A stretch of DNA of 60,160 nucleotides from Candidatus Magasanikbacteria bacterium RIFOXYD1_FULL_40_23. GTDB lineage: Bacteria; Patescibacteriota; Patescibacteriia; Magasanikbacterales; GWA2-37-8. This document shows, piece after piece, positions 1 through 60,160 of this stretch (the first letter of the stretch is position 1; every line of letters starts with the position of its first letter). The stretch covers positions 1 to 60,160 of the forward strand of contig MFRA01000001.1 in the NCBI GenBank assembly GCA_001783215.1, given 5' to 3'. Under the pieces are notes generated by a model. That model worked only from the letters and a program-made list of their open reading frames with translations. It made no database searches and was not told where the DNA came from. Both the position numbers and the translations under genes were made by a program.

Positions 1-137
1 CGAGTTCAGGGCAGAAGTGAGTGGTGAGTCCTGTCTGGCTCCGAACAGTTCCACCGTGAGCGATTCTTTCCGCCGCTTTCTACTAAAGAAAGCGGCAAGA
101 AGAGATGTTGTAACGGGTGTGAGTAATAGCTCTTAAC

Positions 138-166
138 TTGACAAATGGCTTATTTTGTAGTATATT
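138..166 (+). promoter_or_regulatory. sigma70-like promoter upstream of typA
   Basis: TTGACA (138-143), 17-nt spacer, TATATT (161-166). A leader hairpin attctgcc/ggcagaat follows before ATG 218. Confidence 0.55.
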
Positions 167-217
167 GCCTACGCATTCTGCCGCGATTTGGCAGAATTTT
201 AAATTAGAAACACTTGT

Positions 218-2023
218 ATGAATATTAGAAATGTTGCAATCATCGCCCACGTAGACCACGGCAAAACCACTTTGGTGGATGCTTTGTTGCGCCAATCCAA
301 AACTAAGCTTTCCAAAGAGCAAGATAGTCAAATTACTATTATGGATAGTAATGATTTGGAACGTGAACGCGGTATTACTATTTTTTCCAAAAATGCTTCG
401 GTAGAATGGAAAGATACAAAAATAAATATTATTGATACTCCGGGCCACGCCGATTTTGGTGGGGAAGTAGAAAGAGTTTTAAAACTAGCCGACGGCTGTT
501 TGCTTTTGGTAGATGCCAAAGAAGGTCCGATGCCGCAAACCAGATTTGTGCTCAAAAAAGCTTTGCAAATGGGGCACAAAGTAATTGTAGTTATAAACAA
601 AATTGATAAACCAGGAGCCAGACCAAATTGGGTGCTGGACAAAACCTTTGATTTATTTGTGGAGCTTGGAGCTAGTGATGAAGTTGCTGAATTTCCAGTT
701 ATTTATGCTTCTGCCAAAAACGGCAAAGCCGGCCTGGCTCCAGATCTAGAAGCGATGACCGACATTACTCCTGTTTTTGATACTGTTTTAAAATTTATTC
801 CTGAGCCAAAAGTAGATGTAGCCGCACCGTTGCAAATTCTTATTACCACTATTACTGGAGATAATTTTAAAGGAAGAATTGCTACCGGTAGAATTTATAA
901 CGGCACAATCAAAACTGGTCAAGATATAATGCATATAAACAGAGAAGGTGTAATGAAAAAATGTCGCGTTATGGCGTTGATGACATTTTTTGGTCTAGAA
1001 AGAATAGAAGTAAAAGAAGCATACGCCGGAGATGTAGTTGCAATAGCGGGTATCGGTGATGTAAATATTGGTGAAACTATCGCCGATATTGCTAACCCAA
1101 TTGCTTTGCCACTTCTTACTATAGAAGAACCAACTGTTAAAATGACTTTTAGTGTAAATAATTCTCCATTTGCCGGTAAAGAAGGGGAGTATACGACTTC
1201 CAGACAGATTCGCGATAGATTGTTCAAAGAATTAGAAACAGACATGGCTCTAAAAGTAGATGACGGCACAGAAGGTAATTGGATTATTTCTGGACGTGGT
1301 GAATTGCATTTGGCCATTCTTATCGAACGTCTTCGTCGAGAAGGATTTGAATTTCAAGTTTCTCGTCCGCAAGTTATTATAAAAGAAATTGATGGTCAAA
1401 AAATGACACCGTATGAGCAGGTATTTATAGAGGTGCCAGAAGCTCATTCTGGAGCTGTAATTCAAAAATTGGGTAGTCGTCACGGAGAGCTGCGCGAAAT
1501 GAGAACCGAAAATGGTATAGTTTTCCTAGAGTTTATTATTCCAACTCGTGGGTTGTTTGGTTATCGTACAGAATTTTTAACCGACACCAGAGGTTTGGGT
1601 ATTATAAATACTATCTTCTTCAATTATATGCCAGATCCAGCCAACTGGCGTGAACGTGAACAAGGATCGCTTGTGGCTCATGAAACGGGTACAAGTAATC
1701 TGTATGGTCTTCTTAATATTCAAGACAGAGGTGTTTTGTTTATTGGCCCTGCTGTACAGGTATATAAAGGCCAGGTAGTGGGGCAGAACGCTCGCAGTGA
1801 AGATATAAGTGTAAATGTCTGTAAAGAAAAAGCACTTTCTAACATGCGTTCCAAAGGTGATGGTGTTAGTGAATATTTTAAAGCGCCAAAAGTTATGGGA
1901 TTAGAAGATGCTTTGGAATATATTGGTGATGATGAACTTGTAGAAATTACTCCAAAAAGTATTCGTATTAGAAAAACAATCTTGGACGAAAACGAAGCCA
2001 AGAAAAAAGCTAGGGGAATGTAA
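218..2023 (+). CDS. typA: translational GTPase TypA/BipA
   Basis: 601 aa. G-domain motifs AHVDHGKTT, DTPGHADF, NKID. Full-length BipA-like architecture. Confidence 0.95.
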   Translation: MNIRNVAIIAHVDHGKTTLVDALLRQSKTKLSKEQDSQITIMDSNDLERERGITIFSKNASVEWKDTKINIIDTPGHADFGGEVERVLKLADGCLLLVDAKEGPMPQTRFVLKKALQMGHKVIVVINKIDKPGARPNWVLDKTFDLFVELGASDEVAEFPVIYASAKNGKAGLAPDLEAMTDITPVFDTVLKFIPEPKVDVAAPLQILITTITGDNFKGRIATGRIYNGTIKTGQDIMHINREGVMKKCRVMALMTFFGLERIEVKEAYAGDVVAIAGIGDVNIGETIADIANPIALPLLTIEEPTVKMTFSVNNSPFAGKEGEYTTSRQIRDRLFKELETDMALKVDDGTEGNWIISGRGELHLAILIERLRREGFEFQVSRPQVIIKEIDGQKMTPYEQVFIEVPEAHSGAVIQKLGSRHGELREMRTENGIVFLEFIIPTRGLFGYRTEFLTDTRGLGIINTIFFNYMPDPANWREREQGSLVAHETGTSNLYGLLNIQDRGVLFIGPAVQVYKGQVVGQNARSEDISVNVCKEKALSNMRSKGDGVSEYFKAPKVMGLEDALEYIGDDELVEITPKSIRIRKTILDENEAKKKARGM

Positions 2024-2074
2024 TCTGTAGATTGACCACGGTCATAATTTTTGTTAAAATTTTTTAACAAGTAT

Positions 2075-2146
2075 GGCCCCATCGTCTATCAGTTAGGACA
2101 CGACCTTCTCAAGGTTGAGAGACGGGTGCGATTCCCGTTGGGGCTA
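2075..2146 (+). tRNA. tRNA-Glu (anticodon CTC), no encoded CCA
   Basis: Cloverleaf by hand: acceptor GGCCCCA/TGGGGCT, D-arm GTCT..AGGAC, anticodon stem CGACC/GGTTG with loop TTCTCAA, T-stem ACGGG/CCCGT. The T-loop is TGCGATT (G at position 55), which is non-canonical. Confidence 0.78.
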
Positions 2147-2185
2147 CAAATAAAAAAGATACCAATTCGGTATCTTTTTTATTTG
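2147..2185 (+). terminator. rho-independent terminator after tRNA-Glu
   Basis: caaataaaaaagatacc / ggtatcttttttatttg hairpin with T-run. Confidence 0.7.
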
Positions 2186-2188
2186 TTT

Positions 2189-2352
2189 GGGCTCCCCAAC
2201 GGGAATCGCAGGGAAAGGGTGAAAACGGGAGTTTTCACTTTGCTGAGGAAAGTCCACGAAAACCAGACCGCGTGCCGCCATAGCTTTAGCGGTGGAGCAA
2301 GGTTTTCGTGAGAGTCCGCTTTGCGGACGAGTGATGCCCTTGTTGGGGCTAC
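2189..2352 (+). ncRNA. candidate structured RNA of unknown class (RNase-P-like GAGGAAAGUCC box, too short for rnpB)
   Basis: Closing stem 2194-2200/2342-2348. Hairpins 2219-2238, 2255-2264/2301-2310 and 2314-2328. Box at 2245-2255. Own terminator downstream. No plausible ORF. Confidence 0.35.
2194..2210 (-). repeat. perfect inverted copy of the tRNA-Glu T-arm/acceptor 3' segment
   Basis: ccccaacgggaatcgca is the reverse complement of tgcgattcccgttgggg at 2127-2143 (17/17). Confidence 0.85.
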
Positions 2353-2360
2353 CAATAAAA
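2334..2360 (+). repeat. direct diverged copy of the tRNA-Glu 3' end plus flanking AATAAAA
   Basis: atgcccttgttggggctaccaataaaa versus attcccgttggggctacaaataaaa at 2131-2155. Confidence 0.7.
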
Positions 2361-2382
2361 TCCGCTACATTCAGCGGATTTT
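2357..2382 (+). terminator. hairpin terminator after the RNA candidate
   Basis: aaaatccgct-acattc-agcggatttt. Confidence 0.55.
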
Positions 2383-2395
2383 ATAATTTAGAATA

Positions 2396-2424
2396 TTGAC
2401 ATTTTAATATAAAAGTGCTAATCT
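2396..2424 (+). promoter_or_regulatory. sigma70-like promoter of the GNAT-ASCH gene
   Basis: TTGACA (2396-2401), 17 nt, TAATCT (2419-2424) with TGC just upstream. About 90 nt of leader with hairpins. Confidence 0.6.
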
Positions 2425-2515
2425 CGTCCTACCTATTTTGCCAGAAACGGCATAACGGGTATGTTTTGCTCAAAGCATGGAATGGTTCCGTGCTTAGCAA
2501 AACTCAGGAGAAGCC

Positions 2516-3847
2516 ATGTTGGAACGCAGGATCAGAGAAGCGAGACAGAACGACTTTCAGTTTGTATCGGACATTATGGATGCGGCGTTAGCGCCGTATT
2601 ATGATGGCGACCATCGTGCGCACGCGTCGCGTATCTTTTGGACACACATTAGTGGTGGGAAGGACAGTGTCGGGCACTTCTCGGAAGAGCAGAAGATGTT
2701 CATTATCGAGGAGGGGAACACTCGTATCGGAATAATCAATGTCGTTGGTAAACGGCAAGGAACATGGAAGATTAGCCCGCTCATCATCGCTAATGATTTT
2801 CAAGGGAAAGCTGGTTGTGGTAGTGAGCTCCTTGCTTTTGCGGAACGGTATATTCGCGAGCGTGGGGCTAGGCAGGCATACTGTACAGTGGCAGAACAGA
2901 ATCGCTCTGCACTGGCTTTCTTTTATCGGAAAGGGTACGTATATGCTGGTCGTTCGGTTAGTCATTACAAGCCGGGCGTAACCGAGATTATGCTTTACAA
3001 ACTTTTCTACTCTAACGAGGATGAAGAGCGTATTGACAGAGCTAGCATCTCTGTGGTTCCGTTCGAGGAACGATATCGTGAGGGCGTTTATCGAGTGATT
3101 CTCAATAGTGATTTACCCAAGTATTTTCGTGGGGTGGATCGGTCTTGGGTCGATGCGCTTTTTACTGGCTACGAAAGGCGTGATACAGGTGAGGTGAATC
3201 AGAAGTACAAGCTTATCTATGTTGCTGTCGATCGTGCTGGTGAAGTCTTGGGTGTGGCTGGTGTTACGCCGAAAAAGGGTCAGCCAATTAAGATTATGCC
3301 ATGCGCGGCTAGCAACCCTCAGGCTTTTGCGGCGTTGATTGCTGATCTACCTCAGCATTTGCGACAGTTTGGTAGAAAGCTGTACACACATATCGTGCCA
3401 TCAGTTGAGGAAACTGTCGTTCTACAGCGTATGGGATGGTCACTTGATGCAATGATGCCCGGTGCATACCACGAAAATTATTGTACCCAACAGTGGGGGA
3501 ACAATATGGAGGACAACACGATGCGAACTTTGCGGGTGAAGAATCGGTTTTTTAACGAGATCATGTCACGGCGTAAGACCCTCGAAGTGCGGGTAGCTTA
3601 TGCAAATATCAAGAGTATTCGTGTGGGTGAAAACATTCAGCTGCTCACCGGCGCTAATTCAGGAATTGTTCGAGTGCGAGCTGTTCGTACTTACACTACC
3701 TTTGAGTTAATGCTCTCGGCGGAGGATTCTAGCAAGGTCCTGCCAGGCATGGATAAGCCAGAAGCGCTGAGCTTGCTACGAGGTATCTACCCAGCCGACA
3801 AGGAAAGGCTGGGTGTGGTGGTGCTCGACATCGAGCCAGTGCGATAA
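2516..3847 (+). CDS. GNAT acetyltransferase / second degenerate GNAT-like module / C-terminal ASCH domain fusion protein (GC-rich cassette)
   Basis: 443 aa. AGGAG SD at 2506-2510. N-terminal GNAT with acetyl-CoA motif FQGKAGCGSELL. C-terminal ~105 aa (from about 3524) matches the ASCH pattern (LRVKNRFFNEIMSRRKTLEVR...VGENI...GVVVLDIE). Confidence 0.8.
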   Translation: MLERRIREARQNDFQFVSDIMDAALAPYYDGDHRAHASRIFWTHISGGKDSVGHFSEEQKMFIIEEGNTRIGIINVVGKRQGTWKISPLIIANDFQGKAGCGSELLAFAERYIRERGARQAYCTVAEQNRSALAFFYRKGYVYAGRSVSHYKPGVTEIMLYKLFYSNEDEERIDRASISVVPFEERYREGVYRVILNSDLPKYFRGVDRSWVDALFTGYERRDTGEVNQKYKLIYVAVDRAGEVLGVAGVTPKKGQPIKIMPCAASNPQAFAALIADLPQHLRQFGRKLYTHIVPSVEETVVLQRMGWSLDAMMPGAYHENYCTQQWGNNMEDNTMRTLRVKNRFFNEIMSRRKTLEVRVAYANIKSIRVGENIQLLTGANSGIVRVRAVRTYTTFELMLSAEDSSKVLPGMDKPEALSLLRGIYPADKERLGVVVLDIEPVR

Positions 3848-3895
3848 GAGTAGTTCGAGTGCGGTCGACCAAATTGTAGGAACGCAAAAGAAAGA

Positions 3896-3926
3896 TCTGG
3901 AGCCCGCACGCTCCAGACCTATTTTT
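3896..3926 (+). terminator. GC-rich stem terminator of the GNAT-ASCH cassette
   Basis: tctggagc-ccgcac-gctccaga followed by cctattttt. Confidence 0.7.
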
Positions 3927-3978
3927 ACTTCAAAAATTGTTTTGGGTTGAAAATAGATATATAATTAGTAATAAATAT

Positions 3979-4311
3979 ATGAATACTTTTGATATAAACG
4001 TACAGGAACCATATTTTAGCAGTATTCTTTCTGGAAAAAAAACTGTAGAAGGCCGTTTAAATAAGGGTAAGTTTTTAGATATTCAAGTTGGTGATATTTT
4101 AAAAATAAACAATGAAGTTGAGTATAAAGTGGTGGAAAAAAACTCTTACAAAAATTTTAGAGAGATGATAGAAGCGGAAGGTTTGAGTAATGTTATACCG
4201 GATAAAAAAACAGTAGAAGAGGCTGTTGCGGTTTATTACAAATTTTATACTAAGGAAGACGAATTGAAATATGGGGTTGTTGGAGTAAAGATTGTTAGAC
4301 CTTTAGTTTAA
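3979..4311 (+). CDS. stand-alone ASCH domain protein (native low-GC composition)
   Basis: 110 aa from ATG 3979 (the track start 3937 is a TTG). Pattern QEPYFSSILSGKKTVEGRLNKGKF..VGDIL...GVVGVKIV is typical of ASCH/PUA-like barrels. Confidence 0.75.
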   Translation: MNTFDINVQEPYFSSILSGKKTVEGRLNKGKFLDIQVGDILKINNEVEYKVVEKNSYKNFREMIEAEGLSNVIPDKKTVEEAVAVYYKFYTKEDELKYGVVGVKIVRPLV

Positions 4312-4367
4312 ATGCAGTCTTGCTCCGTATCTTTAATTTTTATTATAAATCGTTTTAACAGTTTATC

Positions 4368-4388
4368 GCTTGGGCTACAAAATAAAAA
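4368..4388 (+). repeat. third, shorter direct copy of the tRNA-Glu 3' end motif
   Basis: gcttgggctacaaaataaaaa versus gttggggctacaaataaaaa. It again abuts a terminator hairpin. Confidence 0.5.
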
Positions 4389-4418
4389 CAGGCAAGAAAA
4401 TGCCTGTTTTTATTTTGT
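4377..4418 (+). terminator. rho-independent terminator
   Basis: acaaaataaaaacaggca-agaaaa-tgcctgtttttattttgt. Confidence 0.75.
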
Positions 4419-4427
4419 TTAAAACCG

Positions 4428-4456
4428 TTGACTTTTAATAAAAAAATTGCTAGTTT
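4428..4456 (+). promoter_or_regulatory. sigma70-like promoter of the kinase cassette
   Basis: TTGACT (4428-4433), 17 nt, TAGTTT (4451-4456) preceded by TGC. Layout is very similar to the promoter at 2396. Confidence 0.5.
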
Positions 4457-4490
4457 AAATCCCTGAACCTTGACAACAAAGGAGCCGCAA

Positions 4491-5402
4491 ATGAAAACGC
4501 TCAGCGATTGGAAGGGTCGCTTGATCGTTGGCCGTTACGAGCTGAGAGAGCATATCAACACAAGTGAGATGAGTTGTGTGTTCAAGGCTTGGGATTGCCA
4601 AGGTAAATGGGAGGTGATTGTAAAAATTGCCATTAATAGTTCTAGGTTTGATGATCGGGTAACTCGGCTAAAGCGCGAAACCGAAGCTCTTCGAACGCTT
4701 AAGCATCCGGCCATCGTGCGTTTGCTCGACTCTGGCCAAATCGACAGACTGTCATACTTCTTGGTGTTGGAATATATACAGGGTAACGATTTGCAGATGG
4801 CTCTTGAGCTCTTTCGTTACTTTTCTATCGATGAGTCTATCTCGGTGTTAGTGCAGGTGCTAGAAGCTCTGCATGAGGCGCATAAAAAAAATATGATTCA
4901 TCGCGATGTAAAATCTGCCAATATAATGATTGCTCCGGATGGAGTTAAGCTCGTCGATTTTGGTCTGGTGAAGTTTGACCCAGACTATAATCCTCTTAGA
5001 AAACCAACGGCCACTGGAAATATGGTTGGTACGAGGCTGTATGCTTCGCCCGAGCAAGCCATGGGTACTGGTAGGTATGATTGTCGTTCGGATCTATACT
5101 CTTGCGGAGTTGTTTTGTATGAAATCCTTACCCGTTCGTTGCCGTTTTACGAAATGGATGAGGATTCAGAAGAATGGGAGGATTATTGGAATCATCTGCG
5201 TCCATTTTCAAAAATATATAGCATCCCAAAAAAGGTGCAAGCAATCGTTTGGAAGGCGCTGTCCGTAGATCCAGATTTACGCTATCAAACCGCCGAAGAG
5301 ATGCGGGTCGCGCTATTGGCAGCAAGACCGTTCTCGTTGAGGCGGTTTGTCAAAGGGTTGTTGTCAAAGGCCCGGAGATATTGGAGGTGGTTTTGGGAAT
5401 AG
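4491..5402 (+). CDS. Hanks-type Ser/Thr protein kinase, kinase domain only with a basic/aromatic C-terminal tail (GC-rich cassette)
   Basis: 303 aa from ATG 4491 with AAGGAG at 4479-4484. VIVKI lysine, HRDVKSANIM catalytic loop, DFG, SPEQ (APE-like). Confidence 0.9.
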   Translation: MKTLSDWKGRLIVGRYELREHINTSEMSCVFKAWDCQGKWEVIVKIAINSSRFDDRVTRLKRETEALRTLKHPAIVRLLDSGQIDRLSYFLVLEYIQGNDLQMALELFRYFSIDESISVLVQVLEALHEAHKKNMIHRDVKSANIMIAPDGVKLVDFGLVKFDPDYNPLRKPTATGNMVGTRLYASPEQAMGTGRYDCRSDLYSCGVVLYEILTRSLPFYEMDEDSEEWEDYWNHLRPFSKIYSIPKKVQAIVWKALSVDPDLRYQTAEEMRVALLAARPFSLRRFVKGLLSKARRYWRWFWE

Positions 5403-5409
5403 TTATTAC

Positions 5410-5443
5410 GAGTCGTCTGCTATCACAGGCGACTCTTATTTTT
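5410..5443 (+). terminator. terminator of the kinase cassette
   Basis: gagtcgtct...aggcgactc stem followed by ttattttt. Confidence 0.65.
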
Positions 5444-5554
5444 GAAATGAGCGAGTGAAATAGCAGGTGAGGTATTTATAATCGCTTGTGAGTTATAAAT
5501 ATTGAACCTGGATATTTCCGAACGAATGAGAAAATATGTGGCTTTAGCCCATAT
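5444..5554 (+). repeat. intergenic repeat family 2, copy A
   Basis: GAGCGAG..TATTTATAA-N-TTATAAATA..CGAACGAATGAG..ATATGTGGCTTTAGCCCATAT. Near-identical to 51683-51861. Confidence 0.8.
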
Positions 5555-5620
5555 TTTTGGACTAACCGTCACTTTACCTTTGACATTGCTATAAAAATCT
5601 GGCATTGTATGTGAACCGTT

Positions 5621-6595
5621 ATGCAAACTGGATTTTGGAAAAAATTGAAAAAACCAATCTTTACTCTGGCGCCAATGGCCAATGTCACCGACGCTGCTTT
5701 TCGGCGCATAATTGCCAAATATGGCAAACCAGATGTAATGTGGACCGAATTTGTTTCCTGTGATGGACTAGTATCTAGAGGCAAAGACAAATTACTGATA
5801 GATTTTATGTATACAGAAAGCGAGCGGCCAATCGTGGCGCAAATTTTTGGTTCCAAACCAGAAAATTTTTATAAAACAGCTTTGCTTATACAGGAACTTG
5901 GGTTTGATGGTATAGATATAAATATGGGTTGCCCGGATAGAAATGTAGAAAAACAAGGTGCAGGTGCTTGCTTAATGAAAAATCCGTTGCTGGCTCAAGA
6001 AATTATTCGCGCCACGCAGAAAGGCGCAGGCAAATTACCGGTGTCTGTAAAAACTCGTATTGGCTATAACAAAAATACATTATCCGAATGGTTGCCGTAT
6101 TTATTAGAAACAGGGGTGGCTGCTATTACAGTGCACGCGCGTACTCGCAAAGAGATGTCGCTAGTTCCAGCCAATTGGGATACAGTGCGTGATGCGGTGG
6201 TTATGCGTGATAAATATGATAACTCAGAAAATAAAACTCTTATTTTGGGAAATGGCGATGTAAAAGATTTGGCCGATGGGGAAGTAAAAATAAAAGCAAC
6301 GGGTGCAGATGGTGTAATGATTGGTCGTGGTATTTTTGGTAATCCCTGGTTGTTCAATAGAGATGTGGATGTAAATACTATTTCCATCAAAGAAAAATTA
6401 AGCGTAATGATAGAGCATACTTATATGTTTGAAAAAATATTGGGTGAGCACAAAAACTTCGATATTATGAAGAAGCATTACAAGGCCTATGTAAACGGTT
6501 TTGATGGTGCCAAAGAGCTTCGGATAAAGCTAATGGAAGGGGCGAAAACTGCTGCGGATGTAGAAAAAATAGTGATTGATTTTTTGAGGGTGTAG
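5621..6595 (+). CDS. dus: tRNA-dihydrouridine synthase
   Basis: 324 aa. LAPMANVTD, NMGCP catalytic Cys, TIM-barrel Dus pattern. Confidence 0.9.
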   Translation: MQTGFWKKLKKPIFTLAPMANVTDAAFRRIIAKYGKPDVMWTEFVSCDGLVSRGKDKLLIDFMYTESERPIVAQIFGSKPENFYKTALLIQELGFDGIDINMGCPDRNVEKQGAGACLMKNPLLAQEIIRATQKGAGKLPVSVKTRIGYNKNTLSEWLPYLLETGVAAITVHARTRKEMSLVPANWDTVRDAVVMRDKYDNSENKTLILGNGDVKDLADGEVKIKATGADGVMIGRGIFGNPWLFNRDVDVNTISIKEKLSVMIEHTYMFEKILGEHKNFDIMKKHYKAYVNGFDGAKELRIKLMEGAKTAADVEKIVIDFLRV

Positions 6596-6610
6596 GTATA
6601 TATTAAAAGG

Positions 6611-7714
6611 ATGGAATTCAGCCATAAATTTTATAATACAACTACCTTGGCTTGGGAGGGTATGCGCCAAGCAATTTTGGAAGCCAAAACATCTGTTTAT
6701 TGGGAGATTTTTACGTTGGTGGATGATTTGGCCGGCAAACCGTTTATAGATCTATTGTGTGCCAAAGCTAAAGAAGGTCTTGATGTAAAACTGATTACCG
6801 ACGCTTTTGGTAGTTTTTCTTTATCCAATGATGCCGTAGCTCGTCTCAAAAATTCGGGGGTCAAATTTTTGGTATTTAATAATTTTCGTCCGGAATTTTC
6901 TTTGCAAAATTGGTGGCGCAAAGCTTGGCATCGTACCCACCGCAAAGTTTTGATTATAGATAGAGAAGTAGTTTTTATTGGGGGAGTAAACGTAGCCCAG
7001 TTTGCCACGCATTGGCAAGATTTACATTTGCGTTTAACTGGCAAAATAGTATTGCCGATTATGTTTAGCTTTGCCAAATCATATGTGCGGGCTGGGGGAG
7101 ACAAAAAAGAAGTAGAAGATTTATTGCGTCCAAAGTTATTCCCAAATCTAGAAGAGATTAGAGAAAAAATTAATTTTATTTTTCATTCTCCTTTTAGAAG
7201 TACCATTAAATCACCATTTAAGAATTTTTATAAAACTGCTTTGGGCACAGCCAAAGAAAAATTTAATTTACTTACTCCATATTATGTTCCGGACAAGCAT
7301 TTTTTAGAATTAGTTTCTCGCGCTAAAAAACGTGGTGTAAATGTAAATATTATTATTCCGTGGAGAAGTGATGAGCGTATAATGAGATACTTGGCATCTA
7401 TGTTATATGGCGTATCTGCCAAAGCCGGAGCTGTGTTTTATTTTTTGAAAAAAATGAATCATGGCAAGGCAGTAAGTGTAGATAATAAATTAGGAATGGT
7501 TGGGAGCGCCAATCTAACTCCGCGCAGTTTTTATATAAACCAAGAAGCCGGCGTCACTTTTTCTGATCAGCACATGGTGGAAGAGCTAAACAATATTTTG
7601 GATGATTGGAAGAGTGAAGCCATACCGCTGGCAGATTTAGGGTTAAATAATAAAGTAGGTTGGACCAGAAAGTTCAAAGATTGGTGGATGAATAAATTGC
7701 GGGATTATGTGTAG
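6611..7714 (+). CDS. phospholipase D family protein / cardiolipin synthase-like
   Basis: 367 aa with two HKD motifs (HRKVLIIDREVVFIGGVN and HGKAVSVDNKLGMVGSANL). Confidence 0.85.
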   Translation: MEFSHKFYNTTTLAWEGMRQAILEAKTSVYWEIFTLVDDLAGKPFIDLLCAKAKEGLDVKLITDAFGSFSLSNDAVARLKNSGVKFLVFNNFRPEFSLQNWWRKAWHRTHRKVLIIDREVVFIGGVNVAQFATHWQDLHLRLTGKIVLPIMFSFAKSYVRAGGDKKEVEDLLRPKLFPNLEEIREKINFIFHSPFRSTIKSPFKNFYKTALGTAKEKFNLLTPYYVPDKHFLELVSRAKKRGVNVNIIIPWRSDERIMRYLASMLYGVSAKAGAVFYFLKKMNHGKAVSVDNKLGMVGSANLTPRSFYINQEAGVTFSDQHMVEELNNILDDWKSEAIPLADLGLNNKVGWTRKFKDWWMNKLRDYV

Positions 7715-7758
7715 AGCCAAGTAATTTGGCTAAGGTTAGCTTCTAAATATTAAAATAA

Positions 7759-7792
7759 GCCCATTGACAAAATGGGTTTTTTGTGCTATACT
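7759..7792 (+). promoter_or_regulatory. combined terminator hairpin and promoter (the -35 lies in the hairpin loop)
   Basis: Hairpin agcccatt-gacaa-aatgggtt plus T-run. TTGACA 7764-7769, 17 nt, TATACT 7787-7792 with upstream TG. Confidence 0.6.
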
Positions 7793-7923
7793 GTTCTGTT
7801 GTTCTTTACAATTGGCATATCCCTGGTCTTAGAAGCAGTATGTTTAGTATCTTTTTTAGTAGGTAGTAAGCACACTGCTCACTAAGACAAGTTTAGCACG
7901 AAACCTCAGCGCAGGAGAGATTC

Positions 7924-8682
7924 ATGTTCCAAGATACCCATGGTGTGTTCGAGTCCGTTCAGGGTCTTACCCATCCGCTTCGTATGCTTCTGCTGGTGCC
8001 AGAAATTCTGGATCAGCTCAAGCTAGTTCTGTGGAGTGCTGACAGTGTCGGCACCGCCCAGATCCAGGATGCGATCCAGCAGGTCGGCATCGATGGTCCG
8101 AATGTGGTTATCAAGGGCACGCTCGGACTGGACTTCAGCGATTCTGCCCTGCCCGTCGATCATCGGCAGTGGAGTCTAAATCAGAAGCTCGAGGCGGCTT
8201 GGATCATCCTTGCTGCCAACTCGTTCGACGTCGGTTGTAATGACATCGGGCTTAACCTAAAGCATGATGATGCTGGGTTTCGCTTCTCCGACGAGGGGGG
8301 TGATTTCATGAAGGCTTGTCGTGAGGTGCAGAAGCAGCTCAGCGATGTGCTGCGCGGCGCTACCACCGTTCAGGCACTAGCCTCGGCCTTGCTCGACAAG
8401 ATCATGGCGAAGCTCGATGATTCCAAGGTCATCGACAAGATCGGGATCACCAACGAAGAGCGCAAGCATGTGGTGGTCTGGATCAAGCACCACTGGGTGC
8501 ACGAGACCGTGGCCTACGCCGCCTTCAAGCGAGGTCATGTCCTCTGCGAGGTGTACAACATCCTCGACGCGCTTGACTACTATTTCACCAACGGCCGGAC
8601 CCTCAAGGAAGAGGGGGTCACGTTCGATGGCGAGACTGGTATGGAGACAACGCCGCACTGTGGCGAGATCTTTCCCTACTAG
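7924..8682 (+). CDS. hypothetical protein, strongly GC-rich cassette
   Basis: 252 aa. AGGAG at 7913-7917. Hand count of 8401-8520 gives 57% GC. No recognisable motif. Shadow ORFs on both strands come from the high GC. Confidence 0.75.
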   Translation: MFQDTHGVFESVQGLTHPLRMLLLVPEILDQLKLVLWSADSVGTAQIQDAIQQVGIDGPNVVIKGTLGLDFSDSALPVDHRQWSLNQKLEAAWIILAANSFDVGCNDIGLNLKHDDAGFRFSDEGGDFMKACREVQKQLSDVLRGATTVQALASALLDKIMAKLDDSKVIDKIGITNEERKHVVVWIKHHWVHETVAYAAFKRGHVLCEVYNILDALDYYFTNGRTLKEEGVTFDGETGMETTPHCGEIFPY

Positions 8683-8813
8683 CGGGGATGCTATGCCAAG
8701 CACTGTTCTCAAGGTCGCGAGACCAAGGGATCGTGTTCAGCCGAGGTGTTGCTTCACCGCACGCCTCATCTAACAATCTTTTTTACTTCATAGAAATGAT
8801 TGAGGAATAAAAA

Positions 8814-8838
8814 GCTACCTAAAATAGGTGGTTTTTTG
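8814..8838 (+). terminator. terminator downstream of the GC-rich cassette
   Basis: gctacct-aaaat-aggtggt followed by tttttg. Confidence 0.55.
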
Positions 8839-8915
8839 TTTTTTATATACTGGACATTTTTGGTGCTAGTGGTAGAATTTATGGATAAAGTAATTTATTT
8901 ATTCTGATTAATACT

Positions 8916-10151
8916 ATGTCCAACAATGATCCGTTTGTAGGCGCTATACAACAGCTAGACAAACTAAAAGTTTTAGTAGGTTTGGAAGAAAATATTTACG
9001 AACAGCTCAAATCACCACAGAAATTTTTGGAAGTGTCTATTCCAGTCAAAATGGATAATGGGAAAATAAAAGTCTTTAAAGGTTTTCGTTCTCAATTTAG
9101 TAATGCTCGCGGTCCGTATAAAGGCGGTATTCGTTTTCATCCTCAAGTAAATGAATCAGAAGTAAAGGCGCTTAGTATGTGGATGGCGCTCAAAACTGCA
9201 GTTGTGGGTATTCCTCTTGGTGGTGGTAAGGGTGGTGTAATTGTAAATCCAAAAGAATTATCTGCTACAGAATTAGAAAAATTATCCCGTGGATACATTC
9301 AAGCAATTTATAAATTAATTGGTCCAGAGGTAGATGTGCCGGCTCCAGATGTTTATACCGATCCAAAAATAATGGGTTGGATGCTAGATGAGTATGAAAA
9401 AATAATGGGCAGACACTTGCCGGGAGTAATTACCGGTAAGCCGCTTAGTATCGGTGGCTCACAAGCCCGTGGTTACTCTACGGCTCAAGGTGGTTTTTAT
9501 GTTTTGCAACAGGCGGTGAAAAAAATGAGTTTGGCAAATACACGAGTAGCTGTACAAGGCTTTGGTAATGCGGGTGCAACTATGGCCAAAATTGTATCCG
9601 AGAATGGTTACAAAGTAGTGGCTGTATCCGATTCTAAAGGCGGAATATATAGTGAGCAAGGTTTGGATATGCAAAAACTGTTTGCTCACAAAGAGCAAAC
9701 TGGTTCTGTAGTTAATTTTGCGGAAGCTTCAAGTATTGGTGAAAATATTTTGTCTCAAGACGTGGATGTTCTTGTATTGGCCGCCCTAGAAAACAGTGTG
9801 ACTGGCGAAAATGCGAATCAGATAAAAGCCAAATTAATAATAGAGCTTGCCAATGGTCCGATAACCCAGGAAGGCGATGCAGTTTTGGCAAGTGCTGGGG
9901 TAGTGGTTGTGCCAGATATTTTGGCCAATGCGGGTGGGGTGGCGGTAAGCTATTTTGAACAGGTACAAAATGCCTATAATTACTATTGGGAAGAAAAAGA
10001 AGTTTTAGAAAAGCTAGAAAAAATGATGATAAAATCTTTTGATGAAGTTTGGGGTAGAAAAGAAAAGTATAATAGTGATATGCGTATGGGCGCCTACGCC
10101 TTGGCAGTAGAAAGAATTGGCCAGGCTATGAAAGACAGGGGTTGGTCGTAG
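8916..10151 (+). CDS. gdhA: NAD(P)-dependent glutamate dehydrogenase
   Basis: 411 aa. KGGIRFHP and GIPLGGGKGG motifs, plus a Rossmann GFGNAG. Confidence 0.92.
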   Translation: MSNNDPFVGAIQQLDKLKVLVGLEENIYEQLKSPQKFLEVSIPVKMDNGKIKVFKGFRSQFSNARGPYKGGIRFHPQVNESEVKALSMWMALKTAVVGIPLGGGKGGVIVNPKELSATELEKLSRGYIQAIYKLIGPEVDVPAPDVYTDPKIMGWMLDEYEKIMGRHLPGVITGKPLSIGGSQARGYSTAQGGFYVLQQAVKKMSLANTRVAVQGFGNAGATMAKIVSENGYKVVAVSDSKGGIYSEQGLDMQKLFAHKEQTGSVVNFAEASSIGENILSQDVDVLVLAALENSVTGENANQIKAKLIIELANGPITQEGDAVLASAGVVVVPDILANAGGVAVSYFEQVQNAYNYYWEEKEVLEKLEKMMIKSFDEVWGRKEKYNSDMRMGAYALAVERIGQAMKDRGWS

Positions 10152-10184
10152 CTTGTTTTAAGCTGGTATTTGTAGTACAATTCA

Positions 10185-10916
10185 ATGCATATGTTGGATC
10201 ATTTTTGGTTAACCTACTTGTATCAGCCGTTATTTAACGCGCTTATTTGGATTTACTTAAATATCGCCGAGCGAAATATGGGGTGGGCTGTTGTTTGGCT
10301 CACTATTTTTTTGCGCATACTTCTCATGCCGTTTACTCTTATTTCCGAACGAGACAATATTAAGCAAAAAGAAGTAGAAGCCCAGGCGGTAGAAGCGGCC
10401 AAAGCATTCAAAAATGATTCTGTTGCCCAAAAAGAAGAGGTCAGAAGAGTGATGCAAAAGAATCATGTTTCTCCTTGGGCCAAAGTTTTTTCATTGGCAT
10501 TCCAAGTGTTGGTTTTTTTGCTTTTGTATCAAGTTTTTATCCGCGGTATAACTGGAGAAAGAATTGTAAAAATTCTTTACCCATTTATAGATTTTCCAGG
10601 CAAGATAAATTTAGATTTTTATGGCACCAATATTGGCAATACCCATGACGTTTTTTGGGCAGGGTTGGTAGCGATTTATCTTTTCTTTTCTATTTACCTA
10701 AAAGAAACATTTAGTAAACAAAGGGACCAGTCAAGAGTCACATTTTTATTTTTATTTCCACTATTTACCTTTGCCATTCTCTGGTTTTTACCAATGGTAA
10801 AAGCGCTTTTTATTTTGACAACCATGATTTTCTCTGATATAATTTCTCTTATCAGAAGAGTGCTTTTTCCAGAAAAGAAGGCAGCTGTGCCTGCAAAAGC
10901 ATCTGCAAAAAAGTAA
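10185..10916 (+). CDS. yidC: membrane protein insertase YidC/Oxa1 family (short form)
   Basis: 243 aa, multi-TM, with the typical WAVVWLTIFLRILLMPFT segment. Confidence 0.8.
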   Translation: MHMLDHFWLTYLYQPLFNALIWIYLNIAERNMGWAVVWLTIFLRILLMPFTLISERDNIKQKEVEAQAVEAAKAFKNDSVAQKEEVRRVMQKNHVSPWAKVFSLAFQVLVFLLLYQVFIRGITGERIVKILYPFIDFPGKINLDFYGTNIGNTHDVFWAGLVAIYLFFSIYLKETFSKQRDQSRVTFLFLFPLFTFAILWFLPMVKALFILTTMIFSDIISLIRRVLFPEKKAAVPAKASAKK

Positions 10917-10949
10917 AAAATTTATTTAAGTTTAAACTTTGCAAACTCT

Positions 10950-11516
10950 ATGGCTGGAGATTCACTAGACAAATTAATGTACTCCTTTGTAATGGATGAT
11001 GTTTTGAAAGGTCTTTTTATAAATGTTCCTCCTGGCTATGTAGCATGTGTGTACGATTTAGGTAGAGGAGTGCTCAAAAAAGTTCTTACACCTGGGTTAC
11101 ACCTAAAAATACCGTTTTGGCAAAAAGCCAAATTGTTTAATACCCAAACTTTGGAGTATAGTATTTCCAGACAGTTTAATTCCGAACACGAAAAAGCTTT
11201 GGGAGACATCCCAATTGCTGCCGGCACCAAAGATGGTCAGAGAGTAGGGGTAGAGGGCACAGTGCTATTGCGCTTGGATGTTCATCAGGTCCCATCTATT
11301 TGGCAAACAATCGGCGAAGACTTTATTGCCAAAATTATCCGCCCAACTATCCGTAGTCGTGTGCGCATGGTGTTTAGTAAGTTTGAATACCAGGAAATAG
11401 TAGGTGCCAAGAGAGATTCGGTAGAAATGGAACTAAAAAATGAGCTGGAAAGAATCTTTTATGCTCGCGGCATATATGTAGAAAACGTGCTGCTTAGCGA
11501 AATTGGCAAGATCTAG
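10950..11516 (+). CDS. SPFH/band-7 (prohibitin-like) domain protein
   Basis: 188 aa. GYVACVYDLGRGV...PGLHLKIPFWQK...TKDGQRV pattern. Confidence 0.75.
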   Translation: MAGDSLDKLMYSFVMDDVLKGLFINVPPGYVACVYDLGRGVLKKVLTPGLHLKIPFWQKAKLFNTQTLEYSISRQFNSEHEKALGDIPIAAGTKDGQRVGVEGTVLLRLDVHQVPSIWQTIGEDFIAKIIRPTIRSRVRMVFSKFEYQEIVGAKRDSVEMELKNELERIFYARGIYVENVLLSEIGKI

Positions 11517-11538
11517 ATTTATATATAATCCCATAGTA

Positions 11539-11577
11539 AAAAGAGCCCTTGACGGCTCTTTTTTCGTATGTTATATT
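11539..11577 (+). promoter_or_regulatory. terminator-loop promoter of the hrcA operon
   Basis: Hairpin aaaagagcc-cttgac-ggctctttt. TTGACG 11549-11554, 17 nt, TATATT 11572-11577. Confidence 0.6.
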
Positions 11578-11602
11578 ATCACTCGTAAGGAAAGAGTGCT
11601 AA
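11576..11602 (+). promoter_or_regulatory. CIRCE operator (HrcA binding site)
   Basis: TTATCACTC-N9-GAGTGCTAA versus consensus TTAGCACTC-N9-GAGTGCTAA (1 mismatch). It overlaps the -10. Confidence 0.8.
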
Positions 11603-11608
11603 CGCACT

Positions 11609-11678
11609 GTCATTCTGAACGAAGTGAAGAATCCCTTTTATCCAAACGAGAGGGATCCTTCGTTCCACTCAGGATGAC
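11609..11678. repeat. palindromic intergenic repeat family 1, copy 1 (in the hrcA 5' UTR)
   Basis: GTCATTCTGAACGAAGTGAAGAATCCC...GGGATCCTTCGTTCCACTCAGGATGAC. Second copy at 58563-58632. Confidence 0.8.
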
Positions 11679-11685
11679 ATTGTAA

Positions 11686-12372
11686 ATGTGTATGGACAAT
11701 CGTAAAGAAAAATTATTAACAATGGTAATAGAAAGCTATATCAAAAATGCCGAACCGATCGGTTCCAAATTTTTGGTTTCTTTTGGCGATTTGGATTTTT
11801 CCGAAGCTACTGTGCGCAACGAACTGCGCGCTTTGGAAGAAGAAGGGTTTCTTACCCATCCACACACCTCAGCTGGTAGAATACCTACCGAAAAAGGTTA
11901 TAGATATTATGTAGACCAGCTCAATTTAGAAAAAAGTCATATTTCTAAAAACGATTACAAGACTCTAACAGATTCTTTGTCGGAAGATATAGATTATGAG
12001 TTATCTATAAAAAATTTAGCCAAAGCAGCTGTAGAACTGTCCAACGAAACTGTGATTATCGCTTTTTCTGCCGAAAAAGTGTATTATACTGGATTATCTA
12101 ATTTATTTCATAAGTCAGAATTTGGCGACTTGGCAGTAGTGGCAAATATTTCCCATGTATTTGATAACTGCGAAGATTATGTAGAGGATTTATTTGCAAA
12201 AGTAGAAGATTCGCCAAGATATTTTATTGGCAGCGAAAATCCATTTGATGAAATGTTAAGTGTAGTTTCGGCTCGTTTTGGCAAAGAGGGCATGATTGCG
12301 TTGCTTGGGCCAAAGAGAATGGACTACAAATATAATTTTGGTTTAATTAAAAAATTATTAGAGATAATGTAA
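11686..12372 (+). CDS. hrcA: heat-inducible transcription repressor HrcA (short, 228 aa)
   Basis: N-terminal winged helix (IESYIKNAEPIGSKFL...ATVRNELRALEEEGFLTHPHTSAGRIPT). It sits directly behind CIRCE and before grpE. Confidence 0.85.
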   Translation: MCMDNRKEKLLTMVIESYIKNAEPIGSKFLVSFGDLDFSEATVRNELRALEEEGFLTHPHTSAGRIPTEKGYRYYVDQLNLEKSHISKNDYKTLTDSLSEDIDYELSIKNLAKAAVELSNETVIIAFSAEKVYYTGLSNLFHKSEFGDLAVVANISHVFDNCEDYVEDLFAKVEDSPRYFIGSENPFDEMLSVVSARFGKEGMIALLGPKRMDYKYNFGLIKKLLEIM

Positions 12373-12383
12373 AAAGTATTAGT

Positions 12384-12905
12384 ATGTCAGAAGATAATAA
12401 TGTGCAAGACGAAAACAAAGAGCAAGAAGAAGTAAAATCTTCTACTTGCGAAAATTGTGATAAGCATAAAGCCGAAGCCGAGGAGTATAAAACTGGTTGG
12501 CAAAGAGCCTTGGCAGATTACAAAAATTTGCAAAAAGAATCTGCAGATATGCGCGGAGTTTGGGCCAAAGCCAGCGAACAATATATATTAGAAGAGTTTG
12601 TGCCAGTTTACGAGAACTTCAAAAAAGCCTTTGCGCACAAAGATAGTATGGCCGAAGAAAACGGCTGGAAGCAATGGGCAGATGGCATTGGGCATATAAA
12701 AAAGCAGTTCGGCGATATATTAAAGAATTACCAAGTAGAAGAAATAAAAACAGTTGGAGAAAAGTTTGATCCACGATTTCACGAAGCTATTGGCGAAGAA
12801 GAATCTGAAGGAAGCGAGCCAGGAACAATCTTAAAAGAAGTAGAGGGTGGATATAAAAGAGGAGATAAGGTAATTAAACCGGCGAGAGTAATTGTTAGTA
12901 AGTAA
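12384..12905 (+). CDS. grpE: nucleotide exchange factor GrpE
   Basis: 173 aa. Coiled N-terminus, then C-terminal FDPRFHEA...V.KPA.V pattern. Confidence 0.9.
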   Translation: MSEDNNVQDENKEQEEVKSSTCENCDKHKAEAEEYKTGWQRALADYKNLQKESADMRGVWAKASEQYILEEFVPVYENFKKAFAHKDSMAEENGWKQWADGIGHIKKQFGDILKNYQVEEIKTVGEKFDPRFHEAIGEEESEGSEPGTILKEVEGGYKRGDKVIKPARVIVSK

Positions 12906-12906
12906 T

Positions 12907-13404
12907 ATGCCAGGTTTAACAGATGAACAACACGCTGTTTTGATAAAGCACTTGGATAGTTCTACAACATTAGAGCTGGCAACATCGTTGCGTAAAGTAA
13001 TGATTCCAGATGAAGACCAATTTAATTTAGCTGTTCTATGTTTTTCAATATTAACTGGCATAGAATCATTAGTTGCAGAGGTGAGCCTCAAAAACTTAAA
13101 AAAAGGCATGATAAAAGAATTTTTAAGACCAGATATATTTGATTTGATCTATAACAAATTAACTCTTACAAATAAACTAGATATATTTGAGGTGGCATTT
13201 AGTAAAGATCAAAGTTTAAAAAAGAAATATGCTCCATTTGTTTCATTTGTAAGGAAGCTTAATAGTGAAATTAGAAATAATATGTTTCATTGTAAATTAG
13301 ATCAACTTAGTTATAACGGCGAAATTCTTTTAAGGAACATTAAAAGTCAAAGGGGTCTAGTTAAAGATATGTTTAGTTATTTACGAGATTCAAAAAAACA
13401 ATAA
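12907..13404 (+). CDS. hypothetical protein with HEPN-type Rx4H motif (MtlR/Abi-like)
   Basis: 165 aa from ATG 12907, 1 nt after the grpE stop. All-helical sequence with NKLDIF...LNSEIRNNMFHCKL (R-x4-H). Low GC like native genes. Confidence 0.55.
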   Translation: MPGLTDEQHAVLIKHLDSSTTLELATSLRKVMIPDEDQFNLAVLCFSILTGIESLVAEVSLKNLKKGMIKEFLRPDIFDLIYNKLTLTNKLDIFEVAFSKDQSLKKKYAPFVSFVRKLNSEIRNNMFHCKLDQLSYNGEILLRNIKSQRGLVKDMFSYLRDSKKQ

Positions 13405-13415
13405 AATTTAACTTT

Positions 13416-13742
13416 ATGTCAGAACAACCAAAAACAACAAGTTTCATGGGTATTGGGCAGACTTTCTATGGTAAGAAGCATTTTAATCAAGTTGACGGTA
13501 CTTACTCGACAACATTATGGGTGATATTTATTTTTATTCCTATTTTCCCTTTAGGAACATACAAAGTAAAAATAGTAAAAACGAGCTATAGTCCATCAAT
13601 GAACATTTCTAGTATCAGAACAAATTACGAGATTATTTCAGGGGAGCGTATGGATATAGGGCAGATACTGTTAACTTATTTAGCAGGTTTGTTATTTACC
13701 GCAGTGCTAGTATGGTGGTTTTACTTTCTATTTACAATTTAA
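13416..13742 (+). CDS. small membrane protein (two hydrophobic segments)
   Basis: 108 aa. TM segments LWVIFIFIPIFPLG and LLTYLAGLLFTAVLVWWFYFLF. Confidence 0.7.
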   Translation: MSEQPKTTSFMGIGQTFYGKKHFNQVDGTYSTTLWVIFIFIPIFPLGTYKVKIVKTSYSPSMNISSIRTNYEIISGERMDIGQILLTYLAGLLFTAVLVWWFYFLFTI

Positions 13743-13764
13743 AATTAATAAATAATATATAAAT

Positions 13765-15663
13765 ATGGCAAAAGTACTCGGAATTGACTTAGGGACAACC
13801 AATAGCTGTATCGCTATCATCGAAGGCGGACAGCCAAAGGTTTTAGAAAACAAAGAAGGTGCTCGTACCACCCCTTCTATTGTGGCTGTCTCCAAAACTG
13901 GAGAACGTTTGGTAGGCCAGTTGGCTAAGCGCCAATCTGTTACCAATCCTCAAAATACACTATATTCCGTAAAACGTCTTATCGGCCGACGCTACGAAGA
14001 CTCCGAAGTGCAACGTGACTTGTCTTTGCTTCCTTACAAAATTGTAAAAAGCGAAGATAAGGTAAAAATCGTAATGCAAGACAAAGAATATACCCCTCAA
14101 GAAATTTCGGCTATGATTTTGGGAAAATTAAAAGCTGATGCCGAAGAAAAGACAGGAGAAAAAATTACCGAAGCGGTAATTACCGTGCCAGCTTACTTTG
14201 ATGATTCTCAGCGCCAAGCTACCAAAGATGCGGGTGCAATTGCTGGTTTAAATGTTTTGCGTATCATAAACGAACCAACTGCCGCCGCTTTGGCCTATGG
14301 ATTCGATAAAAAGAAAGATCAAAAAATTGCTGTTTACGATTTAGGTGGTGGTACTTTCGATATTTCAATTCTAGAAGTAAGTGCCGACACGGTGCAAGTA
14401 TTATCTACCAATGGTGATACGCACTTGGGTGGCGATGATTTCGATAATATTATTATCAATTGGATTAACGAAGAGTTTAAAAAAGACAGCGGTATTGATT
14501 TGAGCAAGGATTTGTTATCCAAACAAAGAATCAAAGAAGCCGCCGAAAAAGCCAAGATAGAACTATCTACTTCTCAAGAATCAGAAATCAACCAACCGTT
14601 TATTACTTCCGATTCCAACGGTCCAAAACATTTGGTAATGAAATTAACTAGAGCCAAACTAGAAGAGTTGGTAGGGGAGTTGGTAGATAAAACTTTGGTG
14701 CCAGTACGCAAAGCTTTGGAAGATGCTAAACTAAAACCAGAAGATTTAAACGAAGTAGTAATGGTAGGTGGTATGACTCGCATGCCGCTTGTACTTCAAG
14801 CTGTAGAAAAGTATTTTGGCAAGAAGCCAAATATTAGTGTAAATCCAGACGAAGTGGTGGCTATCGGTGCTGCTGTGCAAGCCGGTGTGCTAAAAGGTGA
14901 AGTACACGACGTGTTGTTGCTTGACGTTATTCCGCTATCCTTTGGACTCGAAACTATGGGTGGAGTAATGACAAAACTTATAGAGCGCAACACTACTATT
15001 CCTACTTCCAAGAGCCAAGTGTTTTCTACTGCCGCCGATAATCAGCCAGCTGTAGAAATTAAAGTTTTGCAAGGCGAGCGCCCAATGGCTAATGATAACA
15101 AAAATCTAGGCATGTTTATTCTAGATGGTATTCCACCCGCTCCACGAGGTGTGCCGCAGGTAGAAGTAACCTTTGATATTGATGCCAACGGTATTTTGAA
15201 TGTTAAAGCCAAAGATAAAGCTACCAATAAAGAACAATCAATTCGTATAGAGGCTTCTACCGGTTTATCCAAAGAAGAAGTAGAAAAGATGAAGCAAGAT
15301 GCTGAAAGCCATGCTGCCGAAGATAAGCAAAAACAAGAATTGATTGAAGCCAGAAACATTGCCGATACAATGGTATATACCACCGAAAAAATGATGAAGG
15401 AAGTAGAAGAGAAAAAGGTGGAAATTACCGAAGAGGAAAAAAATAAAGTAAACGAAAACTTAAAGATAGTAAAAGAAGTAAAAGATAAAGACGATATTGA
15501 GTTGATTAAAAAAGCTTCCGAAGAATTATCCAAGGTAGCTCAGGTGGTAGGCACAAAGATGTATCAAGCTACTCAGCCAGCTCCAGGTTCTGCAGCTCCT
15601 GGCGCAGAAGAAGAAAAGAAAGAAGATGGTAAAGAGCCGATAGAAGGCGAAGTAGTGAAATAA
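13765..15663 (+). CDS. dnaK: molecular chaperone DnaK (Hsp70)
   Basis: 632 aa. [17 protein letters not shown] and other Hsp70 signatures. Confidence 0.97.
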
Positions 15664-15673
15664 AATAATTTAT

Positions 15674-15720
15674 TTAACCTACCCTAGTTTGGACGGGTAG
15701 GTTAAATCGTTTTATTTTAT
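15674..15720 (+). terminator. hairpin terminator or attenuator after dnaK
   Basis: ttaacctaccc / gggtaggttaa 11-bp stem followed by T-rich tract. Confidence 0.6.
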
Positions 15721-15737
15721 TTTTTTTAAATTTGCAT

Positions 15738-16214
15738 ATGCCAGAAGGTATAGAAACTAAAGAGTTTGAATTACAGGCTTTTAGAGACGAAATAAAAAAA
15801 TTGGCAGAGCGCAACGAGACTTTGTTTGATGTAAAAAATTTTAATGAGCTTGGAGAAGAGGAAGCTAGAGCTTGGAATATTTATAAGCATCTTTTTAATG
15901 AAGCGTATGAAAGTTTGGATCAGTGCCAATCTTTGGAAGATATAAAGAAAAATAGTGGTGAGTTTACACAGTGTTTGATAAAGCTTGAGGAATTATGGCA
16001 GTTCGTTGCCGACCTTAAAAGATCAATGGCCAAAGTAGAAGGAGCTGAAGAAAAAGATAAATCTAAATTAGAGTTTTTAGCTTGGCTAAGTAGTCTGCTT
16101 ACATTAAAAGCTAATTTATTTTCTTTGATTCATGACCAGGAGTTTTTAGAAGAAAGTGATTTGGTAAAAATTAAAGCAAGCATGCAAATAAAAAAAGATA
16201 GTTTATTGCTATAA
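15738..16214 (+). CDS. hypothetical acidic helical protein between dnaK and dnaJ
   Basis: 158 aa from ATG 15738. No recognisable motif. Confidence 0.65.
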   Translation: MPEGIETKEFELQAFRDEIKKLAERNETLFDVKNFNELGEEEARAWNIYKHLFNEAYESLDQCQSLEDIKKNSGEFTQCLIKLEELWQFVADLKRSMAKVEGAEEKDKSKLEFLAWLSSLLTLKANLFSLIHDQEFLEESDLVKIKASMQIKKDSLLL

Positions 16215-16220
16215 GTATTT

Positions 16221-17279
16221 ATGTCCAAAGATTATTACAAAATTCTCGGTGTTGAAAAAAATGCCTCTACCGATGATATAAAAAAGGCTTTCAAAAAATC
16301 AGCCATGCAGCATCATCCGGATAGGCCGGGTGGAAACGAAGCTAAGTTTAAAGAAATAAACGAAGCCTATCAGGTGCTAAGTGATACTGAAAAACGTCAG
16401 CGCTACGATCAGTTTGGCTCTGAGTTTGAACAGCAAGGTGGATTTGGTCAAGGTGCTGGTGCGAACTGGGGTGGATTTTCTGGTGGCGATTTTGGAGATT
16501 TCGGAGATATTTTTGGAGAATTTTTTGGCGGTCAAGGACGACACACAGGCCCAGCCAGAGGCCAAGATATTCAGGTAGATGTAGAAATAGATTTTAAACA
16601 AGCGGCTTTTGGTATAGAAAAAGAAATTTCTTTACGTAAACAAAATAAATGTGATGTTTGTAGCGGAAGTGGTGGTGAGCCGGGAAGTAAAATAGATACA
16701 TGCTCTACTTGTAAAGGCCAAGGGCAGGTGACTCAAACCCAGCGTACTTTTTTGGGTGCTATGCAAACAGTAGTTGCTTGTAGTGATTGTCATGGCTCTG
16801 GTAAAAAACCTTCCAAAAAATGCAAGCATTGCGGTGGTATGGGTGTAGTAAATAGCGCATCAACTATTAAAGTTAAAATACCTGGCGGCATTGACAATGG
16901 CCAGTCTATAAGGTTAGATAACCAAGGAGAAGCCGCTCCGCATGGTGGTAGAAACGGCAGCCTATATGTCCGTGTACGGGTAAAACCACTGGATGGCTTT
17001 ATACGCGAAGGTTATGATGTATACACCGAAGAAGAAATTAGCTATCCGCAAGCTGTGCTAGGCGACAAAATAGAAGTGCAAACCTTGGATGAAAAAGTAA
17101 AGTTGCTTGTGCCAGAGGGTGTAGAGTCCGGCCAGCTAATCAGAATAAAGGGTAAGGGCATCCAACATCTGGAAAGAAATAGTCGTGGCGATCATTATGT
17201 AAAGATTAAGATTAGAGTTCCGAAAAAAATTAGCAAAGAAGTAAGGAAGAAATTGGAAGAATTAAAAAATGAATTGTAA
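16221..17279 (+). CDS. dnaJ: molecular chaperone DnaJ
   Basis: 352 aa. J domain with HPD, G/F region, four CxxCxGxG zinc motifs. Confidence 0.95.
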   Translation: MSKDYYKILGVEKNASTDDIKKAFKKSAMQHHPDRPGGNEAKFKEINEAYQVLSDTEKRQRYDQFGSEFEQQGGFGQGAGANWGGFSGGDFGDFGDIFGEFFGGQGRHTGPARGQDIQVDVEIDFKQAAFGIEKEISLRKQNKCDVCSGSGGEPGSKIDTCSTCKGQGQVTQTQRTFLGAMQTVVACSDCHGSGKKPSKKCKHCGGMGVVNSASTIKVKIPGGIDNGQSIRLDNQGEAAPHGGRNGSLYVRVRVKPLDGFIREGYDVYTEEEISYPQAVLGDKIEVQTLDEKVKLLVPEGVESGQLIRIKGKGIQHLERNSRGDHYVKIKIRVPKKISKEVRKKLEELKNEL

Positions 17280-17285
17280 AGTTGT

Positions 17286-17373
17286 GTCGTTAGTGTAAAA
17301 TAGTTTGCGTCCATATTCTCTTAGGTTTTCACTTGGGGGCGCGATGGGCGCAAAAACATTTTACACTAACGAC
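17286..17373. other. 88-nt long imperfect hairpin (about 30 bp) followed by T-run
   Basis: gtcgttagtgtaaaatagtttgcgtccat ... atgggcgcaaaaacattttacactaacgac. The outer 16 bp are perfect. Confidence 0.7.
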
Positions 17374-17387
17374 TTTTGTTTTTATTT

Positions 17388-17897
17388 ATGGATAAATATA
17401 AGTTAAAAAAAGAATTTGAAAAGTTTTATAATTCTCATGTAGACAAAGTTTATCGCTTTGTTTTTTTTCGCGTAAATTGTAATAAAGAGCTGGCTCAGGA
17501 TTTGGTTTCGGAAATATTTCTAAAAGCTATGGAGCACTTTACGGATTATGACGAGAATTTAAGCAAATCTGCCTGGATAATGACCATATCCAAGAATCAC
17601 CTAGCTAATTATTGGCGTGACAAGAAGCCGACAAGTGAAATACCCGAAGACGAAGATGGGTTAGCGGAAGGTTTTTGGCTAAAATCAGCGATTAATTCGT
17701 TTAAAAGAGAAAAAAATAAGCATGAACTGAATAGTTTTTTGGAAGCACTGGATGAAGAAAGTCGGGAAATTGTAACTTTTCACTATATTCTCGGGTATAG
17801 TTATGCAGAGATAGCCAGTATGAGAGGAATGACCGAGACGGCAGTAAAAGTCGCATCTCATCGGGCTATTAAAAAACTCTATACAAACAACGTATGA
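17388..17897 (+). CDS. RNA polymerase sigma factor, ECF/sigma-70 family
   Basis: 169 aa from ATG 17388. Region 2 (VYRFVFFRV..DLVSEIFLKA) and region 4 HTH (YSYAEIASMRGMTETAVKVASHRAIKKL). Confidence 0.85.
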   Translation: MDKYKLKKEFEKFYNSHVDKVYRFVFFRVNCNKELAQDLVSEIFLKAMEHFTDYDENLSKSAWIMTISKNHLANYWRDKKPTSEIPEDEDGLAEGFWLKSAINSFKREKNKHELNSFLEALDEESREIVTFHYILGYSYAEIASMRGMTETAVKVASHRAIKKLYTNNV

Positions 17898-18631
17898 TGA
17901 ACTTAAAAACTAGATTCAATTTGTGGAAATTAAAGAAAAGCTCCGGTCCGAGTATGGCTTTTAAGTTTGGTTTAAGTAGGAAGTTAGACGCCGCTTGGGA
18001 CGCCAAGCATGGTCGCTTGCCTTGGTATCAGTTGGTAGCGCTTCATAAAGTAGGTGCTTTTGCTGTGGTGGTATTGCTCTTAGCTACTAGTGGTGGGGCC
18101 TATGCGTATAATAGCACCGAGGTAACCGAAGGGACTGCGCTCTACAGTGTAAAAGAAGCGATAGAAAAAGTAGAAGAGGTTACCAAAGTAACTCCAGAAG
18201 CCAAAGCCAAGTTTTATCTTAAGAAAATAGAACGACGCGAGGCCGAACAGGAAATACTTAAGAAAAAAATGCCTGTCGTGGAGCTAAGAAAAGAAATCAA
18301 GAGTATTGAAAAAGATGCGAAAGTGGGAACTCAAGAAAAACTAAAAGCAGAAGTAGAAGAACGTAAAATACGCAGAACAGAAAAATCTATAGAAAGAGTT
18401 GAAGAGCAGCTTGAGAAAGCTCGTCAGATTATGGAAAAAACAGAATCAAAAAATATTAAATTAAGAGAAGAGATAAAATTTAAAGTGGAAGAAAGATTAG
18501 AGAAAAGAAAAAAACAACTAGAGATTAAAGTTGAAGAGCAAAAAGAAAAGCGGGAGGATTTAAAAGAAGAGAGGCAAAGTAGAATTAATGAAAGAAAAGA
18601 AAAAAGATTACAAATAGAGAGAAGTTTTTAA
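17894..18631 (+). CDS. putative anti-sigma factor (single TM, K/E-rich coiled coil)
   Basis: ATGA overlap with the sigma gene. One TM (VGAFAVVVLLLATSGGAYA). Role inferred from position only. Confidence 0.45.
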   Translation: MMNLKTRFNLWKLKKSSGPSMAFKFGLSRKLDAAWDAKHGRLPWYQLVALHKVGAFAVVVLLLATSGGAYAYNSTEVTEGTALYSVKEAIEKVEEVTKVTPEAKAKFYLKKIERREAEQEILKKKMPVVELRKEIKSIEKDAKVGTQEKLKAEVEERKIRRTEKSIERVEEQLEKARQIMEKTESKNIKLREEIKFKVEERLEKRKKQLEIKVEEQKEKREDLKEERQSRINERKEKRLQIERSF

Positions 18632-18647
18632 TTAACCTTTATATCGT

Positions 18648-19781
18648 ATGTTAAAAAAATATATTATTCTATCGCTAGTTGCAGTTATGTCGTTAGGTTC
18701 GCTTACCCCGGCTTTGGCTCATGACGGTAATGACAAGGGCAATAACGGTAAAAGAGAAGTTGCACAAGCAAAAAAAGAACTTAAAAAAGAGATAAAAGAA
18801 GAGAGAAAAGAAATGAGGGAAGAGGTGAGGGATGAGGTTAAAGACAAGTTGGAAGCTTTAAAGAAAGCTTTGAAGTTCACTCCGAGATCGCTCTCCTTTA
18901 CTGCTAAGTTGGTAAGTGTAAGTAATGTTACTACCACCCCATCTTCAACCGAAATAGTTGTAAGTGTTGCCAGAGTATTCCCTGTTAGACATAAACAAAT
19001 TCCAACTTCTACTATAAATTATCCGGAAAAAGATAAGAATATTACTTTAAAAATTTCTGATAAAACTACTCTTGTTCGGGCTTATGGTGGCAAGATGAAA
19101 TTGTCAGAAATGGCCGTGGGCGACCAGCTACATATTGTGGCAAAGTTCAATGCAGACGGTTCTCTCGATGTAAGAGTTTTAAGAGATAATTCTTTGCATA
19201 TTATTTTGCACAAGAGTGGTATGGTAGAAAGTATAAATACTAGCGATTTATCTTTTGTCTTAAAACAATCAAATAGAGTTTTGACTGTAAATACAGATGG
19301 AGAAACTAAGTTTTATATGAAACGCACTACCACAACTTCCTTTGCCGATTTGAAAGTCGGAGATAAAGTTAGTGTAGAAGGAATAATCAACCTTAATTCA
19401 AAGACGGTAAAGGCTCGCTCTGTGACTATTAGTAAAAGAGCTCCTGTTGCCCCAACTTCTACACCAACCCCTACTTCTACTCCTGCTGACACAACCCCTC
19501 CTACCGGAACTATATCTATAAATGCAGGTGCTACCACTACTACTCTTGTTACTACCACCCTTACACTTTCTGCTACAGATAATGCTTCTGGCGTTGCTCA
19601 AATGAGATTCTCAAATGACGGTGTAAACTTTAGTGCGCCTGTGCAGTATGTCACTTCTGCCTCTTGGACACTTGCGAGTGGCAATGGTCTAAAGACTGTA
19701 TATGTTCAGTATAGAGATGGTGCTGGCAATTGGTCTTCAGCTGTTATTGCTGATACAATCGAGCTCTCATTGGCTATCTAA
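18648..19781 (+). CDS. secreted protein with DUF5666-like beta domains, T/P linker and C-terminal Ig-like domain
   Basis: Signal peptide ...TPALA/HDG. VGDQLHIVAKF..DVRVL and VGDKVSVEG repeats. TPTPTSTP linker. MRFSNDG..KTVYVQYRDGAGNWS motif. Confidence 0.7.
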   Translation: MLKKYIILSLVAVMSLGSLTPALAHDGNDKGNNGKREVAQAKKELKKEIKEERKEMREEVRDEVKDKLEALKKALKFTPRSLSFTAKLVSVSNVTTTPSSTEIVVSVARVFPVRHKQIPTSTINYPEKDKNITLKISDKTTLVRAYGGKMKLSEMAVGDQLHIVAKFNADGSLDVRVLRDNSLHIILHKSGMVESINTSDLSFVLKQSNRVLTVNTDGETKFYMKRTTTTSFADLKVGDKVSVEGIINLNSKTVKARSVTISKRAPVAPTSTPTPTSTPADTTPPTGTISINAGATTTTLVTTTLTLSATDNASGVAQMRFSNDGVNFSAPVQYVTSASWTLASGNGLKTVYVQYRDGAGNWSSAVIADTIELSLAI

Positions 19782-19796
19782 TACTCTAAATCAAAA

Positions 19797-19835
19797 TAAA
19801 AAGTGCTGCTTGAATAAAGTGGCACTTTTTATTTT
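19797..19835. terminator. bidirectional terminator between convergent genes
   Basis: aaaaagtgc...gcacttttt stem flanked by A- and T-runs. Confidence 0.65.
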
Positions 19836-19872
19836 CGAGCGTATCTAGAAAATACCTTAGTATTTTCTTTTT

Positions 19873-20274
19873 TTATCTTCTTTCATCCAACGCTTTGTTT
19901 ACCCAAGAGTCTGCTTCTTTATTATTTTCACGACGCGTATGTTTGAAAACAACCTTTTTAAATTGAGTGCTTAGATTGTATGCCTGTATATATAATTTTT
20001 GTAGAGTTGGTTCTTTTACCTTGTATTGTCTATTCATTTGCTTGGTTACCAGTTCACTATCCATAACACACTCTACTTCTGTGGCGCCTAACTCTTTGGC
20101 TTTTTGCATGGCCGAAATCAGGGCAGAGTACTCGGCGTAGTTATTTGTTTGTTCTCCTAGATATTTACCGTACCCAGAGATGGTTTTGCCGGATGTGTCT
20201 TTGATTACAACGCCCAAGGCAGCTGGTCCAGGGTTGCCTCGTGCCCCCCCGTCGGTATATGTTATTAGTTTCAT
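19873..20274 (-). CDS. rnhA: ribonuclease HI
   Basis: 133 aa. TDGGARGNPGPA, NNYAEY, MDSELV and KEADS provide DEDD-type residues. Confidence 0.9.
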   Translation of the reverse strand: MKLITYTDGGARGNPGPAALGVVIKDTSGKTISGYGKYLGEQTNNYAEYSALISAMQKAKELGATEVECVMDSELVTKQMNRQYKVKEPTLQKLYIQAYNLSTQFKKVVFKHTRRENNKEADSWVNKALDERR

Positions 20275-20276
20275 AT

Positions 20277-20356
20277 TCGAAATGAATGAGTGTATAAGTA
20301 AGTTAACTTACTTAGTACCGAATGAATGAGAATATATGTGGCGGAGCCCCTATATA
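20277..20356 (+). repeat. intergenic repeat family 2, diverged copy B
   Basis: GAATGAATGAG..TAAGTAAGTTAACTTACTTA..CGAATGAATGAG..ATATATGTGGCGGAGCCCCTATATA. Confidence 0.6.
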
Positions 20357-20360
20357 ATCT

Positions 20361-20461
20361 GTCATGCTGAATCATATTTCAGCATCTAGTTAATTAAATA
20401 GTTTTCCAGAGATCCTGAAACAAGTTCAGAGCCTGCACTGAGCCGTAGCGAACGTGATGAC
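20361..20461. repeat. palindromic repeat related to family 1 (diverged)
   Basis: GTCATGCTGAATCATATTTCAGCATC ... CTGAAACAAGTTCAG ... GTGATGAC. Same GTCAT...ATGAC termini. Confidence 0.45.
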
Positions 20462-20462
20462 A

Positions 20463-21863
20463 TTAGTAGTTAAGTTTCCAGATCCCGTTTTTATTTTTGT
20501 TTATAAAGTATATGATTTTATTTTGAGTATCAGCTGCAGATGTAATGATTCTTTCGTTAATTATGTCGTGGCTTACAGAGTAATAAGGAAACAGAGCGGT
20601 AGATTTATCGGCCCATACAAGCCCTAGCGTATTGTGTTCATCCAAGGGCATTGCTTGTTGCAGCTGTTCACCGGAGCGGTTCAGAAGGTATGGTTCTTCA
20701 TTTTGGCTATATGTCCAAAGTTCCCATTGCGACCACATTAGCCACCAGTTGTTGTATTTAGAAATGACAAATTTTTCGGCCGGTACTTTATGCTTGCTAT
20801 TTTCTGTAACTAGAAGCATCTTTGAATTTTTGCTTGTCTTTAGTAATAGAGTATTTTCTCGTGCTGCCAGTATTTGTAAATTATTTTCTATTTGGTCTAT
20901 ATTATTATTTTCGGAATCTAAATCTGTACTATCCAAGGTGTTAAATGTAGAATTAAAACCAAGTGTATCTCTAACAATTATATATTGTTTTTTGGAAGGG
21001 TTGGGTTGTACGGTCCAGAGCTGGTCGCTTTCCATGTACCAATCAGTATAAATATTTTTTGTTATAATTTGAGACTTATCGGTAATCGGGGAATATAAAT
21101 ATATATTTTCTCTGGTGCTATAATATAATTTTGGCTCAGAAGAATTGCTCCAATGGAATTTTTTTATTGGAGCGTTGTTTTTGGCTATGTCTGTTTGTTT
21201 TAGAGGGTCGGCTGGATTAAATAAAATAAATTTTGAATAAGATAAATCTTTGCCGTAGTCTTGAGCTCTGGCGGGTAAAACTTTTTCGTATATAAGTGCG
21301 TAATTATTTTCTTCTGCCCAGGCTATTTCTATGCGTTTGGAGTTTTCTATATTTGAGATAAGTTGATTTTCTCCAGATATATTATTCCAAAGCCAAACTT
21401 CGGTGTTGTTATTTTTTTGGATTGTATAAAGGATAAATGATCCGTCATAGGATAGGGCAAAGTTGTTTATCTTGCTATCTATTAGGGACTGAGGCTTATT
21501 TTTTTTAAGCAAACTTATTTCCTTTATGTAGTTTGTTTGCTTATTTTTTACTTCAATTTCTTTTATCCAATCAAAATATCCTGGCAATGTAATACGCAGA
21601 TTATATTTAGCTGGTACGATATTGTTTAATCGGATAGGTAGCTTTTCTTGTAGTTTAATGTTGTTTAAGTATGCCTCGGCATTTTTTGGTTCAATATCAA
21701 TATTAATGGATCCGGTTTCTTTTAATAAGCCATTATGCCAGTCGTAGCGATATCCGGCAGTGTACATTATAATAGCCGGTGAAATTATAAAAAAAGCCAC
21801 TATAAATATTATAAGTAGTGCTAGGCGAATAGGACGTCTAAATTTTGTACCAGGGTATTCCAC
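20463..21863 (-). CDS. membrane-anchored PEGA-domain protein with beta-propeller-like C-terminal region
   Basis: 466 aa, GTG start, N-terminal TM. PEGA-like segment (IEPKNAEAYLNN...YNLRITLPGYFDW). Confidence 0.75.
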   Translation of the reverse strand: MEYPGTKFRRPIRLALLIIFIVAFFIISPAIIMYTAGYRYDWHNGLLKETGSINIDIEPKNAEAYLNNIKLQEKLPIRLNNIVPAKYNLRITLPGYFDWIKEIEVKNKQTNYIKEISLLKKNKPQSLIDSKINNFALSYDGSFILYTIQKNNNTEVWLWNNISGENQLISNIENSKRIEIAWAEENNYALIYEKVLPARAQDYGKDLSYSKFILFNPADPLKQTDIAKNNAPIKKFHWSNSSEPKLYYSTRENIYLYSPITDKSQIITKNIYTDWYMESDQLWTVQPNPSKKQYIIVRDTLGFNSTFNTLDSTDLDSENNNIDQIENNLQILAARENTLLLKTSKNSKMLLVTENSKHKVPAEKFVISKYNNWWLMWSQWELWTYSQNEEPYLLNRSGEQLQQAMPLDEHNTLGLVWADKSTALFPYYSVSHDIINERIITSAADTQNKIIYFINKNKNGIWKLNY

Positions 21864-21913
21864 GTGGTGTTAGGTTAAAGGAAAAAAGGTAGAAACAGGC
21901 GGAAAAGGTGGCT

Positions 21914-21942
21914 TTGACTTGAGGTTAAATTTGTAATATACT
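21914..21942 (+). promoter_or_regulatory. sigma70-like promoter of murA
   Basis: TTGACT 21914-21919, 17 nt, TATACT 21937-21942. Confidence 0.6.
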
Positions 21943-21962
21943 AATAATCATTGTGAAGTGAT

Positions 21963-21986
21963 AAATAGGCTATAAATAGCCTATTT
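21963..21986. repeat. perfect 11-bp-arm palindrome in the murA leader
   Basis: AAATAGGCTAT-AA-ATAGCCTATTT. Confidence 0.7.
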
Positions 21987-22044
21987 AGAATAGGTAGTCA
22001 ATACGCTTGATATACTATCAAAAATAAGAGAATAGTCAAAGAAT

Positions 22045-23334
22045 ATGCCAAATTTAGCCATTAATGGAGGTAAAAAATTAACTGGTCAAATAGTTAATCA
22101 GTCATCCAAAAATTCAGCGGTGGCTATTTTGTGTGCTTCTCTTTTGGTGCGAGGCAAAACTGTTTTATCAAAGGTTCCTCAGATAGAAGAGGTAAATCGC
22201 ATCCTTGAACTTCTAACCAGTTTGGGCGTAAAGATAGAAAAATTAGGTCCAGGTAAAATAAGTTTGGATACTAGTGTTAATTTAAAGCTAGATAGTATAG
22301 ACAGGCACGCCTCCGAAGTTACCAGATCTTCGTTGCTTTTGCTCGGCGCTCTTGCATCTCACAAAGTTAATTACAAGCTTTATAAATCCGGCGGTTGTCG
22401 TTTGGGAGAACGCACAGTACGTCCTCATTTGTATGCCTTGGAAAAATTTGGAGTAAGTGTTGTTTCCAAACAAGAGTTTTACGAAGTTAAAAATAACCCT
22501 TTGCGCGCTGCCGAAATTGTAATGTATGAATCGGGCGACACTCCTACCGAAAATGCAATTATGGCCGCAGTTTTGGCTCCAGGCAAAACTATTATTCGCA
22601 TGGCTTCGGCCAACTATATGGTGCAAGACCTGTGTTATTTTTTGCGTGAGGCCGGAGCCAAAATACAGGGTGTTGGCAGCACTACTTTGGAAGTAGAAGG
22701 TGTTAAACAATTAAAACAAAATGTTAATTATTCTATAATGCCAGACCCGATAGCGGCCATGACATTTTTATCTGTAGCGATCGCTACCAGATCTCACCTT
22801 ACAGTCAAAAATTGCCCTTTGGATTTTTTGGATTTAGAATTGTATAAGTTAGAAAAAATGGGGCAAAAATTTGAGGTTAAACCAGAAAAACACGAAAGAT
22901 TTCGTATGGCTAGTATAGAAGTTTGGCCTTCCAAACTTAAAGCTCTGCCAGACAAGATTTATGGACGACCATTTCCTGGATTAAATTTAGACAACTTGCC
23001 GTTATTTGTTCCTATCTTGGCCAAAGCCAGAGGACGTACTTTGGTGCACGATTGGGCTTACGAAAATAGATCTGTATATTATTTGGAAATGCAAAAATTA
23101 GGTGTCAAAATTACTCTACTTGATTTGCATAGAGCTTGGGTAGAAGGTCCGACTGTTTTTAAAGCCAACGAGGTAGTTTGTCCGCCAGCGTTGCGTCCAG
23201 CTGTAAATATACTTATCGGAATGTTGGCAGCCAAAGGCAAATCTATTTTGCGCAATACCTATGTTATAGATCGTGGCTACGAAAATTTATACGAAGTATT
23301 AAACAAAGCCGGTGCAGATATTAAATTAATATAA
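22045..23334 (+). CDS. murA: UDP-N-acetylglucosamine 1-carboxyvinyltransferase
   Basis: 429 aa. EPSP-synthase-like fold pattern, active-site KSGGCRLGERTV. Confidence 0.93.
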   Translation: MPNLAINGGKKLTGQIVNQSSKNSAVAILCASLLVRGKTVLSKVPQIEEVNRILELLTSLGVKIEKLGPGKISLDTSVNLKLDSIDRHASEVTRSSLLLLGALASHKVNYKLYKSGGCRLGERTVRPHLYALEKFGVSVVSKQEFYEVKNNPLRAAEIVMYESGDTPTENAIMAAVLAPGKTIIRMASANYMVQDLCYFLREAGAKIQGVGSTTLEVEGVKQLKQNVNYSIMPDPIAAMTFLSVAIATRSHLTVKNCPLDFLDLELYKLEKMGQKFEVKPEKHERFRMASIEVWPSKLKALPDKIYGRPFPGLNLDNLPLFVPILAKARGRTLVHDWAYENRSVYYLEMQKLGVKITLLDLHRAWVEGPTVFKANEVVCPPALRPAVNILIGMLAAKGKSILRNTYVIDRGYENLYEVLNKAGADIKLI

Positions 23335-23348
23335 CCCTTTTTAATTTT

Positions 23349-24611
23349 ATGCCAGATATTTCTCCTGTAAAGATTAGGGCAAAAAAATATGCCGGTGTTT
23401 ACTTGGCTGTAATTTTATTTATCATTTCTTTTGGGTCCGGAGTCTTGATAGGCAAGACCTGGCATATCAAAAAACAGCTCACTGCTTCTAGTGGTGGTGT
23501 AGAGATGGAGAGAATTCTTAATTTAAAACGCAGTACCAATAATTCCTCAGTTGAATTTGATCAGTTTTGGGATGTTTGGGATAAAATTAAAACAAAATAT
23601 GTAAAGCAACCCGTGCAAGATGTGGATATGTTTTATGGGGCAGTGCAGGGGTTAGTATCATCTCTGGGTGATCCTTATTCTTTGTATTTTCCTCCAAAAG
23701 AAGCGGAGCAATTTGCCAAAGATTTATCCGGAGAATTAGAAGGTATTGGCGCGGAAATAGGTGTAAAAGAAGAGCAGTTAGTGGTTGTATCACCGTTGCC
23801 TGATTCGCCTGCAGAAAAAGCCGGATTACGACCAGGAGATAAAATTTTGTTTATAGATAAAGAAAGTTCTTTTGGTATGGATGTTGGTACAGCGGTAAGC
23901 AAAATTAGAGGAAAGGCCAATACGCAGGTGGTGCTTACTATCGCCAGAGATGGTGTAAAAGATGCCAAAGAAATTACTATTACTAGATTAAAAATAACTA
24001 TTCCTGCTATTTTATTTTCGTCCAAACCAAACGACATTGCTTATTTGCGAGTTATGCAGTTTAACGACGAAACTACCAGAGAATTAAATAAATATATTAA
24101 ACAAATTAAATCTCGCCAGACCAAGGGAATTATTTTGGATTTAAGAAATAACCCAGGTGGTTATTTGGATACTTCTATAGAAATGGCCAGTCAGTGGATA
24201 ACAAGCGGGGTAGTGGTAAGTGAAAAAGGAAGAGCTGGTATAAGTAATGAGCACAAAACTTTTGGTTCACACCCATTATCCGATATAAGAACTGTAGTTT
24301 TGGTAAACAAAGGGTCTGCCTCTGCTTCCGAAATTGTGGCTGGCGCTTTGCAAGATACCAAAAAAGGCGTCCTGATTGGTGAGCAAACTTATGGCAAAGG
24401 TTCAGTTCAAGATTTGGAAACTTTCCCAGATGGTTCTGCTTTAAAATTAACAATAGCCGAATGGTTTACTCCAAACGGTAAAAATATAAACAAAGAAGGA
24501 ATTAAGCCTGATATAGAAATTAAAGAAGATTGGGAGAATGAAAAAGTGGGTGAAGATGCAGTTTTGGATGCGGCCTTAAATTTATTTGCTTCTACAACTT
24601 TTAAGTGGTAA
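23349..24611 (+). CDS. carboxy-terminal processing protease (S41) with PDZ domain
   Basis: 420 aa. N-terminal TM, PDZ (GLRPGDKIL), GSASASEIVAGAL catalytic Ser region. Confidence 0.9.
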   Translation: MPDISPVKIRAKKYAGVYLAVILFIISFGSGVLIGKTWHIKKQLTASSGGVEMERILNLKRSTNNSSVEFDQFWDVWDKIKTKYVKQPVQDVDMFYGAVQGLVSSLGDPYSLYFPPKEAEQFAKDLSGELEGIGAEIGVKEEQLVVVSPLPDSPAEKAGLRPGDKILFIDKESSFGMDVGTAVSKIRGKANTQVVLTIARDGVKDAKEITITRLKITIPAILFSSKPNDIAYLRVMQFNDETTRELNKYIKQIKSRQTKGIILDLRNNPGGYLDTSIEMASQWITSGVVVSEKGRAGISNEHKTFGSHPLSDIRTVVLVNKGSASASEIVAGALQDTKKGVLIGEQTYGKGSVQDLETFPDGSALKLTIAEWFTPNGKNINKEGIKPDIEIKEDWENEKVGEDAVLDAALNLFASTTFKW

Positions 24612-24618
24612 TTCTAGA

Positions 24619-25503
24619 TTAGATTTTTTCTTCCCAGCGGCGATCGGTTTCTACTTCTAGTTCTAGGAATACTTTTTTGTTTAGCGCAGCTTCTAGTTCT
24701 TTTCGTGTGGCGATGCCGATTTCTTTTATAGATCTTCCGCCTGCACCGATAATCATTTTTTTGTAACGACTGTCGTAAGTATAGACAGTTGCTTTTATTA
24801 CATATATATCTGGCTTTTCTTCCATTTCTTGCACTTCTACATGGGTAGTATACGGTACTTCTTGGCGTAGAGCTTTAAATATTTTTTCTCGGATTAGTTC
24901 GGCTACCCAGAATTTGGTGTTTATATTCGTTAGTTGATCTGATGGGTAAGTTGGAATACCAACTGGAAGAAGTTCGAACACTTTGTCTTTTAGAGGTTGG
25001 ATATGTCGGTTTTCTTCTGCAGATACTTCAAACACAGCTGTAAATTGATCTGCTAAAGCCAGGTAATCTTCTAGGAAAGTTTTTTCGTGGGCTGGTAGGT
25101 CTGTTTTGTTAATTACTAGTAATTTTGGTATTTCTTGGTTTCGTATCATGGCTAGAGTGGCTCGCTCTTCTACACCCAAAGACTTGGTAGGGTCGGCTAC
25201 ATACATTATGATGTCTATGCCCTGTAAGGCGTCGTGGGCTCGCTGGATGAGTTTACCCGACAATGGGTTGCCTTTATCTTTAAAGATACCCGGAGTGTCT
25301 ACAAAGACCGCCTGGCCTTGCGCAGTATTTAGCACACCGTGTATAATGTCTCTGGTAGTTTGAGGTTTATCGGTTACAGCTGCGAGTTTCTTACCTACCA
25401 AAGTGTTGAGAAGCGCAGATTTGCCCACGTTAGAACGGCCGATAAGGGTAACAAAACCGGATTTTAAAAGTGGGGTAGGGATTTCTTTTTTTGCCTTAAC
25501 CAT
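24619..25503 (-). CDS. era: GTPase Era
   Basis: 294 aa. GRSNVGKSALLN, DTPG, NKTD, C-terminal KH domain. Confidence 0.95.
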   Translation of the reverse strand: MVKAKKEIPTPLLKSGFVTLIGRSNVGKSALLNTLVGKKLAAVTDKPQTTRDIIHGVLNTAQGQAVFVDTPGIFKDKGNPLSGKLIQRAHDALQGIDIIMYVADPTKSLGVEERATLAMIRNQEIPKLLVINKTDLPAHEKTFLEDYLALADQFTAVFEVSAEENRHIQPLKDKVFELLPVGIPTYPSDQLTNINTKFWVAELIREKIFKALRQEVPYTTHVEVQEMEEKPDIYVIKATVYTYDSRYKKMIIGAGGRSIKEIGIATRKELEAALNKKVFLELEVETDRRWEEKI

Positions 25504-25572
25504 ATACAGTTTGTAATATTCTTAAGTTTGTACTACTATATACCAAATTGAGGGAAAAATCAAGGGTAGCGT

Positions 25573-26013
25573 ATGCGAGTGATTTTGATACAAAATGTGC
25601 CTGGACTTGGCAAGATAGACGACATAAAAGAAGCATCCGAAGGATATTCTAGGAATTTTTTATTTGCCAAAAATTTAGCTATACCAGCAACTGCCAAAGC
25701 GCTGCAAGAGGTGGAGGCTCGCCGCAATAGGCAAGTAAAAGACTTGGAGCAAGATTTGCGAGGGCAGCAAAGTTTGGCAGATAAGCTGGATGGTTTTGAA
25801 ATAAATATAAAAGAAAAGGTAAGTGCTTCGGGCGCATTATATGCGTCTGTTGGTCCGCAAAAAATATCCGAGATGCTGGCGAAATCAGGTTTCAAAATAG
25901 ATAAAAATCAAATTATAATTAAACCGGTAAAAGAAGTGGGGGAGTACAAGGCTACAATCAAGTTTGCTCATGGACTCGAGGCCGAAATAATTGTTAACGT
26001 TATTAAACTATAA
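25573..26013 (+). CDS. rplI: 50S ribosomal protein L9
   Basis: 146 aa. MRVILIQNVPGLGK..GYSRNFL. Confidence 0.9.
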   Translation: MRVILIQNVPGLGKIDDIKEASEGYSRNFLFAKNLAIPATAKALQEVEARRNRQVKDLEQDLRGQQSLADKLDGFEINIKEKVSASGALYASVGPQKISEMLAKSGFKIDKNQIIIKPVKEVGEYKATIKFAHGLEAEIIVNVIKL

Positions 26014-26025
26014 TTTTTCTGTTTT

Positions 26026-27657
26026 ATGTCTAGTAAAACAAAATATATTTTTGTTATTGGTGGTGTGTTAAGTGGGGTAGGAAAGGGTGTAACAACGGCT
26101 TCCATTGGCCGTATTTTTAAAAATAGAGGATTTAATGTTTCGGCTATTAAAATTGATCCATATATAAATGTAGATGCTGGTACAATGAATCCGGTAGAGC
26201 ATGGCGAAGTGTTTGTCACCGAAGACGGAGACGAAACAGATCAAGATTTGGGAAATTACGAAAGATTTTTGGAAACTGATATATATTCTTTTAACTACAT
26301 GACCACTGGTCGTGTATATTTGAGTGTAATAGAAAAAGAGCGCAGCATGTATTATAAAGGCAAGTGCGTAGAAGTTGTGCCTCATATTCCTATGGAGGTA
26401 ATCGGTCGCATAAAAACCGCCGCTGCCAAAACTAAAGCCGAGGTAATGGTGATAGAAGTAGGTGGAACTGCCGGTGAATACCAAAATATTTTGTTTTTGG
26501 AAGCTGCTCGCATGATGAAATTAGAAAATCCAGAAAGTGTTGCTTTTGTGTTGGTAAGTTATTTGCCTGTGCCAGGACATTTGGGAGAAATGAAAACCAA
26601 ACCAACACAATATGCTTCCCGCACTTTAAATGCCAGTGGTATTCAGGCAGATTTTATCGTAGCTCGTGGTCCGGCTGCGCTAGACAAACCAAGACGAGAA
26701 AAATTAGCTGTTTTGTGTGGTCTTCGCAGTGAAGATGATGTTATCGCTGCCCCAGATGTAAAAAGCATATATGAAATCCCTCAGGTTTTGGAAAAGCAAA
26801 AATTTGCTGAATTGCTAATGAAGAGGTTAAAAATAAAACCAAGAAAGTTAACAGACAAAGGTTGGGATAGCTTTGTAAATAAAATAGACAAGATTGAAAA
26901 ATCAATAAAAATTGCTGTGGTGGGTAAATATTTTGCTACCGGCGATTATACTTTATCCGATTCTTATATTTCGGTAATTAACGCGATCAAGCATGCTGCG
27001 TGGCACAATGGCGTAAATGCCGAACTTACTTGGGTAGATGCCGAAGAGTACGAAAAAAATCCTGGTAAAGTAAAGGAGTTGGGTAAGTACGACGCCCTAA
27101 TTGTTCCTGGGGGTTTTGGTACCAGAGGTATAGAAGGAATTATTTCTGCAATTAAATACGCTAGAGAAAACAATTTGCCATATTTGGGCTTGTGTTATGG
27201 TATGCAGCTTGCAACTATAGAATTCTCTCGTAATGTTTTGGGTTACAAAGATGCTCATACAGTAGAGTGCAATCCAAAGAGCAAAAATTTAATTATCAAT
27301 GTTAATTTAACTCAAGCGGACAATATAAAGAACGAACGTTATGGTGGTACTATGCGTCTCGGTGCGTATGATTGTGATTTAAAGCCGGGTAGTCATGCTA
27401 GAGAACAATATAAAACAGACAAAATCAGCGAACGTCATCGTCATCGTTATGAATTTGATAATAAGTATAGAGAAGAAATGGAAAGTAAGGGCATGGAAGT
27501 AACTGGTGTAAACCCGCAATCAAATTTAGTAGAAATAGTAGAATTAAAAAAACACCCATATTTTGTTGGAGTGCAATTTCATCCAGAATTCAAATCTAGG
27601 TTTTTACAGCCACATCCACTGTTTGTTGGGTTGGTAAGGGCAGTATTAAAAAAGTAA
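26026..27657 (+). CDS. pyrG: CTP synthase
   Basis: 543 aa. GGVLSGVGKG, and a GATase domain with GLCYGMQ and HPEF. Confidence 0.97.
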   Translation: MSSKTKYIFVIGGVLSGVGKGVTTASIGRIFKNRGFNVSAIKIDPYINVDAGTMNPVEHGEVFVTEDGDETDQDLGNYERFLETDIYSFNYMTTGRVYLSVIEKERSMYYKGKCVEVVPHIPMEVIGRIKTAAAKTKAEVMVIEVGGTAGEYQNILFLEAARMMKLENPESVAFVLVSYLPVPGHLGEMKTKPTQYASRTLNASGIQADFIVARGPAALDKPRREKLAVLCGLRSEDDVIAAPDVKSIYEIPQVLEKQKFAELLMKRLKIKPRKLTDKGWDSFVNKIDKIEKSIKIAVVGKYFATGDYTLSDSYISVINAIKHAAWHNGVNAELTWVDAEEYEKNPGKVKELGKYDALIVPGGFGTRGIEGIISAIKYARENNLPYLGLCYGMQLATIEFSRNVLGYKDAHTVECNPKSKNLIINVNLTQADNIKNERYGGTMRLGAYDCDLKPGSHAREQYKTDKISERHRHRYEFDNKYREEMESKGMEVTGVNPQSNLVEIVELKKHPYFVGVQFHPEFKSRFLQPHPLFVGLVRAVLKK

Positions 27658-27658
27658 T

Positions 27659-27686
27659 TTGACTTTAATCAATCATATTGTATACT
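27659..27686 (+). promoter_or_regulatory. sigma70-like promoter of a small GC-rich cassette
   Basis: TTGACT 27659-27664, 16 nt, TATACT 27681-27686. Confidence 0.55.
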
Positions 27687-27709
27687 CCTTAAACAAGGAG
27701 GATTTTGCC

Positions 27710-27967
27710 ATGTCCGAACAAAGGCATAAAGTGGGGGATGTGCTTTCAAATGGCGTTGTTATAACAGAGGAGTTGTTGGAAGCAATGGCCAAGTTTGAAT
27801 CGCAGGGCGTAGATCCTGAGGATGAAGCTCGGATTAATGCTTTGCTTCGTCAAGGTGCTGAAGAGAACGCACGTATTCTGAAGGATTCTCGTGCATGTCG
27901 TTGTTATACAGAAGGCGGAGTGCGCTTAACTGGCGCACATTGTCCGATGCACACTGTGTACCGCTAA
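27710..27967 (+). CDS. hypothetical small protein with C-terminal Cys/His cluster (GC-rich cassette)
   Basis: 85 aa from ATG 27710 with AAGGAGG at 27695-27701. C-terminus is CRCYTEGGVRLTGAHCPMH. Confidence 0.65.
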   Translation: MSEQRHKVGDVLSNGVVITEELLEAMAKFESQGVDPEDEARINALLRQGAEENARILKDSRACRCYTEGGVRLTGAHCPMHTVYR

Positions 27968-27992
27968 ATATCATGGCTTTGGCAAAAAATCA

Positions 27993-28015
27993 GGGAGCAG
28001 TATAAAACTGCTCCC
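27993..28015. terminator. shared hairpin terminator (stronger for the minus-strand WbaP-like gene)
   Basis: gggagcag-tataaaa-ctgctccc. The T-run is on the minus-strand side. Confidence 0.6.
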
Positions 28016-28035
28016 TTAATATTAAAAAGTAAATT

Positions 28036-29418
28036 CTATCTCCCAGCCAATCGAATAATAGTGTTTACAGTTCGAAGTAATATAGATATATCCAAAGTAA
28101 AATTTCGATTTTTAATATAATACAAATCGTATTCTAGTTTGCGCAAGTTTTCTTCTATGGTTCCATAGTACGACTCTTGTACTTGAGCCCAACCGGTTAG
28201 ACCCGGTTTGATTAAGTGTCGCAGAGAATAAAAAGGCATTTGTTCGGTAATCTGGTTTACAAATTCTGGGCGCTCTGGGCGAGGGCCAATAAACGACATG
28301 TGACCCTTTAGGATATTTATAAATTGAGGAATTTCATCTATGCGAGTAAGTCGTAGCACTTTACCTACAGACGTAATTCGGGTATCTTTTGTGGTAGCAA
28401 ATTGCGGGCCATTAGTTTCGGCACTGCCATCGGCAGATAGGCTTTTCATGGTGCGATATTTGTAAACTTTAAAAATCATACCGCCCCGACCTACTCTATT
28501 TTGAGAAAAGAATACCTGTCCTTTGGAGCTTAGTTTGATGGCTAGGGCGACAAGAGGGAAAGTTATAATAAAAAATATACCAACAATTATTGCCAAAAGG
28601 TAATCACTTAAAATTCGTAAGCGATCGTAAATCTTTTTTTGTTGTTCTTGTAAATGCGCTACAAACCAACCTTCAGAAAAAGTAAATGGGGGAATGCGAT
28701 GCATGGTAGATTCGTAGAAATCAGAAAGACTAATGATACTTATTTGGTGAAAAAGACTTTGGTAGAGTTCTTTTAGTAGGTTGCTGTTTGTGGCCATGTG
28801 CGGCGCAAGCACGATTATGTTTACACCTTCTTTGTTTTGTTTATTTATTTCTGCAATGGTATTTCCTAAAACAACACCTGATCCTTTTAGTGATGAAGCA
28901 AGTTCAAGGTTATCATTTCCAGAAATTATGCCTGCCACACAGTATCCAGATTGCGGTTCTTGTTTGATATGGTTTATAAGTTCGACTACTTCTGGGGTAA
29001 TACCAGCAAAAACAGTGTTGTATTTTAGGTTCAGTACAATAAATCTGTTGTAAAGAAAACGCCACACAGAAATAAAACCGAAACCAACCAGAGAAGTGAG
29101 TAGTAAAATAGTTTTTGGAGAGATAGATTGTTTTGGGTTAATATAGAAATAAATAATACCAAATACAATCCAAACCAAGGCGCTAGTTATAATTTTTTGG
29201 TAGAAAACCCAGGAATTTTTGGCTTTGGTTACATCGTATAAGCCGGCAATAAACATGATGATTGTAGCCAAGAAAAACAGCAAGGTCATTGGTGCCAACA
29301 GGTTTATGAAATTTTGCCCAGGGGTTGTTAAGTATCTTAAATATATGCCAAAATATAGGCCGGCGTATAAGCCAGCGAAATCACCGATTAAGAGGGTAAT
29401 TTGTTTGAGACGGTACAT
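28036..29418 (-). CDS. polyprenyl-phosphate glycosyl-1-phosphate transferase (WbaP/EpsL-like bacterial sugar transferase)
   Basis: 460 aa from ATG 29418 (MYRLKQ). The longer track ORF would overlap the divergent protease gene. C-terminal PRPERPEF...GLTGWAQV. Confidence 0.88.
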   Translation of the reverse strand: MYRLKQITLLIGDFAGLYAGLYFGIYLRYLTTPGQNFINLLAPMTLLFFLATIIMFIAGLYDVTKAKNSWVFYQKIITSALVWIVFGIIYFYINPKQSISPKTILLLTSLVGFGFISVWRFLYNRFIVLNLKYNTVFAGITPEVVELINHIKQEPQSGYCVAGIISGNDNLELASSLKGSGVVLGNTIAEINKQNKEGVNIIVLAPHMATNSNLLKELYQSLFHQISIISLSDFYESTMHRIPPFTFSEGWFVAHLQEQQKKIYDRLRILSDYLLAIIVGIFFIITFPLVALAIKLSSKGQVFFSQNRVGRGGMIFKVYKYRTMKSLSADGSAETNGPQFATTKDTRITSVGKVLRLTRIDEIPQFINILKGHMSFIGPRPERPEFVNQITEQMPFYSLRHLIKPGLTGWAQVQESYYGTIEENLRKLEYDLYYIKNRNFTLDISILLRTVNTIIRLAGR

Positions 29419-29441
29419 ATTATGGTATAATATCCGCAAAT

Positions 29442-30965
29442 ATGTCTGAATTCTACCCCAAATTAGGCAAAAAATCAATAGTAGCCGGGCTTTTAGCTTC
29501 GGCAGCTTTTTTGGTTCATTCAGACGCTGTTTTGGCCAAAATACCAAACGACCCTTATTATAGTTTGCAAGAATCATTTTATAACCAGATTGGGGCTCCG
29601 CAAGCCTGGGAGTATACTACCGGCGGTAGTGATGTAGTAGTAGCTGTAATAGATACAGGCGTAGATATTAACCATGAAGATTTAAAAAACAATATTTGGA
29701 GAAATCCAAAAGAAATTTTTGGCAACGCTATTGATGATGATGCGAATGGTTTTATAGATGATATAAACGGTTGGAATTTTGTTGAACATAACAATGATGT
29801 TAGTATTTCTGCCATTTTAGAATCAAACGATTCTGGCGCTGTAAACCATGGTACAATTTTGGCCGGCCTTATTGGTGCAGAAGGCGATAACAGTGCTTTG
29901 GGAACCGGTTTGAACTGGAGCGCTAAAATTATGCCGCTTAGAGCGATAGGCAGTAATGGAGATGGGGTGTTGGCAGATGTTGCAAGGGCAGTAAATTACG
30001 CAGTAGATAATGGAGCTCATATTATAAGTATAAGTTTTGTTGGCGCATCTACTTATCCAGAATTAACCGATAGTTTATTTAGAGCTTATAAAAAAGGTGT
30101 GTTGGTAGTGGTGTCTGCCGGAAATAGTAGAAATGATAGTAGTGGTAATGAAAACTTAACAAAAGTTAAACAATATCCAATTTGTTTGGACTCTGATTCT
30201 TCCGAAAACTGGATATTGGGAGTTGGTTCAGTTGATCATAAAGATCAATTAAGTATTTTTGGCGATTATGGCAGCTGCATAGATATTTCTGCTCCGGGAG
30301 AAAGAATTTTTAGTACTCAAAAATTTGCCCCACAGTATGGTTATACCAAAAATTTTGATGGTGCGTGGAGTGGAACTTCTTTTTCGGCGCCGTTAGTAGC
30401 CGGAAGTGCAGCACTTATCAAATCTATCCGTCCAGATTGGAGTGCCAAAGAAATTATGGCTAATTTGCTTCATAGTGCCGAAGATGTCGATGGATTAAAT
30501 CCTGGTTTTGCCGGGCAGATGGGTTATGGTCGGTTAAATGTGGGCAAGGCTGTGGCTATAGCTTTTACATCCAAAAATGCGCCACCTCCGCCACCAGTTG
30601 TTTGGACAAGCAAATTAATTAGTAATAAAAAAACTAATATGGTTCAGGTTGCGACAGACGGTAAAGTTTTGCGTGAATTTCCATTAACAAACTATTCGCC
30701 AAAGTTTTCTAGGTGGGTTATGAAGGACGATTTGTTTGTCTATGCCAGGTTTGAAAAAAATAAAATAATAGTAGATGCTTGGGATTTGGTAGGTAATAAG
30801 AAATTGTCTAATTTTGTTTTGGTTGGATTATCTTCTTTGTCCGATTTAAAAATAGAAAATCTGTGGGGGTACGATCCAAACGCAGTTTTGTTTGTAAAAA
30901 AAGGAAAAGTAAATCAGAAAATTATTATTGATATTGCTAGTAAGAGCTGGAAGGCAGAAGAGTAG
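29442..30965 (+). CDS. secreted subtilisin-like serine protease (S8)
   Basis: 507 aa. Signal peptide. D (VAVIDTGVD), H (HGTILAGL), S (GTSFSAPLVAG). Confidence 0.9.
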   Translation: MSEFYPKLGKKSIVAGLLASAAFLVHSDAVLAKIPNDPYYSLQESFYNQIGAPQAWEYTTGGSDVVVAVIDTGVDINHEDLKNNIWRNPKEIFGNAIDDDANGFIDDINGWNFVEHNNDVSISAILESNDSGAVNHGTILAGLIGAEGDNSALGTGLNWSAKIMPLRAIGSNGDGVLADVARAVNYAVDNGAHIISISFVGASTYPELTDSLFRAYKKGVLVVVSAGNSRNDSSGNENLTKVKQYPICLDSDSSENWILGVGSVDHKDQLSIFGDYGSCIDISAPGERIFSTQKFAPQYGYTKNFDGAWSGTSFSAPLVAGSAALIKSIRPDWSAKEIMANLLHSAEDVDGLNPGFAGQMGYGRLNVGKAVAIAFTSKNAPPPPPVVWTSKLISNKKTNMVQVATDGKVLREFPLTNYSPKFSRWVMKDDLFVYARFEKNKIIVDAWDLVGNKKLSNFVLVGLSSLSDLKIENLWGYDPNAVLFVKKGKVNQKIIIDIASKSWKAEE

Positions 30966-30971
30966 AATAAA

Positions 30972-31005
30972 GAATGGCTTGATAAAAGCCGTTCTTTATT
31001 ATAGT
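30972..31005 (+). promoter_or_regulatory. terminator hairpin with TTGATA in its loop, plus possible -10
   Basis: agaatggc-ttgataaaa-gccgttct. TATAGT at 31000-31005. The 15-nt spacer is short, so the promoter call is weak. Confidence 0.4.
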
Positions 31006-31031
31006 GTTAAACGATAACAACAGGAGGATGT

Positions 31032-31472
31032 ATGTTTTCTCCAGAGAATCCCATGCGAGAGAATGTGAAAAATTTGGATAAACCCTTTAGCGTAGACCAA
31101 GACGGTAATCTGGTAACAATGGCCGAATACGTTGCTGTCTACGGGCACGAGAGGGTACGGGCTGCAATTCACAGTCCCACGCCGGATCAGACCCGTACAA
31201 TCAAGGCCGTAGGCAAGTTTACCAAGGATGATTTGTTTAAATTGGCCGAAGCGTTCGTTTTGGACGGAGGCGACGATGTGGCTGTAGTATCAATTAGTGG
31301 TAATAGCTATGATAAACAGCAGAGGATCGACTCTGTTCGTAATAGGGGTTCGTACGGACAACAATTTGTCCATGGTCTGCACGGTATGATGCGCATGACC
31401 GATAGCGCGATCCGAGGTGGGTGGATCGAGTTTGTGGTGGTGCCGGCATATCTGGAAATTCCAGATCTGTAA
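31032..31472 (+). CDS. hypothetical protein (GC-rich cassette inside the glycan cluster)
   Basis: 146 aa. AGGAGG at 31022-31027. No recognisable motif. Confidence 0.7.
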   Translation: MFSPENPMRENVKNLDKPFSVDQDGNLVTMAEYVAVYGHERVRAAIHSPTPDQTRTIKAVGKFTKDDLFKLAEAFVLDGGDDVAVVSISGNSYDKQQRIDSVRNRGSYGQQFVHGLHGMMRMTDSAIRGGWIEFVVVPAYLEIPDL

Positions 31473-31482
31473 GTTTTGTTTC

Positions 31483-31518
31483 GGGGCACATATGCAATGC
31501 GTAGGTGTCCTCTTTTTT
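31483..31518 (+). terminator. terminator of the cassette
   Basis: gggcac...gtgtcc stem followed by tctttttt. Confidence 0.5.
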
Positions 31519-31528
31519 ATAGATTATA

Positions 31529-31557
31529 TTGTCAATAAAGGTGGAAAATGTTACAAT
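31529..31557 (+). promoter_or_regulatory. sigma70-like promoter of the epimerase/glycosyltransferase operon
   Basis: TTGTCA 31529-31534, 17 nt, TACAAT 31552-31557. A 120-nt leader follows. Confidence 0.6.
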
Positions 31558-31677
31558 TTAACTATCGTTCCGAATCTCTCGAGTGCTCGGGGTTGTTTTC
31601 GCTAGAGGTAGTCGGGATGGCAATTTAGACATTTAAATATTTGTCATTAATTTGAAATTAGAAATTAGAATTTTTTT

Positions 31678-32697
31678 ATGGACACTCCTATTTTTGAGAA
31701 AAAAAATGTCTTAGTCACCGGCGGGGCTGGGTTTATTGGCTCTCATCTTTGCGAAAGGTTGCTCAAAGAAGCCAAAGTTATTTGTCTGGATGATTTTTCT
31801 AATTCAACACCTGCTAACATTAGCCATTTATTGCAATATCCGGATTTTGAGTTCATAAAATATGATGTTAACCAGCCGATAGATTTAGACAGATTTGATG
31901 AGCTAGATAAATTTAGGGTGAAATATCAGGGTATTCAAGAGGTTTATCATTTGGCTTGCCCAACTAGCCCAAACGATTTTGAAAAATTAAAAATGAAGTC
32001 TTTGTGGGCAAATTCTTCCTCTATGATTAGCACGCTTGATTTGGCAGTAAAATACAAAGCCAAGTATGTTTTTAGCTCCAGCTCAGTAGTTTATGGCAAC
32101 GCCACAGACAACAAATCTGTTTTTAAAGAAGATGATAAGGGTGTAGTAGATCATTTGTCTCCGCGAGCCTGTTACGACGAAGGCAAACGTTTCGCCGAAA
32201 CTTGCGTGGCCACTTATAGACAGGTTTATGGCATAGATGCCAAAATCGCCAGAGTGTTTACTACATACGGTCCGCATATGAAGATTTTCGAAGGGCAAAT
32301 GATCCCAGATTTTATTATTAGCGCACTGGATGGAAAAAACTTAACCATAAATGGCGATGAAAATTTTTCCACTTCTTTTTGTTATGTTACAGATTTGGTA
32401 GATGGTTTGGTGCGTCTTATGTCCAGCTCCCCAGATGTGCAAATTGTAAATTTGGGCGATGATAAGATTGTAAAGGTTGTAGATGTTGCCAATGCTATAA
32501 TTGCTGCCACCAACTCTTCTTCGCAAGTTGTTTTTGAAAAACCTTTATTATTTTTGACCAGAAAAGGCGCTCCAGATTTGGCCTATGCCAGAGATGTGTT
32601 AGGGTGGATGCCTCTCGTACGCCTTCAAGATGGGCTAGAAAAGACTATAGACTATACTATTGCCAACAAAGAGGCGATGATGTTTAATCAGGGGTAA
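31678..32697 (+). CDS. NAD-dependent epimerase/dehydratase, UDP-glucuronate decarboxylase (UXS)-like
   Basis: 339 aa. VTGGAGFIGSHL, YDEGKR catalytic motif. Confidence 0.88.
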   Translation: MDTPIFEKKNVLVTGGAGFIGSHLCERLLKEAKVICLDDFSNSTPANISHLLQYPDFEFIKYDVNQPIDLDRFDELDKFRVKYQGIQEVYHLACPTSPNDFEKLKMKSLWANSSSMISTLDLAVKYKAKYVFSSSSVVYGNATDNKSVFKEDDKGVVDHLSPRACYDEGKRFAETCVATYRQVYGIDAKIARVFTTYGPHMKIFEGQMIPDFIISALDGKNLTINGDENFSTSFCYVTDLVDGLVRLMSSSPDVQIVNLGDDKIVKVVDVANAIIAATNSSSQVVFEKPLLFLTRKGAPDLAYARDVLGWMPLVRLQDGLEKTIDYTIANKEAMMFNQG

Positions 32698-32706
32698 GAT
32701 GAGTCT

Positions 32707-33369
32707 ATGTTGTTTGTAATAGTCCCTGCCTATAACGAAGAAAAGAATATCGGTCGCGTTCTTGGCGGCCTTTTTAGTCATGGACACAAAAATGTTGTGG
32801 TAGTAGATGACGGCTCTACAGATAATACAGCCCAGGCTGCGGCTGAAGCTGGAGCTACGGTGTTGCGACACGAGGTAAATAGAGGGCAGGGAGCAGCTTT
32901 GCAAACTGGTAATGACTTTGCTTTGCAAAAAGGAGCCAGTGTGGTGGTTCACTTTGACGCAGATGGCCAGTTTAATCCGGCAGACATAGAGATTGCGCTA
33001 GGTGCCATGAAAAATAATAATGCAGACGTGCTTTTGGGTTCTCGTTTTTTGGATAATAGGTCCGAAATTCCGTGGACAAAAAAATATATTGTTTTACCAA
33101 TCAGTCGGTTTATAAATAGATTGCTTACAGGGTTAAAATTAACAGATGTTCATAATGGTTTTAGAATTTTGTCGCGACCCGCACTGGAAAAAATAAATAT
33201 TTCTCAAGATAGGATGGCTCATAATTCGGAAATAATAAAACAAATAAGACAGCACAAGCTAAATTTTGTAGAACACCCAGTAGAAGTAAAATATTTTAAA
33301 TACGGCCAGGGTGTAGATGGTGGAATAAAAATCTTACAAGATATTTTGGCTGCTAAATTTTTGAAATAA
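32707..33369 (+). CDS. glycosyltransferase family 2
   Basis: 220 aa. VPAYNEE, DDGSTD, DAD motifs. Confidence 0.88.
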   Translation: MLFVIVPAYNEEKNIGRVLGGLFSHGHKNVVVVDDGSTDNTAQAAAEAGATVLRHEVNRGQGAALQTGNDFALQKGASVVVHFDADGQFNPADIEIALGAMKNNNADVLLGSRFLDNRSEIPWTKKYIVLPISRFINRLLTGLKLTDVHNGFRILSRPALEKINISQDRMAHNSEIIKQIRQHKLNFVEHPVEVKYFKYGQGVDGGIKILQDILAAKFLK

Positions 33370-33372
33370 TAT

Positions 33373-33705
33373 ATGTTTCTTATCCAAATTTTGCTCGTAG
33401 TTTTTTTCTTGTTCGCTCTATCCAAAGTAATTGGTCGTTTTAGGGTGGGCGATCTTGGTTTGGCAGGAGTAGTTGGTTGGGTTTTATTTTGGGTTGCTGC
33501 TATGGTGGTGGCGCTACTACCGAACTCTACAGCCAGATTGGCCGAATTTGTTGGTATTGGCCGCGGTGCAGACTTGGTGGTCTATGTAGCTTTGGCCGGG
33601 ATATTTTTTATTATCTTTAAGCTAATAGTGAAAATAGAGATATTAAATAGAGAAATTACCAAGCTGACTAGAAAAATTTCTTTACAAGATAGAAATAAGC
33701 CATAA
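33373..33705 (+). CDS. small membrane protein, DUF2304-like partner of the GT2
   Basis: 110 aa, three hydrophobic segments, position directly after the GT2. Confidence 0.6.
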   Translation: MFLIQILLVVFFLFALSKVIGRFRVGDLGLAGVVGWVLFWVAAMVVALLPNSTARLAEFVGIGRGADLVVYVALAGIFFIIFKLIVKIEILNREITKLTRKISLQDRNKP

Positions 33706-33716
33706 GATAAACAAGT

Positions 33717-34829
33717 ATGTCGCGTATTGCCCATGTAGTTTCTACTTTTTCGCCACAGTTAGGTGGTATGGGTAGTGTTTGTGCTAGTGAAGCGCAAGCT
33801 ATGGCCGAACAAGGGCACGATGTAACAGTGTTTACTTTGCAATATTCTGGCAAACAAGATTATTCTGAAGAAGATAAAAAGTTTCTCTTTAAAGTAGTTA
33901 GATTAAAACCACTTGTTAAATTAGGTGATGCCGGACTGGTTCCGCAAATACTTTGGAAGATAGGCAAGAAATTTGATTTGGTACATTTGCACTATCCTTT
34001 TTATGGTGGAGCCGAATGGCTAAATTTTGTTAGTGTACCAATGGTAATTACTTACCATATGGATGCTCAGGCTACCGGAGTAAAGTACATTATTCAAAAA
34101 GTATACGATTTTATTTGGCCAAGGATTTTGTTTACTAAAGCCAAAAAAGTAATTACAGTTGATAGTAGTTTTAATAGCTCAAGATTTTTAAAGGGTGTGC
34201 CGCTGGATAGAGTGGTAGAAATACCTAACGGTGTAGATACAAATATATTTAAGCCGCAAATAGCGGATTTGGGGGCTTTACACCTGGCAGATTTGCAAGA
34301 CAAAAAAATTATTTTATTTGTTGGCAATCTTTTGCCTTTGAAACGTTTGGATTTAGCTATTAGATCGATAAAATTATTAAATAACAAAGATGTAGTATTA
34401 TTGGTGGTGGGCGGGGGAGACGGTGTTGAAAATTATAAGCAGATAGCAAAAGATTTGGGTGTAGATTCGCAGGTAAGATTTGTTGGTCCTTGTGCCGATA
34501 GGGCCAAATTGGCGCAGTATTATAACGCAGCGTTTTGTGTGGTTGTACCCTCGGATTATGAATCGTTTTCTTTGGTGGCCATAGAAGCGATGGCTTGCGG
34601 CAAACCGCTCGTGTTGAGTGATTTAGATATTTTTAAAAATAAATTTAGTGGTGCAGTATTTTTTGAAAAAGGTTCGGAGATTAGTTTAAAAAATGCTCTA
34701 CAAGAAACATTCGCGTTATCTGAAGAAGAGCGAGATGTGGCTGGCAAGCGGGGCAGAGAGGAAGTCCTGAAAAATTTTTCTTGGGAAAGTCATATAAATA
34801 AATTAAAAGAATTGTATGTCCGAATTTAA
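33717..34829 (+). CDS. glycosyltransferase family 1 (GT4-type, GT-B fold)
   Basis: 370 aa. C-terminal E-x7-E-like region (SDYESFSLVAIEAMACGKPLV). Confidence 0.88.
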   Translation: MSRIAHVVSTFSPQLGGMGSVCASEAQAMAEQGHDVTVFTLQYSGKQDYSEEDKKFLFKVVRLKPLVKLGDAGLVPQILWKIGKKFDLVHLHYPFYGGAEWLNFVSVPMVITYHMDAQATGVKYIIQKVYDFIWPRILFTKAKKVITVDSSFNSSRFLKGVPLDRVVEIPNGVDTNIFKPQIADLGALHLADLQDKKIILFVGNLLPLKRLDLAIRSIKLLNNKDVVLLVVGGGDGVENYKQIAKDLGVDSQVRFVGPCADRAKLAQYYNAAFCVVVPSDYESFSLVAIEAMACGKPLVLSDLDIFKNKFSGAVFFEKGSEISLKNALQETFALSEEERDVAGKRGREEVLKNFSWESHINKLKELYVRI

Positions 34830-35637
34830 CTACGAAACATCTATTTGGGGACATGGCAAAGCTAGCCTAAAGTTAAGCTCGCCAACTTTTTTTCGTTTGC
34901 GACAATGTTTAGATTCAATTAAAGATTTAAAAAGCGGCGCAAAGGTAATGGAGCTTGGTTCTGGGGCAGGTCAGTTTATTCGTCAGATCAAGGCTATAAG
35001 GCCAGATTTGGTCTGCTATGGCAGCGATATAAGTGAGCACGCTATATCTTTGGCTAAGCAGGCAAATGACGGGGTAATTTACGATTTAAGCTCGGAGAAA
35101 AAGCTGCCATACGAAGACGGTAGTTTTGATGCAGTATTGATTTTTGACGTGTTAGAACATGTAACCGACCCAGGGGCTATTGTGGCCGAGGCGCACAGAG
35201 TGCTAAAAAGCGAGGGAGTATTTCATTCTTTTGTGCCGTGTGAAGGTGATTGGGCTTCTTTTTGGAATTTGCTTAGAAAATTTAATGCGGGCACAGACCT
35301 TACCAAAATGTATGCCGGCCATATAAATAGATTTTCTAAAAAAGAATTAGTGGGTATTATGAAATCGTATGGATTTGAAATAAAAAAAATAAGATACAGC
35401 GAGCATGTGCTCGGTCAGCTCTTGGGCATATTTTCCTTTTTTTCTATGGATAGGTTTGCCAAGAAGAATAATTTACAACAGGTAAATAACGAGCAGTATT
35501 TTTATGATTTGAGTAAAAGAGGCGGAGGAGCGCTGCAGTTAGTAAAAGATATTATAAATAGTCTGGTGGCTGTAGAATCTATTATTTTTTCCAGATTACC
35601 ATCTCCAAATGTGCATATAGCAGTTATTAAAAAATAG
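34816..35637 (+). CDS. class I SAM-dependent methyltransferase
   Basis: 273 aa. VMELGSGAGQF motif I, DVLEHV. Confidence 0.85.
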   Translation: MSEFNYETSIWGHGKASLKLSSPTFFRLRQCLDSIKDLKSGAKVMELGSGAGQFIRQIKAIRPDLVCYGSDISEHAISLAKQANDGVIYDLSSEKKLPYEDGSFDAVLIFDVLEHVTDPGAIVAEAHRVLKSEGVFHSFVPCEGDWASFWNLLRKFNAGTDLTKMYAGHINRFSKKELVGIMKSYGFEIKKIRYSEHVLGQLLGIFSFFSMDRFAKKNNLQQVNNEQYFYDLSKRGGGALQLVKDIINSLVAVESIIFSRLPSPNVHIAVIKK

Positions 35638-35650
35638 TGTATATTATTTC

Positions 35651-36253
35651 ATGCGTGTTATTCATATAATTCCCTCTGCCTTTGAATATTTTGGCGACAT
35701 AAGATCGCAGGCCTTTAAGTTGCTAGAAGGGTTGCACAAGATAGGTGTGGACGCAGAAGCATTTACTTTGCAGTATGGGTTAACCAGCAAAGCATTAAAA
35801 GCTAGTGTGGCAGAAGACGCACCTTCGGTGCATGCATTTAAAGGTAGTGTGGGCGCAGATGATCTGGTAGAAAATTTAAAAGATTTTGATATTGTGCATT
35901 TACATTGTCCTTTTTTGGGAGCTGCCAGAAAAATTATAAATTGGAAGAACCTTCATCCAAACATTCCGCTGGTTGTAACCTATTATCGCGAGGTGCCTTT
36001 TGAAGACGTCTTTAGTTTATTTATAAAATTATACAACTTTTATTTTTTACCAAAATTGTTTGCGTTAAGTAGTGTGGTGGTTTGTCAAAATTTTGAAACA
36101 TTTAAGAGTTCGTCTGGGGCAGGCTATATGAATGATAAAATCAGGTTGGCCGTTATAGACGAGATAGAATTAGATAAGGAAATAGGTAATTTGGATGTTA
36201 AAGAAGCGGTTGCGGCCAAGACCCTGATGGTGTATAATAGTTTAATAAGTTAA
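35651..36253 (+). CDS. glycosyltransferase-4-like N-terminal domain protein (half GT-B)
   Basis: 200 aa. MRVIHIIPS..G pattern resembles the N-half of the GT1 at 33717. No C-terminal catalytic half. Confidence 0.55.
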   Translation: MRVIHIIPSAFEYFGDIRSQAFKLLEGLHKIGVDAEAFTLQYGLTSKALKASVAEDAPSVHAFKGSVGADDLVENLKDFDIVHLHCPFLGAARKIINWKNLHPNIPLVVTYYREVPFEDVFSLFIKLYNFYFLPKLFALSSVVVCQNFETFKSSSGAGYMNDKIRLAVIDEIELDKEIGNLDVKEAVAAKTLMVYNSLIS

Positions 36254-36282
36254 TTCTTATTCTAATTAGTTATCAACTAAAT

Positions 36283-36534
36283 ATGCCTGGCGAAAAACCA
36301 ACGGAGCAGCAAGAATTTTTTTCTCGTGGCCGTGCTGCAGAAATTTTAGGCAAAGTTGCAGAATATGGAGAGTCAGGTCATTGGCCTAATGATATATCTC
36401 CTTATGATATTGGTCGTGCCTTAGGACGATTGATGCCTAATAATGGTGCCCCCAATGAGTATAATTTAGCCGAATTAATTAGAGGGATGCAAGGAGTGCC
36501 CAGTCAACGTTTAGAATTGGTTGATAGTGAATAG
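36283..36534 (+). CDS. hypothetical small protein
   Basis: 83 aa. No SD. Moderate GC. No motif. Confidence 0.55.
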   Translation: MPGEKPTEQQEFFSRGRAAEILGKVAEYGESGHWPNDISPYDIGRALGRLMPNNGAPNEYNLAELIRGMQGVPSQRLELVDSE

Positions 36535-36621
36535 TGGCTTTGGTAAGTTAATTTTATTAAAGGTTGCGTTTCAATGGACGCTACGCGACATGATTACGTT
36601 AAATCAATTTAGCTAAATCAT

Positions 36622-36930
36622 ATGGGAAGATTTAAAAAAGGACTTTTTTTAGGAGGTTTAATGGGTGCAGCCTTAATGTGGCTTAACGCCACGCCAAAAG
36701 GCAAAGAAATGCGAGAAAAAATGATGTCTCAAGCCAATGATTTGCACGATCAGCTAAAAGAGAGCTTGAAGCAATTGGATGGTCCAACCAAAGAGATGTA
36801 CGACGCTCTAGTAGAAAGAGCAGTAGAAGAATATGCTGCCAAAAAAGAAATGGCTATGGAGGTAAAAAATCAATTGGTAAGAGAGTTAAAGAAGCGTTGG
36901 AAGAACTTGGAAAAAGAAATTAAGAAATAA
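36622..36930 (+). CDS. YtxH-like protein
   Basis: 102 aa. N-terminal GLFLGGLMGAALMWL followed by a charged helix. Confidence 0.7.
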   Translation: MGRFKKGLFLGGLMGAALMWLNATPKGKEMREKMMSQANDLHDQLKESLKQLDGPTKEMYDALVERAVEEYAAKKEMAMEVKNQLVRELKKRWKNLEKEIKK

Positions 36931-36942
36931 TAACTATAAAAT

Positions 36943-36974
36943 AAAAACACCGCTTAATTATAAGCGGTGTTTTT
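36943..36974. terminator. bidirectional terminator (YtxH / recJ convergent)
   Basis: aaaaacaccgctta-atta-taagcggtgttttt. Confidence 0.8.
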
Positions 36975-36979
36975 ATTTA

Positions 36980-38755
36980 CTAGAGCTTTTTGATATCCTC
37001 AACCGTTAGTTGCAGTTCTCTGTTTCCGTTCCACTCGTTTACGCCAATAGAGAAAACCATATCTATTTTATCTCCGGGTTTCAGAGATTCTTTCCAATTT
37101 TCGGAATATTTTTTTATGTCTCCTAATCCAAAGCCGATGGTTTTCTTTAGCAAGTGAGAGTTATGTTTTACTGTTAGGCGTAAATGTTTGCCGTCTTGGC
37201 CGACCGGGTCAATATTTACAAGCGTTACAGATTTGGCCAAATACTTTGGCTCTTCGTTGGCTTGTCCAAATGGTTCAAATTTTTGTAATAAATCGTATAG
37301 TTTCCAATTTACTTCGTCCAGGTCAACTTCTGCATCTACGGTAATTTGTGGAGTCATATCGACTTCGGCAGTTTGGGTGGCTGCCCTAGTAGTTAGTTTT
37401 GTTTTAAATTCTTCCAGAATACTTTTATCTTTGAGGGTAAATCCGCAAGCTTGAGGATGGCCGCCGAATTTTCCAAATATTTCCGGCATGCTTTGTAATG
37501 CCAAGATTAAATTAAACTCACGGATACTGCGTCCGGAACCAACTATTTCTTTTTCACCTTCTCCCATTACTATAGAAGGCCTGTAGTAGTCGTCTTTTAT
37601 CTTTCCGGAAATTAAGCCCAGTATTCCGGTGGGCCAGCCTTGCCCCACCACAAACAATACAGGATTATCTTTTTGGCCAGTTTCTTTTATTTGTCTTCTG
37701 GCTTCGCTTACGTACTGTTCTGTAATTTTTTGTCTATCAGTATTATTTTTGTTTAGTTGTGCTGCCAAATCTTCGGCTTCTTTTTCGTCTGTAGCCATTA
37801 GTAGGGCAAAAGCAAAGTTGGCATGATCCATGCGGCCGGCAGCATTGATTCTAGGTATAATCTGAAAGCTCATATTATATGAATCGTACACACCTCGTTT
37901 GGAGTTCCCGTTTTCGTCGGCCATACCAGCTACAATCAGTAGTTTTTTTAAGCCGATATTTCTAGTTTTGTTTATAACGGTTAAACCATAACGAGTAAGA
38001 GTGCGTGATTCGCCTAGTAGTGGCACCATATCGCCAATAGAAGCAATGGCTACCAAATCTAGCATCCATTTTTCAAAACCTTCAAAAGTCTGCCCGTCTG
38101 GCAAGGTGGCATTTTTGCGAGCGTACTTTCGCAATAAGCCCTGTACGAGTTTAAAGCCCACAGCCGCACCGCAGAGTCCTTTGTCTGGGTAAGGTTCGTC
38201 TGGCACAAGTGGGTGAATTATAGCGTCGGCTTTTGGCACCTTTTTTGGCACCACGTGGTGATCTGTAATTATAACTTTGATTTTTTTCTTTTTGGCCTGT
38301 GCCACTTCGTCGTAGTTGCTAATACCGCAATCGCAGGTAATAATCAGATCTGTTTTCTTTTCTGCTAAAAATTCTATTGTTCTTGGATTAAGGCCATAGC
38401 CATCTGTTTCGCGATGGGGGATAAAGACATCTACATTTTGTGCTCCTAATTTTCTTAGGCCGTTAATTATAATAGCCGAAGCGCAAACACCGTCCGCATC
38501 GTAGTCTCCGTGCACCACGATATTTTCTTGGTTTTTTATGGATTTAAAAATTATGTCCGTTGCTTTTTCCATGTCCTGGAATAAAAATGGATCATGAACA
38601 TCTTGGGAATAATCAGGATTCAAAAACTCATCGATTCTTTTTTGATCACGCAAATTTCGGTTCCAAAGCAAACGAGAAATTGTAGTTGGTAATTCTGGAT
38701 GAGAGTTAATAAAATCGTCTGGTGGGGGAGGCAGAACGTTCCATTTTTTAAGCAT
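36980..38755 (-). CDS. recJ: single-stranded-DNA-specific exonuclease RecJ
   Basis: 591 aa. DHH motifs (HGDYDADG, ITDHH), DHHA1. Confidence 0.93.
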   Translation of the reverse strand: MLKKWNVLPPPPDDFINSHPELPTTISRLLWNRNLRDQKRIDEFLNPDYSQDVHDPFLFQDMEKATDIIFKSIKNQENIVVHGDYDADGVCASAIIINGLRKLGAQNVDVFIPHRETDGYGLNPRTIEFLAEKKTDLIITCDCGISNYDEVAQAKKKKIKVIITDHHVVPKKVPKADAIIHPLVPDEPYPDKGLCGAAVGFKLVQGLLRKYARKNATLPDGQTFEGFEKWMLDLVAIASIGDMVPLLGESRTLTRYGLTVINKTRNIGLKKLLIVAGMADENGNSKRGVYDSYNMSFQIIPRINAAGRMDHANFAFALLMATDEKEAEDLAAQLNKNNTDRQKITEQYVSEARRQIKETGQKDNPVLFVVGQGWPTGILGLISGKIKDDYYRPSIVMGEGEKEIVGSGRSIREFNLILALQSMPEIFGKFGGHPQACGFTLKDKSILEEFKTKLTTRAATQTAEVDMTPQITVDAEVDLDEVNWKLYDLLQKFEPFGQANEEPKYLAKSVTLVNIDPVGQDGKHLRLTVKHNSHLLKKTIGFGLGDIKKYSENWKESLKPGDKIDMVFSIGVNEWNGNRELQLTVEDIKKL

Positions 38756-38829
38756 GGTAATAGAATAAGAAATTAATAATAGTTCTTGAATTTATGTTCA
38801 AGTAGTACTATTAGTTTCCTATGGAATTT

Positions 38830-38928
38830 TTAGTATTGCAAAGCTGGTAAGAAGCTAAAAACAAGCATGGCAATAATTGCCAAAAGAGATATGGCAATCC
38901 AAATTCTTTTTACAGTTTTATGTTTCAT
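38830..38928 (-). CDS. possible 32-aa hydrophobic peptide
   Basis: ATG..TAA encodes MKHKTVKRIWIAISLLAIIAMLVFSFLPALQY. Supported only by the open frame and a TM-like sequence. No SD. Confidence 0.2.
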   Translation of the reverse strand: MKHKTVKRIWIAISLLAIIAMLVFSFLPALQY

Positions 38929-39009
38929 ATGCGAAGTGAGTAAGTAAAATATTTAGCTTGCTAAAATATTTTCGAGCGAACGAGTATATATGCGGCTTTA
39001 GCCCATATA
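38929..39009 (+). repeat. intergenic repeat family 2, copy C
   Basis: GCGAAGTGAG..AAAATATTTAGC/GCTAAAATATTTT..CGAGCGAACGAG..TATATATGCGGCTTTAGCCCATATA. Confidence 0.65.
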
Positions 39010-39011
39010 AT

Positions 39012-40004
39012 TTATTTTTTTCGTATGTTTAATAATTTGTCTATTTCTTCTTCGGTGGTAGGTAGTTTTATTCCAATCTTTGCTAGTTCTGACGGTAAAT
39101 GCTTTATATTATGCGTATTGAGCTGTTGTCCAAGTAGTAAGTGGCCAGTATTTTTAGAAAATAATTGTATTCTATCCATAGATAGATTTGCGCATAATTT
39201 TCTGGCAACCCATGAAATCTTATTGCTGTCGAGTGTAGTATCCTTAATTAAAAAGCTGACAATATTTTCTATTAAAGCGCGAGCATAAACTTCATCGTCA
39301 AAAATTTTTTCTGGATTTCTAATCAGTGTTCTTACAATTTCTCTTGCGGTTGTAAAAACAATAGTGTCGCGTCCGAGTATTTTGTTAGATTGCTGTAATT
39401 CCGGTCTGAGCTGTTGGTGCAGAGAAGTGTGTGTGACTCCTAAAGCAGCTAGTATATTTATATTTTCTTTATTTTTTAGTTGTGGGAATTGCTGAGTTAA
39501 GTTTTTTATTTTTTCTTTAAGCGTAGCGGCCATAATTTTTTCTCTTTCTATAATGTTACGTGCTTTATCACCCAAGGCAGACTTAATATTTGTTATGCTT
39601 AAATCAAAATATCCTTCTAGAAAATCTTTTATAGCTTCAGCTTCAGTTTCTGCTGGAGTATAAGCCTCTATTGTTATAGGATGCTCTGATGGCGTATCTA
39701 TAAATAAAACAGGTTTTTTACTGTTGTATAGTAAAGATAATATTTTTTTGTCGACATGACTAAAATTAATTTCGTCTGGGTTTGTTTTTCCTTCTGAAAT
39801 TTCGTTATATAACTTTTCTGTATATTTTGTCCAACCGTGTTCTTCTGGTATAAAGACGTCAGCTTTTTTTAAAGCCTCCGGCAAGCGGCTAAAATCTTCA
39901 GGTGTTCCATGGTATGAAAAGAAAAAATCAACTGTAATATTTGGTTCTTTTTCTTTATTTTCTCCTGTGATTTCTGGGTTGTGTCCAGGTTGTATTTCCG
40001 ACAT
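39012..40004 (-). CDS. hypothetical protein (weak TraB/GumN/Tiki-like cues)
   Basis: 330 aa, 2 nt downstream of lepA. SYHGT and LGVTHTSL are faintly reminiscent of GTxH/GxGH motifs. Function not supported beyond that. Confidence 0.7.
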   Translation of the reverse strand: MSEIQPGHNPEITGENKEKEPNITVDFFFSYHGTPEDFSRLPEALKKADVFIPEEHGWTKYTEKLYNEISEGKTNPDEINFSHVDKKILSLLYNSKKPVLFIDTPSEHPITIEAYTPAETEAEAIKDFLEGYFDLSITNIKSALGDKARNIIEREKIMAATLKEKIKNLTQQFPQLKNKENINILAALGVTHTSLHQQLRPELQQSNKILGRDTIVFTTAREIVRTLIRNPEKIFDDEVYARALIENIVSFLIKDTTLDSNKISWVARKLCANLSMDRIQLFSKNTGHLLLGQQLNTHNIKHLPSELAKIGIKLPTTEEEIDKLLNIRKK

Positions 40005-40006
40005 AT

Positions 40007-41812
40007 CTATCTCTTTAAGACCGCCAAGTAAGTCTCTGGCGGAATATCTATTTTTCCATGAGCCAACATGCGTTTTTTACCTTTTTTCTGTTTCTGTAAT
40101 AGTTTTTGTTTGCGTGTGTAGTCGCCACCGCTCATAGTTTCGATAACGTCTTTGCGTAAAGCCGACAGTCTGTCTGCGGCAATTACTTTTCCTCCAATTG
40201 CAGCCTGGATCTTTAGGACAAATTGCTGTTTGGGCAATGATTCTTTTAGTGATTCTACGATTTTTTTGCCTACTTTATACGCATAATCTCGCCAAACTAG
40301 GGTGGCTAGAGCCTCTACTTGCTCCTCTGCTACAATAATATCTAGCCTCACTACGTCTGTAGTTTGGTAATCTATGAATTCATAATTCATAGAAGCGTAG
40401 CCAGAAGTAACGGTTTTTAGTTTATCATAAAAATCAGTAATAAGCGATGCAAGCGGAATTTCGTAATGCAACATAGCGCGCTGGTCGCTGCCGGTGCTTA
40501 AATATTCAGTGTTTATATATTTGCCTTTGCGTTCGGATACGAGCCCCATAACGTTACCCACAAAATCTTTTGGGGTAATTACGTCTAGTTTCATCCAAGG
40601 TTCCAAAATTTCTGTAATATGAGTTGGGTCTGGCATTTCCTGCGGGCTATGGATAGTTTTTTCTTGGCCAGTATTGCTTATTATGCGGTAGGCAACGCTC
40701 GGTACAGTAATAATTATTTCCAAATTATATTCTCGGCTTAATCTTTCTTGAAAGATATCTAAGTGCAACAGTCCTAAGAAACCACAACGGAAACCAAAAC
40801 CAAGAGCCAAAGAATGTTCTGGTTCGTAGAAAAGAGAAGCGTCGTTTAGTTTTAATCTTTCAATCGCGTCGCGTAGTTCTTGGTAGTCGTCTCCTTCTTT
40901 GGGAAAGATGCCGGCATACACCATTGGTTTTACTTCTTTATAGCCAGGCAAAGCCAGGGTATGAATATTTTTTTCCTCTTCGTCTTTTTTGAAAGTGGTA
41001 ATCGTGTCACCCACACGACAGTCGCGCAGTTCTTTTAATCCGGTAATACAATAACCGATTTCGCCGGTATTTATTTTGGCAGCAGATTGAAATTTTGGCG
41101 TGTAGTAGCCAACGTCCAAAACTTCGGCTGGAGTTCTGGTTCCGATAAGAAATATTTTGTCTCCCTTTTTTAATTCGCCATCCATTACTCGCACAGAAGC
41201 GATTACGCCTTTGTAGTCGTTGTAAACAGAATCAAAAATCAAAGCCCTGGTAGGATTATTTGTATCGTATGTTGGTGGGGGGATTCGCTCTATTACTGCT
41301 TCCAAAATTTTATCTACACCTTGGCCAGTTTTGCCAGAAGCCAAAATAATTTCTTCCGGTTTACAGCCAAGCAAATGTATAATTTCATCTGTAGTTTTTT
41401 CTATATTGGCATTGGGCATGTCTATCTTGTTGATTACCGGGATGATAGTTAGGTTTTGCTCAATTGCCAAATATAGGTTACCTATAGTTTGGGCCTGCAC
41501 GCCTTGGCTAGCATCTACAAGCAATACTGCGCCTTCTACAGCGGCTAGTGATCTGGAAACTTCGTAGTTAAAGTCTACGTGCCCAGGGGTGTCTATTAGG
41601 TTTAATACATAGTCTTTGTAGGTCATTCTTACAGGTGTGAGTTTGATGGTAATGCCTCGCTCACGCTCCAAATCCATAGAATCAAGCAATTGGGCCTGCA
41701 TGTCTCGTTTAGCTACAGTGCCCGTAAATTCCAAAAGACGGTCGGCAAGAGTGCTTTTGCCGTGATCTATATGGGCGATAATGCAGAAATTTCGAATCTG
41801 AGATTTTTCCAT
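40007..41812 (-). CDS. lepA: translation elongation factor 4
   Basis: 601 aa. IIAHIDHGKSTL, DTPGHVDF, LepA C-terminal domain. Confidence 0.97.
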   Translation of the reverse strand: MEKSQIRNFCIIAHIDHGKSTLADRLLEFTGTVAKRDMQAQLLDSMDLERERGITIKLTPVRMTYKDYVLNLIDTPGHVDFNYEVSRSLAAVEGAVLLVDASQGVQAQTIGNLYLAIEQNLTIIPVINKIDMPNANIEKTTDEIIHLLGCKPEEIILASGKTGQGVDKILEAVIERIPPPTYDTNNPTRALIFDSVYNDYKGVIASVRVMDGELKKGDKIFLIGTRTPAEVLDVGYYTPKFQSAAKINTGEIGYCITGLKELRDCRVGDTITTFKKDEEEKNIHTLALPGYKEVKPMVYAGIFPKEGDDYQELRDAIERLKLNDASLFYEPEHSLALGFGFRCGFLGLLHLDIFQERLSREYNLEIIITVPSVAYRIISNTGQEKTIHSPQEMPDPTHITEILEPWMKLDVITPKDFVGNVMGLVSERKGKYINTEYLSTGSDQRAMLHYEIPLASLITDFYDKLKTVTSGYASMNYEFIDYQTTDVVRLDIIVAEEQVEALATLVWRDYAYKVGKKIVESLKESLPKQQFVLKIQAAIGGKVIAADRLSALRKDVIETMSGGDYTRKQKLLQKQKKGKKRMLAHGKIDIPPETYLAVLKR

Positions 41813-41814
41813 GT

Positions 41815-43431
41815 TTATTCGTTGTTACTGATTGGTTCGGTAGTAGGCAAATTTTTGGTTTGTAGCCAGCGGCTAGCCAAACTATCTTTAATTTGTAATA
41901 GTTCCGGCACCCTCAAAAGGTAACATATTAGCCCATAAATTGCTAGACCTATTAAGCTTGCTACCAAGCCCTGGCCAAGTATGCCAAAGAAGTAGTCTTG
42001 GTTGAATATTTTGGCCAGTGGATACTTGGCATATTGAATAGCTATAGCCATAGGAATAGCGGCCAAAATAATACGGTAGAAAGAGGAAAGTATTTTTTCT
42101 CCGTCAATTTTTTTCAATGTATTCCTTAAAGTAATGCTAAGTATCGTTAGGTTGAGTATTGAAGCGATAGAAAAAGCCAGAGCTAGACCAGCCACACCGA
42201 GTGGTTGCATAAGTAGTAGAGCCGCAATAATACCTACCAGTTCGGAAATGATGCCAATAATAAATGGAGTTTTTGTATTGGATAGTGCGTAAAACGCTCG
42301 GGCGAGCAGGGGAATAAGCGCTTGAGCAAAAAGACTGAGCGCGAAAAAAGCCAAAGTATCGGCTGTGTGTATGGTGGCAGTCCAATCAAATTTACCTGTG
42401 CCATAAATCACGCGTACAATTTGAGCGCGGAGTAAAAGTATGATAATAGCGCAGGGGATAATCAAAAATAAAATTTGTCTAATTGTAGAGGATAAGTTTT
42501 TGATAAATTCTTCTATATTATTTTGTGAGGCGGCAGCAGATAGTACTGGGAATACCGCTAAAGCAAAAGGTATGCCGATAATTCCAATAGGTACAGCTTG
42601 TAAATTGTTGGCAAAATTAAAAATAGTTACACTTCCTACAGGCAACAAAGATGCCAACATAGTAATGATGACTAAATTTAGTTGGCTAATAGCTAGTCCC
42701 AGAGTGCGGGGAATCATTAGTTTGCCGATTAACCGAGTATTTTTATCTTTTAAATTAAAATACCATTTCCATCTGTAGCCGTTGGCATATGCGCTGTAAG
42801 CTTGTAAAGAAAAGTGTAAAGAAGCGCCCAACACCACGCCCCAAGCTAGTCCGCTTATCCCCAGTATTGGTACAAGCAGTACAGCGCCGATAATTATGCC
42901 TAGATTATAAAATATTGGGGCCAGAGAATATAGAAAAAAGGTGCGCAACGATTGTAGCATGCCACCAATTACCATAGACATCCCCAGCATAATGGTGGAG
43001 CCAAACATAATGCGAGTAAGTGTGGCTACTAAATCTTGAGAAGTCTTGCTAAATCCAGGGGCAATAATCGGGGCAAGAGATGGAGCAAAGATAATGCCAA
43101 AAAAACTTACTACAAGCAGTGATATGGCGGTAATGTTTAAAATATTGTTGGCAAGTTTCCATGCAGATGACTTGTCTTCGCCCTGATAAAATAGTTTGGT
43201 AAATGTTGGAATAAAACCAGCGCTTAAGGCGCCAATAATAAGTAGGTTGTAGATTAAATCTGGGATTTTGAAAGCGGCGTAATAGGCATCCAAGATAGGG
43301 CCGGCACTAAAGTAATGGGCAAAGATTCTGTCGCGCGCCAGTCCCATTAGTCGGCTAACCAAAGTAGCGCCGGAAATTATAATAGCAGCTCCGGTGATGG
43401 ATTTGGATTGGCCGTTTAGAATTTTGAGCAT
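41815..43431 (-). CDS. murJ: lipid II flippase MurJ/MviN
   Basis: 538 aa, about 14 TM. N-terminal GLARDRIFAHYFSAG pattern. Confidence 0.92.
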   Translation of the reverse strand: MLKILNGQSKSITGAAIIISGATLVSRLMGLARDRIFAHYFSAGPILDAYYAAFKIPDLIYNLLIIGALSAGFIPTFTKLFYQGEDKSSAWKLANNILNITAISLLVVSFFGIIFAPSLAPIIAPGFSKTSQDLVATLTRIMFGSTIMLGMSMVIGGMLQSLRTFFLYSLAPIFYNLGIIIGAVLLVPILGISGLAWGVVLGASLHFSLQAYSAYANGYRWKWYFNLKDKNTRLIGKLMIPRTLGLAISQLNLVIITMLASLLPVGSVTIFNFANNLQAVPIGIIGIPFALAVFPVLSAAASQNNIEEFIKNLSSTIRQILFLIIPCAIIILLLRAQIVRVIYGTGKFDWTATIHTADTLAFFALSLFAQALIPLLARAFYALSNTKTPFIIGIISELVGIIAALLLMQPLGVAGLALAFSIASILNLTILSITLRNTLKKIDGEKILSSFYRIILAAIPMAIAIQYAKYPLAKIFNQDYFFGILGQGLVASLIGLAIYGLICYLLRVPELLQIKDSLASRWLQTKNLPTTEPISNNE

Positions 43432-43432
43432 A

Positions 43433-43567
43433 CCCAGTATATCAACCCCGTATTGGACGTAAATGGAATTAATACGGAGGGGTAATTTGAATTATCTTTA
43501 TTAAGCCTGATAGTTCTTAGTTTTTATTTGGCTGCCTTTAGCAGCCTTACGGGGTTGTATTACTGGG
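43433..43567. repeat. intergenic region closed by about 21-nt inverted repeats with internal hairpins
   Basis: cccagtatatcaaccccgtat versus ttacggggttgtattactggg (7+10 bp). Internal hairpin ggctgc-cttta-gcagcc. Confidence 0.6.
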
Positions 43568-43573
43568 CATAAG

Positions 43574-44254
43574 CTAGGTGCTGGTAGAGGTTTCTGTTTT
43601 AAGATTTACCGTAAGTACTGCATAGTCGGCCCCTTGTCCGGGTGCTCCTTGCACATACATAGAGCCCGTAATGTCGTCTTTGCTAAAGCTAAATTGTTGG
43701 ACACCTTCTCCTTCACTCTCCACGTCTATATTATATGCTTGTTTTTTTAGTTCGGTTTTATAATATCCAATAATAAAAAATGGGTCAGCGTTTAGTTCGC
43801 GCCATTCTATTTGTATTGTGTCGCGGTGGTCACTTACCGGAGCGCTAATCATTTTCCACAGATTTGTAATAGAAGTTAGTTTATCTGTGTCGGCATTTGC
43901 TTGTGTGTTTTTGTCCATTGTAATTAAAAGAGGCGACAAAATAATTTTTGGGAAAATAGCGGCGATTTCTATGCCTCTATTTTTGTATTTGCCAGATATA
44001 AAAGTAATTTGTTCTATATTATCTTTGTCATACAAAGGTATATTGGAAGGAAAGTTGGCTGGCACAGAGCTTAGAGTTTCTGGTCCGCTACCCATGGCGA
44101 TGCGGATAAAAATAATTATGCCAATAATAACAAAAACTAAACAACCGCAACCGGTAAAACAGGCACGTTTGATTGCAGAAAAAGCAGAATATTTTTTGGT
44201 CAATTCGCCAATCGGTGGTTCGACTATTTCAACATTGTTTATGTTTCGTCGCAT
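43574..44254 (-). CDS. membrane-anchored hypothetical protein
   Basis: 226 aa. One TM (CLVFVIIGIIIFIRIAMG), extracytoplasmic remainder. Confidence 0.7.
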   Translation of the reverse strand: MRRNINNVEIVEPPIGELTKKYSAFSAIKRACFTGCGCLVFVIIGIIIFIRIAMGSGPETLSSVPANFPSNIPLYDKDNIEQITFISGKYKNRGIEIAAIFPKIILSPLLITMDKNTQANADTDKLTSITNLWKMISAPVSDHRDTIQIEWRELNADPFFIIGYYKTELKKQAYNIDVESEGEGVQQFSFSKDDITGSMYVQGAPGQGADYAVLTVNLKTETSTST

Positions 44255-44371
44255 AAAAATTTAGGTAAAAGTATTGTAGCAGAAAAGTTTATTTTTGGAT
44301 AGGTAAATTTGTTGTTTATAATTATTTTTTTGTGTTATAGTAAATTTACTCTAACAAGAGGGGAGGTTTCT

Positions 44372-44917
44372 ATGGCAAAACAAAATGGGAGCCTGCTCTT
44401 TTTCGAGTTTTCCCTACTGCCCATTTCAAGATCGTTGCATGGTGTTAAAGCCAGCGTTGGTTATCAGCTTTCATTTTTGGTAATCGGCGATCTCTTGCTT
44501 GGTAGGTTGCCAGATGGTGTGGCGGCCAGGCTCAAGTCGCCAATTTCGGCCGATGTGATGGCTATGGTTGCTGCTGGTAACTCAAACGGTGTTGCTCCCG
44601 AGCGAGCGAGGGCCGCAATTATGGTAGCTGAAACTTTGTTGGCAATCTGTGAAATATTGCAACCGAAGTTGGTGGGTAGTGATAAGCGTAAGAAGCGATT
44701 TTATCCCATAGAGGTAGATAAAAACAACGGCAATCTGCTTCTAAAGGAAAAGGTTGTAGCTACTGCCAATCAGATCGTATCTCTTGTTAGTAAGAGAACG
44801 GCGGAAAATGCGAGGATCAAGTATTTGGTGGTACTCGTAATGTGGAAAGTTTTTTTGGGGATTTTGAGGGAAGGTCGAATAAGTGTGCCGGGGTTGCGCA
44901 AGAAGATCTCCAAATAG
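44372..44917 (+). CDS. hypothetical protein (GC-rich cassette)
   Basis: 181 aa from ATG 44372 with GGAGG at 44362-44366. Extended -10 TGTGTTATAGT at 44331-44341. Confidence 0.65.
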   Translation: MAKQNGSLLFFEFSLLPISRSLHGVKASVGYQLSFLVIGDLLLGRLPDGVAARLKSPISADVMAMVAAGNSNGVAPERARAAIMVAETLLAICEILQPKLVGSDKRKKRFYPIEVDKNNGNLLLKEKVVATANQIVSLVSKRTAENARIKYLVVLVMWKVFLGILREGRISVPGLRKKISK

Positions 44918-44932
44918 TTTGTTCATTTAGAT

Positions 44933-44967
44933 GGCTCTTGGTTTATTCCGAGGGCTGTTTTATTTTT
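44933..44967 (+). terminator. terminator of the cassette
   Basis: ggctcttgg / ccgagggct stem (with G-U pairs) followed by gttttattttt. Confidence 0.5.
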
Positions 44968-45018
44968 ACGTGATTATTGTTATACTATTTTCGAAGTGTT
45001 TAATAAATAATCTGTATT

Positions 45019-46371
45019 ATGCGTTTATCCTTTTACGGAGCGGCTGGAGAAGTAACCGGTTCTTGTAATATGTTTGCGGCAGAAGGTAAAAAGTTTTTGG
45101 TTGATTGCGGTATGTTTCAGGGTAATCAGCTTAACGAAGAAAAAAATAGAGAACCATTTCCGTTTAATCCAGCCGAATTAACTGGTGTTATTGCTACGCA
45201 CGCTCATTTGGATCACGTTGGCCGCCTGCCACTACTGGTCAAAAATGGATTTGAAGGAGCTTTTTATGCTACGCCACCAACTATAGAATTAATAGAATTA
45301 ATTTTGGAAGACGCCTTACATATTATGATCTATAATCATAATCATCACGGCGCCGAAATTTTGTATGATTCTTCCGATATTGCCAAAGTGATGCTGCAAT
45401 TTAAAGCGGTAGATTATGGCAAAAAAACTTTGTTATCGCCAGGTGTATATTTTACTTTGCATGATGCTGGGCATATTTTTGGTTCGGCCTTTGTAGAAGT
45501 AGAAGCCGAGGGTAAAAAAGTTGTGTTTTCCGGAGATGTTGGCAATATTAGCGTGCCAATTTTGCGCGACACCGAAGATTTACCAAAGGGTGTAGACGCT
45601 CTTGTGTGTGAGTCTACATACGGAAATCGCTTGCACGAATCTAGTGATAAACGTGAAGAGTTGCTTGTGTCAGAAATCACAACTGCCTTAAGTAGAGGTG
45701 GAACTCTTATGATTCCATCTTTTTCTTTTGAAAGAACGCAGGAATTAATTTATGAACTAAACGAACTTATAGATCGTAGGCATTTGTTGCCGCGCGTGCC
45801 AATTTTTTTGGATAGTCCGCTAGCTATCAAAGCCACCAGAGTTTATTTAAAATACCCAAAATATTACGACGCCGAAGCCGACAGGTTATTAAAAAATGAT
45901 GACGAATTGTTTAATTTTCCAGGACTGATAATGACTGAAACTGTAGAGGAATCAAAAAGAATAAATCACACACCTTCTCCAAAAATAATTATCGCCGGTT
46001 CTGGCATGATGAATGGTGGTCGTATTTTGCACCATGCTTTGCGTTACTTGTCGGATGAAAAAAACACTTTACTTATAATTGGCTACCAATCCGAAGGCAC
46101 GCTGGGCAGAAAAATTATGGAAGGATATTCTCCGGTAGAGGTGATGGGGGAACATGTGGCAGTTCATTGTCACGTAAGTTCTATTGGCGCTTTATCGGCT
46201 CACGCAGATGAAAATAAATTTGTAAAATGGATAGGCGGTAAACATATTCCTAAAAAAGTATTTTTAAATCATGGAGAACCGGCCGTGTCGGAAGTTTTGG
46301 CCAAAAAATTGCAAGACGATCTGGGTGTAGAGGCTATGCCTGTAAAGGCAGGGATGGAAGCAGAGGTGTAG
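45019..46371 (+). CDS. beta-CASP family metallo-beta-lactamase RNase (RNase J/CPSF-like)
   Basis: 450 aa. HAHLDHVG motif, beta-CASP and RMMBL-like C-terminus. Confidence 0.88.
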   Translation: MRLSFYGAAGEVTGSCNMFAAEGKKFLVDCGMFQGNQLNEEKNREPFPFNPAELTGVIATHAHLDHVGRLPLLVKNGFEGAFYATPPTIELIELILEDALHIMIYNHNHHGAEILYDSSDIAKVMLQFKAVDYGKKTLLSPGVYFTLHDAGHIFGSAFVEVEAEGKKVVFSGDVGNISVPILRDTEDLPKGVDALVCESTYGNRLHESSDKREELLVSEITTALSRGGTLMIPSFSFERTQELIYELNELIDRRHLLPRVPIFLDSPLAIKATRVYLKYPKYYDAEADRLLKNDDELFNFPGLIMTETVEESKRINHTPSPKIIIAGSGMMNGGRILHHALRYLSDEKNTLLIIGYQSEGTLGRKIMEGYSPVEVMGEHVAVHCHVSSIGALSAHADENKFVKWIGGKHIPKKVFLNHGEPAVSEVLAKKLQDDLGVEAMPVKAGMEAEV

Positions 46372-46375
46372 GTTA

Positions 46376-46403
46376 TTGACAAAATTACAAAAAAACGTAA
46401 TAG
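46376..46403 (+). promoter_or_regulatory. possible promoter overlapping the RNase stop
   Basis: TTGACA 46376-46381, 16 nt, TAATAG 46398-46403. Confidence 0.4.
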
Positions 46404-46467
46404 TTAGCAAACAAATTATATTGTCTAAAAACTATCCTTGCAGGGCGTTATGCCCAAGGAGCTCATA

Positions 46468-47007
46468 ATGCAAAAACTTCGTTCGCTAGAAGGCTCTGTA
46501 TTAGAAGTCTTTACAGTTGTTCCGTATGGAGTTGAGCCAATTGAAGTCGTGCTCAATGAGCGTGAATACAAGATCCGCGACCAAGGCGTGAGCAAGTTCT
46601 TCGGTGGAGGTAAGCTTGTGGGAATCCTTGTTCCTATAGAAGTGTCTCTGGTGACATTTGTTAGCGCTCATGCAACTGGGCGTATAGATCCGCACGAGAT
46701 TTGGGATTGGGGCAAAGGTAGAAATCTTGCGCCATTTTTTCCAGAGCATCTTTGCGGACTTGTGATGAACTATCCAGGTTCGCAGAAGAATCGAAAGATT
46801 ATCGCCTTGGGTGGTGAAGAAAAAGGGCAAGTCCTTTGTCTTTGGGGAAAGGGTGATTGGAAGGGTGCAAGCACTTTCTCTAGCGTTGGAAACTGGGGAG
46901 GCGTCGGATCTGATGCCTACACGTTTGGTTTTGTTCCAAAGAAACCTCAATTTGGTTCTCTAGAAGTTCCCTCCCTTTCGAGTGGGACATCAAGGATTAT
47001 TCGTTGA
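46468..47007 (+). CDS. hypothetical protein (GC-rich cassette)
   Basis: 179 aa from ATG 46468 with AAGGAG at 46456-46461. In-frame alternative ATG at 46450. No motif. Confidence 0.65.
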   Translation: MQKLRSLEGSVLEVFTVVPYGVEPIEVVLNEREYKIRDQGVSKFFGGGKLVGILVPIEVSLVTFVSAHATGRIDPHEIWDWGKGRNLAPFFPEHLCGLVMNYPGSQKNRKIIALGGEEKGQVLCLWGKGDWKGASTFSSVGNWGGVGSDAYTFGFVPKKPQFGSLEVPSLSSGTSRIIR

Positions 47008-47032
47008 AATATTTTCTTTGTATTATGCAGTC

Positions 47033-47067
47033 GCCGCCCAGATGAATAATCTAGAGGCGGTTTTTTT
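47033..47067 (+). terminator. terminator
   Basis: gccgcc...ggcggt stem followed by ttttttt. Confidence 0.55.
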
Positions 47068-47101
47068 ACCCTAAAATTTATAGGTTATCAACACCTATCC
47101 C

Positions 47102-47130
47102 TTGACGGCATAATTAATAAAATGTACAAT
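47102..47130 (+). promoter_or_regulatory. sigma70-like promoter of the transposase
   Basis: TTGACG 47102-47107, 17 nt, TACAAT 47125-47130. Confidence 0.6.
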
Positions 47131-47158
47131 ACAGCCATAAGTTATTAACCCCATAATT

Positions 47159-48025
47159 ATGGCTCAAGCTGATAAGTACAGCATCCGAGATTTAAAGAAA
47201 GACTTCCCAAATGATGATATTTGTTTAGAGTATATCTTTAGCAACTTACACGCTAAGACTTGTTCTTGCGGTGGCCGATATAACCGAGTAAAAGGTAGGC
47301 TCAAATTTCAATGCTCTAAGTGTCGTTTTCAGATTGCCCCGCTAGTAGGTACAATTTTTGAAAAGACTAGCACGCCTTTAACCTTATGGTTCCACGCCCT
47401 CTTTATCTTCTCTAATGCTAAGAGCGGTGTTTCTAGTAAAGAAATGGAAAGACAACTTGGGGTAACTTATAAATGTGCGTGGAGGATTTTAAAACTAATC
47501 AGAGAATCTTTAAAACAAGACGGCCTACCACTTAAAGGCGATGTGGAAATGGATGAAGGGTTCTTTGGTGGTAAAGGCGACGCTGGCAAGAACAATGAAA
47601 TGTTAAGTGTGGTAATGAATAAGAAGACTAAAGTAATCGGGGCAGTAGAACGAAAGGGTAGAATGAGAGCCAAAGCCGTAAAAGATGTATCGGCTAAAAC
47701 TATAGCGACGTTTTTAGACCATAATATCTATCCGATTGATACAAGATTGCTCACTGATAAGAGTAATCGCTATAATCTGGCTTCTTGGGGCTATAACAGA
47801 CAATCAGTTAATCACGGAAACAAAGAATACGTCCGAGGGGACGTACACGTTAATAACGTAGAGAGTTTTTGGTCGCACTTAAAGAGAAGTATTAAAGGCA
47901 CGCACAAAGCTATTTCAAAGAAGCACTTCCAGTCTTACCTTGACGCTTTCGTTTGGCACCGAAACAATCGGTACAACGACAGAGAGCGGTTTGGGACTTT
48001 GCTCGGTGCTTTATTACAGTCTTAA
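47159..48025 (+). CDS. IS1595-family (ISXO2-like) DDE transposase with N-terminal zinc ribbon
   Basis: 288 aa. CSCGGRYNRV...QCSKCRFQ zinc ribbon. DDE_Tnp_IS1595-like body (VEMDEGFFGG...LTDKSNRY...VNNVESFWSHLKR). Confidence 0.88.
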   Translation: MAQADKYSIRDLKKDFPNDDICLEYIFSNLHAKTCSCGGRYNRVKGRLKFQCSKCRFQIAPLVGTIFEKTSTPLTLWFHALFIFSNAKSGVSSKEMERQLGVTYKCAWRILKLIRESLKQDGLPLKGDVEMDEGFFGGKGDAGKNNEMLSVVMNKKTKVIGAVERKGRMRAKAVKDVSAKTIATFLDHNIYPIDTRLLTDKSNRYNLASWGYNRQSVNHGNKEYVRGDVHVNNVESFWSHLKRSIKGTHKAISKKHFQSYLDAFVWHRNNRYNDRERFGTLLGALLQS

Positions 48026-48128
48026 GAGTTGAGAGGAAGGGTGTTGACAAATCGATAGATTTTTGCATATTGTATATTTATATATTTTCATATATAGTAT
48101 ACCTGTAAACAAAAATAAGCAAAAAAAT

Positions 48129-48701
48129 ATGCCACAAGATAACAGTTGGATCATAATATTGATAAGTACGGCATTAGGTGGTTTTGCAGGTTGGGGTGCA
48201 GCAGCGCACAAATTAGGAAGATACGCTCAGATAGCCGATGACTTAAAAGCAAAAGTTGGTGAAATAGAAAAAGAAATTAAATTATTAACAACAAACATTA
48301 CTCAATGCTCCACAAAAATAGACGAGAGGACTTTATCAGCAGCAACAGCACTTACAAAACGTAAAAGCCCTATTAGTCTTACAGATTTTGGAGATGCACT
48401 TTTAAAGAAAAGCGGATCTGATAAATTTGTGCTTGAAAATCAAAGTGAGTTAGTAGAAAAAATTAAAGTAACTAATCCAAAATCTGCATACGACGTTCAG
48501 GAAGCATCTAAAAAGGTAATAAAAGACATGGTAGATGAAGATAAATTTATTTCTCTTAAAGATTATGCATTTAAAGAAGGTATAGAATTAGAAAATATTA
48601 TTCTTGTAATGAGTATTTTCCTTAGAGATGTTGCGCTACCTTTATTGGGTTACAAACCAGAAGATATTGACAAAGATGATCCTGGCACAACAAAGGAATA
48701 G
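48129..48701 (+). CDS. hypothetical N-terminally membrane-anchored coiled-coil protein
   Basis: 190 aa from ATG 48129. TM WIIILISTALGGFAGWGAA, then coiled coil and a globular C-terminal region. Confidence 0.7.
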   Translation: MPQDNSWIIILISTALGGFAGWGAAAHKLGRYAQIADDLKAKVGEIEKEIKLLTTNITQCSTKIDERTLSAATALTKRKSPISLTDFGDALLKKSGSDKFVLENQSELVEKIKVTNPKSAYDVQEASKKVIKDMVDEDKFISLKDYAFKEGIELENIILVMSIFLRDVALPLLGYKPEDIDKDDPGTTKE

Positions 48702-48718
48702 GTAAAATTAAAATATAC

Positions 48719-48752
48719 AAAAAAACAACCAGCTTCCCGGGTTGTTTTTTTG
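48719..48752 (+). terminator. rho-independent terminator
   Basis: aaaaaaacaacc...ggttgttttttt. Confidence 0.75.
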
Positions 48753-48798
48753 TATTCCAACGATTATGCTTAACCCTTGACATATGGTAAAAAAGTCC

Positions 48799-48827
48799 TT
48801 GACGGTCTTTTTTGTTTTTGTTATATT
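48799..48827 (+). promoter_or_regulatory. terminator-loop style promoter
   Basis: Imperfect hairpin aaaagtcc-ttgac-ggtctttt. TTGACG 48799-48804, 17 nt, TATATT 48822-48827. Confidence 0.55.
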
Positions 48828-48832
48828 AATAC

Positions 48833-49006
48833 TGCACAACCAACAAGCGTATTATCTAAACAGAAGTTCTTTGAAAATTTAACCAGTATAAAATGTTGTC
48901 ACATCACCCGCTTGCGGGTTGGTTGTGCAAAACTCAGCCCCACTTCAAAGAACATTCCGTTTAGAGATTTGGGTGGTTGACGACATTTTGCACTGGTTTT
49001 TTGTTT
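48833..49006 (+). promoter_or_regulatory. highly structured leader RNA (candidate attenuator or riboswitch-like element)
   Basis: Three long-range complementarities: 48833-48849/48909-48929, 48854-48875/48944-48968 and 48881-48900/48979-48998. The last is followed by a U-run. Confidence 0.45.
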
Positions 49007-49083
49007 GGCTCTACTAAAGCAGGTTATCATATTAATTGCTTTGGAGGGCTAAATCATTCCCTTAGTTAAGAGGATGTAATCAA

Positions 49084-49272
49084 GTGCAAAGTATGGAAGC
49101 AGAACTCATCTGTCGTCCCTATATCACGCTCAGAAATGGGCGCCGATTATGGGCGCATGAGGTTGGTAAGCAGGCATTCTGTTTTCCCGCGGTACCAGGC
49201 TACTGGGAACGTAGGAAAATAAAAGAAGCAGCCTTTTTACAGCTACCTCTCCCACTACCAGAGCCTAAATAA
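49084..49272 (+). CDS. hypothetical 62-aa protein (GC-rich cassette)
   Basis: GTG 49084 lies 9 nt after AAGAGGA (49068-49074). Alternative ATG at 49093. No motif. Confidence 0.5.
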   Translation: MQSMEAELICRPYITLRNGRRLWAHEVGKQAFCFPAVPGYWERRKIKEAAFLQLPLPLPEPK

Positions 49273-49288
49273 ATAGGCTAAGAATTGT

Positions 49289-49322
49289 CCCCGCTTCCCT
49301 TATAAGGGCGGGGCTTTTCTTT
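49289..49322 (+). terminator. terminator
   Basis: ccccgc...gcgggg stem followed by cttttcttttt. Confidence 0.65.
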
Positions 49323-49464
49323 TTAACACAAATACAAAAAAACGTCAAGACATCACTCACTGGCTAATTTTCCTTTTTTCCCCACATATTTTAAGAAGTT
49401 TTCTGATAAATAAATTATACCATATTGAACGACCCCCTTGTAGGGTCTTTTTTATTATACAGAA

Positions 49465-49515
49465 GTGGATAACTTGCCATTATGCTCTCAAGGAATATGT
49501 GTGAGGTTATCCACA
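49465..49515. promoter_or_regulatory. pair of inverted DnaA-box-like sequences
   Basis: TTATCCACA at 49507-49515 (9/9). AGTGGATAA at 49464-49472, reverse complement TTATCCACT (8/9). Confidence 0.4.
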
Positions 49516-49572
49516 CCCATTACCAAATGGTATTTTCTTGCTTTATATTAGCCAAAATAACCGGTGTTTAAA

Positions 49573-49645
49573 ATGGAACAAAATGTTGACTTATGTTTTA
49601 AAGTGGTATAAAATGGATTGTAGTGGAATGAAGTGGGGAAAATGC
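49573..49645 (+). promoter_or_regulatory. mraZ promoter with phased (A/G)TG(G/T) direct repeats (putative MraZ operator)
   Basis: TTGACT 49586-49591, 17 nt, TAAAAT 49609-49614. Boxes start at 49573, 49583, 49593, 49603, 49613, 49623 and 49633, exactly 10 nt apart. The last four are GTGG/ATGG/GTGG/GTGG. Confidence 0.55.
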
Positions 49646-49678
49646 TTGTCTCTCTACTCATTAATAATTCTTCCACAT

Positions 49679-50110
49679 ATGTTCATTGGTGAATACAATC
49701 ACAGTTTAGACGACAAAGGCAGAATGGCTATCCCAGTCAAATTTCGCCGTGAATTACAAAAAGGTGCAGTGGTTACCCGCGGTTTGGATAATTGTCTTTT
49801 TCTTTATACCAAAACCGAATGGGAGAAGCTGGCCGAGAAATTGGCCGCATTACCAATTAGTCAATCCAACAGCCGAGCTTTTTCTAGATTAATGTTAGCC
49901 GGTGCGATGGATGTAGAGTTAGATAAACAAGGAAGAGTAATTTTACCGGAATATTTACGCCAATTTTCTGGAATAAAAAAGAATTTGGTAATTGCCGGTT
50001 TGTATAATCGATTGGAAATCTGGGATCAAGATTTGTGGAATAAATATAAAAATCAAACTGAAGCCGAAAGCGGAGCGATTGCCGAAAAGATGGGCGAGCT
50101 GGGAGTTTAA
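49679..50110 (+). CDS. mraZ: transcriptional regulator MraZ
   Basis: 143 aa from ATG 49679 (MFIGEYNHSLDDKGRMAIP). Two SpoVT-AbrB halves (DDKGRMAIP, DKQGRVILP). Confidence 0.92.
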   Translation: MFIGEYNHSLDDKGRMAIPVKFRRELQKGAVVTRGLDNCLFLYTKTEWEKLAEKLAALPISQSNSRAFSRLMLAGAMDVELDKQGRVILPEYLRQFSGIKKNLVIAGLYNRLEIWDQDLWNKYKNQTEAESGAIAEKMGELGV

Positions 50111-50115
50111 AACAA

Positions 50116-50170
50116 GATGCATGATGCACACAACACGACTCACTGCATCCTGTTACGTGCATCATGAATC
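50116..50170. repeat. GCATCATG-type palindrome (repeat family 3) abutting the rsmH start
   Basis: gatgcatgatgcac ... gtgcatcatgaatc, 13/14 bp stem. Confidence 0.65.
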
Positions 50171-51118
50171 ATGAAAAATATGCGTCACGAACCAGTATTA
50201 ATGAAAGAAACGATAGATGCGCTTAACTTGAAGCCAGGTAACAATGTAATTGATTGTACATTGGGAGATGCCGGTCATAGCGAAGTGATGTTAGAAAAGA
50301 TATCTCCGAATGGAAAATTATTAGGAATAGATCTGGATCCAGAAGCAGTTTTGCGCGCCAAACAGTTCCTATATAATTTTCAGAACAGAGTTACGCTTGC
50401 ACGAGATAATTTTGCTAATTTACAAGAAATAATTACAAAAAATGATTTTAGTCCAGTAAATGCGATTTTGATGGATTTGGGATGGTCTACTCCTCAATTT
50501 GAGGAGCGGGGGAGAGGTTTTAGCTTTTTGGTAGATGAGGCGCTAGATATGCGATATGGAGTAGGTGAAATGCTAAAGGTAGAAGGAGAAGAAAGTTTGA
50601 CTGCTGCCGATGTGGTAAATACTTATACTGAAGAAGAGTTAAGCAGATTATTTAAAAATTTTGGAGAAGAAAACTTGAATAAAGAAATAGCTAGAGCAGT
50701 AAAAGTTTATAGAAAGAACAAGAAAATAGAAAAAACAGGGGAGTTGGTAGAAATAATTTTGGAAACGTATAGACAAAAATTAAAATCAGATAAAGAAATT
50801 CCTTGGGTAGGCGGATTACACCCAGCCACGAAAGTTTTCCAAGCATTGCGAATAGAAACCAATCATGAGCTTGAAAGTTTAAAAAAAGCCTTACCACAAG
50901 CAGTTAGTGCATTATCTAGTGGTGGCAGGTTAGCAGTTATCACCTTTCACTCTCTAGAAGACAGAATCGTAAAACAATACTTTCAATCTATAGTAAATAA
51001 GCAAGTCAAATTAATTAATAAAAAACCAATTAGCGCCAGCGAAGAGGAGGTCAAAAATAATCCTCGCTCCAGAAGCGCCAAACTAAGAGTGGTAGAAAAA
51101 ATTCACCCTGTTAAATAG
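50171..51118 (+). CDS. rsmH: 16S rRNA (cytosine1402-N4)-methyltransferase
   Basis: 315 aa. HEPVLMKE, DCTLGDAGHS, DLGWSTPQFE. Confidence 0.93.
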   Translation: MKNMRHEPVLMKETIDALNLKPGNNVIDCTLGDAGHSEVMLEKISPNGKLLGIDLDPEAVLRAKQFLYNFQNRVTLARDNFANLQEIITKNDFSPVNAILMDLGWSTPQFEERGRGFSFLVDEALDMRYGVGEMLKVEGEESLTAADVVNTYTEEELSRLFKNFGEENLNKEIARAVKVYRKNKKIEKTGELVEIILETYRQKLKSDKEIPWVGGLHPATKVFQALRIETNHELESLKKALPQAVSALSSGGRLAVITFHSLEDRIVKQYFQSIVNKQVKLINKKPISASEEEVKNNPRSRSAKLRVVEKIHPVK

Positions 51119-51251
51119 TTTTAAATTATAAAATAATTTAAAACTAAGATTTGAGCAGTAGTTTGATGTTTAAATCTAAACAAGGAAATGAATCCTATCC
51201 ATCATTTAGTGAAAATAATACAAATCAAATCTTATTTAACAGGGTAAAAAT

Positions 51252-51611
51252 ATGTCATTCAAGCGTCAGATAAAATATAAATATCAAAACTTCAAATTTT
51301 CTTTACAGACTATTAGTTTGCCAGGCTGGCTCACTTCCCCGTACCTACGTTTAAGTTTGTTTGCCTTTATATTTTTGTTTAGCGCTGCCTATATTGTAAA
51401 TATTACCTCTTCTGCCACTAGTGGCTACCAAATGCATGAGCTAGAAAAAAAGACTTTGGCACTGGAGATGGAAGTAAGAAAGCTAGAGGTAGAAATAGCA
51501 GACAATAGTTCTATGAGTAGCATCGCTTCCAGATTAGTAAAATTAAATATGGTAGAAGCTTCTGGAATGATGTTTCTAGCAGATAAGAATAGTTCGGTTG
51601 CCAAAAATTAA
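51252..51611 (+). CDS. FtsL-like cell-division membrane protein
   Basis: 119 aa. Single TM followed by a coiled coil. Position after rsmH. Confidence 0.55.
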   Translation: MSFKRQIKYKYQNFKFSLQTISLPGWLTSPYLRLSLFAFIFLFSAAYIVNITSSATSGYQMHELEKKTLALEMEVRKLEVEIADNSSMSSIASRLVKLNMVEASGMMFLADKNSSVAKN

Positions 51612-51629
51612 TTGCAACTTCAGCAAACC

Positions 51630-51654
51630 ATCCCCCTGTTTGGGGGATTTTTTG
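51630..51654 (+). terminator. rho-independent terminator
   Basis: atccccc-tgttt-gggggat followed by tttttg. Confidence 0.8.
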
Positions 51655-51667
51655 TTGGCTTTGGATG

Positions 51668-51676
51668 TGTTATAAT
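51668..51676 (+). promoter_or_regulatory. extended -10 promoter element
   Basis: TGT-TATAAT. No good -35. Confidence 0.4.
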
Positions 51677-51682
51677 GGAACT

Positions 51683-51861
51683 GAGCGAGAGAGATAGTCA
51701 GTGAGATATTTATAACCGTTTGCGAGTTATAAATATTGACTCTGGATATTTCCGAGCGAAGGACATTATTTACAAGCGACGTGAGCGAAAAGGACGTTTA
51801 CGTACTTTTCTGAACAAGCACAGTAAATATGGGAGCCTATATATGTGGCTTTAGCCCATAT
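51683..51861 (+). repeat. intergenic repeat family 2, copy D (with about 65-nt internal insertion)
   Basis: Collinear with 5444-5554 and ends in the identical ATATGTGGCTTTAGCCCATAT. Confidence 0.8.
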
Positions 51862-51905
51862 ACTTAAAGTAACTTAATCGGTGTCGTTTTTCGACATAAG
51901 TATTT

Positions 51906-52256
51906 ATGTTTATATTAATTTTACAACGTTTATTTTTAGAAGCCATTTTGGATGTTTTTTATTTTCCGGTTTGGTGGTATACCAAGGGCGCTCTTCATGC
52001 TCTACGACAATGTTTTCAAATTTTAAAAAACGGTAATGCTAGCTTGGCACCTGGTGTGTGGATTGTCAATCTATTTGTGCCTATGTACGGTCAGTTCGAT
52101 ATCCAAGGACGTATCGTTAGTTTTTTTATGCGCATAGTGCAAATTATCGCCCGCACTTTTGCGCTGGCCTTATGGTTTGGCTTCTGTTCTGTTTTGTTTA
52201 TAATCTGGCTGGCGCTGCCAGTAGTTGTTTTTTATGGAATAGTTTATGCAGTTTAA
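51906..52256 (+). CDS. small multi-TM membrane protein
   Basis: 116 aa. Overlaps the Clp gene start by 11 nt. Confidence 0.7.
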   Translation: MFILILQRLFLEAILDVFYFPVWWYTKGALHALRQCFQILKNGNASLAPGVWIVNLFVPMYGQFDIQGRIVSFFMRIVQIIARTFALALWFGFCSVLFIIWLALPVVVFYGIVYAV

Positions 52257-55023
52257 AAAATTGCCACCTTTAAATTTACTTGTTTGCGAACCTTGCCAAG
52301 TAGGGAATGCTACCGGTTTTAAAAAGTGCAAGCAATGCCGCAAAATGACCATGGGAATTTCCAACCGTGGATTTTGGTTTTATTGGGGTTATCCTTTAAC
52401 TCGTTATAATCTGGCTTTACAAACAGGCCGTCGTATTTTAAATAGAATACGTTTGGTTACGGCCTTTGTGTTATGGCTCAACGCTTGGATATGGGTTGGA
52501 TTTTTGATGTATAAACAAGGAGTTGCCAATATTTTTAGAGACCCGATACATTGGCAAAACTTTTTTATAAGTTTAGACGGCCAAACCAAACTGCTATTCT
52601 GGCTGGGTGCAGTCGCGCTTTTATATTTTTGGTATAGAATCATAAAAAGAAAAGAATTGGCTGGCACAATGGAACCATTTAAATATAATTACAAAAATAA
52701 AGATAAAAACGAAACGGATAATTTAAATATCCAGTTTTGGCCGGAAGCAGTTAAGCTGCCTGGGCGTAAAAAACAAAATATTGCCAAAGTTTTTACCGAA
52801 GAAGCTTTATCAGCATTGGCCAAAGCGTATAAATTGGCCGACAAAAACAAATCCAAAACAGTTGGATCAGAGCATTTATTTTATTCGCTGCTTTCTTTCA
52901 ATAGAATTGCCAATATTTTTATTAGACTAGGCATTCCGGCCACTTCTTTGCAAAAAGATTTAGAACCTTTATTCCAGATTGATCAAAAACAAGCTGCTTA
53001 CAAAGGTGTGGCTCCTACTGTGTCTACCGATCTTTATCAGATTATTTTTCAAGCATACGAAGAGGCGTATAGTGCTCATCAAGACTATGTAAGCGTAACC
53101 GATTTGCTTATTGTAGCGTTGCGAGAGAATCCAGCTATTCAAGAAGCCTTATTTAATTTCGATATCACCGAACGCCAATTGAGCAATGTAGTGGAATGGG
53201 CCAGAATGCGAGAAAAACTATATTATGATTATATAAAGTTTAGAAAAGCGGCCAGTCATCATTCCAAACAGGGTATGGATAAAGCTATGACCGCATTGTC
53301 TACGCCCTATTTAAACAGCTTTAGCACAGATGTTACTATGTTGGCCCATTATGGCCAATTAGAACAGTGTGTGGCTCGCAATGCAGAAATAGACGAGATA
53401 TTTCAAGTAATTGATGGTGGTCAATATAATTTACTTCTTGTAGGCGAACGAGGTGTGGGCAAAAATACTATCGTAGAAGGTATTGCCCAAAGCATGATAG
53501 AAGACCAAGTTCCGGACAAATTAAAAGATAAAAGATTAGTGCGTTTAAGTATTTCGGCGTTGCTTGCCGGCACCAGCCCAGAGGGTGCGGTAGAGCGTTT
53601 GCGTCGTGTGGTTGCAGAAATATCCAGAGCTCGCAATGTAGTTTTATTTATCAATAATTTACACGAATTAATTGGTGTGTCTGTAGGAGAAAAGGGGAGT
53701 CTAGATATTGCCGATACCCTGGCAGAAGTTTTGGGCAGCGCCAAATTTTTTACTATCGCTACCACTACCACCGAAGATTATTCCCAACATTTCTTAGGGT
53801 CGTCTATAAAAGATGTTTTTACACAGGTAGAAATTCGTCAAATGTCCGAAGATCAAGCAATTCAAGTACTGGAATCCAGGGCTGGTGCTTTGGAGTATAA
53901 GAAAAATATATTCTTTTCTTATGGAGCTATAGAAAAATGCGTAGAGTATGCTACCAAATTTTTTCATGAATCATATTTACCTGGCAGCGCTTTGGAAATC
54001 ATGACCGAAGCCGCCGGCTTGACTCATAATAAAAAAGGCAGAAATACAATTGTAACCAAAGAAGAAGTGGCGGCAGTGGTCACAGAAAAAACCAAGATTC
54101 CGCTATCTGCAATATCTAGCAATGAATCAGATAAATTAATTCGTTTGGAAGAAGAGATGCATAAACGAGTAGTTGGCCAAGAAGAAGCGGTAAGTGCGGT
54201 GGCCAATGCTTTGCGCAGAGCTAGAGTAGATATCAGATCCAGCAAAAGACCAATTGCTAACCTGTTATTTTTGGGGCCAACAGGTGTTGGTAAAACCGAA
54301 TTAGCCAAGACAATCGCCGAAATATATTTTGGCGGCGAAAATATGAGTATCCGTTTGGATATGAGTGAATACCAAGACAAGTCTAGTATATATAAATTAA
54401 TTGGCATGCCAGGCACCAAAGGTACAGGTGTGCTTACCGAAGCAGTGCGCAAGAGTCCGTTCTCTTTATTGCTTTTAGACGAAATAGAAAAAGCCGACCC
54501 GGATGTTCTAAATTTATTTTTGCAAGTTATGGATGATGGGCGACTTAGCGACAGCTCTGGCCATACGTTTGATTTTACTAATGTGATTATTATTGCGACT
54601 TCCAATGCAGGTACTGCTTTTGTGCAAGAACAAAACAAGCATGGCATTTCTCACGAAGAGCTGCTTAGCCAACTTTTGCATGTAGAGCTAAAACAATATT
54701 TCCGTCCAGAATTTTTAAATCGTTTTGATGGTATTGTTTTGTTCAACGCTTTAAATCGTGAAGATATCAAGAAAATAGCTGGACTTATGTTTGCGCATAT
54801 TGTCAAAGATATGGATGAAAAAGGTGTAACACTTACTGCCACCGACGAAGCCCTAGAATTTTTGGCTGATGCTGGATTCGATCAAGAATTTGGCGCCAGA
54901 CCAATGCGTCGCGCTTTGCAAGAAAAAGTAGAAAACCAATTGGCCGAGTTGTTGCTTCAAGGTAAATTAAAAAGAGGTAGCAAGGCAACGGTTGGCGCTG
55001 GGGGCCAAATTATGGTTGAATAG
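52246..55023 (+). CDS. Clp/Hsp100 family double-AAA+ ATPase with N-terminal zinc ribbon and two TM segments
   Basis: 925 aa. CEPC..CKQC, two TM segments, Clp_N-like repeats. D1 Walker A is GERGVGKN and Walker B is replaced by FINN (codons 470-471, 53653-53658). D2 has intact GPTGVGKT and LLLLDEIEKA. Confidence 0.9.
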   Translation: MQFKKLPPLNLLVCEPCQVGNATGFKKCKQCRKMTMGISNRGFWFYWGYPLTRYNLALQTGRRILNRIRLVTAFVLWLNAWIWVGFLMYKQGVANIFRDPIHWQNFFISLDGQTKLLFWLGAVALLYFWYRIIKRKELAGTMEPFKYNYKNKDKNETDNLNIQFWPEAVKLPGRKKQNIAKVFTEEALSALAKAYKLADKNKSKTVGSEHLFYSLLSFNRIANIFIRLGIPATSLQKDLEPLFQIDQKQAAYKGVAPTVSTDLYQIIFQAYEEAYSAHQDYVSVTDLLIVALRENPAIQEALFNFDITERQLSNVVEWARMREKLYYDYIKFRKAASHHSKQGMDKAMTALSTPYLNSFSTDVTMLAHYGQLEQCVARNAEIDEIFQVIDGGQYNLLLVGERGVGKNTIVEGIAQSMIEDQVPDKLKDKRLVRLSISALLAGTSPEGAVERLRRVVAEISRARNVVLFINNLHELIGVSVGEKGSLDIADTLAEVLGSAKFFTIATTTTEDYSQHFLGSSIKDVFTQVEIRQMSEDQAIQVLESRAGALEYKKNIFFSYGAIEKCVEYATKFFHESYLPGSALEIMTEAAGLTHNKKGRNTIVTKEEVAAVVTEKTKIPLSAISSNESDKLIRLEEEMHKRVVGQEEAVSAVANALRRARVDIRSSKRPIANLLFLGPTGVGKTELAKTIAEIYFGGENMSIRLDMSEYQDKSSIYKLIGMPGTKGTGVLTEAVRKSPFSLLLLDEIEKADPDVLNLFLQVMDDGRLSDSSGHTFDFTNVIIIATSNAGTAFVQEQNKHGISHEELLSQLLHVELKQYFRPEFLNRFDGIVLFNALNREDIKKIAGLMFAHIVKDMDEKGVTLTATDEALEFLADAGFDQEFGARPMRRALQEKVENQLAELLLQGKLKRGSKATVGAGGQIMVE

Positions 55024-55030
55024 GTAGCCT

Positions 55031-56035
55031 ATGATATATTTTTTAACTGCTTTTTGTTTGTCGGCCATACTTACTTGGCTGGTAAAAAAGATAGCTACAA
55101 AATTAAATGTAGTAGATCGTCCAGATGCCGAGAGGCATTTGCATGAGAAACCAACCCCACTTTTGGGCGGTGTGGCAATTTTTTTGTCTTTTTGGGTAGT
55201 AATTCTGTATCTAGTTTTTCACCCTATATATGGAATAGAAAAAATAATTGACCCGTTAGTAGTTACTTTTATTTCTGGAACAATAATTTTTCTCGTCGGC
55301 ATAGCCGATGATTTACGACCTATGTCGGCAAAGGTTCGTTTATTATTTGTGGCCGTAGCAATACTGATTAGTTCCTTGTATGCACCGTGGCTTACCAAGA
55401 TTACCAATCCATTCGGCGGTTTTATTGAATTAGGATTAGTAGGCGGGGGAGTGCTGGCATTTTTGTGGCTAATGGGCATGACCTATACTGTCAAAGTTCT
55501 AGATGGTTTAGATGGTTTGGCTACTGGCATAGTTTCTATCGGTGCTTTTGTTATCGTTTTGCTTACATCTATTACCAAATTTTATCAACCCAATGTAAGT
55601 TTAGTTTCCCTTATATTTTTGGGAGTTTGTCTTGGATTTTTGCTGTTTAATTTTTATCCTGCCAAAATATTTTTGGGAGAAAGCGGCAGTATGTTTTTAG
55701 GTTTTATGCTCGGCGTGTTGGCCATTATTGGCGGGGGCAAGCTGGCAACAGCGCTTTTGGTTATGGCTATACCGATTTTAGACCTTATTAGAGTTATTTA
55801 TAAAAGAATACGCAGAGGTCAGCCAGTGTTTAGTGGAGATAGAGAGCATTTGCATTTTCGTTTGGTAGATTATGGTTTTAGTCAGAAGCGTGCAGTTTTA
55901 TTGCTTTACAGTTTGGCATTTTTATTTGGTATTACTACGTTATTTTTACAAAGCATGCAAAAAGTATACGCTCTTTTTGGGTTGGTAATTCTTATGACAA
56001 TTTTAAGTCATTTAATAGGTAAAAAACAAATTTAG
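55031..56035 (+). CDS. polyprenyl-phosphate N-acetylhexosamine-1-phosphate transferase, WecA/MraY family (GT4)
   Basis: 334 aa, about 10 TM. DRPDAERHLHEKPTPLLGG is closer to the WecA/TagO pattern than to MraY. Confidence 0.85.
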   Translation: MIYFLTAFCLSAILTWLVKKIATKLNVVDRPDAERHLHEKPTPLLGGVAIFLSFWVVILYLVFHPIYGIEKIIDPLVVTFISGTIIFLVGIADDLRPMSAKVRLLFVAVAILISSLYAPWLTKITNPFGGFIELGLVGGGVLAFLWLMGMTYTVKVLDGLDGLATGIVSIGAFVIVLLTSITKFYQPNVSLVSLIFLGVCLGFLLFNFYPAKIFLGESGSMFLGFMLGVLAIIGGGKLATALLVMAIPILDLIRVIYKRIRRGQPVFSGDREHLHFRLVDYGFSQKRAVLLLYSLAFLFGITTLFLQSMQKVYALFGLVILMTILSHLIGKKQI

Positions 56036-56036
56036 T

Positions 56037-56507
56037 ATGCCAGAATCCAAACCTTTAAAAACGTGGCATTTAATTTTTCTAGCAGGTTTAGTAATTATTG
56101 CTATTGGTAGCAAAATCTATAGTTCTTTGTGGACAAAAGCCATTGTAAAAGTAGGTGGTGTGGAAATTAAGGTTTTGGTAGCAGATACTAAGGATCATCG
56201 TTTCCAAGGGTGGAGCGGTAAAAAAGATATGGGCAAATATGGCGGTATGTTGTTTGTTTTTCCAGAAAGCGGTGATTATCAAATGGTAATGCGAGATATG
56301 TATTTTCCTCTGGATATAATCTGGATATATGGAGATGAAATAGTGGACTTCGCTCAAAATTTACCCCCAGAAGCAGGGGTGTCAGAGGCTATGTTGACTA
56401 AATATCCGGCACGAAGGCATTCTACGCTTGTTTTAGAGGTTCCGGCTGGGTTTATGGAACAAACTGGGTTAAAGATAGGGGATAAGGTGGAGGTTATAAA
56501 AAAATAA
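56037..56507 (+). CDS. DUF192 domain protein
   Basis: 156 aa. N-terminal TM. GLMF-like ...GMLFVFPE...MRDMYFPLDIIWI pattern. Confidence 0.75.
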   Translation: MPESKPLKTWHLIFLAGLVIIAIGSKIYSSLWTKAIVKVGGVEIKVLVADTKDHRFQGWSGKKDMGKYGGMLFVFPESGDYQMVMRDMYFPLDIIWIYGDEIVDFAQNLPPEAGVSEAMLTKYPARRHSTLVLEVPAGFMEQTGLKIGDKVEVIKK

Positions 56508-56509
56508 GT

Positions 56510-56971
56510 ATGCAATTAACCAGTCCGGTTTTTAATACAAATGAAAAAATTCCTGCAAAATATACTTGTGATGGAGAAAATATATCTCCACCACTAGAGA
56601 TTTCTGGTGTGCCAGAGGGTGCTAAATCTTTGGTTTTAATAATGGATGATCCGGATATTCCGGAAGCGGCCAAAAAAAGTTTTAACATTGAAGTTTGGGA
56701 TCATTGGGTGGTGTTTAATATACCTGTTGAGGTTAAAATTATTGAAGAGGGAATGAATCCGCCTGGGGTACTGGGTAAAAACACTAGAGATAATATGGCT
56801 TACGGCAGCCCTTGTCCACCAGACAAGGAACATCGTTATTTTTTCAAATTATATGCTTTAGACATTGTTTTAGAGCTTCCAGCCGGCTCAAGTAAGGCAG
56901 GGGTAGAGAAAGCTATGCTTGGACATGCGTTAGAGAAAGTCGAATTAGTAGGTAGGTATGAAAGGGGTTGA
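56510..56971 (+). CDS. YbhB/YbcL family PEBP (Raf kinase inhibitor-like) protein
   Basis: 153 aa. DPDIPE, HRYFFKLYALD. Confidence 0.88.
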   Translation: MQLTSPVFNTNEKIPAKYTCDGENISPPLEISGVPEGAKSLVLIMDDPDIPEAAKKSFNIEVWDHWVVFNIPVEVKIIEEGMNPPGVLGKNTRDNMAYGSPCPPDKEHRYFFKLYALDIVLELPAGSSKAGVEKAMLGHALEKVELVGRYERG

Positions 56972-56996
56972 CATATTCCAGCTTTTCATATATACT
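56968..56996 (+). promoter_or_regulatory. sigma70-like promoter of rplU
   Basis: TTGACA 56968-56973 (overlaps the PEBP stop), 17 nt, TATACT 56991-56996. Confidence 0.6.
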
Positions 56997-57030
56997 AATC
57001 GCACTATTCTAATCATTCTTAAATTCATAT

Positions 57031-57336
57031 ATGTACGCAGTAATTGCTACCGGCGGGAAACAATATCTGGTAAAAACCGGAGATGTACTAAAAATAGAAA
57101 AATTGCCAGTTGACGAAGGTTCAAAAGTAGTTTTTGATAAGGTTTTACTTACTGCCAAAGAAGATGGAACCGATGTAAAAGTTGGTATGCCATACTTGGA
57201 TGGAGTAACTGTAGAAGCTACCCTAGAAAAACAAGGCAAAGAACGCACATTGCGCGTAGAGAAATTCAAACGCAAAGTTCGTTACCACAAAGTACACGGT
57301 CAAAGACAGAGATATAGCTTGGTAAAGATTTCTTAA
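57031..57336 (+). CDS. rplU: 50S ribosomal protein L21
   Basis: 101 aa. MYAVIATGGKQY. Confidence 0.93.
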   Translation: MYAVIATGGKQYLVKTGDVLKIEKLPVDEGSKVVFDKVLLTAKEDGTDVKVGMPYLDGVTVEATLEKQGKERTLRVEKFKRKVRYHKVHGQRQRYSLVKIS

Positions 57337-57356
57337 AATTCAAAGATAAATTAAAG

Positions 57357-57380
57357 ACCGCCTAATTTGGGTGGTTTTTA
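57357..57380 (+). terminator. terminator after rplU
   Basis: accgcc-taatttg-ggtggt followed by tttt. Confidence 0.55.
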
Positions 57381-57446
57381 GTTTATTGTTGGTCATTGAC
57401 AAACAGGCTTTTTTTGTGTAACGTTATAAAACGTTCTTTTATAATA

Positions 57447-57496
57447 TTTTCAGCCTTATTTTTGCCTTTAATTAATGGCAAAAATAAGGCTGAAAG
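57447..57496. other. 20-bp-stem hairpin/palindrome (16 consecutive Watson-Crick pairs, then A-U/G-U extension) in a cassette leader
   Basis: ttttcagccttatttttgcc - tttaattaat - ggcaaaaataaggctgaaag. Confidence 0.85.
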
Positions 57497-57533
57497 TTAT
57501 CCAGTCGAATCAACCACAAAAAAGGCGGATCTT

Positions 57534-57872
57534 GTGAAAAACCCACTCATTCTGATGGCGACTCTATCTTTTTGTGTTTTCACAGTCTTGGTTGTTTGCT
57601 TGCCGCTCAATCAAGAAAAGACGGTAAGTAATGGTAAGATCGTAGAGAAGTATCATAAAGATGAGAACACGAGACTAGTGCATACGATGGTAGGCCTACA
57701 CACTGTCTTGAGAAGTGTTGATGTGCCAGAGCGGTGGGTTTTTGTCCTGAAGCAGCGTGTCAGTAAGTCATCCAGAGAGTGGAGGAAGGGAGAAGTTGAT
57801 GTCAGCAAAGAGATTTTCGATTCTCTTGAGGTTGGCGATCAGTATCTTCCCGCGGAAGTTCCAAGCAAGTAG
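57534..57872 (+). CDS. hypothetical small membrane-anchored protein (moderately GC-rich cassette)
   Basis: 112 aa from GTG 57534 (alternative ATG 57555). TM LILMATLSFCVFTVLVVCL. The track start 57396 is the TTG of a TTGACA box. Confidence 0.5.
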   Translation: MKNPLILMATLSFCVFTVLVVCLPLNQEKTVSNGKIVEKYHKDENTRLVHTMVGLHTVLRSVDVPERWVFVLKQRVSKSSREWRKGEVDVSKEIFDSLEVGDQYLPAEVPSK

Positions 57873-57890
57873 TGGTTCGCATAAGAATAA

Positions 57891-57913
57891 GGCCGTTGCT
57901 ACAAGCAACGGCC
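57891..57913. terminator. hairpin between convergent genes
   Basis: ggccgttgc-tacaa-gcaacggcc, 9 bp perfect. The T-rich tract is on the minus-strand side. Confidence 0.55.
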
Positions 57914-57959
57914 AAAATATAAAGTTTTTAAAACATTGAAAATTTTTTATTTTCAGTAT

Positions 57960-58556
57960 CTATTTAGAAGTTCTGTTTTTTATCGCGCTTCCCAGAGTAA
58001 TTTCATCTGCATACTGCAAATCACTACCCATTGGTAGCCCTCGAGCTAGACGGGTGGCTTTTATACTTGGATTTTTTTCTTTAATTTTTTTCTCCAAAAA
58101 TAGCATAGTTGTTTCACCAGGCAAATCTGGGTTAAGTGCCAAAATTACTTCGGTTATTTTATTGTTTTCTAGTCTAGCAAAAAGTTCTTTTATCTTTAAT
58201 CTATCCAGATCTTCTTCTCCTGGTTCTACGAGTCCGCGCAGCACGTGGTACAGGCCATTAAATGCGTTGGTTTTTTCTATTACCGGTATATCTTGTGGGT
58301 CGCTTACCACGCAGAGCGTAGAAGCATCTCGAGTTTTGTTATTACAAATAGCGCATGGGTTATTGTCGCTAAAATCCCAGCAAGTTTCGCAGCTTTTTAC
58401 ATTATCTATTAACTCTTTTAGAGCCAGAGTAATTTCTCCCACCTGTTTCTTGCCGGATTTAAGAAGATGAAAAACAAAACGTTCGGCTGTTCTATGTCCG
58501 ACGCTTGGAAGTTTGCGGAAAGCTTCAATTAGATTTTGGATGGATTTGGAATACAT
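57960..58556 (-). CDS. recR: recombination protein RecR
   Basis: 198 aa. C4 zinc finger CETC...CAIC, Toprim domain. Confidence 0.93.
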   Translation of the reverse strand: MYSKSIQNLIEAFRKLPSVGHRTAERFVFHLLKSGKKQVGEITLALKELIDNVKSCETCWDFSDNNPCAICNNKTRDASTLCVVSDPQDIPVIEKTNAFNGLYHVLRGLVEPGEEDLDRLKIKELFARLENNKITEVILALNPDLPGETTMLFLEKKIKEKNPSIKATRLARGLPMGSDLQYADEITLGSAIKNRTSK

Positions 58557-58562
58557 GCTTTT

Positions 58563-58632
58563 GTCATTCTGAGTGAAGCGAAGAATCCCTCCTGCATACA
58601 GTAAAGGGATCCTTCACTGCGTTCAGGATGAC
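58563..58632. repeat. palindromic intergenic repeat family 1, copy 2
   Basis: GTCATTCTGAGTGAAGCGAAGAATCCC...GGGATCCTTCACTGCGTTCAGGATGAC. Confidence 0.8.
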
Positions 58633-58646
58633 AAGTCGGCTTAAAT

Positions 58647-58949
58647 TTACTTTTTACCAAACAGACTTTCCATGCCGCCCATTTCTTGCATTTTACTAGC
58701 CATTATTCTTTGCATTTTTTTAATAGCATCATCGTGAGCGTCTTTAATTGCGTTTTGTAGTTTTTCTTTTCTATTTGGACTAAGCAAATCTTCGTCTATA
58801 GCTACTCCAGTAAGTTTGAAGTTGCCATCCATAGTTAGAGTAACGCCGCCGCTATTTACAGTAGCGGATTCTCCAGCCAAAGAATCTTGTAATTTTTTAC
58901 CTTGATCTCTTAAATCCTTGAACTGTTTAAGTTTAGAAAATACGGACAT
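58647..58949 (-). CDS. ybaB: YbaB/EbfC nucleoid-associated protein
   Basis: 100 aa from ATG 58949 (MSVFSKLKQ...). Position upstream of recR. Confidence 0.85.
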   Translation of the reverse strand: MSVFSKLKQFKDLRDQGKKLQDSLAGESATVNSGGVTLTMDGNFKLTGVAIDEDLLSPNRKEKLQNAIKDAHDDAIKKMQRIMASKMQEMGGMESLFGKK

Positions 58950-58987
58950 ATTTTTTGAATTAATTATTAAACATAATTCATAATACA

Positions 58988-59029
58988 CGCATCATGATAC
59001 AGCGGTGAATCATGATGCGTGCATCATGT
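58988..59029. repeat. GCATCATG-type palindrome (repeat family 3)
   Basis: cgcatcatgat-N10-atcatgatgcg (11 bp perfect), plus a third gcatcatg at 59021-59028. Confidence 0.65.
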
Positions 59030-59041
59030 ATTGTGGTCGCG

Positions 59042-60160
59042 CTACATTGGTGGTTCCGATAGTGAATTTTTGTTAAAGGCGGATTTTGGTTTTAGTGGCG
59101 GAGGAATTGCGGGTGTATTTTCGGTGTATTTATTTGTTAAAGTGCGGAACGATGCGCGCTGTTCGTCAAAAATCATTCGCACCATGCCAGTAGGACCGTT
59201 ACGGTGTTTGGCAATATGTATTTCGGCAATATTTCTTTCGTCCGGCGGTATATCTTCTTTTTTATAATTACGATCAGCCGCTTTTCGGTAAATAAATAAT
59301 ACCACATCGGCATCCTGCTCAATAGATCCGGATTCACGCAGGTGAGAAAGTTTAGGAATAGCAGGTGTAGTTGCTTCCACGGTACGCGACAACTGTGAGA
59401 GGGCTAGTACCGGTACGTTTAGTTCACGAGCAATACCTTTTAAACCGCGGGTAATTTCTGATACTTCTTGTACGCGATTGTCTGAATTCCCTCGTGATTC
59501 CATGAGCTGCAAGTAGTCGATAACTATTAGTCCCAGCCCATGTTCCATTTGCAAGCGACGTGCCTTGGTACGGATCTGCATTATGTTGTTGTTGGATGCA
59601 TCGTCGATAAATATTGGCGCTTCGGAAAGTACGCCCATAGCATGACCAATACGAGGAAAATCTTCTTCACTTAAGTTGCCAGTACGCATTTTCCACAAAT
59701 CTACATTTGCTTCGGAACATAACATGCGGTCTACCAATTGCTCTTTACTCATTTCCAAAGAGAACAATCCAACGGGCACTTTTCCTCTAACCCCAATATG
59801 TTTTACTATATCGAGCGCAAAAGAAGATTTACCCACACTAGGACGGGCGCCCAAGATTACCAAATCGGATTTTTGTAATCCAGCTAACAAACTATCTAGA
59901 TCAGGGTAACCGGTAGAAACTCCGCGCATCTGGCCTTTGTTGTTATGCATTTCGTCTATTCTGTCAAAGGCTTCATTCAAGATTCCTCGAATAGGACTAA
60001 AGGTTTGTCGCATGTAGTTTTGCGAAACCCCAAATAATTCTCTTTGAGCTTGGTCGAGCAGTGCGTCTAGCTCTTCGTTTTCTTCGTATCCTAATTTGGA
60101 AATTTGATGAGCGGCGCCAAGCAATCTGCGGCGGGTAGCTTTTTTGTGGACAATATTGGC
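59042..60160 (-). CDS. dnaB: replicative DNA helicase DnaB (5' end lies beyond the window)
   Basis: Walker A GARPSVGKSSFAL, DYLQLM, RecA-like C-domain. The frame stays open upstream of the track start through position 60160. Confidence 0.93.
   Translation of the reverse strand, partial: ANIVHKKATRRRLLGAAHQISKLGYEENEELDALLDQAQRELFGVSQNYMRQTFSPIRGILNEAFDRIDEMHNNKGQMRGVSTGYPDLDSLLAGLQKSDLVILGARPSVGKSSFALDIVKHIGVRGKVPVGLFSLEMSKEQLVDRMLCSEANVDLWKMRTGNLSEEDFPRIGHAMGVLSEAPIFIDDASNNNIMQIRTKARRLQMEHGLGLIVIDYLQLMESRGNSDNRVQEVSEITRGLKGIARELNVPVLALSQLSRTVEATTPAIPKLSHLRESGSIEQDADVVLFIYRKAADRNYKKEDIPPDERNIAEIHIAKHRNGPTGMVRMIFDEQRASFRTLTNKYTENTPAIPPPLKPKSAFNKNSLSEPPM

Follow-up and report, generated by a model that had tools for sequence, protein, structure and literature searches.

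Two of the three genes that follow tRNA-Glu in the window (the whole stretch of DNA that was analysed, 60,160 nucleotides) form a conserved, uncharacterised two-gene pair of ultra-small bacteria. The first encodes a tandem-GNAT–ASCH fusion and the second a stand-alone ASCH protein. The third gene, encoding a Ser/Thr kinase, is a resident of the same insertion hotspot and is independent of the pair. We give an even chance to the explanation that the region holds two independent things in one hotspot, a writer/eraser pair and an unrelated kinase. The original prediction had read three genes with these domains behind tRNA-Glu, and ORF coordinates and profile matches place all of them as follows.

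2075..2147, plus strand: tRNA-Glu(CUC), found by ARAGORN and Rfam; anchor of the variable hotspot
2146..2186, plus strand: terminator hairpin 3′ of the tRNA with perfect 18-nt arms (inverted repeat I4)
2189..2356, plus strand: tRNA-following structured element, 170-nt, outside the protein module
2357..2385, plus strand: terminator hairpin AAAATCCGC...GCGGATTTT (sequence compared with G009, G010 and G004)
2396..2424, plus strand: promoter-like site of the fusion gene, TTGACA, 17 nt, TG-n-TAATCT (sequence, motif search)
2463..2503, plus strand: 19-bp hairpin in the 5′ leader of the fusion gene, directly upstream of an AGGAG Shine-Dalgarno
2516..3847, plus strand: tandem-GNAT–ASCH fusion gene, 443 aa
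3896..3927, plus strand: intrinsic terminator 3′ of the fusion gene
3979..4311, plus strand: stand-alone ASCH partner, 110 aa, PH0355/PF0455 type, octapeptide GKKTVEGR
4368..4418, plus strand: third tRNA-3′-end-like repeat (4368–4386) overlapping a terminator hairpin (4377–4418)
4428..4456, plus strand: promoter-like site of the kinase gene (sequence, motif search)
4491..5402, plus strand: short stand-alone Hanks-type Ser/Thr kinase, likely ATG at 4491 (the ORF opens with TTG at 4470)
5410..5445, plus strand: intrinsic terminator 3′ of the kinase gene

A terminator for each gene had also been proposed, and hairpins were found 3′ of each of the three. The promoter-like boxes at 2396 and 4428, said to be alike, do share a strict layout that is unique to the two of them in the 60-kb window; a layout akin to that of the window kinase also lies upstream of the G005 kinase (sequence comparison). 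Against a host GC content of 0.38, the fusion gene stands at ~0.48, the kinase gene at 0.45 and the small ASCH gene at 0.30.

What kind of protein is the fusion? In profile searches its 443 residues gave a GNAT match at 6–152 and an ASCH match at 340–442. Acetyltransf_1 (PF00583) scored 41.5 bits over residues 43–141 and ASCH (PF04266) 32.4 bits, so that both calls, on whose survival in such searches the prediction had been staked, lie above the Pfam gathering cut-offs (20.7 and 21.2). The protein divides into an active GNAT (residues ~1–165), a degenerate GNAT (~175–330) and an ASCH barrel (~337–443) with K354, E357 and R359. Domain 1 carries the acetyl-CoA loop FQGKAGCG (pyrophosphate-binding criterion Q/R-x-x-G-x-G/A), in which G100 and G102 are conserved across the family alignment. 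The middle domain aligns as a GNAT-like repeat and is called degenerate because that loop is absent. In the AlphaFold model (pLDDT 90.7), residues 1–330 match solved tandem-GNAT proteins (Foldseek: 2wpw, 7wx5, 6rfy and 5kf1, E ~1e-10 to 1e-11), and the C-terminus matches PH0355 (TM 0.89, rmsd 1.6 Å). Profiles, alignment and model thus agree on the intact GNAT, degenerate GNAT-like module and ASCH domain originally described. The ASCH octapeptide is RRKTLEVR; K354, E357 and R359 are invariant in 30 sequences, and the first Gly, present in at least 90% of the fusion family, is Arg in the window copy. A survey showed that the GNAT–GNAT–ASCH architecture recurs in no fewer than 878 database clusters and the genomes of 194 species. 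The fusion evolves slowly, at a mean pairwise identity of 58% across phyla.

The 110-residue partner scored 44.3 bits for ASCH (PF04266; gathering cut-off 21.2), and its best match is the Pyrococcus PH0355/PF0455 type (E=7.5e-20). Its octapeptide, GKKTVEGR, is of the GKER form G-x-K-x-x-E-x-R with catalytic Lys and Glu; the catalytic K, E and R are present in 73 of 73 partners.

How constant is the association of the two genes? A stand-alone ASCH gene lies no more than 128 bp from the fusion in 72 of 80 genomes, mostly Patescibacteria, which upholds the tie claimed between the fusion and a second ASCH gene. The adjacency takes three gene arrangements, with spacers of 30–128 bp, and is convergent in 28 of the 72 loci. 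The two proteins co-evolve (Mantel r=0.84, p≤0.001), and one locus, L049, holds the nearest relative of both (67% and 72%). Among the 80 loci no third neighbour is common to more than 10. Carriers of the fusion family (194 species) include many Saccharibacteria, many other CPR bacteria, and also DPANN and Asgard archaea. Within the order the fusion was found in none of 40 relatives, hence in one of 41 genomes, and no copy was found in the sequenced phages or plasmids searched. Under the even-chance explanation, taken as a whole, the module would be self-contained and would have been gained horizontally as one unit.

If fusion and partner keep company, does the kinase keep company with them? 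The three genes had been expected to co-occur; this holds for the fusion and small ASCH gene but not for the kinase: only 2 of 80 loci have any kinase no farther than 6 kb from the fusion, and each of these two is a large unrelated protein. Moreover, in four same-genus genomes without fusion or small ASCH gene (G004, G005, G008 and G012) the slot is taken by a short homologue of the kinase, and the tRNA-end-like repeat and terminator at 4368..4418 lie between the pair and the kinase. The proposal that the kinase belongs to the module fails on these counts. That all three genes make up one signalling-controlled RNA-acetylation or defence system, as first suggested, is therefore extremely unlikely; in its favour are only the adjacency, a common strand and the resemblance of the promoter boxes, all in a single genome.

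The kinase was rightly described as catalytically complete and devoid of a sensor domain: it scores 142 bits for Pkinase (PF00069), and the K, HRD, DFG and SPE motifs are all present in the alignment of the ORF, which ends at 5402. The most likely start is ATG 4491 rather than TTG 4470, because of an AAAGGAG Shine-Dalgarno and agreement with the N-termini of relatives. Its clade comprises ~20 clusters, only in Magasanikbacteria/Parcubacteria-labelled genomes. The PADLOC model PD-T4-6 scores 218.8 bits, but this match is probably non-specific, since the generic PknB kinase-domain model scores equally well (214.8 bits); the score is far under every NCBIfam cut-off. The kinase, at 303–310 aa, is an unrelated, fast-evolving, lineage-specific accessory gene, and several genomes of the genus have it at the end of the hotspot nearest to Dus.

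The interval from tRNA-Glu to Dus is a true insertion hotspot. TypA–tRNA-Glu–(x)–Dus synteny was seen in 10 of 10 genus relatives fetched. In three of these (G009, G010 and G002) the site is empty and tRNA-Glu abuts Dus; the other seven, like the window, carry inserts, of 1.1–6.7 kb and with different cargo. The tRNA-linked island of the prediction is thus a genuine variable region. In G007 the cargo includes a pair that resembles Panacea/SocA, by eye only. Between 2148 and 5620 we found no integrase or recombinase ORF. The tRNA 3′ end is repeated at 2137–2155, 2342–2360 (95% identical) and, weakly, 4368–4386; the last is possibly a distal insertion scar, a reading that is only suggestive because the repeat is just 79% identical to the tRNA end. 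Heading the insert, between the tRNA and the fusion gene, is the structured element at 2189..2356, a multi-copy element found 3′ of tRNA genes. Over 17 nt its 5′ arm is an exact inverted repeat of the 3′ half of the tRNA, at its own 3′ end the acceptor end recurs together with CCA, and its fold has z=−3.6. Of 240 genomes in the order, 78 contain it according to covariance model R1; 80 other module-bearing loci lack it. A RelA/SpoT-domain gene comes after a sister copy of this element. Hairpins of the AAAATCCGC...GCGGATTTT type stand directly 3′ of tRNA-Glu in empty-site genomes (compared: G009, G010 and G004).

Does the difference in GC between the fusion and its ASCH partner mean different origins? 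We find that GC3 exceeds that of the flanks for the fusion in 56 of 67 loci and falls below it for the partner in 59 of 67, related genomes being treated as independent in both counts. This contrast at synonymous sites recurs across genomes and is therefore not a sign of separate origins; to call the small ASCH gene ‘native’ in composition misleads, since low GC is common to the whole partner family. The leader of the window fusion is strongly structured (z=−5.95), and fusion leaders from 79 loci are more structured than controls (mean z −1.93 versus −0.93, p=2e-7, kinship ignored). Opposite synonymous-site GC and a structured writer leader together suggest that the writer is held low relative to the eraser.

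What reaction might the pair carry out? GKER- and GKTR-type ASCH proteins, including those of Pyrococcus, strip ac4C from tRNA and in most cases also deacetylate the nucleoside in its free form; Lys and Glu/Thr are indispensable for removal (2026 preprint 10.64898/2026.02.27.708502). With controls working, neither TmcA (PF13718) nor TmcAL (PF05636) was found in this genome, whose only two ASCH domains in a genome-wide profile search are those of the fusion and partner. A homologue on a plasmid of Rhodococcus sp. 2G, WP_156895395 (32% identity over residues 24–333, E=9e-38, same signature motifs), has a MazG-like/dUTPase domain, a C-terminus of nucleotide pyrophosphohydrolase type, where the fusion has ASCH. 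Its neighbours (a nucleoside 2-deoxyribosyltransferase, a DegT aminotransferase, GT4, a methyltransferase and rfbB) mark a sugar-nucleoside gene cluster. Taken together, the missing TmcA and TmcAL, the want of any other ASCH domain and this MazG-like swap, in a relative at just 32% identity, point to a probable cytosine-N4 acyl writer and its eraser.

In the mechanism we propose, the first GNAT would bind acetyl-CoA and the degenerate second GNAT would probably shape the acceptor site. An acyl group, probably acetyl, would pass to the exocyclic N4 amine of cytosine in a cytidine nucleoside or nucleotide, or in a cytidine within tRNA. The fused ASCH would serve as a pocket for cytosine or N4-acylcytosine, and the 110-aa partner would hydrolyse the same amide. 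The two genes are transcribed separately; given their own promoters and terminators and, in 28 loci, convergent orientation, they need not be co-regulated. The writer would be kept scarce relative to the eraser. Substrate and direction are here read from sequence, and the acceptor could be other than cytosine. Joining a writer to a domain with eraser-type catalytic residues is a paradox: if the fused ASCH does more than bind, a futile cycle follows. Of the RNA-acetylation writer/eraser idea in the original prediction, what survives fits the conserved ASCH catalytic motif; kinase control does not. More tentatively, and with the chances rather against it, the tandem-GNAT–ASCH protein might be the founder of a third cytidine N4-acyltransferase family, one that needs no ATP and is not related to TmcA/NAT10 or TmcAL. 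Such a family would have its own N4-acylcytosine pocket and a dedicated ASCH eraser always alongside, a portable reversible switch, set writer-low and eraser-high by codon composition and a structured leader, in ultra-small symbionts otherwise lacking ac4C machinery.

Could the pair be a toxin with its antidote, or a defence module? DarT/DarG is a writer/eraser pair, and the fusion might by analogy be a growth-arresting acetyltransferase of RNA or aminoacyl-tRNA whose damage the free ASCH protein reverses. The patchy distribution is consistent with horizontal transfer, the hotspot is an accessory one whose cargo elsewhere includes the Panacea/SocA-like pair, the RelA/SpoT-domain gene follows a sister structured element, and the codon GC skew and structured leader would suit a low writer and a high eraser. 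GNAT-EVE+ASCH operons have, besides, been predicted to be toxin–antitoxin-like (Bell et al. 2020, PMC7641849). On the other hand, the genes are not co-transcribed, are convergent in 28 of 72 loci and have spacers of 30–128 bp; the slow evolution of the fusion is unlike that of typical arms-race genes; and no copy came from the sequenced phages or plasmids searched. Nothing specific to a toxin or defence role was seen: PADLOC gave no match for the partner and a weak one for the fusion GNAT (E=4e-4) beside generic kinase matches, and no defence genes are conserved nearby in 80 loci. The toxin-like or defence role first put forward is, on this balance, unlikely. A type II GNAT-toxin/antitoxin of the TacT/AtaT type, in which a small GNAT toxin of one domain shares a transcript with a small DNA-binding antitoxin, was rejected: with its 443 aa the fusion comprises three domains, the partner is a protein of ASCH enzyme type, and 28 of 72 loci are convergent.

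Saccharibacteria, many of which are carriers, are often epibionts of Actinomycetota. The pair might accordingly serve free small molecules only, in salvage or detoxification of N4-acylated cytosine nucleosides such as amicetin-type antibiotics of actinomycete hosts or neighbours, with no RNA modification. Amicetin is a cytosine disaccharide nucleoside (PMC7040171), the genes around the nearest non-CPR tandem-GNAT relative look like a cluster for a sugar-nucleoside antibiotic, and free N4-acylcytidines are substrates for hydrolysis by YqfB-type proteins and by many ASCH proteins of the GKER group. We nevertheless consider this quite unlikely: enzymes that add and remove an acyl group are an odd pairing for detoxification, the family extends to DPANN, Asgard archaea and many non-Saccharibacteria CPR, and no transporter or pathway gene is conserved nearby. 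Less probable still is a protein or small-amine acetyltransferase (RimI-like, polyamine-acting) in which both ASCH modules merely bind RNA or the ribosome. ASCH and PUA domains do classically bind nucleic acids, and the closest single-domain GNAT matches are RimI, PaiA and SpeG-type, but these matches are weak, far under family cut-offs. The K/E/R motif, perfectly conserved in both modules, would not be needed for plain binding, and the MazG-like nucleotide hydrolase that replaces ASCH in the Rhodococcus relative speaks for a nucleotide as acceptor.

What would a cytosine-N4 writer coupled to its eraser mean? To our knowledge ac4C is the only acetylated RNA base, only two families of ac4C writers are known, and the first report of ASCH erasers dates from 2026. 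A compact writer that needs no ATP and is coupled physically and genetically to an eraser would, if true, offer directly testable reversible cytosine acylation in ~194 species of CPR bacteria, DPANN or Asgard archaea lacking the canonical ac4C enzymes, and could explain the orphan ASCH genes of many genomes. That a tRNA-linked hotspot in a 1-Mb genome gathers unrelated accessory genes also counsels caution over guilt by adjacency in single genomes.

Among known systems, short stand-alone Hanks kinases of bacteria, single-gene defence kinases of the PD-T4-6 type among them, are like the window kinase in having a complete Pkinase domain and no sensor. TmcA/NAT10/Kre33 and TmcAL make ac4C, the proposed product of the fusion, which would be their functional analogue; there is no homology to it, and a Pfam search of the fusion found no helicase/DUF1726, GNAT_acetyltr_2 (PF13718) or ATP-binding module. 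The same fold, with one active and one degenerate GNAT, is shared by tandem-GNAT acyltransferases (2wpw/2wpx of the clavulanate pathway, VipF, Eis, and glucosamine and histidine N-acetyltransferases); unlike the fusion, these and WP_156895395 have no ASCH domain or ASCH partner. In the amicetin pathway, the GNAT-type amide synthase AmiF acts on cytosine N4.

Closer in organisation are the (PIN)-GNAT-EVE + ASCH operons, likewise uncharacterised and known from the predictions of Iyer et al. 2013 and Bell et al. 2020 (PMC7641849). There too a GNAT is fused to a PUA-superfamily modified-base binder and accompanied by a separate ASCH gene (72 of 80 loci here), but the window barrel is ASCH rather than EVE, with two GNATs and no PIN: the C-terminal domain gave no EVE match, scores as ASCH and superposes on PH0355. 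Those operons are often near type I RM or AAA_17 ATPases, whereas among the 80 fusion loci the commonest third neighbour of any kind occurs in 10 at most, and the fusion family ranges instead mainly over Patescibacteria and DPANN. The best matches of both window ASCH modules are the GKER-type proteins PH0355, PF0455 and PF0469 (PDB 2z0t, 1s04 and 1xne). TthASCH, EOLA1 and Pku ASCH proteins deacetylate ac4C (10.64898/2026.02.27.708502), an activity predicted here for the partner. Both window modules keep the K, E and R of the G-x-K-x-x-E-x-R octapeptide, whose Lys and Glu are essential for taking ac4C off tRNA. These known GKER-type ASCH proteins stand alone, whereas in the window one copy lies behind two GNATs and the free copy is its obligate neighbour.

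Three genes on one common strand follow the tRNA-Glu gene of the window. The first encodes a tandem-GNAT–ASCH protein (here the fusion), the second a stand-alone ASCH protein (the partner) and the third a kinase. The features of the interval are:

2075-2147, tRNA-Glu(CUC), followed by the three genes, all on one common strand
2189-2356, structured element of ~168-170 nt, behind the tRNA terminator and ahead of the fusion promoter (z=-3.6)
2516-3847, fusion ORF, 443 aa, matching GNAT profiles at residues 6-152 and ASCH at 340-442
3979-4311, partner ORF, 110 aa, an ASCH domain
4368-4418, third, weaker tRNA-end-like repeat plus terminator, exactly between the partner and the kinase promoter
4470-5402, kinase ORF opening at TTG 4470, with a complete Pkinase domain

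Profile matches and coordinates agree with the order given in the original prediction (tRNA-Glu, GNAT/ASCH fusion, ASCH protein, Ser/Thr kinase), and the GNAT and ASCH assignments both stand under profile searches. The paired promoter-like boxes at 2396 and 4428 are present as described and are the sole two instances of this strict layout within the window; a separate terminator hairpin lies behind each gene, also as described. ATG 4491 has a strong AAAGGAG Shine-Dalgarno sequence 7 nt ahead of it and fits the kinase N-termini of relatives; the kinase probably starts there and not at TTG 4470, giving a product of 303 aa. NCBIfam profiles returned nothing specific for the three genes, and PADLOC gave a weak GNAT match and PD-T4-6 kinase matches only, none specific, the latter scoring no higher than the generic PknB kinase-domain model.

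Does the fusion recur, and in what company? The architecture recurs in at least 878 clusters, with conservation over its full length (59% mean column identity in an alignment of 30 sequences). Scanning species-representative genomes gave 194 carriers, mostly Patescibacteria: Saccharibacteria including Nanosynbacter, Parcubacteria/Paceibacterota, and Magasanik-, Uhr- and Berkelbacteria. Other carriers are one Aenigmarchaeota genome, one Promethearchaeota genome and scattered others. By a phmmer scan of six-frame ORFs, 72 of 80 fusion loci have an ASCH gene of 102-155 aa no farther than 128 bp from the fusion; contig room is missing in four of the remaining eight. In 39 loci the partner is upstream and co-directional; elsewhere it is downstream, 28 times in convergent orientation and 5 times co-directionally, the arrangement of the window. 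Four contexts alone had suggested a fusion without conserved neighbours, a view that the scan overturned: the partners there are small ORFs without a Pfam label. No third neighbour is conserved in more than 10 of the 80 loci. Pairwise distances of fusion and partner are correlated (Mantel r=0.84, p<=0.001), and a single locus, L049, is nearest to the window for both genes (67% for the fusion, 72% for the partner). Given the conserved adjacency, the correlated distances and the shared nearest relative, the pair has been inherited and transferred as a unit. A tblastn search of phages and plasmids found no full-length fusion homologue. We conclude that fusion and partner form a real, unpublished and uncharacterized gene pair of the writer/eraser type, of which the window holds a further member.

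If two of the three genes belong together, what of the kinase? The original prediction had joined all three in one system. Co-occurrence bears this out for the fusion and the second ASCH gene and fails for the kinase: only 2 of the 80 other loci have a kinase 6 kb or less from the fusion, in each case a large, unrelated protein. Four same-genus relatives (G004, G005, G008 and G012) carry short kinases with 40-52% identity to that of the window, all inside the same interval from tRNA-Glu to Dus and without the pair. No fusion was found in the 40 relatives searched, 15 of them of the same genus, and no small ASCH gene was found in the genus. The kinase is thus outside the fusion/partner unit, the claim is to be dropped, and a single system of all three genes is essentially excluded. 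The kinases of this slot diverge far faster than the genes around it, TypA and Dus, which keep 81-94% identity. A database search placed the window kinase in a clade of ~20 clusters (284-317 aa, labelled Magasanikbacteria/Parcubacteria), outside which identity falls below 40%. Its basic/aromatic tail is common to G004 and G012 only. The G008 kinase (L040, G008:C50, ~2972-3829) has HGD and DFA instead of HRD and DFG, and may be a pseudokinase.

The original prediction had also described the fusion as GC-rich and the ASCH gene as of native composition. GC is ~0.48 for the fusion, ~0.30 for the partner and ~0.45 for the kinase, against ~0.38 for flanking genes. Among the 67 loci with enough flanking genes, which are phylogenetically non-independent, GC3 of the fusion exceeds that of the flanks in 56 (mean +0.16, p ~1e-10) and GC3 of the partner falls below it in 59 (mean -0.10, p ~1e-10). 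The contrast is seen in low-GC and high-GC hosts alike. Since it recurs across the family, in genes that co-evolve, a GC-rich fusion beside an AT-rich ASCH gene is no sign of separate origins; it is a family trait, and the compositional argument falls away. The contrast might come from codon-level tuning by which the large protein stays scarce and the small one plentiful. The fusion leaders are in line with this: they are more structured than leaders of the remaining genes in these loci (mean z -1.93 versus -0.93, p=2e-7), and that of the window carries a 19-bp hairpin (2463-2503, z=-5.95) abutting the Shine-Dalgarno sequence. The enrichment is of structure alone; no sequence conservation was seen in the leader across loci, and Rfam gave no family for it at gathering or permissive thresholds.

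How did the pair come to lie where it does? The genome measures 1.07 Mb in 8 contigs. The order TypA-tRNA-Glu(CUC)-x-Dus-PLD is kept in 10 of 10 same-genus genomes fetched, x being absent from three (G009, G010 and G002, where tRNA and Dus are at most 30 bp apart) and 1.1-6.7 kb long, with differing cargo, in the window and seven other relatives. The locus is a true tRNA-linked hotspot. By eye, examples of its cargo in relatives are a DtxR-like regulator accompanied by a transporter, a Panacea/SocA-like pair (G007, L044) and, in G004 (L039) and G012 (L047), a minus-strand gene of 403 aa and 61-63% GC, next to a gene for a membrane protein. Further along the window, between PLD and glutamate dehydrogenase, a 252-aa ORF (7924-8682, plus strand; 57% GC, GC3 0.72) gave no match in Pfam, NCBIfam or PADLOC and may be another foreign insert. 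Of the 80 other fusion loci, 20 have a tRNA no more than 1.5 kb from the fusion, and that of L049, the nearest relative, is a tRNA-Glu as well.

The structured element at 2189-2356 mirrors, at its two ends, the 3′ half of the tRNA it follows. Over 17 nt its 5′ arm is a perfect inverted match to the T-arm and acceptor 3′ strand of that tRNA, and its 3′ end repeats the acceptor end plus CCA. It recurs behind tRNA-Glu in G004 and G012, with compensatory changes, and a second copy in the same genome (contig 5, G000:C5:260424-260558; L135:2426-2557) stands behind tRNA-Glu(UUC), with both ends matched to that tRNA instead. The cargo after this copy differs (L135:2804-5145): a protein of 301 aa and unknown family and then, overlapping it, one of 479 aa that has a RelA_SpoT domain (PF04607, E=5.5e-12). 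The two could be a toxin or defence pair of the small alarmone-synthetase type. Of 240 genomes in the order, 78 have the element, ~130-170 nt across copies, by a covariance model, at up to 12 copies per genome; besides the two copies of this genome, copies are in loci L136-L155. A co-oriented tRNA, of one identity or another, stands just upstream in 16 of 20 loci fetched, typically ~40 nt away. The element heads variable cargo and may mark a mobile system targeting tRNA genes. It was not found beside the fusion/partner module in other lineages. Rfam held no family for it at gathering or permissive thresholds, and an RNase P-like GAGGAAAGUCC box found no support, with zero matches to RNase P models. 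The weaker repeat at 4368-4418 fits a pair that would be inserted cargo with the kinase outside it, and is only suggestive.

What might the two proteins do? In a confident AlphaFold model of the fusion (pLDDT 90.7, pTM 0.81), residues 1-330 match the tandem-GNAT structures 2wpw/2wpx, VipF and Eis2, as well as glucosamine and histidine N-acetyltransferases, and the C-terminus matches PH0355 (TM 0.89, rmsd 1.6 Å); no solved structure spans all three domains. In the alignment the acetyl-CoA loop is kept in GNAT domain 1, and domain 2 has the same layout without it. GNATs in general hold their acceptor in the N-terminal helix region. Many invariant residues cluster in these helices of the fusion (Y29, G31, H33, H36, R39, H44 and D50), and so one specific, conserved acceptor is likely for the family. 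The nearest proteins to either ASCH module are PH0355/PF0455/PF0469 of Pyrococcus. Each of 19 ASCH proteins tested, six of them from Pyrococcus kukulkanii and others being TthASCH, EOLA1 and TRIP4, could strip ac4C from tRNA in vitro, and free ac4C was hydrolysed by the majority; in their octapeptide G-x-K-x-x-[E/T/S]-x-R, the Lys and the Glu/Thr are essential (2026 preprint 10.64898/2026.02.27.708502). The partner reads GKKTVEGR, with K, E and R kept in 73 of 73 partners, and the fusion RRKTLEVR, with K354, E357 and R359 invariant in the alignment.

We favour, at about even chances, a reading in which the fusion would be an acyl-CoA-dependent cytosine-N4 writer, its ASCH domain a built-in pocket for cytosine or acylcytosine, and the free partner an eraser, the two having entered the tRNA-Glu hotspot as one unit. 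The writer would act on tRNA or on the free nucleotide pool. A toxin–antidote or defence version of the pair would suit its sporadic distribution, the hotspot and the putative skew in expression; we think it unlikely, since the genes are transcribed separately, in some loci convergently, evolve slowly and lack defence neighbours. A role in small-molecule salvage or related to antibiotics is somewhat less probable again. To a role unrelated to cytosine we give a slim chance, and three lines point to cytosine as the target. N4-acylcytosine is what ASCH enzymes act on. Neither TmcA (PF13718) nor TmcAL (PF05636) was found in the genome, where positive controls worked and no ASCH domain occurs beyond the two of fusion and partner; therefore the putative eraser came in with the only candidate writer. 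The third line is a distant relative.

This relative, encoded on plasmid p1 of Rhodococcus sp. 2G (L129:3929-5275), has the same length as the fusion and 32% identity to it (E=9e-38), sharing the motifs YYGGDHxAH, KRxGTxKISPLIV, YCTV..NRSA, PKKG and GWxLDAxxPGA with the fusion family. Where the fusion has ASCH, it carries a MazG-like/dUTPase nucleotide pyrophosphohydrolase domain. One tandem-GNAT core on two different nucleotide-handling domains argues for a pyrimidine nucleoside or nucleotide as the acceptor. The plasmid cluster resembles one for a cytosine sugar-nucleoside natural product; the neighbours are rfbB, a DegT aminotransferase, a GT4, a methyltransferase and a nucleoside 2-deoxyribosyltransferase. 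The amicetin pathway has, in AmiF, a GNAT-type amide synthase for the N4 position of cytosine. Amicetin is a cytosine disaccharide-nucleoside, and the Rhodococcus gene set looks like that expected for such a pathway (composition in PMC7040171). By way of the make-up of the Rhodococcus cluster, the fusion may be likened to AmiF.

Follow-up and report, generated by a model that had tools for sequence, protein, structure and literature searches.

Shine-Dalgarno-led, GC-rich accessory genes in variable gaps between core genes of a Candidatus Magasanikbacteria genome

Composition and expression signals of nine GC-rich genes

The window, the whole stretch of 60,160 nucleotides that was analysed, carries nine GC-rich open reading frames (ORFs; cassettes 1 to 9 by position), all on the forward strand, which a first-pass annotation had described as single-gene cassettes lodged between unrelated housekeeping genes. 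All nine were present where it placed them, the flanking genes matched those it named (Pfam, called genes) and its hand counts were exact (68/120 G+C at 8401-8520; 21/60 at 9001-9060). Some of the longest ORFs have earlier TTG starts; the Shine-Dalgarno (SD) site precedes the noted ATG or GTG start instead. The host is an uncultured groundwater bacterium, a Candidatus Magasanikbacteria (Patescibacteria/CPR).

The GC content of the window is 38.9%, and the nine ORFs are its GC-richest genes (GC 0.45-0.56, z 2.3-5.9), fully separated from the 54 backbone genes (GC 0.378±0.031, GC3 0.321±0.045; Mann-Whitney U 486 out of a maximum of 486, p ~2e-6). Codon-usage log-likelihood z of the nine ranges from -2 to -10. 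Their pooled dinucleotide signature also departs from that of the backbone (delta* 0.139; null 0.037±0.012, z 8.5); ORF by ORF, the sole clear outlier is cassette 3 (7924-8682, 0.265), and cassette 6 (44372-44917, 0.062) is native-like. GC3 is strongly raised (0.49-0.72) in six of the nine. The excess in cassettes 4, 7 and 8 (27710, 46468 and 49084) lies mainly at codon positions 1-2 (GC3 z 1.5-2.0) and therefore reflects amino-acid composition. The window's backbone is itself AT-shifted relative to sister genomes (fourfold-site GC 0.28-0.42 versus 0.43-0.61).

The most discriminating feature, mentioned in the first-pass annotation yet not recognised as such, is a canonical SD ahead of all nine cassettes. 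These sites are strong (-7.1 to -15.1 kcal/mol), and only 4 of 50 backbone genes have one (p 2e-6). By pattern matching at start positions that were annotated or derived from ORFs, an SD precedes about 25 of 32 GC-rich genes in relatives versus 6 of 73 others. The same split was seen in L101, L080, L094 and L096, and in part in L007, L009 and L012.

The promoters and terminators reported for most cassettes held up only in part. Promoter-like sites are no commoner than in shuffled sequence, and good ones stand only before 7924, 27710 and 46468. The one ahead of 7924 scores 11/12 plus TG and overlaps a terminator-like hairpin (7757..7792, +) whose loop contains the -35 box TTGACA, with TATACT coming after it; such terminator/promoter modules are not cassette-specific, because they also occur at 11549 (before hrcA) and 48799. 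Clear terminators follow 3847, 5402 and 44917, and another lies 160 nt past 49272, but the hairpins after 27967 and 57872 belong to convergent neighbours and we found none after 8682 or 47007.

The cassettes and their families

Seven of the nine products lacked a match in Pfam, NCBIfam and PADLOC, and we found no similarity among the nine, as first described. Cassette 1 (2516..3847; GC 0.49, GC3 0.50, SD AGGAG) encodes a 443-aa GNAT-GNAT-ASCH acetyltransferase-like protein (Pfam GNAT 1.8e-10, ASCH 1.6e-7). Its family is large and conserved (878 matches; more than 100 clusters at at least 53% identity over the full length), with named members that include Magasanikbacteria, Patescibacteria and an archaeon. 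Homologs occupy varied genomic contexts, always adjoined by a small ASCH gene, which in the window (3937..4311, +; Pfam ASCH 4.7e-11) is AT-rich (GC 0.285) and has no SD (anti-SD pairing energy +0.5). The pairing recurs in L092, L093 and L094. GC of GNAT-ASCH versus its surroundings in four genomes was 0.49/0.39, 0.565/0.46, 0.53/0.48 and 0.61/0.52; the gene is missing between typA and dus in L101, L067 and L072. Cassette 2 (4491..5402; GC 0.46, GC3 0.49, SD AAGGAG), with its own terminator at 5410-5435, encodes a stand-alone Hanks-type Ser/Thr kinase of 303 aa (Pkinase 2e-41). Its subfamily, with identities of 42-65%, comprises ~22 clusters, of which one is named Magasanikbacteria; same-slot homologs occur in L101 (53%, GC 0.50) and L067 (48%, not GC-rich). 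We rejected a PADLOC match to PD-T4-6 (3e-65) as generic, a hit expected of any Hanks-type kinase. Cassette 3 (7924..8682), a 252-aa ORFan with an SD and a strong promoter, is the most extreme in composition (GC 0.563, GC3 0.715). It was found on 11 contigs. A search of 1.84 billion representatives matched it to its own cluster alone, and no viral match was found; its AF2 model was unusable. The slot in relatives is empty or occupied by other genes.

Cassette 4 (27710..27967; promoter 27659-27686, strong SD) encodes a Cys/His-rich protein of 85 aa and shares a terminator hairpin (27992-28016) with a convergent gene. In L096 the pyrG|WbaP-like slot likewise holds its ortholog, P0009 (55%), which has kept the promoter, SD and hairpin, and in both species a leader hairpin pairs with the SD. 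Fourfold-site identity between the orthologs (0.38) matches that of core genes (0.36-0.39); because of the shared slot, the kept signals and the saturated synonymous sites, we regard cassette 4 as ancestral rather than a recent gain. Cassette 5 (31032..31472; GC 0.485, GC3 0.51, SD AGGAGGA) encodes a 146-aa protein of unknown function with no viral match. Its slot is empty in L096, where 45 bp separate the S8 protease and epimerase genes. The CPR-like contig L080 has a 51% homolog that shares the GC richness and the SD, a 30% homolog in a 58% GC contig adjoins Bil, Eco57I and M78 genes (a defence island), and the homologs include an FHA fusion. Cassette 6 (44372..44917) has the strongest SD (GGGGAGG), its own terminator (44929-44960) and a 181-aa product. 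The family is uncharacterised and has ~25 clusters; an N-terminal membrane helix is present in many of these. A same-slot homolog occurs solely in L008 (55%, not GC-rich there). The AF2 model is confident (pLDDT 89) and had no fold match in PDB or BFVD; a phage match was likewise not found.

Cassette 7 (46468..47007; SD AAGGAG, promoter-like site 46376) encodes a 179-aa homolog of a diversity-generating retroelement (DGR) target and heads a 3.1-kb islet missing in L005, L006 and L014; relatives have an empty slot at its position. The islet includes the only transposase in the window (47159..48025, +; DDE_Tnp_IS1595 2.1e-32), an IS1595-type gene of native-like GC without an SD, a homolog of which (64%) occupies the same slot in L013 and L031. 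Family member P0021 of L097 (30% identity, tblastn 1.5e-15) carries a VR/TR pair of 123 nt with 16 mismatches, 15 of which replace a template A with any base, and bAvd and RT follow downstream; judged from these sequences, the family includes a proven DGR target. That target has a GC of 0.59 versus 0.33-0.37 in its surroundings. DGR components are confined to L097 and L098, and we found no TR or RT within the window. Cassette 8 (49084..49272; GTG start, SD GAGGA) encodes a 62-aa protein from a family of ~14 clusters (42-62 aa) with the motif ICRPxITLRNGkRLyAxEVGKkAFCF. Members lie on two viral contigs, and in L100 the homolog comes after holin, endolysin, XRE and ImmA(M78) genes. Cassette 9 (57534..57872; GC3 0.50, GTG start, SD-like AAGGCGGA) encodes a 112-aa protein with a hydrophobic N-terminus that is probably secreted or membrane-anchored. 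It alone among the cassettes has PHROGs matches, weak ones. Of its homologs P0011 and P0013, the latter has a lipoprotein-type signal. The hairpin downstream of cassette 9 (57891-57913) is that of recR, which runs convergently. Nothing lies between rplU and recR in L006, L013 and L014, and different genes lie there in L007, L010, L015 and L016.

The slots in related genomes

About 30 related species keep the backbone synteny, with slots that are empty or hold non-homologous genes. The expected slot lacked the genes at 2516, 7924, 31032, 46468, 49084 and 57534 in all relatives examined, and several of these slots were empty. Fillers in relatives are often still GC-richer (GC3 up to 0.92) and mostly orphans; asparaginase, amino-acid kinase and aminotransferase are among them, and several GC-rich ones have signal or lipoprotein-like N-termini. 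The cassettes differ in age: cassette 4 is ancestral, cassettes 2 and 6 are shared with some relatives, and the other six are lineage-specific. The proposal of nine independent insertions does not survive, given the ancestral gene and the same-slot homologs of the kinase in two relatives and of cassette 6 in one.

A replacement event was captured in the sister pair L005/L006, rather than in the window's own genome. Core genes of the two are 95-98% identical (fourfold sites 0.87-0.93), yet their slot genes are only 30% identical (fourfold sites 0.16), and DNA identity drops from 97% to ~70% to random exactly between two core genes. The entire inter-core segment was swapped with breakpoints at core-gene edges, which indicates homologous recombination anchored in the flanks. 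Neither swapped cassette has a good SD. In another pair (L007/L012), same-slot orthologs both have a fourfold-site GC of 0.77-0.88 at a core fourfold-site identity of merely 0.36-0.43.

An origin from a higher-GC host or phage, also suggested earlier, is not borne out. Most homologs that can be recognised come from other Magasanikbacteria or Patescibacteria, only the cassette 8 family occurs on viral contigs, and five of the six families searched against viral and phage collections had no match. No cassette could be traced to a donor.

Proposed origin and maintenance of the cassettes

We consider it reasonably probable (about 60%) that the cassettes are accessory genes in recombination hot-spot gaps, exchanged through a pool of GC-richer genes that use SD sites. 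A few gaps between syntenic core genes would act as hot spots throughout the lineage, with homologous recombination, anchored by the conserved genes on either side, bringing genes in and replacing them. We infer both DNA uptake by competence, followed by double crossover, and the identity of the donors. The pool would be common to Magasanikbacteria and other Patescibacteria, with some mobile-element links. Its GC content would exceed that of this chromosome, which is unusually AT-shifted, and its genes would be SD-led where native genes are nearly SD-free. A gene landing in an intergenic gap would have to bring its own ribosome-binding site, often with its own promoter and terminator; survivors may look like promoter-to-terminator cassettes because only self-sufficient units are expressible after landing. 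Several observations weigh against this reading, among them that the replacement was captured in a sister pair and that the cassettes swapped there have no good SD. GNAT-ASCH, the DGR target, the cassette 5 family and the orthologs of L007/L012 keep their GC excess in every host examined, a pattern that simple import with amelioration would not predict and that requires either frequent re-import or active maintenance. The constant AT-rich partner of GNAT-ASCH is unexplained by a single GC-rich donor, and the most extreme cassette (7924) is the one without any homolog.

Active maintenance is the core of a tentative alternative, in which the lineage would have a second class of genes as permanent residents, with translation initiated differently from that of the SD-free housekeeping genes, and their GC would be no fading mark of import. 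Their composition would be kept by selection, for example on mRNA structure or on SD-dependent translation that is rare-codon-limited or condition-specific, or else by gene conversion with a GC bias at recombination hot spots. The recurrence of GC excess across hosts, including the kinase in two species, and the association of SD with GC in several genomes are consistent with it, as are the L007/L012 orthologs, which stay GC-rich despite near-saturated synonymous divergence. The SD of cassette 4 is kept despite synonymous saturation, implying a working anti-SD. Cassette 4, the sole clearly ancestral one, has however ameliorated at fourfold sites, and the homologs in L008 (cassette 6) and L067 (kinase) are not GC-rich. 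GC falls sharply at the ORF ends without gradients, unlike conversion tracts, and import-driven replacement was shown directly once.

An unrecognised route of single-gene capture, as first proposed, appears unlikely, whether it were to work like an integron, like a moron carried by some unknown phage or element, or through a retroelement. The units do bring their own expression signals, terminator/promoter hairpin modules resemble the PeSL elements of T4-type phages, and one family each is tied to a DGR and to phage, with IS1595 in one islet. Yet such hairpins are also found ahead of ordinary genes, hrcA among them, DGR components are restricted to L097 and L098, and most families searched lack viral matches. 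We found no integrases, attC-like sites, homing endonucleases, target duplications, shared junction motifs or shared flanking repeats. The documented swap breaks at core-gene edges, like ordinary homologous replacement; the slots are ordinary variable hot spots and therefore need no new capture mechanism.

It is very doubtful that the nine are functionally linked as a scattered set of effector or defence genes. Some products are interaction- or defence-like (the kinase matching PD-T4-6, the DGR-target homolog, a signal-like N-terminus, the Bil-adjacent homolog), and several GC-rich fillers in relatives are signal-bearing, but the PADLOC match is expected of any such kinase and metabolic enzymes are among the fillers. 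No common domain, motif or regulatory sequence was found, ages and phyletic patterns spread widely, and relatives do not carry the cassette genes together. The nine cassettes are not one system.

An artefact is largely refuted: ORFs do run on both strands of 7924-8773, as first reported, some gene callers skip 57534-57872 and GC-rich blocks of several relatives were initially read in the wrong frame, but a chimera is ruled out because the same arrangement and junctions recur when samples and assemblers differ (11 and 20 contigs, 99.8-100% identity), and GC-rich non-coding DNA with few stops is countered by strong GC3>GC1>GC2 periodicity, protein-level homologs for eight of the nine, the confident fold of the cassette 6 family, a correctly spaced SD at each ORF and the lack of an Rfam match.

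The nine ORFs are thus real protein-coding accessory genes of this Candidatus Magasanikbacteria genome. From the first description, foreign-looking single-gene units in housekeeping-gene gaps, mostly non-ancestral, stand; the route, independence, donor and function assigned to them do not. Their SD leads mark the cassettes as a separate, exchangeable class of genes rather than a new mobile element.

Composition and Shine-Dalgarno signals of the nine genes

We favor, at a probability of roughly 0.6, an explanation in which the nine GC-rich genes of the window (the cassettes) are accessory genes residing in hot spots. Recombination anchored in the flanks would exchange them within a GC-richer, Shine-Dalgarno (SD)-using pool that spans Magasanikbacteria and other Patescibacteria and is occasionally linked to phages or retroelements. 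The coordinates and hand counts of the first-pass annotation proved exact, and the compositional contrast that it described was borne out. Overall GC in the window is 38.9%. Within a set of 63 genes (the nine candidates and 54 backbone genes), the backbone has a GC content of 0.378±0.031 and a GC3 of 0.321±0.045 and the candidates, at 0.45-0.56, are the nine GC-richest genes (Mann-Whitney U of 486 out of 486 possible, p ~2e-6). The rise and fall in GC is confined to ~40 nt around the ends of the cassette ORFs, and the synonymous-codon log-likelihoods of the cassettes under a backbone codon model fall 2-10 sd under the mean. Pooled cassettes also depart from the backbone in their composition-normalised dinucleotide signature (delta* 0.139 vs 0.037±0.012 in randomly drawn sets of backbone genes, z 8.5). 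Gene by gene, the 252-aa ORFan at 7924-8682 is the one clear outlier (0.265 vs 0.090±0.040 for single backbone genes), and the gene at 44372-44917 is native-looking (0.062). GC3 is strongly raised in six of the nine; in the genes at 27710-27967, 46468-47007 and 49084-49272 most of the GC excess is at codon positions 1 and 2 and thus reflects amino-acid composition. Conserved fourfold-degenerate sites of core genes have a GC of 0.28-0.42 in the window vs 0.43-0.61 in the sister species L096 and L101, which indicates that the window lineage recently shifted toward AT, or its sisters toward GC. Such a shift exaggerates the contrast with imported genes. In L094, a Magasanikbacteria GW2011_GWA2_56_11 relative, the whole 13-kb locus is an extreme mosaic (gene GC 0.35-0.67, GC3 0.28-0.91); the odd ones out in this higher-GC relative are AT-rich genes, the mirror image of the window.

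The canonical SD noted in the first pass turned out, once quantified as the anti-SD pairing energy of the region from -22 to -4, to be a near-perfect separator of the two gene classes. Pairing energies of the cassettes ranged from -7.1 to -15.1 kcal/mol, passing the -6 kcal/mol threshold in nine of nine (p 2e-6 vs backbone), whereas the backbone (n=50) had a median of -0.25 kcal/mol and reached the threshold in four genes. The leaders of dnaK (13765), pyrG (26026) and rplU (57031) are purely A/T, and the AT-rich accessory genes (the ASCH partner of the first cassette and the IS1595 transposase) also lack an SD. Among relatives, where SDs were counted by a pattern search at gene starts rather than by pairing energies, an SD preceded three of five GC-rich genes and none of seven others in L101, six of six and two of eight in L080 (a CPR-like contig), and three of three and none of eight in L094. 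At the loci where only GC-rich genes were counted, SDs led the single one in L096, one of two each in L007, L009 and L012, and neither of the swapped cassettes of the near-identical pair L005/L006. Including the window, the totals are ~25/32 for GC-rich genes and 6/73 for others. SD-poor translation initiation also occurs in Bacteroidota. A study of Parcubacteria detected an anti-SD motif in just 48% and allows that some members may form no SD helices (Tsurumaki et al., 2022, PMC9297842). Thus, an SD-poor core has precedent, and the essentially SD-free backbone of the window resembles these genomes; the same study makes no mention of a GC-rich, SD-led accessory minority in SD-poor genomes, the class that sets the window apart. 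A literature search likewise found no account of such genes in CPR genomes, and the GC/SD dichotomy is apparently an undescribed feature in a CPR lineage.

Part of the compositional evidence suits the main rival explanation, in which the cassettes make up a second gene class whose GC-rich, SD-led state is kept up actively. The gene at 2516-3847 (GNAT-GNAT-ASCH) is no orphan but part of a large family that is well conserved, with named members in Magasanikbacteria, other Patescibacteria and an archaeon. A small ASCH gene accompanies it each time, in varying neighborhoods (window 2516-4311; L092 671-2394; L093 5532-7335; L094 6001-7771), and its GC is always above that of its surroundings. In L093 the ASCH partner is close to the average of its locus, and in the other three genomes it is AT-rich, with a GC gap within the pair of 0.14-0.26. 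The gap occurs despite the differing neighborhoods, and import from a single donor is inadequate to explain it. The rival is motivated by families that show a GC excess again and again in different hosts, and by the orthologs in L007 and L012. We nevertheless consider this reading possible but rather unlikely. It would give Magasanikbacteria, and perhaps other Parcubacteria, two compartments distinct in translation: an AT-rich, SD-free core, and a rapidly exchanged set of GC3-rich, SD-led and mostly orphan genes in the hot-spot slots, whose composition is maintained without decaying to that of the host and for which the SD is a separate channel, a picture that we offer only tentatively.

Turnover of the slots between core genes

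RsmH and other core proteins assigned the window to Candidatus Magasanikbacteria (Patescibacteria/CPR), the closest species representatives sharing 76-78% of RsmH residues with it and, for TypA, as much as 95%. Across ~30 related species, backbone gene order is kept and the cassette slots, that is, the gaps between two conserved core genes, are variable. The comparison covered ~40 short loci and seven slots in up to 30 species; between the same flanking core genes, the relatives had no gene, an orthologous gene or unrelated ones, as is characteristic of hot spots. The slot between typA-tRNA-Glu and dus holds GNAT-ASCH, ASCH and a Hanks-type kinase (4491-5402) in the window; a kinase only 53% identical and a further three genes, two of them at GC3 0.85-0.89, in the sister L101; a kinase (48%) and other ORFs in L067; and unrelated genes in L072. 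Between PLD and GDH/YidC, the place of the 252-aa ORFan is taken in L101 by RarA and a different GC-rich orphan of 133 aa and in most other relatives by an MBL-fold gene, with an additional GC-rich secreted protein in L064 and L078; PLD and GDH abut in L066. The 85-aa gene (27710-27967) between pyrG and the WbaP-like gene has an ortholog in L096, where the slot between the S8 protease and the epimerase is empty (45-bp gap). The slot flanked by core genes g43574 and g45019 contains the 181-aa gene (44372-44917) in the window, with a same-slot homolog in L008 only, another family in L005 and L006, lipoprotein-like genes (GC3 0.86-0.92) in L007, L009 and L012, and nothing in L013-L015. A 3.1-kb islet between g45019 and core gene g49538 (the gene at 46468-47007, IS1595, an AT-rich ORF and the gene at 49084-49272) corresponds to an empty slot in L005, L006 and L014. 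Finally, the rplU/recR slot is empty in L006, L013 and L014 and occupied by other genes elsewhere. In the synteny comparison proposed in the first pass, several slots are thus empty or have unrelated content in relatives, and the 27710 gene, the kinase and the 44372 gene have same-slot homologs in some relatives.

Among 225 poorly conserved ORFs of the relatives, 28% exceed their own core by more than 0.05 in GC. The GC-rich fillers of these slots (n=45) have mixed functions, only ~8 of them carry any Pfam domain, and none encodes an integrase, transposase or homing endonuclease. Being widespread in relatives, such fillers show that the phenomenon belongs to the lineage and not to the window alone. 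An IS1595-family transposase (64% identical) was present in the g45019/g49538 neighborhood of three species (window 47159-48025; L013 8517-9380, minus strand; L031 1978-2844, minus strand), in opposite orientation in two of the three, and may be a slot-specific or long-resident IS.

The near-identical loci L005 and L006 illustrate the replacement of slot contents. Their core genes share 95-98% protein identity and 0.87-0.93 identity at conserved fourfold sites, whereas the slot genes share 30% protein identity only and a fourfold-site identity of 0.16. DNA identity is ~97% in both flanking core genes, ~70% in the intergenic sequence on either side and random over a GC-rich block of ~700 bp, a profile indicating that everything between the two core genes was replaced and that the crossovers lay at the conserved-gene edges. 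This swap, seen in the sister pair and not in the window genome, is ordinary flank-anchored homologous replacement from a donor related enough to have flanks in common. Since recombination anchored in the flanks explains the replacement, the unrecognised capture route suggested in the first pass is not needed, and a dedicated capture mechanism for the cassettes is improbable. The annotated and scanned ORFs included no integrase or recombinase gene, the sole mobility gene being the IS1595 transposase, and Pfam domains of the HNH, GIY-YIG and LAGLIDADG types were found in none of the nine cassettes or the 45 fillers. Other routes of insertion gained no better support: a classical genomic island would call for an integrase or recombinase, absent from those ORFs; a tRNA-targeted island is doubtful, with only an 11-nt repeat of the tRNA-Glu 3' end, inside a conserved candidate RNA, and no integrase; and the cassette flanks had no repeats or motifs in common.

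Under flank-anchored exchange, DNA would have to enter the cell, for which competence is plausible in CPR bacteria. The gene pool would be common to Magasanikbacteria and other Patescibacteria, GC-richer than the AT-shifted chromosome of the window, and SD-led. A gene landing in a gap of an SD-free, AT-rich genome would be expressible only with its own signals, which would produce the cassette look. A donor search identified none for any cassette.

Histories and families of individual cassettes

The nine cassettes differ in age. The 27710 gene is ancestral to at least two species: its ortholog in L096 occupies the same slot, is 55% identical in protein and has kept the TTGACT...TATACT promoter, the SD and the shared terminator. 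The fourfold-site identity of the two orthologs (0.38) is as saturated as that of the adjoining core genes (0.36-0.39), and the fourfold sites of 27710 have no GC excess. The retention of the SD across such saturated divergence suggests that the anti-SD would be functional in this organism, whose 16S gene lies outside the window. In the 5' leader of both genes (window 27680-27700; L096 4970-4992), a CUCCU(U) just past the -10 box pairs with the SD (AAGGAG or GGAGGAG) in a hairpin of -7.1 and -7.6 kcal/mol, respectively; the leader may be a candidate for translational control via SD sequestration. The kinase subfamily comprises ~22 clusters, one of them named Magasanikbacteria, and is in the same position in L101 and L067; its fourfold sites in the window are still GC-rich (0.56 vs 0.30-0.42 in the core). 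It matched the PD-T4-6 models of PADLOC (E 3e-65) and, equally, a PknB-type NCBIfam model (2.7e-63, below the model's cut-off), so by its profile matches the PD-T4-6 hit is predicted to reflect a generic Hanks kinase domain.

We sought homologs of the seven orphan products by exhaustive HMMER search. The 7924-8682 product had none among 1.84 billion cluster representatives. The family of the 31032-31472 gene was present in a CPR-like contig, where it is GC-rich too, and a distant member lies in a contig of 58% GC beside Bil, Eco57I and M78 genes. The product of 57534-57872 is small, with a signal-like N-terminus and few homologs. The 62-aa product of 49084-49272 is one of a family of small proteins that two viral contigs also encode, there beside lysis and XRE/ImmA genes. 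One low-GC phage contig (L100 2699-5165; IMG/VR UViG_3300011218_000001) encodes a holin, an endolysin, an XRE-type regulator, an ImmA/IrrE M78 peptidase and, directly after them, a small protein with the ICRPYITLRNG motif, a position in accessory-gene territory at the lysis/lysogeny junction. A phage origin of the cassettes in general was rejected, as only the 49084 family was on viral contigs; the viral-contig search had no match for 7924, 31032, 46468 or 57534, and INPHARED none for 44372 or 57534. On the CPR-like contig L080, a stretch of 2.6 kb contains three small paralogs of 99-106 aa (6919-7233, 8267-8587 and 9204-9503, all on the minus strand), all SD-led and two with GC3 of 0.85 on a contig of 40% GC.

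A retroelement link emerged for the gene at 46468-47007, which has no Pfam match and is 30% identical (tblastn 1.5e-15, spanning the C-terminal VR region) to protein P0021 of a Magasanikbacterium (RIFOXYC2_FULL_42_28, MFQZ01000003; locus L097). P0021 is a textbook DGR target within a complete DGR (L097 5001-7621). The target gene (5001-5738; GC 0.59 vs 0.33-0.37) is followed downstream by bAvd (6229-6564, minus strand) and RT (6566-7621), and its VR (5615-5737) forms a 123-nt pair with the TR (6088-6210), in which 15 of 16 mismatches fall at an A of the template, replaced by any base. Upstream of this DGR is an AbiEi/AbiEii pair. Within the 60 kb of the window, we found no repeat of the 46468-47007 3' end and no TR, RT or Avd. 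DGRs were discarded as a general cause of GC-rich genes, with RT, Avd or adenine-biased repeats in L097/L098 only.

Nothing was found to link the nine cassettes functionally, and the suggestion that they form a linked effector set is very unlikely to be correct. The first-pass interpretation is borne out in part: there are GC-rich accessory genes in the gaps between core genes, but its capture route and its effector set gained little support. That the ORFs are artefacts is hardly credible, given that the junctions compared are 99.8-100% identical across independent assemblies (ENA, JGI-type and Logan, from different samples, in which 11 contigs encode the exact 252-aa product of 7924-8682 and 20 the neighboring L21), eight of the nine products have protein-level homologs, the 44372 family has a confident AlphaFold model (pLDDT 89), and coding periodicity and a correctly spaced ribosome-binding site are present in nine of nine. 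The 44372-family model had no fold relative in PDB or BFVD, and the single-sequence model of the 7924 product (pLDDT 38.5) was unusable. We also rejected non-coding RNA as the nature of the GC-rich blocks, in which no Rfam family reached its gathering score, and presence/absence polymorphism within the population, as all contigs with an identical L21 are the same strain.

Just beyond the nine genes, the GC-rich stretch at 2051-2400, upstream of the first two cassettes, consists of tRNA-Glu(ctc) (2075-2147) directly followed by a candidate unannotated structured RNA of ~165 nt (2190-2358, plus strand; L101 3555-3700) containing GAGGAAAGUCC. Seventeen nt of its 5' end are complementary to the T-arm and acceptor 3' strand of the tRNA-Glu, and its 3' end carries a copy of the last 11 nt of the tRNA (2342-2352). 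The predicted fold has -69 kcal/mol (z -3.5), and no Rfam match was found even at E<=1. Sister L101 keeps ~95% of aligned columns vs 36-59% at fourfold sites of neighboring genes, with one compensatory pair and a 32-nt deletion that takes the hairpin tip and leaves the stem. The window also contains a dispersed intergenic repeat of 94 nt (82%; 5436-5529 and 51670-51763) and a MITE/REP-like palindromic hairpin element of 72 nt, TGTCATTCTGA...TCAGGATGACA (75%; 11608-11679 and 58562-58633).

Relation to known systems and biological meaning

The cassette genes are best read as HGT hot-spot islets in moron-like form and point to no new mobile element. The HGT hot spots between core genes ("genomic islets") reportedly described by Oliveira, Touchon and Rocha in 2017 have differing accessory genes between the same core pair, often without a mobile-element gene, and turn over via flank recombination, as in L005/L006. 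The window differs in the density of its slots (seven in 60 kb), in contents that are mostly single small orphan genes, GC-richer and not AT-richer than the host, and in the distinct translation-initiation signal of the cassettes. Like the phage "morons" said to have been reported by Juhala, Hendrix and colleagues in 2000, the cassettes are lone extra genes of deviant composition amid conserved ones, and some of them bring a promoter and a terminator of their own. Yet their backbone is a cellular core genome of conserved synteny (typA, dnaK, pyrG, rplU, recR) and not a prophage, only one family was seen in phages, and a convincing promoter plus own terminator is present in only three or four of nine; promoter-like sites of the cassettes did not exceed the shuffle expectation. 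At 7757-7792, 11539-11583 and 48789-48833, the window has modules that place a -35 box in a hairpin loop ahead of a -10 box and so resemble the PeSL (promoter-early stem-loop) of T4-type phages, reportedly described by Arbiol, Comeau and Krisch in 2010; the last two are copies of a 45-nt module that combines a terminator hairpin and a promoter, its loop containing TTGAC. We discarded these modules as cassette borders because ordinary genes are preceded by them as well. Among the nine cassettes, just one or two have such a module, and there was no evidence that the modules mediate recombination. Integron cassettes are also single-gene units of diverse, mostly unknown function, but the cassettes of the window are dispersed, have their own expression signals and lack attC, IntI integrase and an array; no flank or inverted-repeat motif recurred among them, and an integrase was not found. 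The likeness to the DGR variable proteins of CPR bacteria, reportedly the subject of Paul et al. in 2017, is limited to the gene at 46468-47007, through its family member in L097, and this gene is without TR, Avd or RT within the window.

The genomes of CPR/Patescibacteria are tiny, about half of their genes have no assigned function, and little is understood of the ways in which these bacteria acquire and trade genes. The window and ~40 related loci place accessory genes in a few swap-prone gaps of an otherwise rigid gene order, and near-identical genomes can exchange whole gap contents. The exchanged genes are a recognisable class, GC-rich and preceded by a classical ribosome-binding site that native genes almost lack. 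If the two compartments described for the main rival were real, SD-dependent initiation would be an expression channel for interaction, defence or diversifying genes, the DGR target included. If the pattern is general, GC3 plus SD would be a simple sequence rule for finding the part of these genomes that is flexible and probably serves host interaction or defence, and would offer a handle on whether SD-dependent translation persists in lineages thought to have dropped SD use.

Follow-up and report, generated by a model that had tools for sequence, protein, structure and literature searches.

The region between positions 48799 and 49322 of the window (by which we mean the whole stretch of DNA that was analysed, 60,160 nucleotides in length, from a member of Candidatus Magasanikbacteria) carries a promoter, a leader with three strong long-range complementarities and a small basic protein gene. 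It raises the question of what kind of RNA this leader is and how it could act on the gene behind it.

Architecture of the leader and its transcription signals

The three complementarities that had been pointed out in a sequence-only reading of this DNA were all recovered in place by the repeat finder and as stable duplexes, and are termed helices A, C and B; all of their arms lie on the plus strand. Helix A joins a 5' arm at 48833-48849 (UGCACAACCAAC followed by AAGCG), which forms the extreme 5' end of the predicted RNA, to a 3' arm (A') at 48909-48929 (CGCUU GCGG GUUGGUUGUGCA), the best-conserved block of the leader. It comprises 17 bp (12 perfect plus 5) with an energy of -25.4 to -25.6 kcal/mol and corresponds to repeat I10 (12 nt, 100% complementary). 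The A' block also harbours a small G(CUUG)C hairpin, with 48905-48918, which is present in the MFE folds. Helix C pairs 48855-48875 (UCUAAAC. GAA GUUCUUUGAA) with its 3' arm (C') at 48944-48965 in 20 bp with two one-base bulges (-22.4 kcal/mol), the inner part being repeat I15 (10 nt, 100%) and the outer part repeat I2. The presence of helix B was borne out as well, while the 20 positions first assigned to it fell short of its actual extent: the 30-nt 5' arm at 48881-48910 and the 3' arm (B') at 48970-48998, the two halves of a predicted long-range terminator stem, make up 28 bp including four G-U pairs (-37.8 kcal/mol; repeat I3, 21 nt, 86%), directly followed by UUUUUUGUUU.

The arms follow one another in the order A, C, B, A', C', B', and each pair of helices consequently crosses, as had been noticed earlier. 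The further statement that the helices are mutually exclusive was an interpretation, since they share almost no nucleotides (the only overlap, of 2 nt, is between B and A'), and any mutual exclusion would for the same reason have to be steric or topological. The intervening linkers are short, with 5 nt from the end of A to the start of C, 5 nt from C to B, none from B to A', 14 nt from A' to C' and 4 nt from C' to B', and stem B closes a loop of 58 nt.

A chance origin of these helices is excluded by their energies. When the three best duplexes without mutual overlap are taken from 30-nt windows, their energies add up to -83.0 kcal/mol, whereas 150 dinucleotide shuffles give -34.6 +/- 4.6 kcal/mol (minimum -45.4), a difference of about 10 standard deviations, and even the third-best helix reaches -22.4 kcal/mol against -5.1 +/- 3.1 kcal/mol.

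The promoter proposed in the sequence-only reading, a sigma-70-type element at 48799-48827 on the plus strand (TTGACG-17-TATATT with a TG extension), scored 10/12 matches in the promoter scan, so that the RNA is predicted to start with the first base of helix A, at about 48833. The U-run at 48999-49008 is the predicted 3' end of the resulting RNA of ~175 nt. A stable stem with a U-tract on the transcribed strand, which defines an intrinsic terminator, is found at helix B in the window and in both homologous leaders described below; a simple terminator scanner does not list it because a 58-nt loop is atypical. With regard to the strand, the plus-strand version is more stable in 7 of 9 comparisons (three helices in three genomes), and that of helix B by 5-7 kcal/mol in all three genomes. 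The RNA can thus be presumed to be a plus-strand transcript, which the G-U pairs favour too.

Beyond the U-run lies a spacer at 49009-49083, in which UUUGGCU (49003-49009) pairs with AGGGCUAAAU (49044-49053), and which contains a Shine-Dalgarno sequence AAGAGGA at 49068-49074. The promoter scan of the window gave no further promoter-like site between the U-run and the ORF, and no consensus-like promoter was seen by eye in the spacer of related loci. The ORF at 49084-49272 encodes a small basic protein of 62 aa from GTG 49084, or 59 aa from ATG 49093 as in its relatives, with the core ICRPYITLRNGRRLWAHEVGKQAFCF. Its earlier designation as the gene behind the leader was upheld: the ORF, its AAGAGGA and a downstream terminator hairpin are present, and the protein matches its family profile at 1e-21. 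That hairpin, the intrinsic terminator of the cassette (49290-49322), was read directly from the sequence as CCCCGCUUCCC-UUAUA-AGGGCGGGG followed by UUUUCUUUUU.

Homologs, exchangeable modules and the small-protein family

The sequence-only reading had made its proposal dependent on homologs and covariation, and both were encountered. By BLAST, a congeneric species (genome G007, G007:C9:3824-4008) was seen to have a stretch with 81% identity, and a covariance model built from this sequence and the window copy retrieved a third leader from another genus of the same family (genome G084, G084:C25:932-756). The covariance model places the leader RNA in only 3 of ~600 related CPR-type genomes. BLAST-type and covariance-model searches of the genus, the family (100 genomes) and the order (240 genomes) added only these two, and in a sample of the class (~400 genomes) the leader RNA was found nowhere beyond the window's own genome, in which it is single-copy within 1.07 Mb. 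The covariance model gave no match in 44 loci carrying the small-protein family. The scan of viral contigs gave 24 chance 16-mer matches, none of which fitted the model, and the metagenome pattern scan gave a single chance match inside a high-GC coding region.

The mean column identity of the three leaders is 86%, and all three helices can form in each genome, with energies of -20.6 to -25.4 kcal/mol for A, -22.4 to -25.4 kcal/mol for C and -37.7 to -43.1 kcal/mol for B, the last being followed by a U-run in every case. Standard pairs occupy 95% of the cells in the three-sequence alignment. Changes on both sides of a pair occur at nine pairs (four in B, three in inner C and two in outer C) against 3.3 +/- 1.4 in shuffles and at most two with slid partners, and six further pairs of helix B are changed on one side. 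The outer C arm of G084 is displaced over five alignment columns and yet pairs perfectly over 9 bp (CUAUAAACU/AGUUUAUAG). In helix A the 7-bp core (GCACAAC) is uninformative on pairing since it is invariant in all three genomes, while the extension of this helix differs in each genome and still pairs with the invariant A'; the whole block from A' to the start of C' is unchanged in the three. From these comparisons, covariation suggestively supports helices B and C, three full homologs being short of statistical proof. Promoter boxes in G007 and G084 (TTGCGT-N17/19-TATTAT/TAATAT) lie at the same distance ahead of GCACAACC.

It can be deciphered from the neighbouring homologies that the leader, from promoter to U-run, is an exchangeable module. 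The window ORF shares 73-76% protein identity with those of two other Patescibacteria loci, L017 (76%) and L018, with which the spacer is also common; DNA homology to them begins exactly at the U-run, and their leaders have no sequence similarity to that of the window. Conversely, an SRA contig (X12) matches 48799-49006 and then diverges. The type of leader tracks the host lineage and the spacer with the ORF tracks another lineage, with the U-run as the boundary between the modules. Interchangeable regulatory leaders behave in just this way.

Leaders unrelated to that of the window were observed at nine other Patescibacteria-type loci of the same protein family (L014/L098, L017, L018, L031, L038, which is the G082 locus, L057, which is the G038 locus, L060 and L101), and each of these leaders finishes with a helix of 26-31 bp, at -33 to -47 kcal/mol, and a U-run situated 46-191 nt ahead of the start codon. 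At several of these loci an upstream segment pairs adjacent to or over the 3' arm of the terminal helix, the crossing pairings being GAGAGCGUC/GACGCUCUU in L057, AAAGGCGA/UCGCCUUU in L038, CACAGGAGUUUG/CAAGCUCCUGUG in L031, GAACAGCAUUC/GAGUGCUGUUC in L060 and GAGUUCCC/GGGAACUC in L017. Judged from these predicted pairings, a long terminator stem with a crossing upstream partner appears as a common plan despite the differing sequences.

The small protein itself belongs to a widespread family with the core [IV][CFY][RT][PA][YWF]ITL[RK]NGxRLYA...GKKAFCF, nearly all members of which are 40-60 aa long; the window ORF possesses the complete core motif. A profile search of 1.84 billion representative proteins yielded 346 clusters at 50% identity with E <=1e-3, of which 30 have E <=1e-10, from Pseudomonadota, Bacillota, Bacteroidota, Planctomycetota, Chloroflexota and Patescibacteria as well as temperate phages, among them Bordetella phage IFTN8 and Microcystis phage MACPNOA1, in which the gene is located between the lysis/tail genes and the integrase/repressor module. 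Among ~110 loci, genes for XRE-HTH and ImmA/IrrE (Peptidase_M78, capP-like) proteins are directly upstream in 21-22, a gene for a 127-aa uncharacterised protein is directly upstream in 28, and a tyrosine integrase is nearby in 11. In Bordetella phage IFTN8 the small gene follows one whose product is unrelated to the 191-212-aa protein encoded upstream of the present cassettes. Pfam, NCBIfam, PHROGs and PADLOC contain no model for the family, and a literature search for the core motif found no report. The AlphaFold model (mean pLDDT 85) is a small beta-sheet with a helix, for which Foldseek gave no structural neighbour in the PDB (best E = 1.6).

A strain variant from SRA run X9 differs over the conserved core (codons 9-37) by seven synonymous third-position changes and three replacements (Y->F, R->K and R->I), all of them to residues that other family members have, and this mostly synonymous, family-compatible pattern is a sign that the protein is under purifying selection. 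G007 and G084 carry ORFs of a divergent subtype (ICNA[VI][KR]RNGKLV[FY]), only 26% identical to the window ORF; these are probable family members only, because they are below the profile threshold.

Known RNA classes were compared with the leader in turn. It matches no Rfam family, in keeping with the sequence-only reading, which could place it in no riboswitch class: at the gathering threshold of Rfam 15 a tRNA at 2075-2146 alone passes in the whole window, the best score at permissive thresholds over 48650-49500 reaches 26 bits where the cut-off is 48, and is located on the upstream terminator, and the other permissive scores are sub-threshold noise, mostly on neighbouring terminators. ARAGORN listed no tRNA or tmRNA at the locus. 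Occurrence in three of ~600 genomes and exchange as a module make the leader unlike a classical metabolite riboswitch, and it precedes a small protein of mobile-element type whose related loci carry unrelated leaders. As regards type III toxin-antitoxin loci, there are no direct repeats in the leader, and the 62-aa protein has no match in PADLOC, Pfam or the PDB. As regards type I loci of hok/sok kind, the protein is basic and is predicted to fold into a small beta-sheet and a helix, and no minus-strand promoter of consensus grade was listed over the ORF or leader. An element of MITE or IS-borne nature was set aside because the leader is single-copy, the IS1595 copy ends at 48050 and the flanking 26-nt repeat is T-rich and 81% complementary; an IS1595-associated guide-like RNA was set aside because the IS ends at 47085-47100 and 48035-48050 leave the leader outside. 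The G007 cassette is without any transposase. The invariant A' block has no genomic site with fewer than three mismatches on either strand that could serve as a target in trans.

Proposed conditional termination and competing explanations

We tentatively favour, at slightly less than an even chance, a modular cis-acting leader in which a conditional long-range terminator gates the small gene. The cassette would be a self-contained mobile unit that runs from a strong promoter through a structured leader of ~175 nt to the small gene ~75 nt past the U-run, which is probably the only gene that the leader could control. Helix B and the U-run would act as a long-range intrinsic terminator at which most transcripts stop, and expression of the small protein would need read-through, set by the co-transcriptional folding of the leader in the predicted order A-A', then C-C', then B-B'. 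With C' ending 4 nt before B' and B abutting A', helix C (and A) may block or scaffold the closure of the 58-nt terminator loop. The trigger would more likely be a lineage-specific factor of host or phage, either protein or RNA, than a metabolite.

Each later helix in the folding order is more stable than the preceding one. Folding of successive prefixes gave A-A' once A' had been made, C-C' after C', and B-B' after B' in the window and in G084, the C-based fold remaining slightly ahead in G007, with programs that consider nested structures only and are blind to the coexistence of crossing helices. For a conditional terminator speak the ORF's own Shine-Dalgarno sequence and the lack of any other detected promoter-like site after the U-run. 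Against it, the strand-competition logic of an attenuator is missing, as there is hardly any overlap between the helices; a loop of 58 nt is atypical of a terminator stem and could make it inefficient; contig X12 apparently has no inner part of helix C; and the anatomy would also suit a terminator that is leaky and unregulated.

Typically, terminator/antiterminator attenuators and riboswitch platforms (trp leader, T-box and PyrR-type systems) comprise a promoter-proximal leader with sequential long-range pairings, the last of which is a stem with a U-run ahead of the regulated gene, as would be the case here. In contrast to them, the helices of the present leader interleave without shared nucleotides around an unusually large terminator loop, and the leader is devoid of a recognisable aptamer, specifier or protein-binding repeat, has no Rfam counterpart and is very narrowly distributed. 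The phage antitermination units (lambda PR'-6S RNA-tR' with Q, and the HK022 put RNA) resemble the locus in their prophage or mobile setting, with a strong promoter and a leader of ~190 nt that is terminated unless a phage factor permits read-through; the present unit differs in having one tiny gene with its own terminator, no Q-like or N-like gene nearby and a far more structured leader.

A possible though somewhat doubtful alternative is that the locus holds a stand-alone sRNA gene of ~175 nt with its own promoter and a leaky terminator, whose compact pseudoknot acts with or against the protein; helices A, C and B would all form and meet at one three-way junction, and much RNA would be made for little protein. 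The converging helix ends have the geometry of such a junction, all three helices are conserved with no nucleotides in common, their summed energy of -83 kcal/mol exceeds that of any nested fold (-54 kcal/mol), the invariant block from A' to C' resembles a binding surface, and the leader is separable, the homology of X12 being confined to 48799-49006 and the ORF module of the window coming from another lineage. The layout also recalls type III loci (ToxIN, CptIN), where a promoter, a structured or pseudoknotted RNA, an intrinsic terminator and a protein gene follow one another and the terminator sets the excess of RNA over protein. However, the hallmarks of that type, namely tandem antitoxin-RNA repeats and a ToxN/AbiEii-like endoribonuclease of ~170 aa, have no equivalent in a leader without tandem repeats and a 40-60-aa protein that is much smaller than the known toxins of this type and lacks the endoribonuclease fold, and the RNA and protein types are exchanged independently. 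Since unrelated leaders occur with nearly the same protein, as with the ORF that is 76% identical to that of L017, specific pairing of RNA and protein is unlikely. No complementary target was found elsewhere in the genome, and by rough geometric estimates the 14-nt A'-C' and 5-nt C-B linkers would strain an all-formed structure, in which helices longer than one turn would moreover require threading of the strand. It is unlikely, in our assessment, that a knot-like threaded fold or a purely topological switch is paired here with a pan-bacterial prophage family of small proteins. Were the fold threaded, three interleaved helices of 1.5-2.7 turns, with ~65 bp in all, would come together at one junction across linkers of 5, 4 and 0 nt, for which there is no described counterpart; were the helices to take turns, exclusion would be topological and without shared bases, and RNA switches would have a design principle that is new.

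Control after transcription along a hok-like pathway is improbable: successive exclusive pairings would keep a possibly toxic protein untranslated until processing or refolding, with part of B' masking the start region in one conformer. The complementarity of B' (48987-48999) to 49078-49090, which covers the GTG start (repeat I11), would allow this, as would two pairings in G007, where UUGGGUGGUU of B' pairs with GAUUACCCAA just 5' of the ATG and C'B' is able to pair with a downstream copy of B and C. Like hok/sok, the locus is a small gene of mobile DNA whose mRNA has conserved, covarying and perhaps incompatible long-range helices; for hok mRNAs, Gultyaev, Franch and Gerdes in 1997 reportedly described covariation in support of several incompatible helices. 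In G084, nevertheless, the complementarity to the start region is weak, with 5 bp counted by eye, and may have arisen by chance, the protein is basic and soluble-looking, unlike a hydrophobic Hok-type peptide, the minus strand has only a weak promoter-like box at 49348-49320, and the helices all lie upstream and end in a predicted terminator, whose U-run after B indicates a transcriptional and not a translational role. Very improbable is a leader-peptide attenuator, wherein a ribosome on a mini-ORF of 23-28 codons (48893-48964 in the window) would decide on the formation of B. A start codon (ATG, ATG, GTG) does occur at the same place in all three genomes, the frame in G007 is restored after two compensating indels, and the peptide end QPHF(K/N/D)E is kept. 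Against this, the mini-ORF has no Shine-Dalgarno sequence, in contrast to the strong one of the downstream gene, the middle of the peptide is wholly different in G007, the stop position differs in G084, and the open frame could persist by chance since RNA pairing conserves the region anyway.

That the leader is no RNA at all, the complementarities being chance inverted repeats or a DNA element (MITE, transposon end or recombination site), is scarcely credible, even with a 26-nt imperfect inverted repeat flanking the cassette (48798-48823 and 49324-49349) and IS1595-family transposase genes upstream in the window and in G084. The element is single-copy and excluded from the IS by both of its ends; the energies are far beyond those of shuffles, the changes are compensatory, the G-U pairs fit the plus strand only, and the promoter and the U-run are correctly placed.

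Implications for the small-protein family and its control

Overall, the structured RNA of the leader is real and conserved, has not been described before and is unusual in its interleaved architecture. In kind it is best classed as a terminator-containing regulatory leader, and there is a minority chance that its fold or switching principle is truly new. If the conditional terminator holds, it would contribute a control element of RNA type from a little-explored group, the Patescibacteria (CPR), with an unusual logic of interleaved, non-overlapping helices and a long-range terminator stem; the cassette, of ~520 bp and self-contained, is directly testable.

The analysis also draws attention to a large unannotated family of small proteins across many phyla, temperate phages and islands. 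Given the CapH/CapP-like pairs of XRE and ImmA genes in other phyla, the family seems to be under tight control in general. The guarding devices differ by phylum, such pairs on the one hand and structured terminator leaders on the other, and the consistent position of the family members behind tight regulatory devices suggests that these have a potent or toxic role, be it in lysogeny, in defence or in controlling mobile elements.

Start region of the small ORF and a reading frame within the leader

Within the 3' arm of helix B, the segment UUUGCACUGGUUU (48987-48999) is complementary at 11 of 13 positions to AAUCAAGUGCAAA (49078-49090), which includes the GTG codon at which the small ORF begins, and the equivalent pairing in G007, a genome of the same genus, comprises 10 bp just ahead of the ATG. 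Judged by alignment with the related ORFs of loci L018 and L017, the true start may be ATG 49093 (59 aa) and not GTG 49084 (62 aa), whereas Shine-Dalgarno spacing supports GTG 49084 better. Within the leader itself lies a mini-ORF of 23 codons, MLSHHPLAGWLCKTQPHFKEHSV (48893-48964), which has no Shine-Dalgarno sequence ahead of it. The position of its start codon is common to G007 (ATG) and to G084 (GTG), which belongs to another genus of the same family, and in G007 its frame is restored by two compensating indels.

Elements surrounding the cassette

An inverted repeat of 26 nt (81% complementary) flanks the cassette at 48798-48823 and 49324-49349, and through its distal arm the promoter region is repeated on the minus strand, as TTGACG-N17-TAAAAA, just beyond the cassette terminator. 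This copy could be an antisense promoter directed back across the small ORF, or else a low-complexity coincidence. Ahead of the cassette, a perfect 16-bp hairpin, AUACAAAAAAACAACC/GGUUGUUUUUUUGUAU (48715-48755), stands 3' of the gene for a 191-212-aa membrane or coiled-coil protein, and looks like a bidirectional terminator because A-runs and U-runs occur on both sides.

Farther upstream, an IS1595-family element occupies 47085-48050, with its transposase gene at 47159-48025 and terminal inverted repeats of 16 nt, TTATCAACACCTATCC and GGAAGGGTGTTGACAA, that are 81% complementary. In G084 the homologous leader cassette is immediately preceded by a transposase (L129 1045-1953, minus strand) whose identity to that of the window is roughly 60% as judged by eye.

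Related cassettes and gene neighbours of the small-protein family

Two Patescibacteria loci that otherwise differ, both beside integrases, share a conserved stretch of some 55 nt ahead of their leaders, cgaaaGAyrACCAGCGAwGyA..AATAATAAATGAAAACCTCATA, at L014 2730-2790 and at about 2130-2190 of L038/L156. Its possible identities are an operator, an att-related site and a segment of the RNA. Immediately 3' of the G007 cassette (L012 4338-4445) is a tRNA-like sequence, apparently Tyr, with the anticodon loop UAGUAAU and a variable arm of roughly 30 nt, for which ARAGORN made no call.

Elsewhere, the small protein recurs in a three-gene unit on one strand, in the order XRE-HTH, ImmA/IrrE metalloprotease (capP-like in PADLOC, 1.5e-16) and small protein, at loci L025, L026, L029, L097, L099, L100 and others, in Bacillota, Pseudomonadota and viral contigs. 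At L055 (2839-3105) a single ORF joins the N-terminal part of the 127-aa protein that recurs upstream (MDLSGFKPFDFSEGVPYLSV...) with the core of the small protein (IYRPYITLRNGRRLYA...). Such a fusion suggests that the two proteins may be functionally linked, unless it is an artefact of assembly or of a frameshift.
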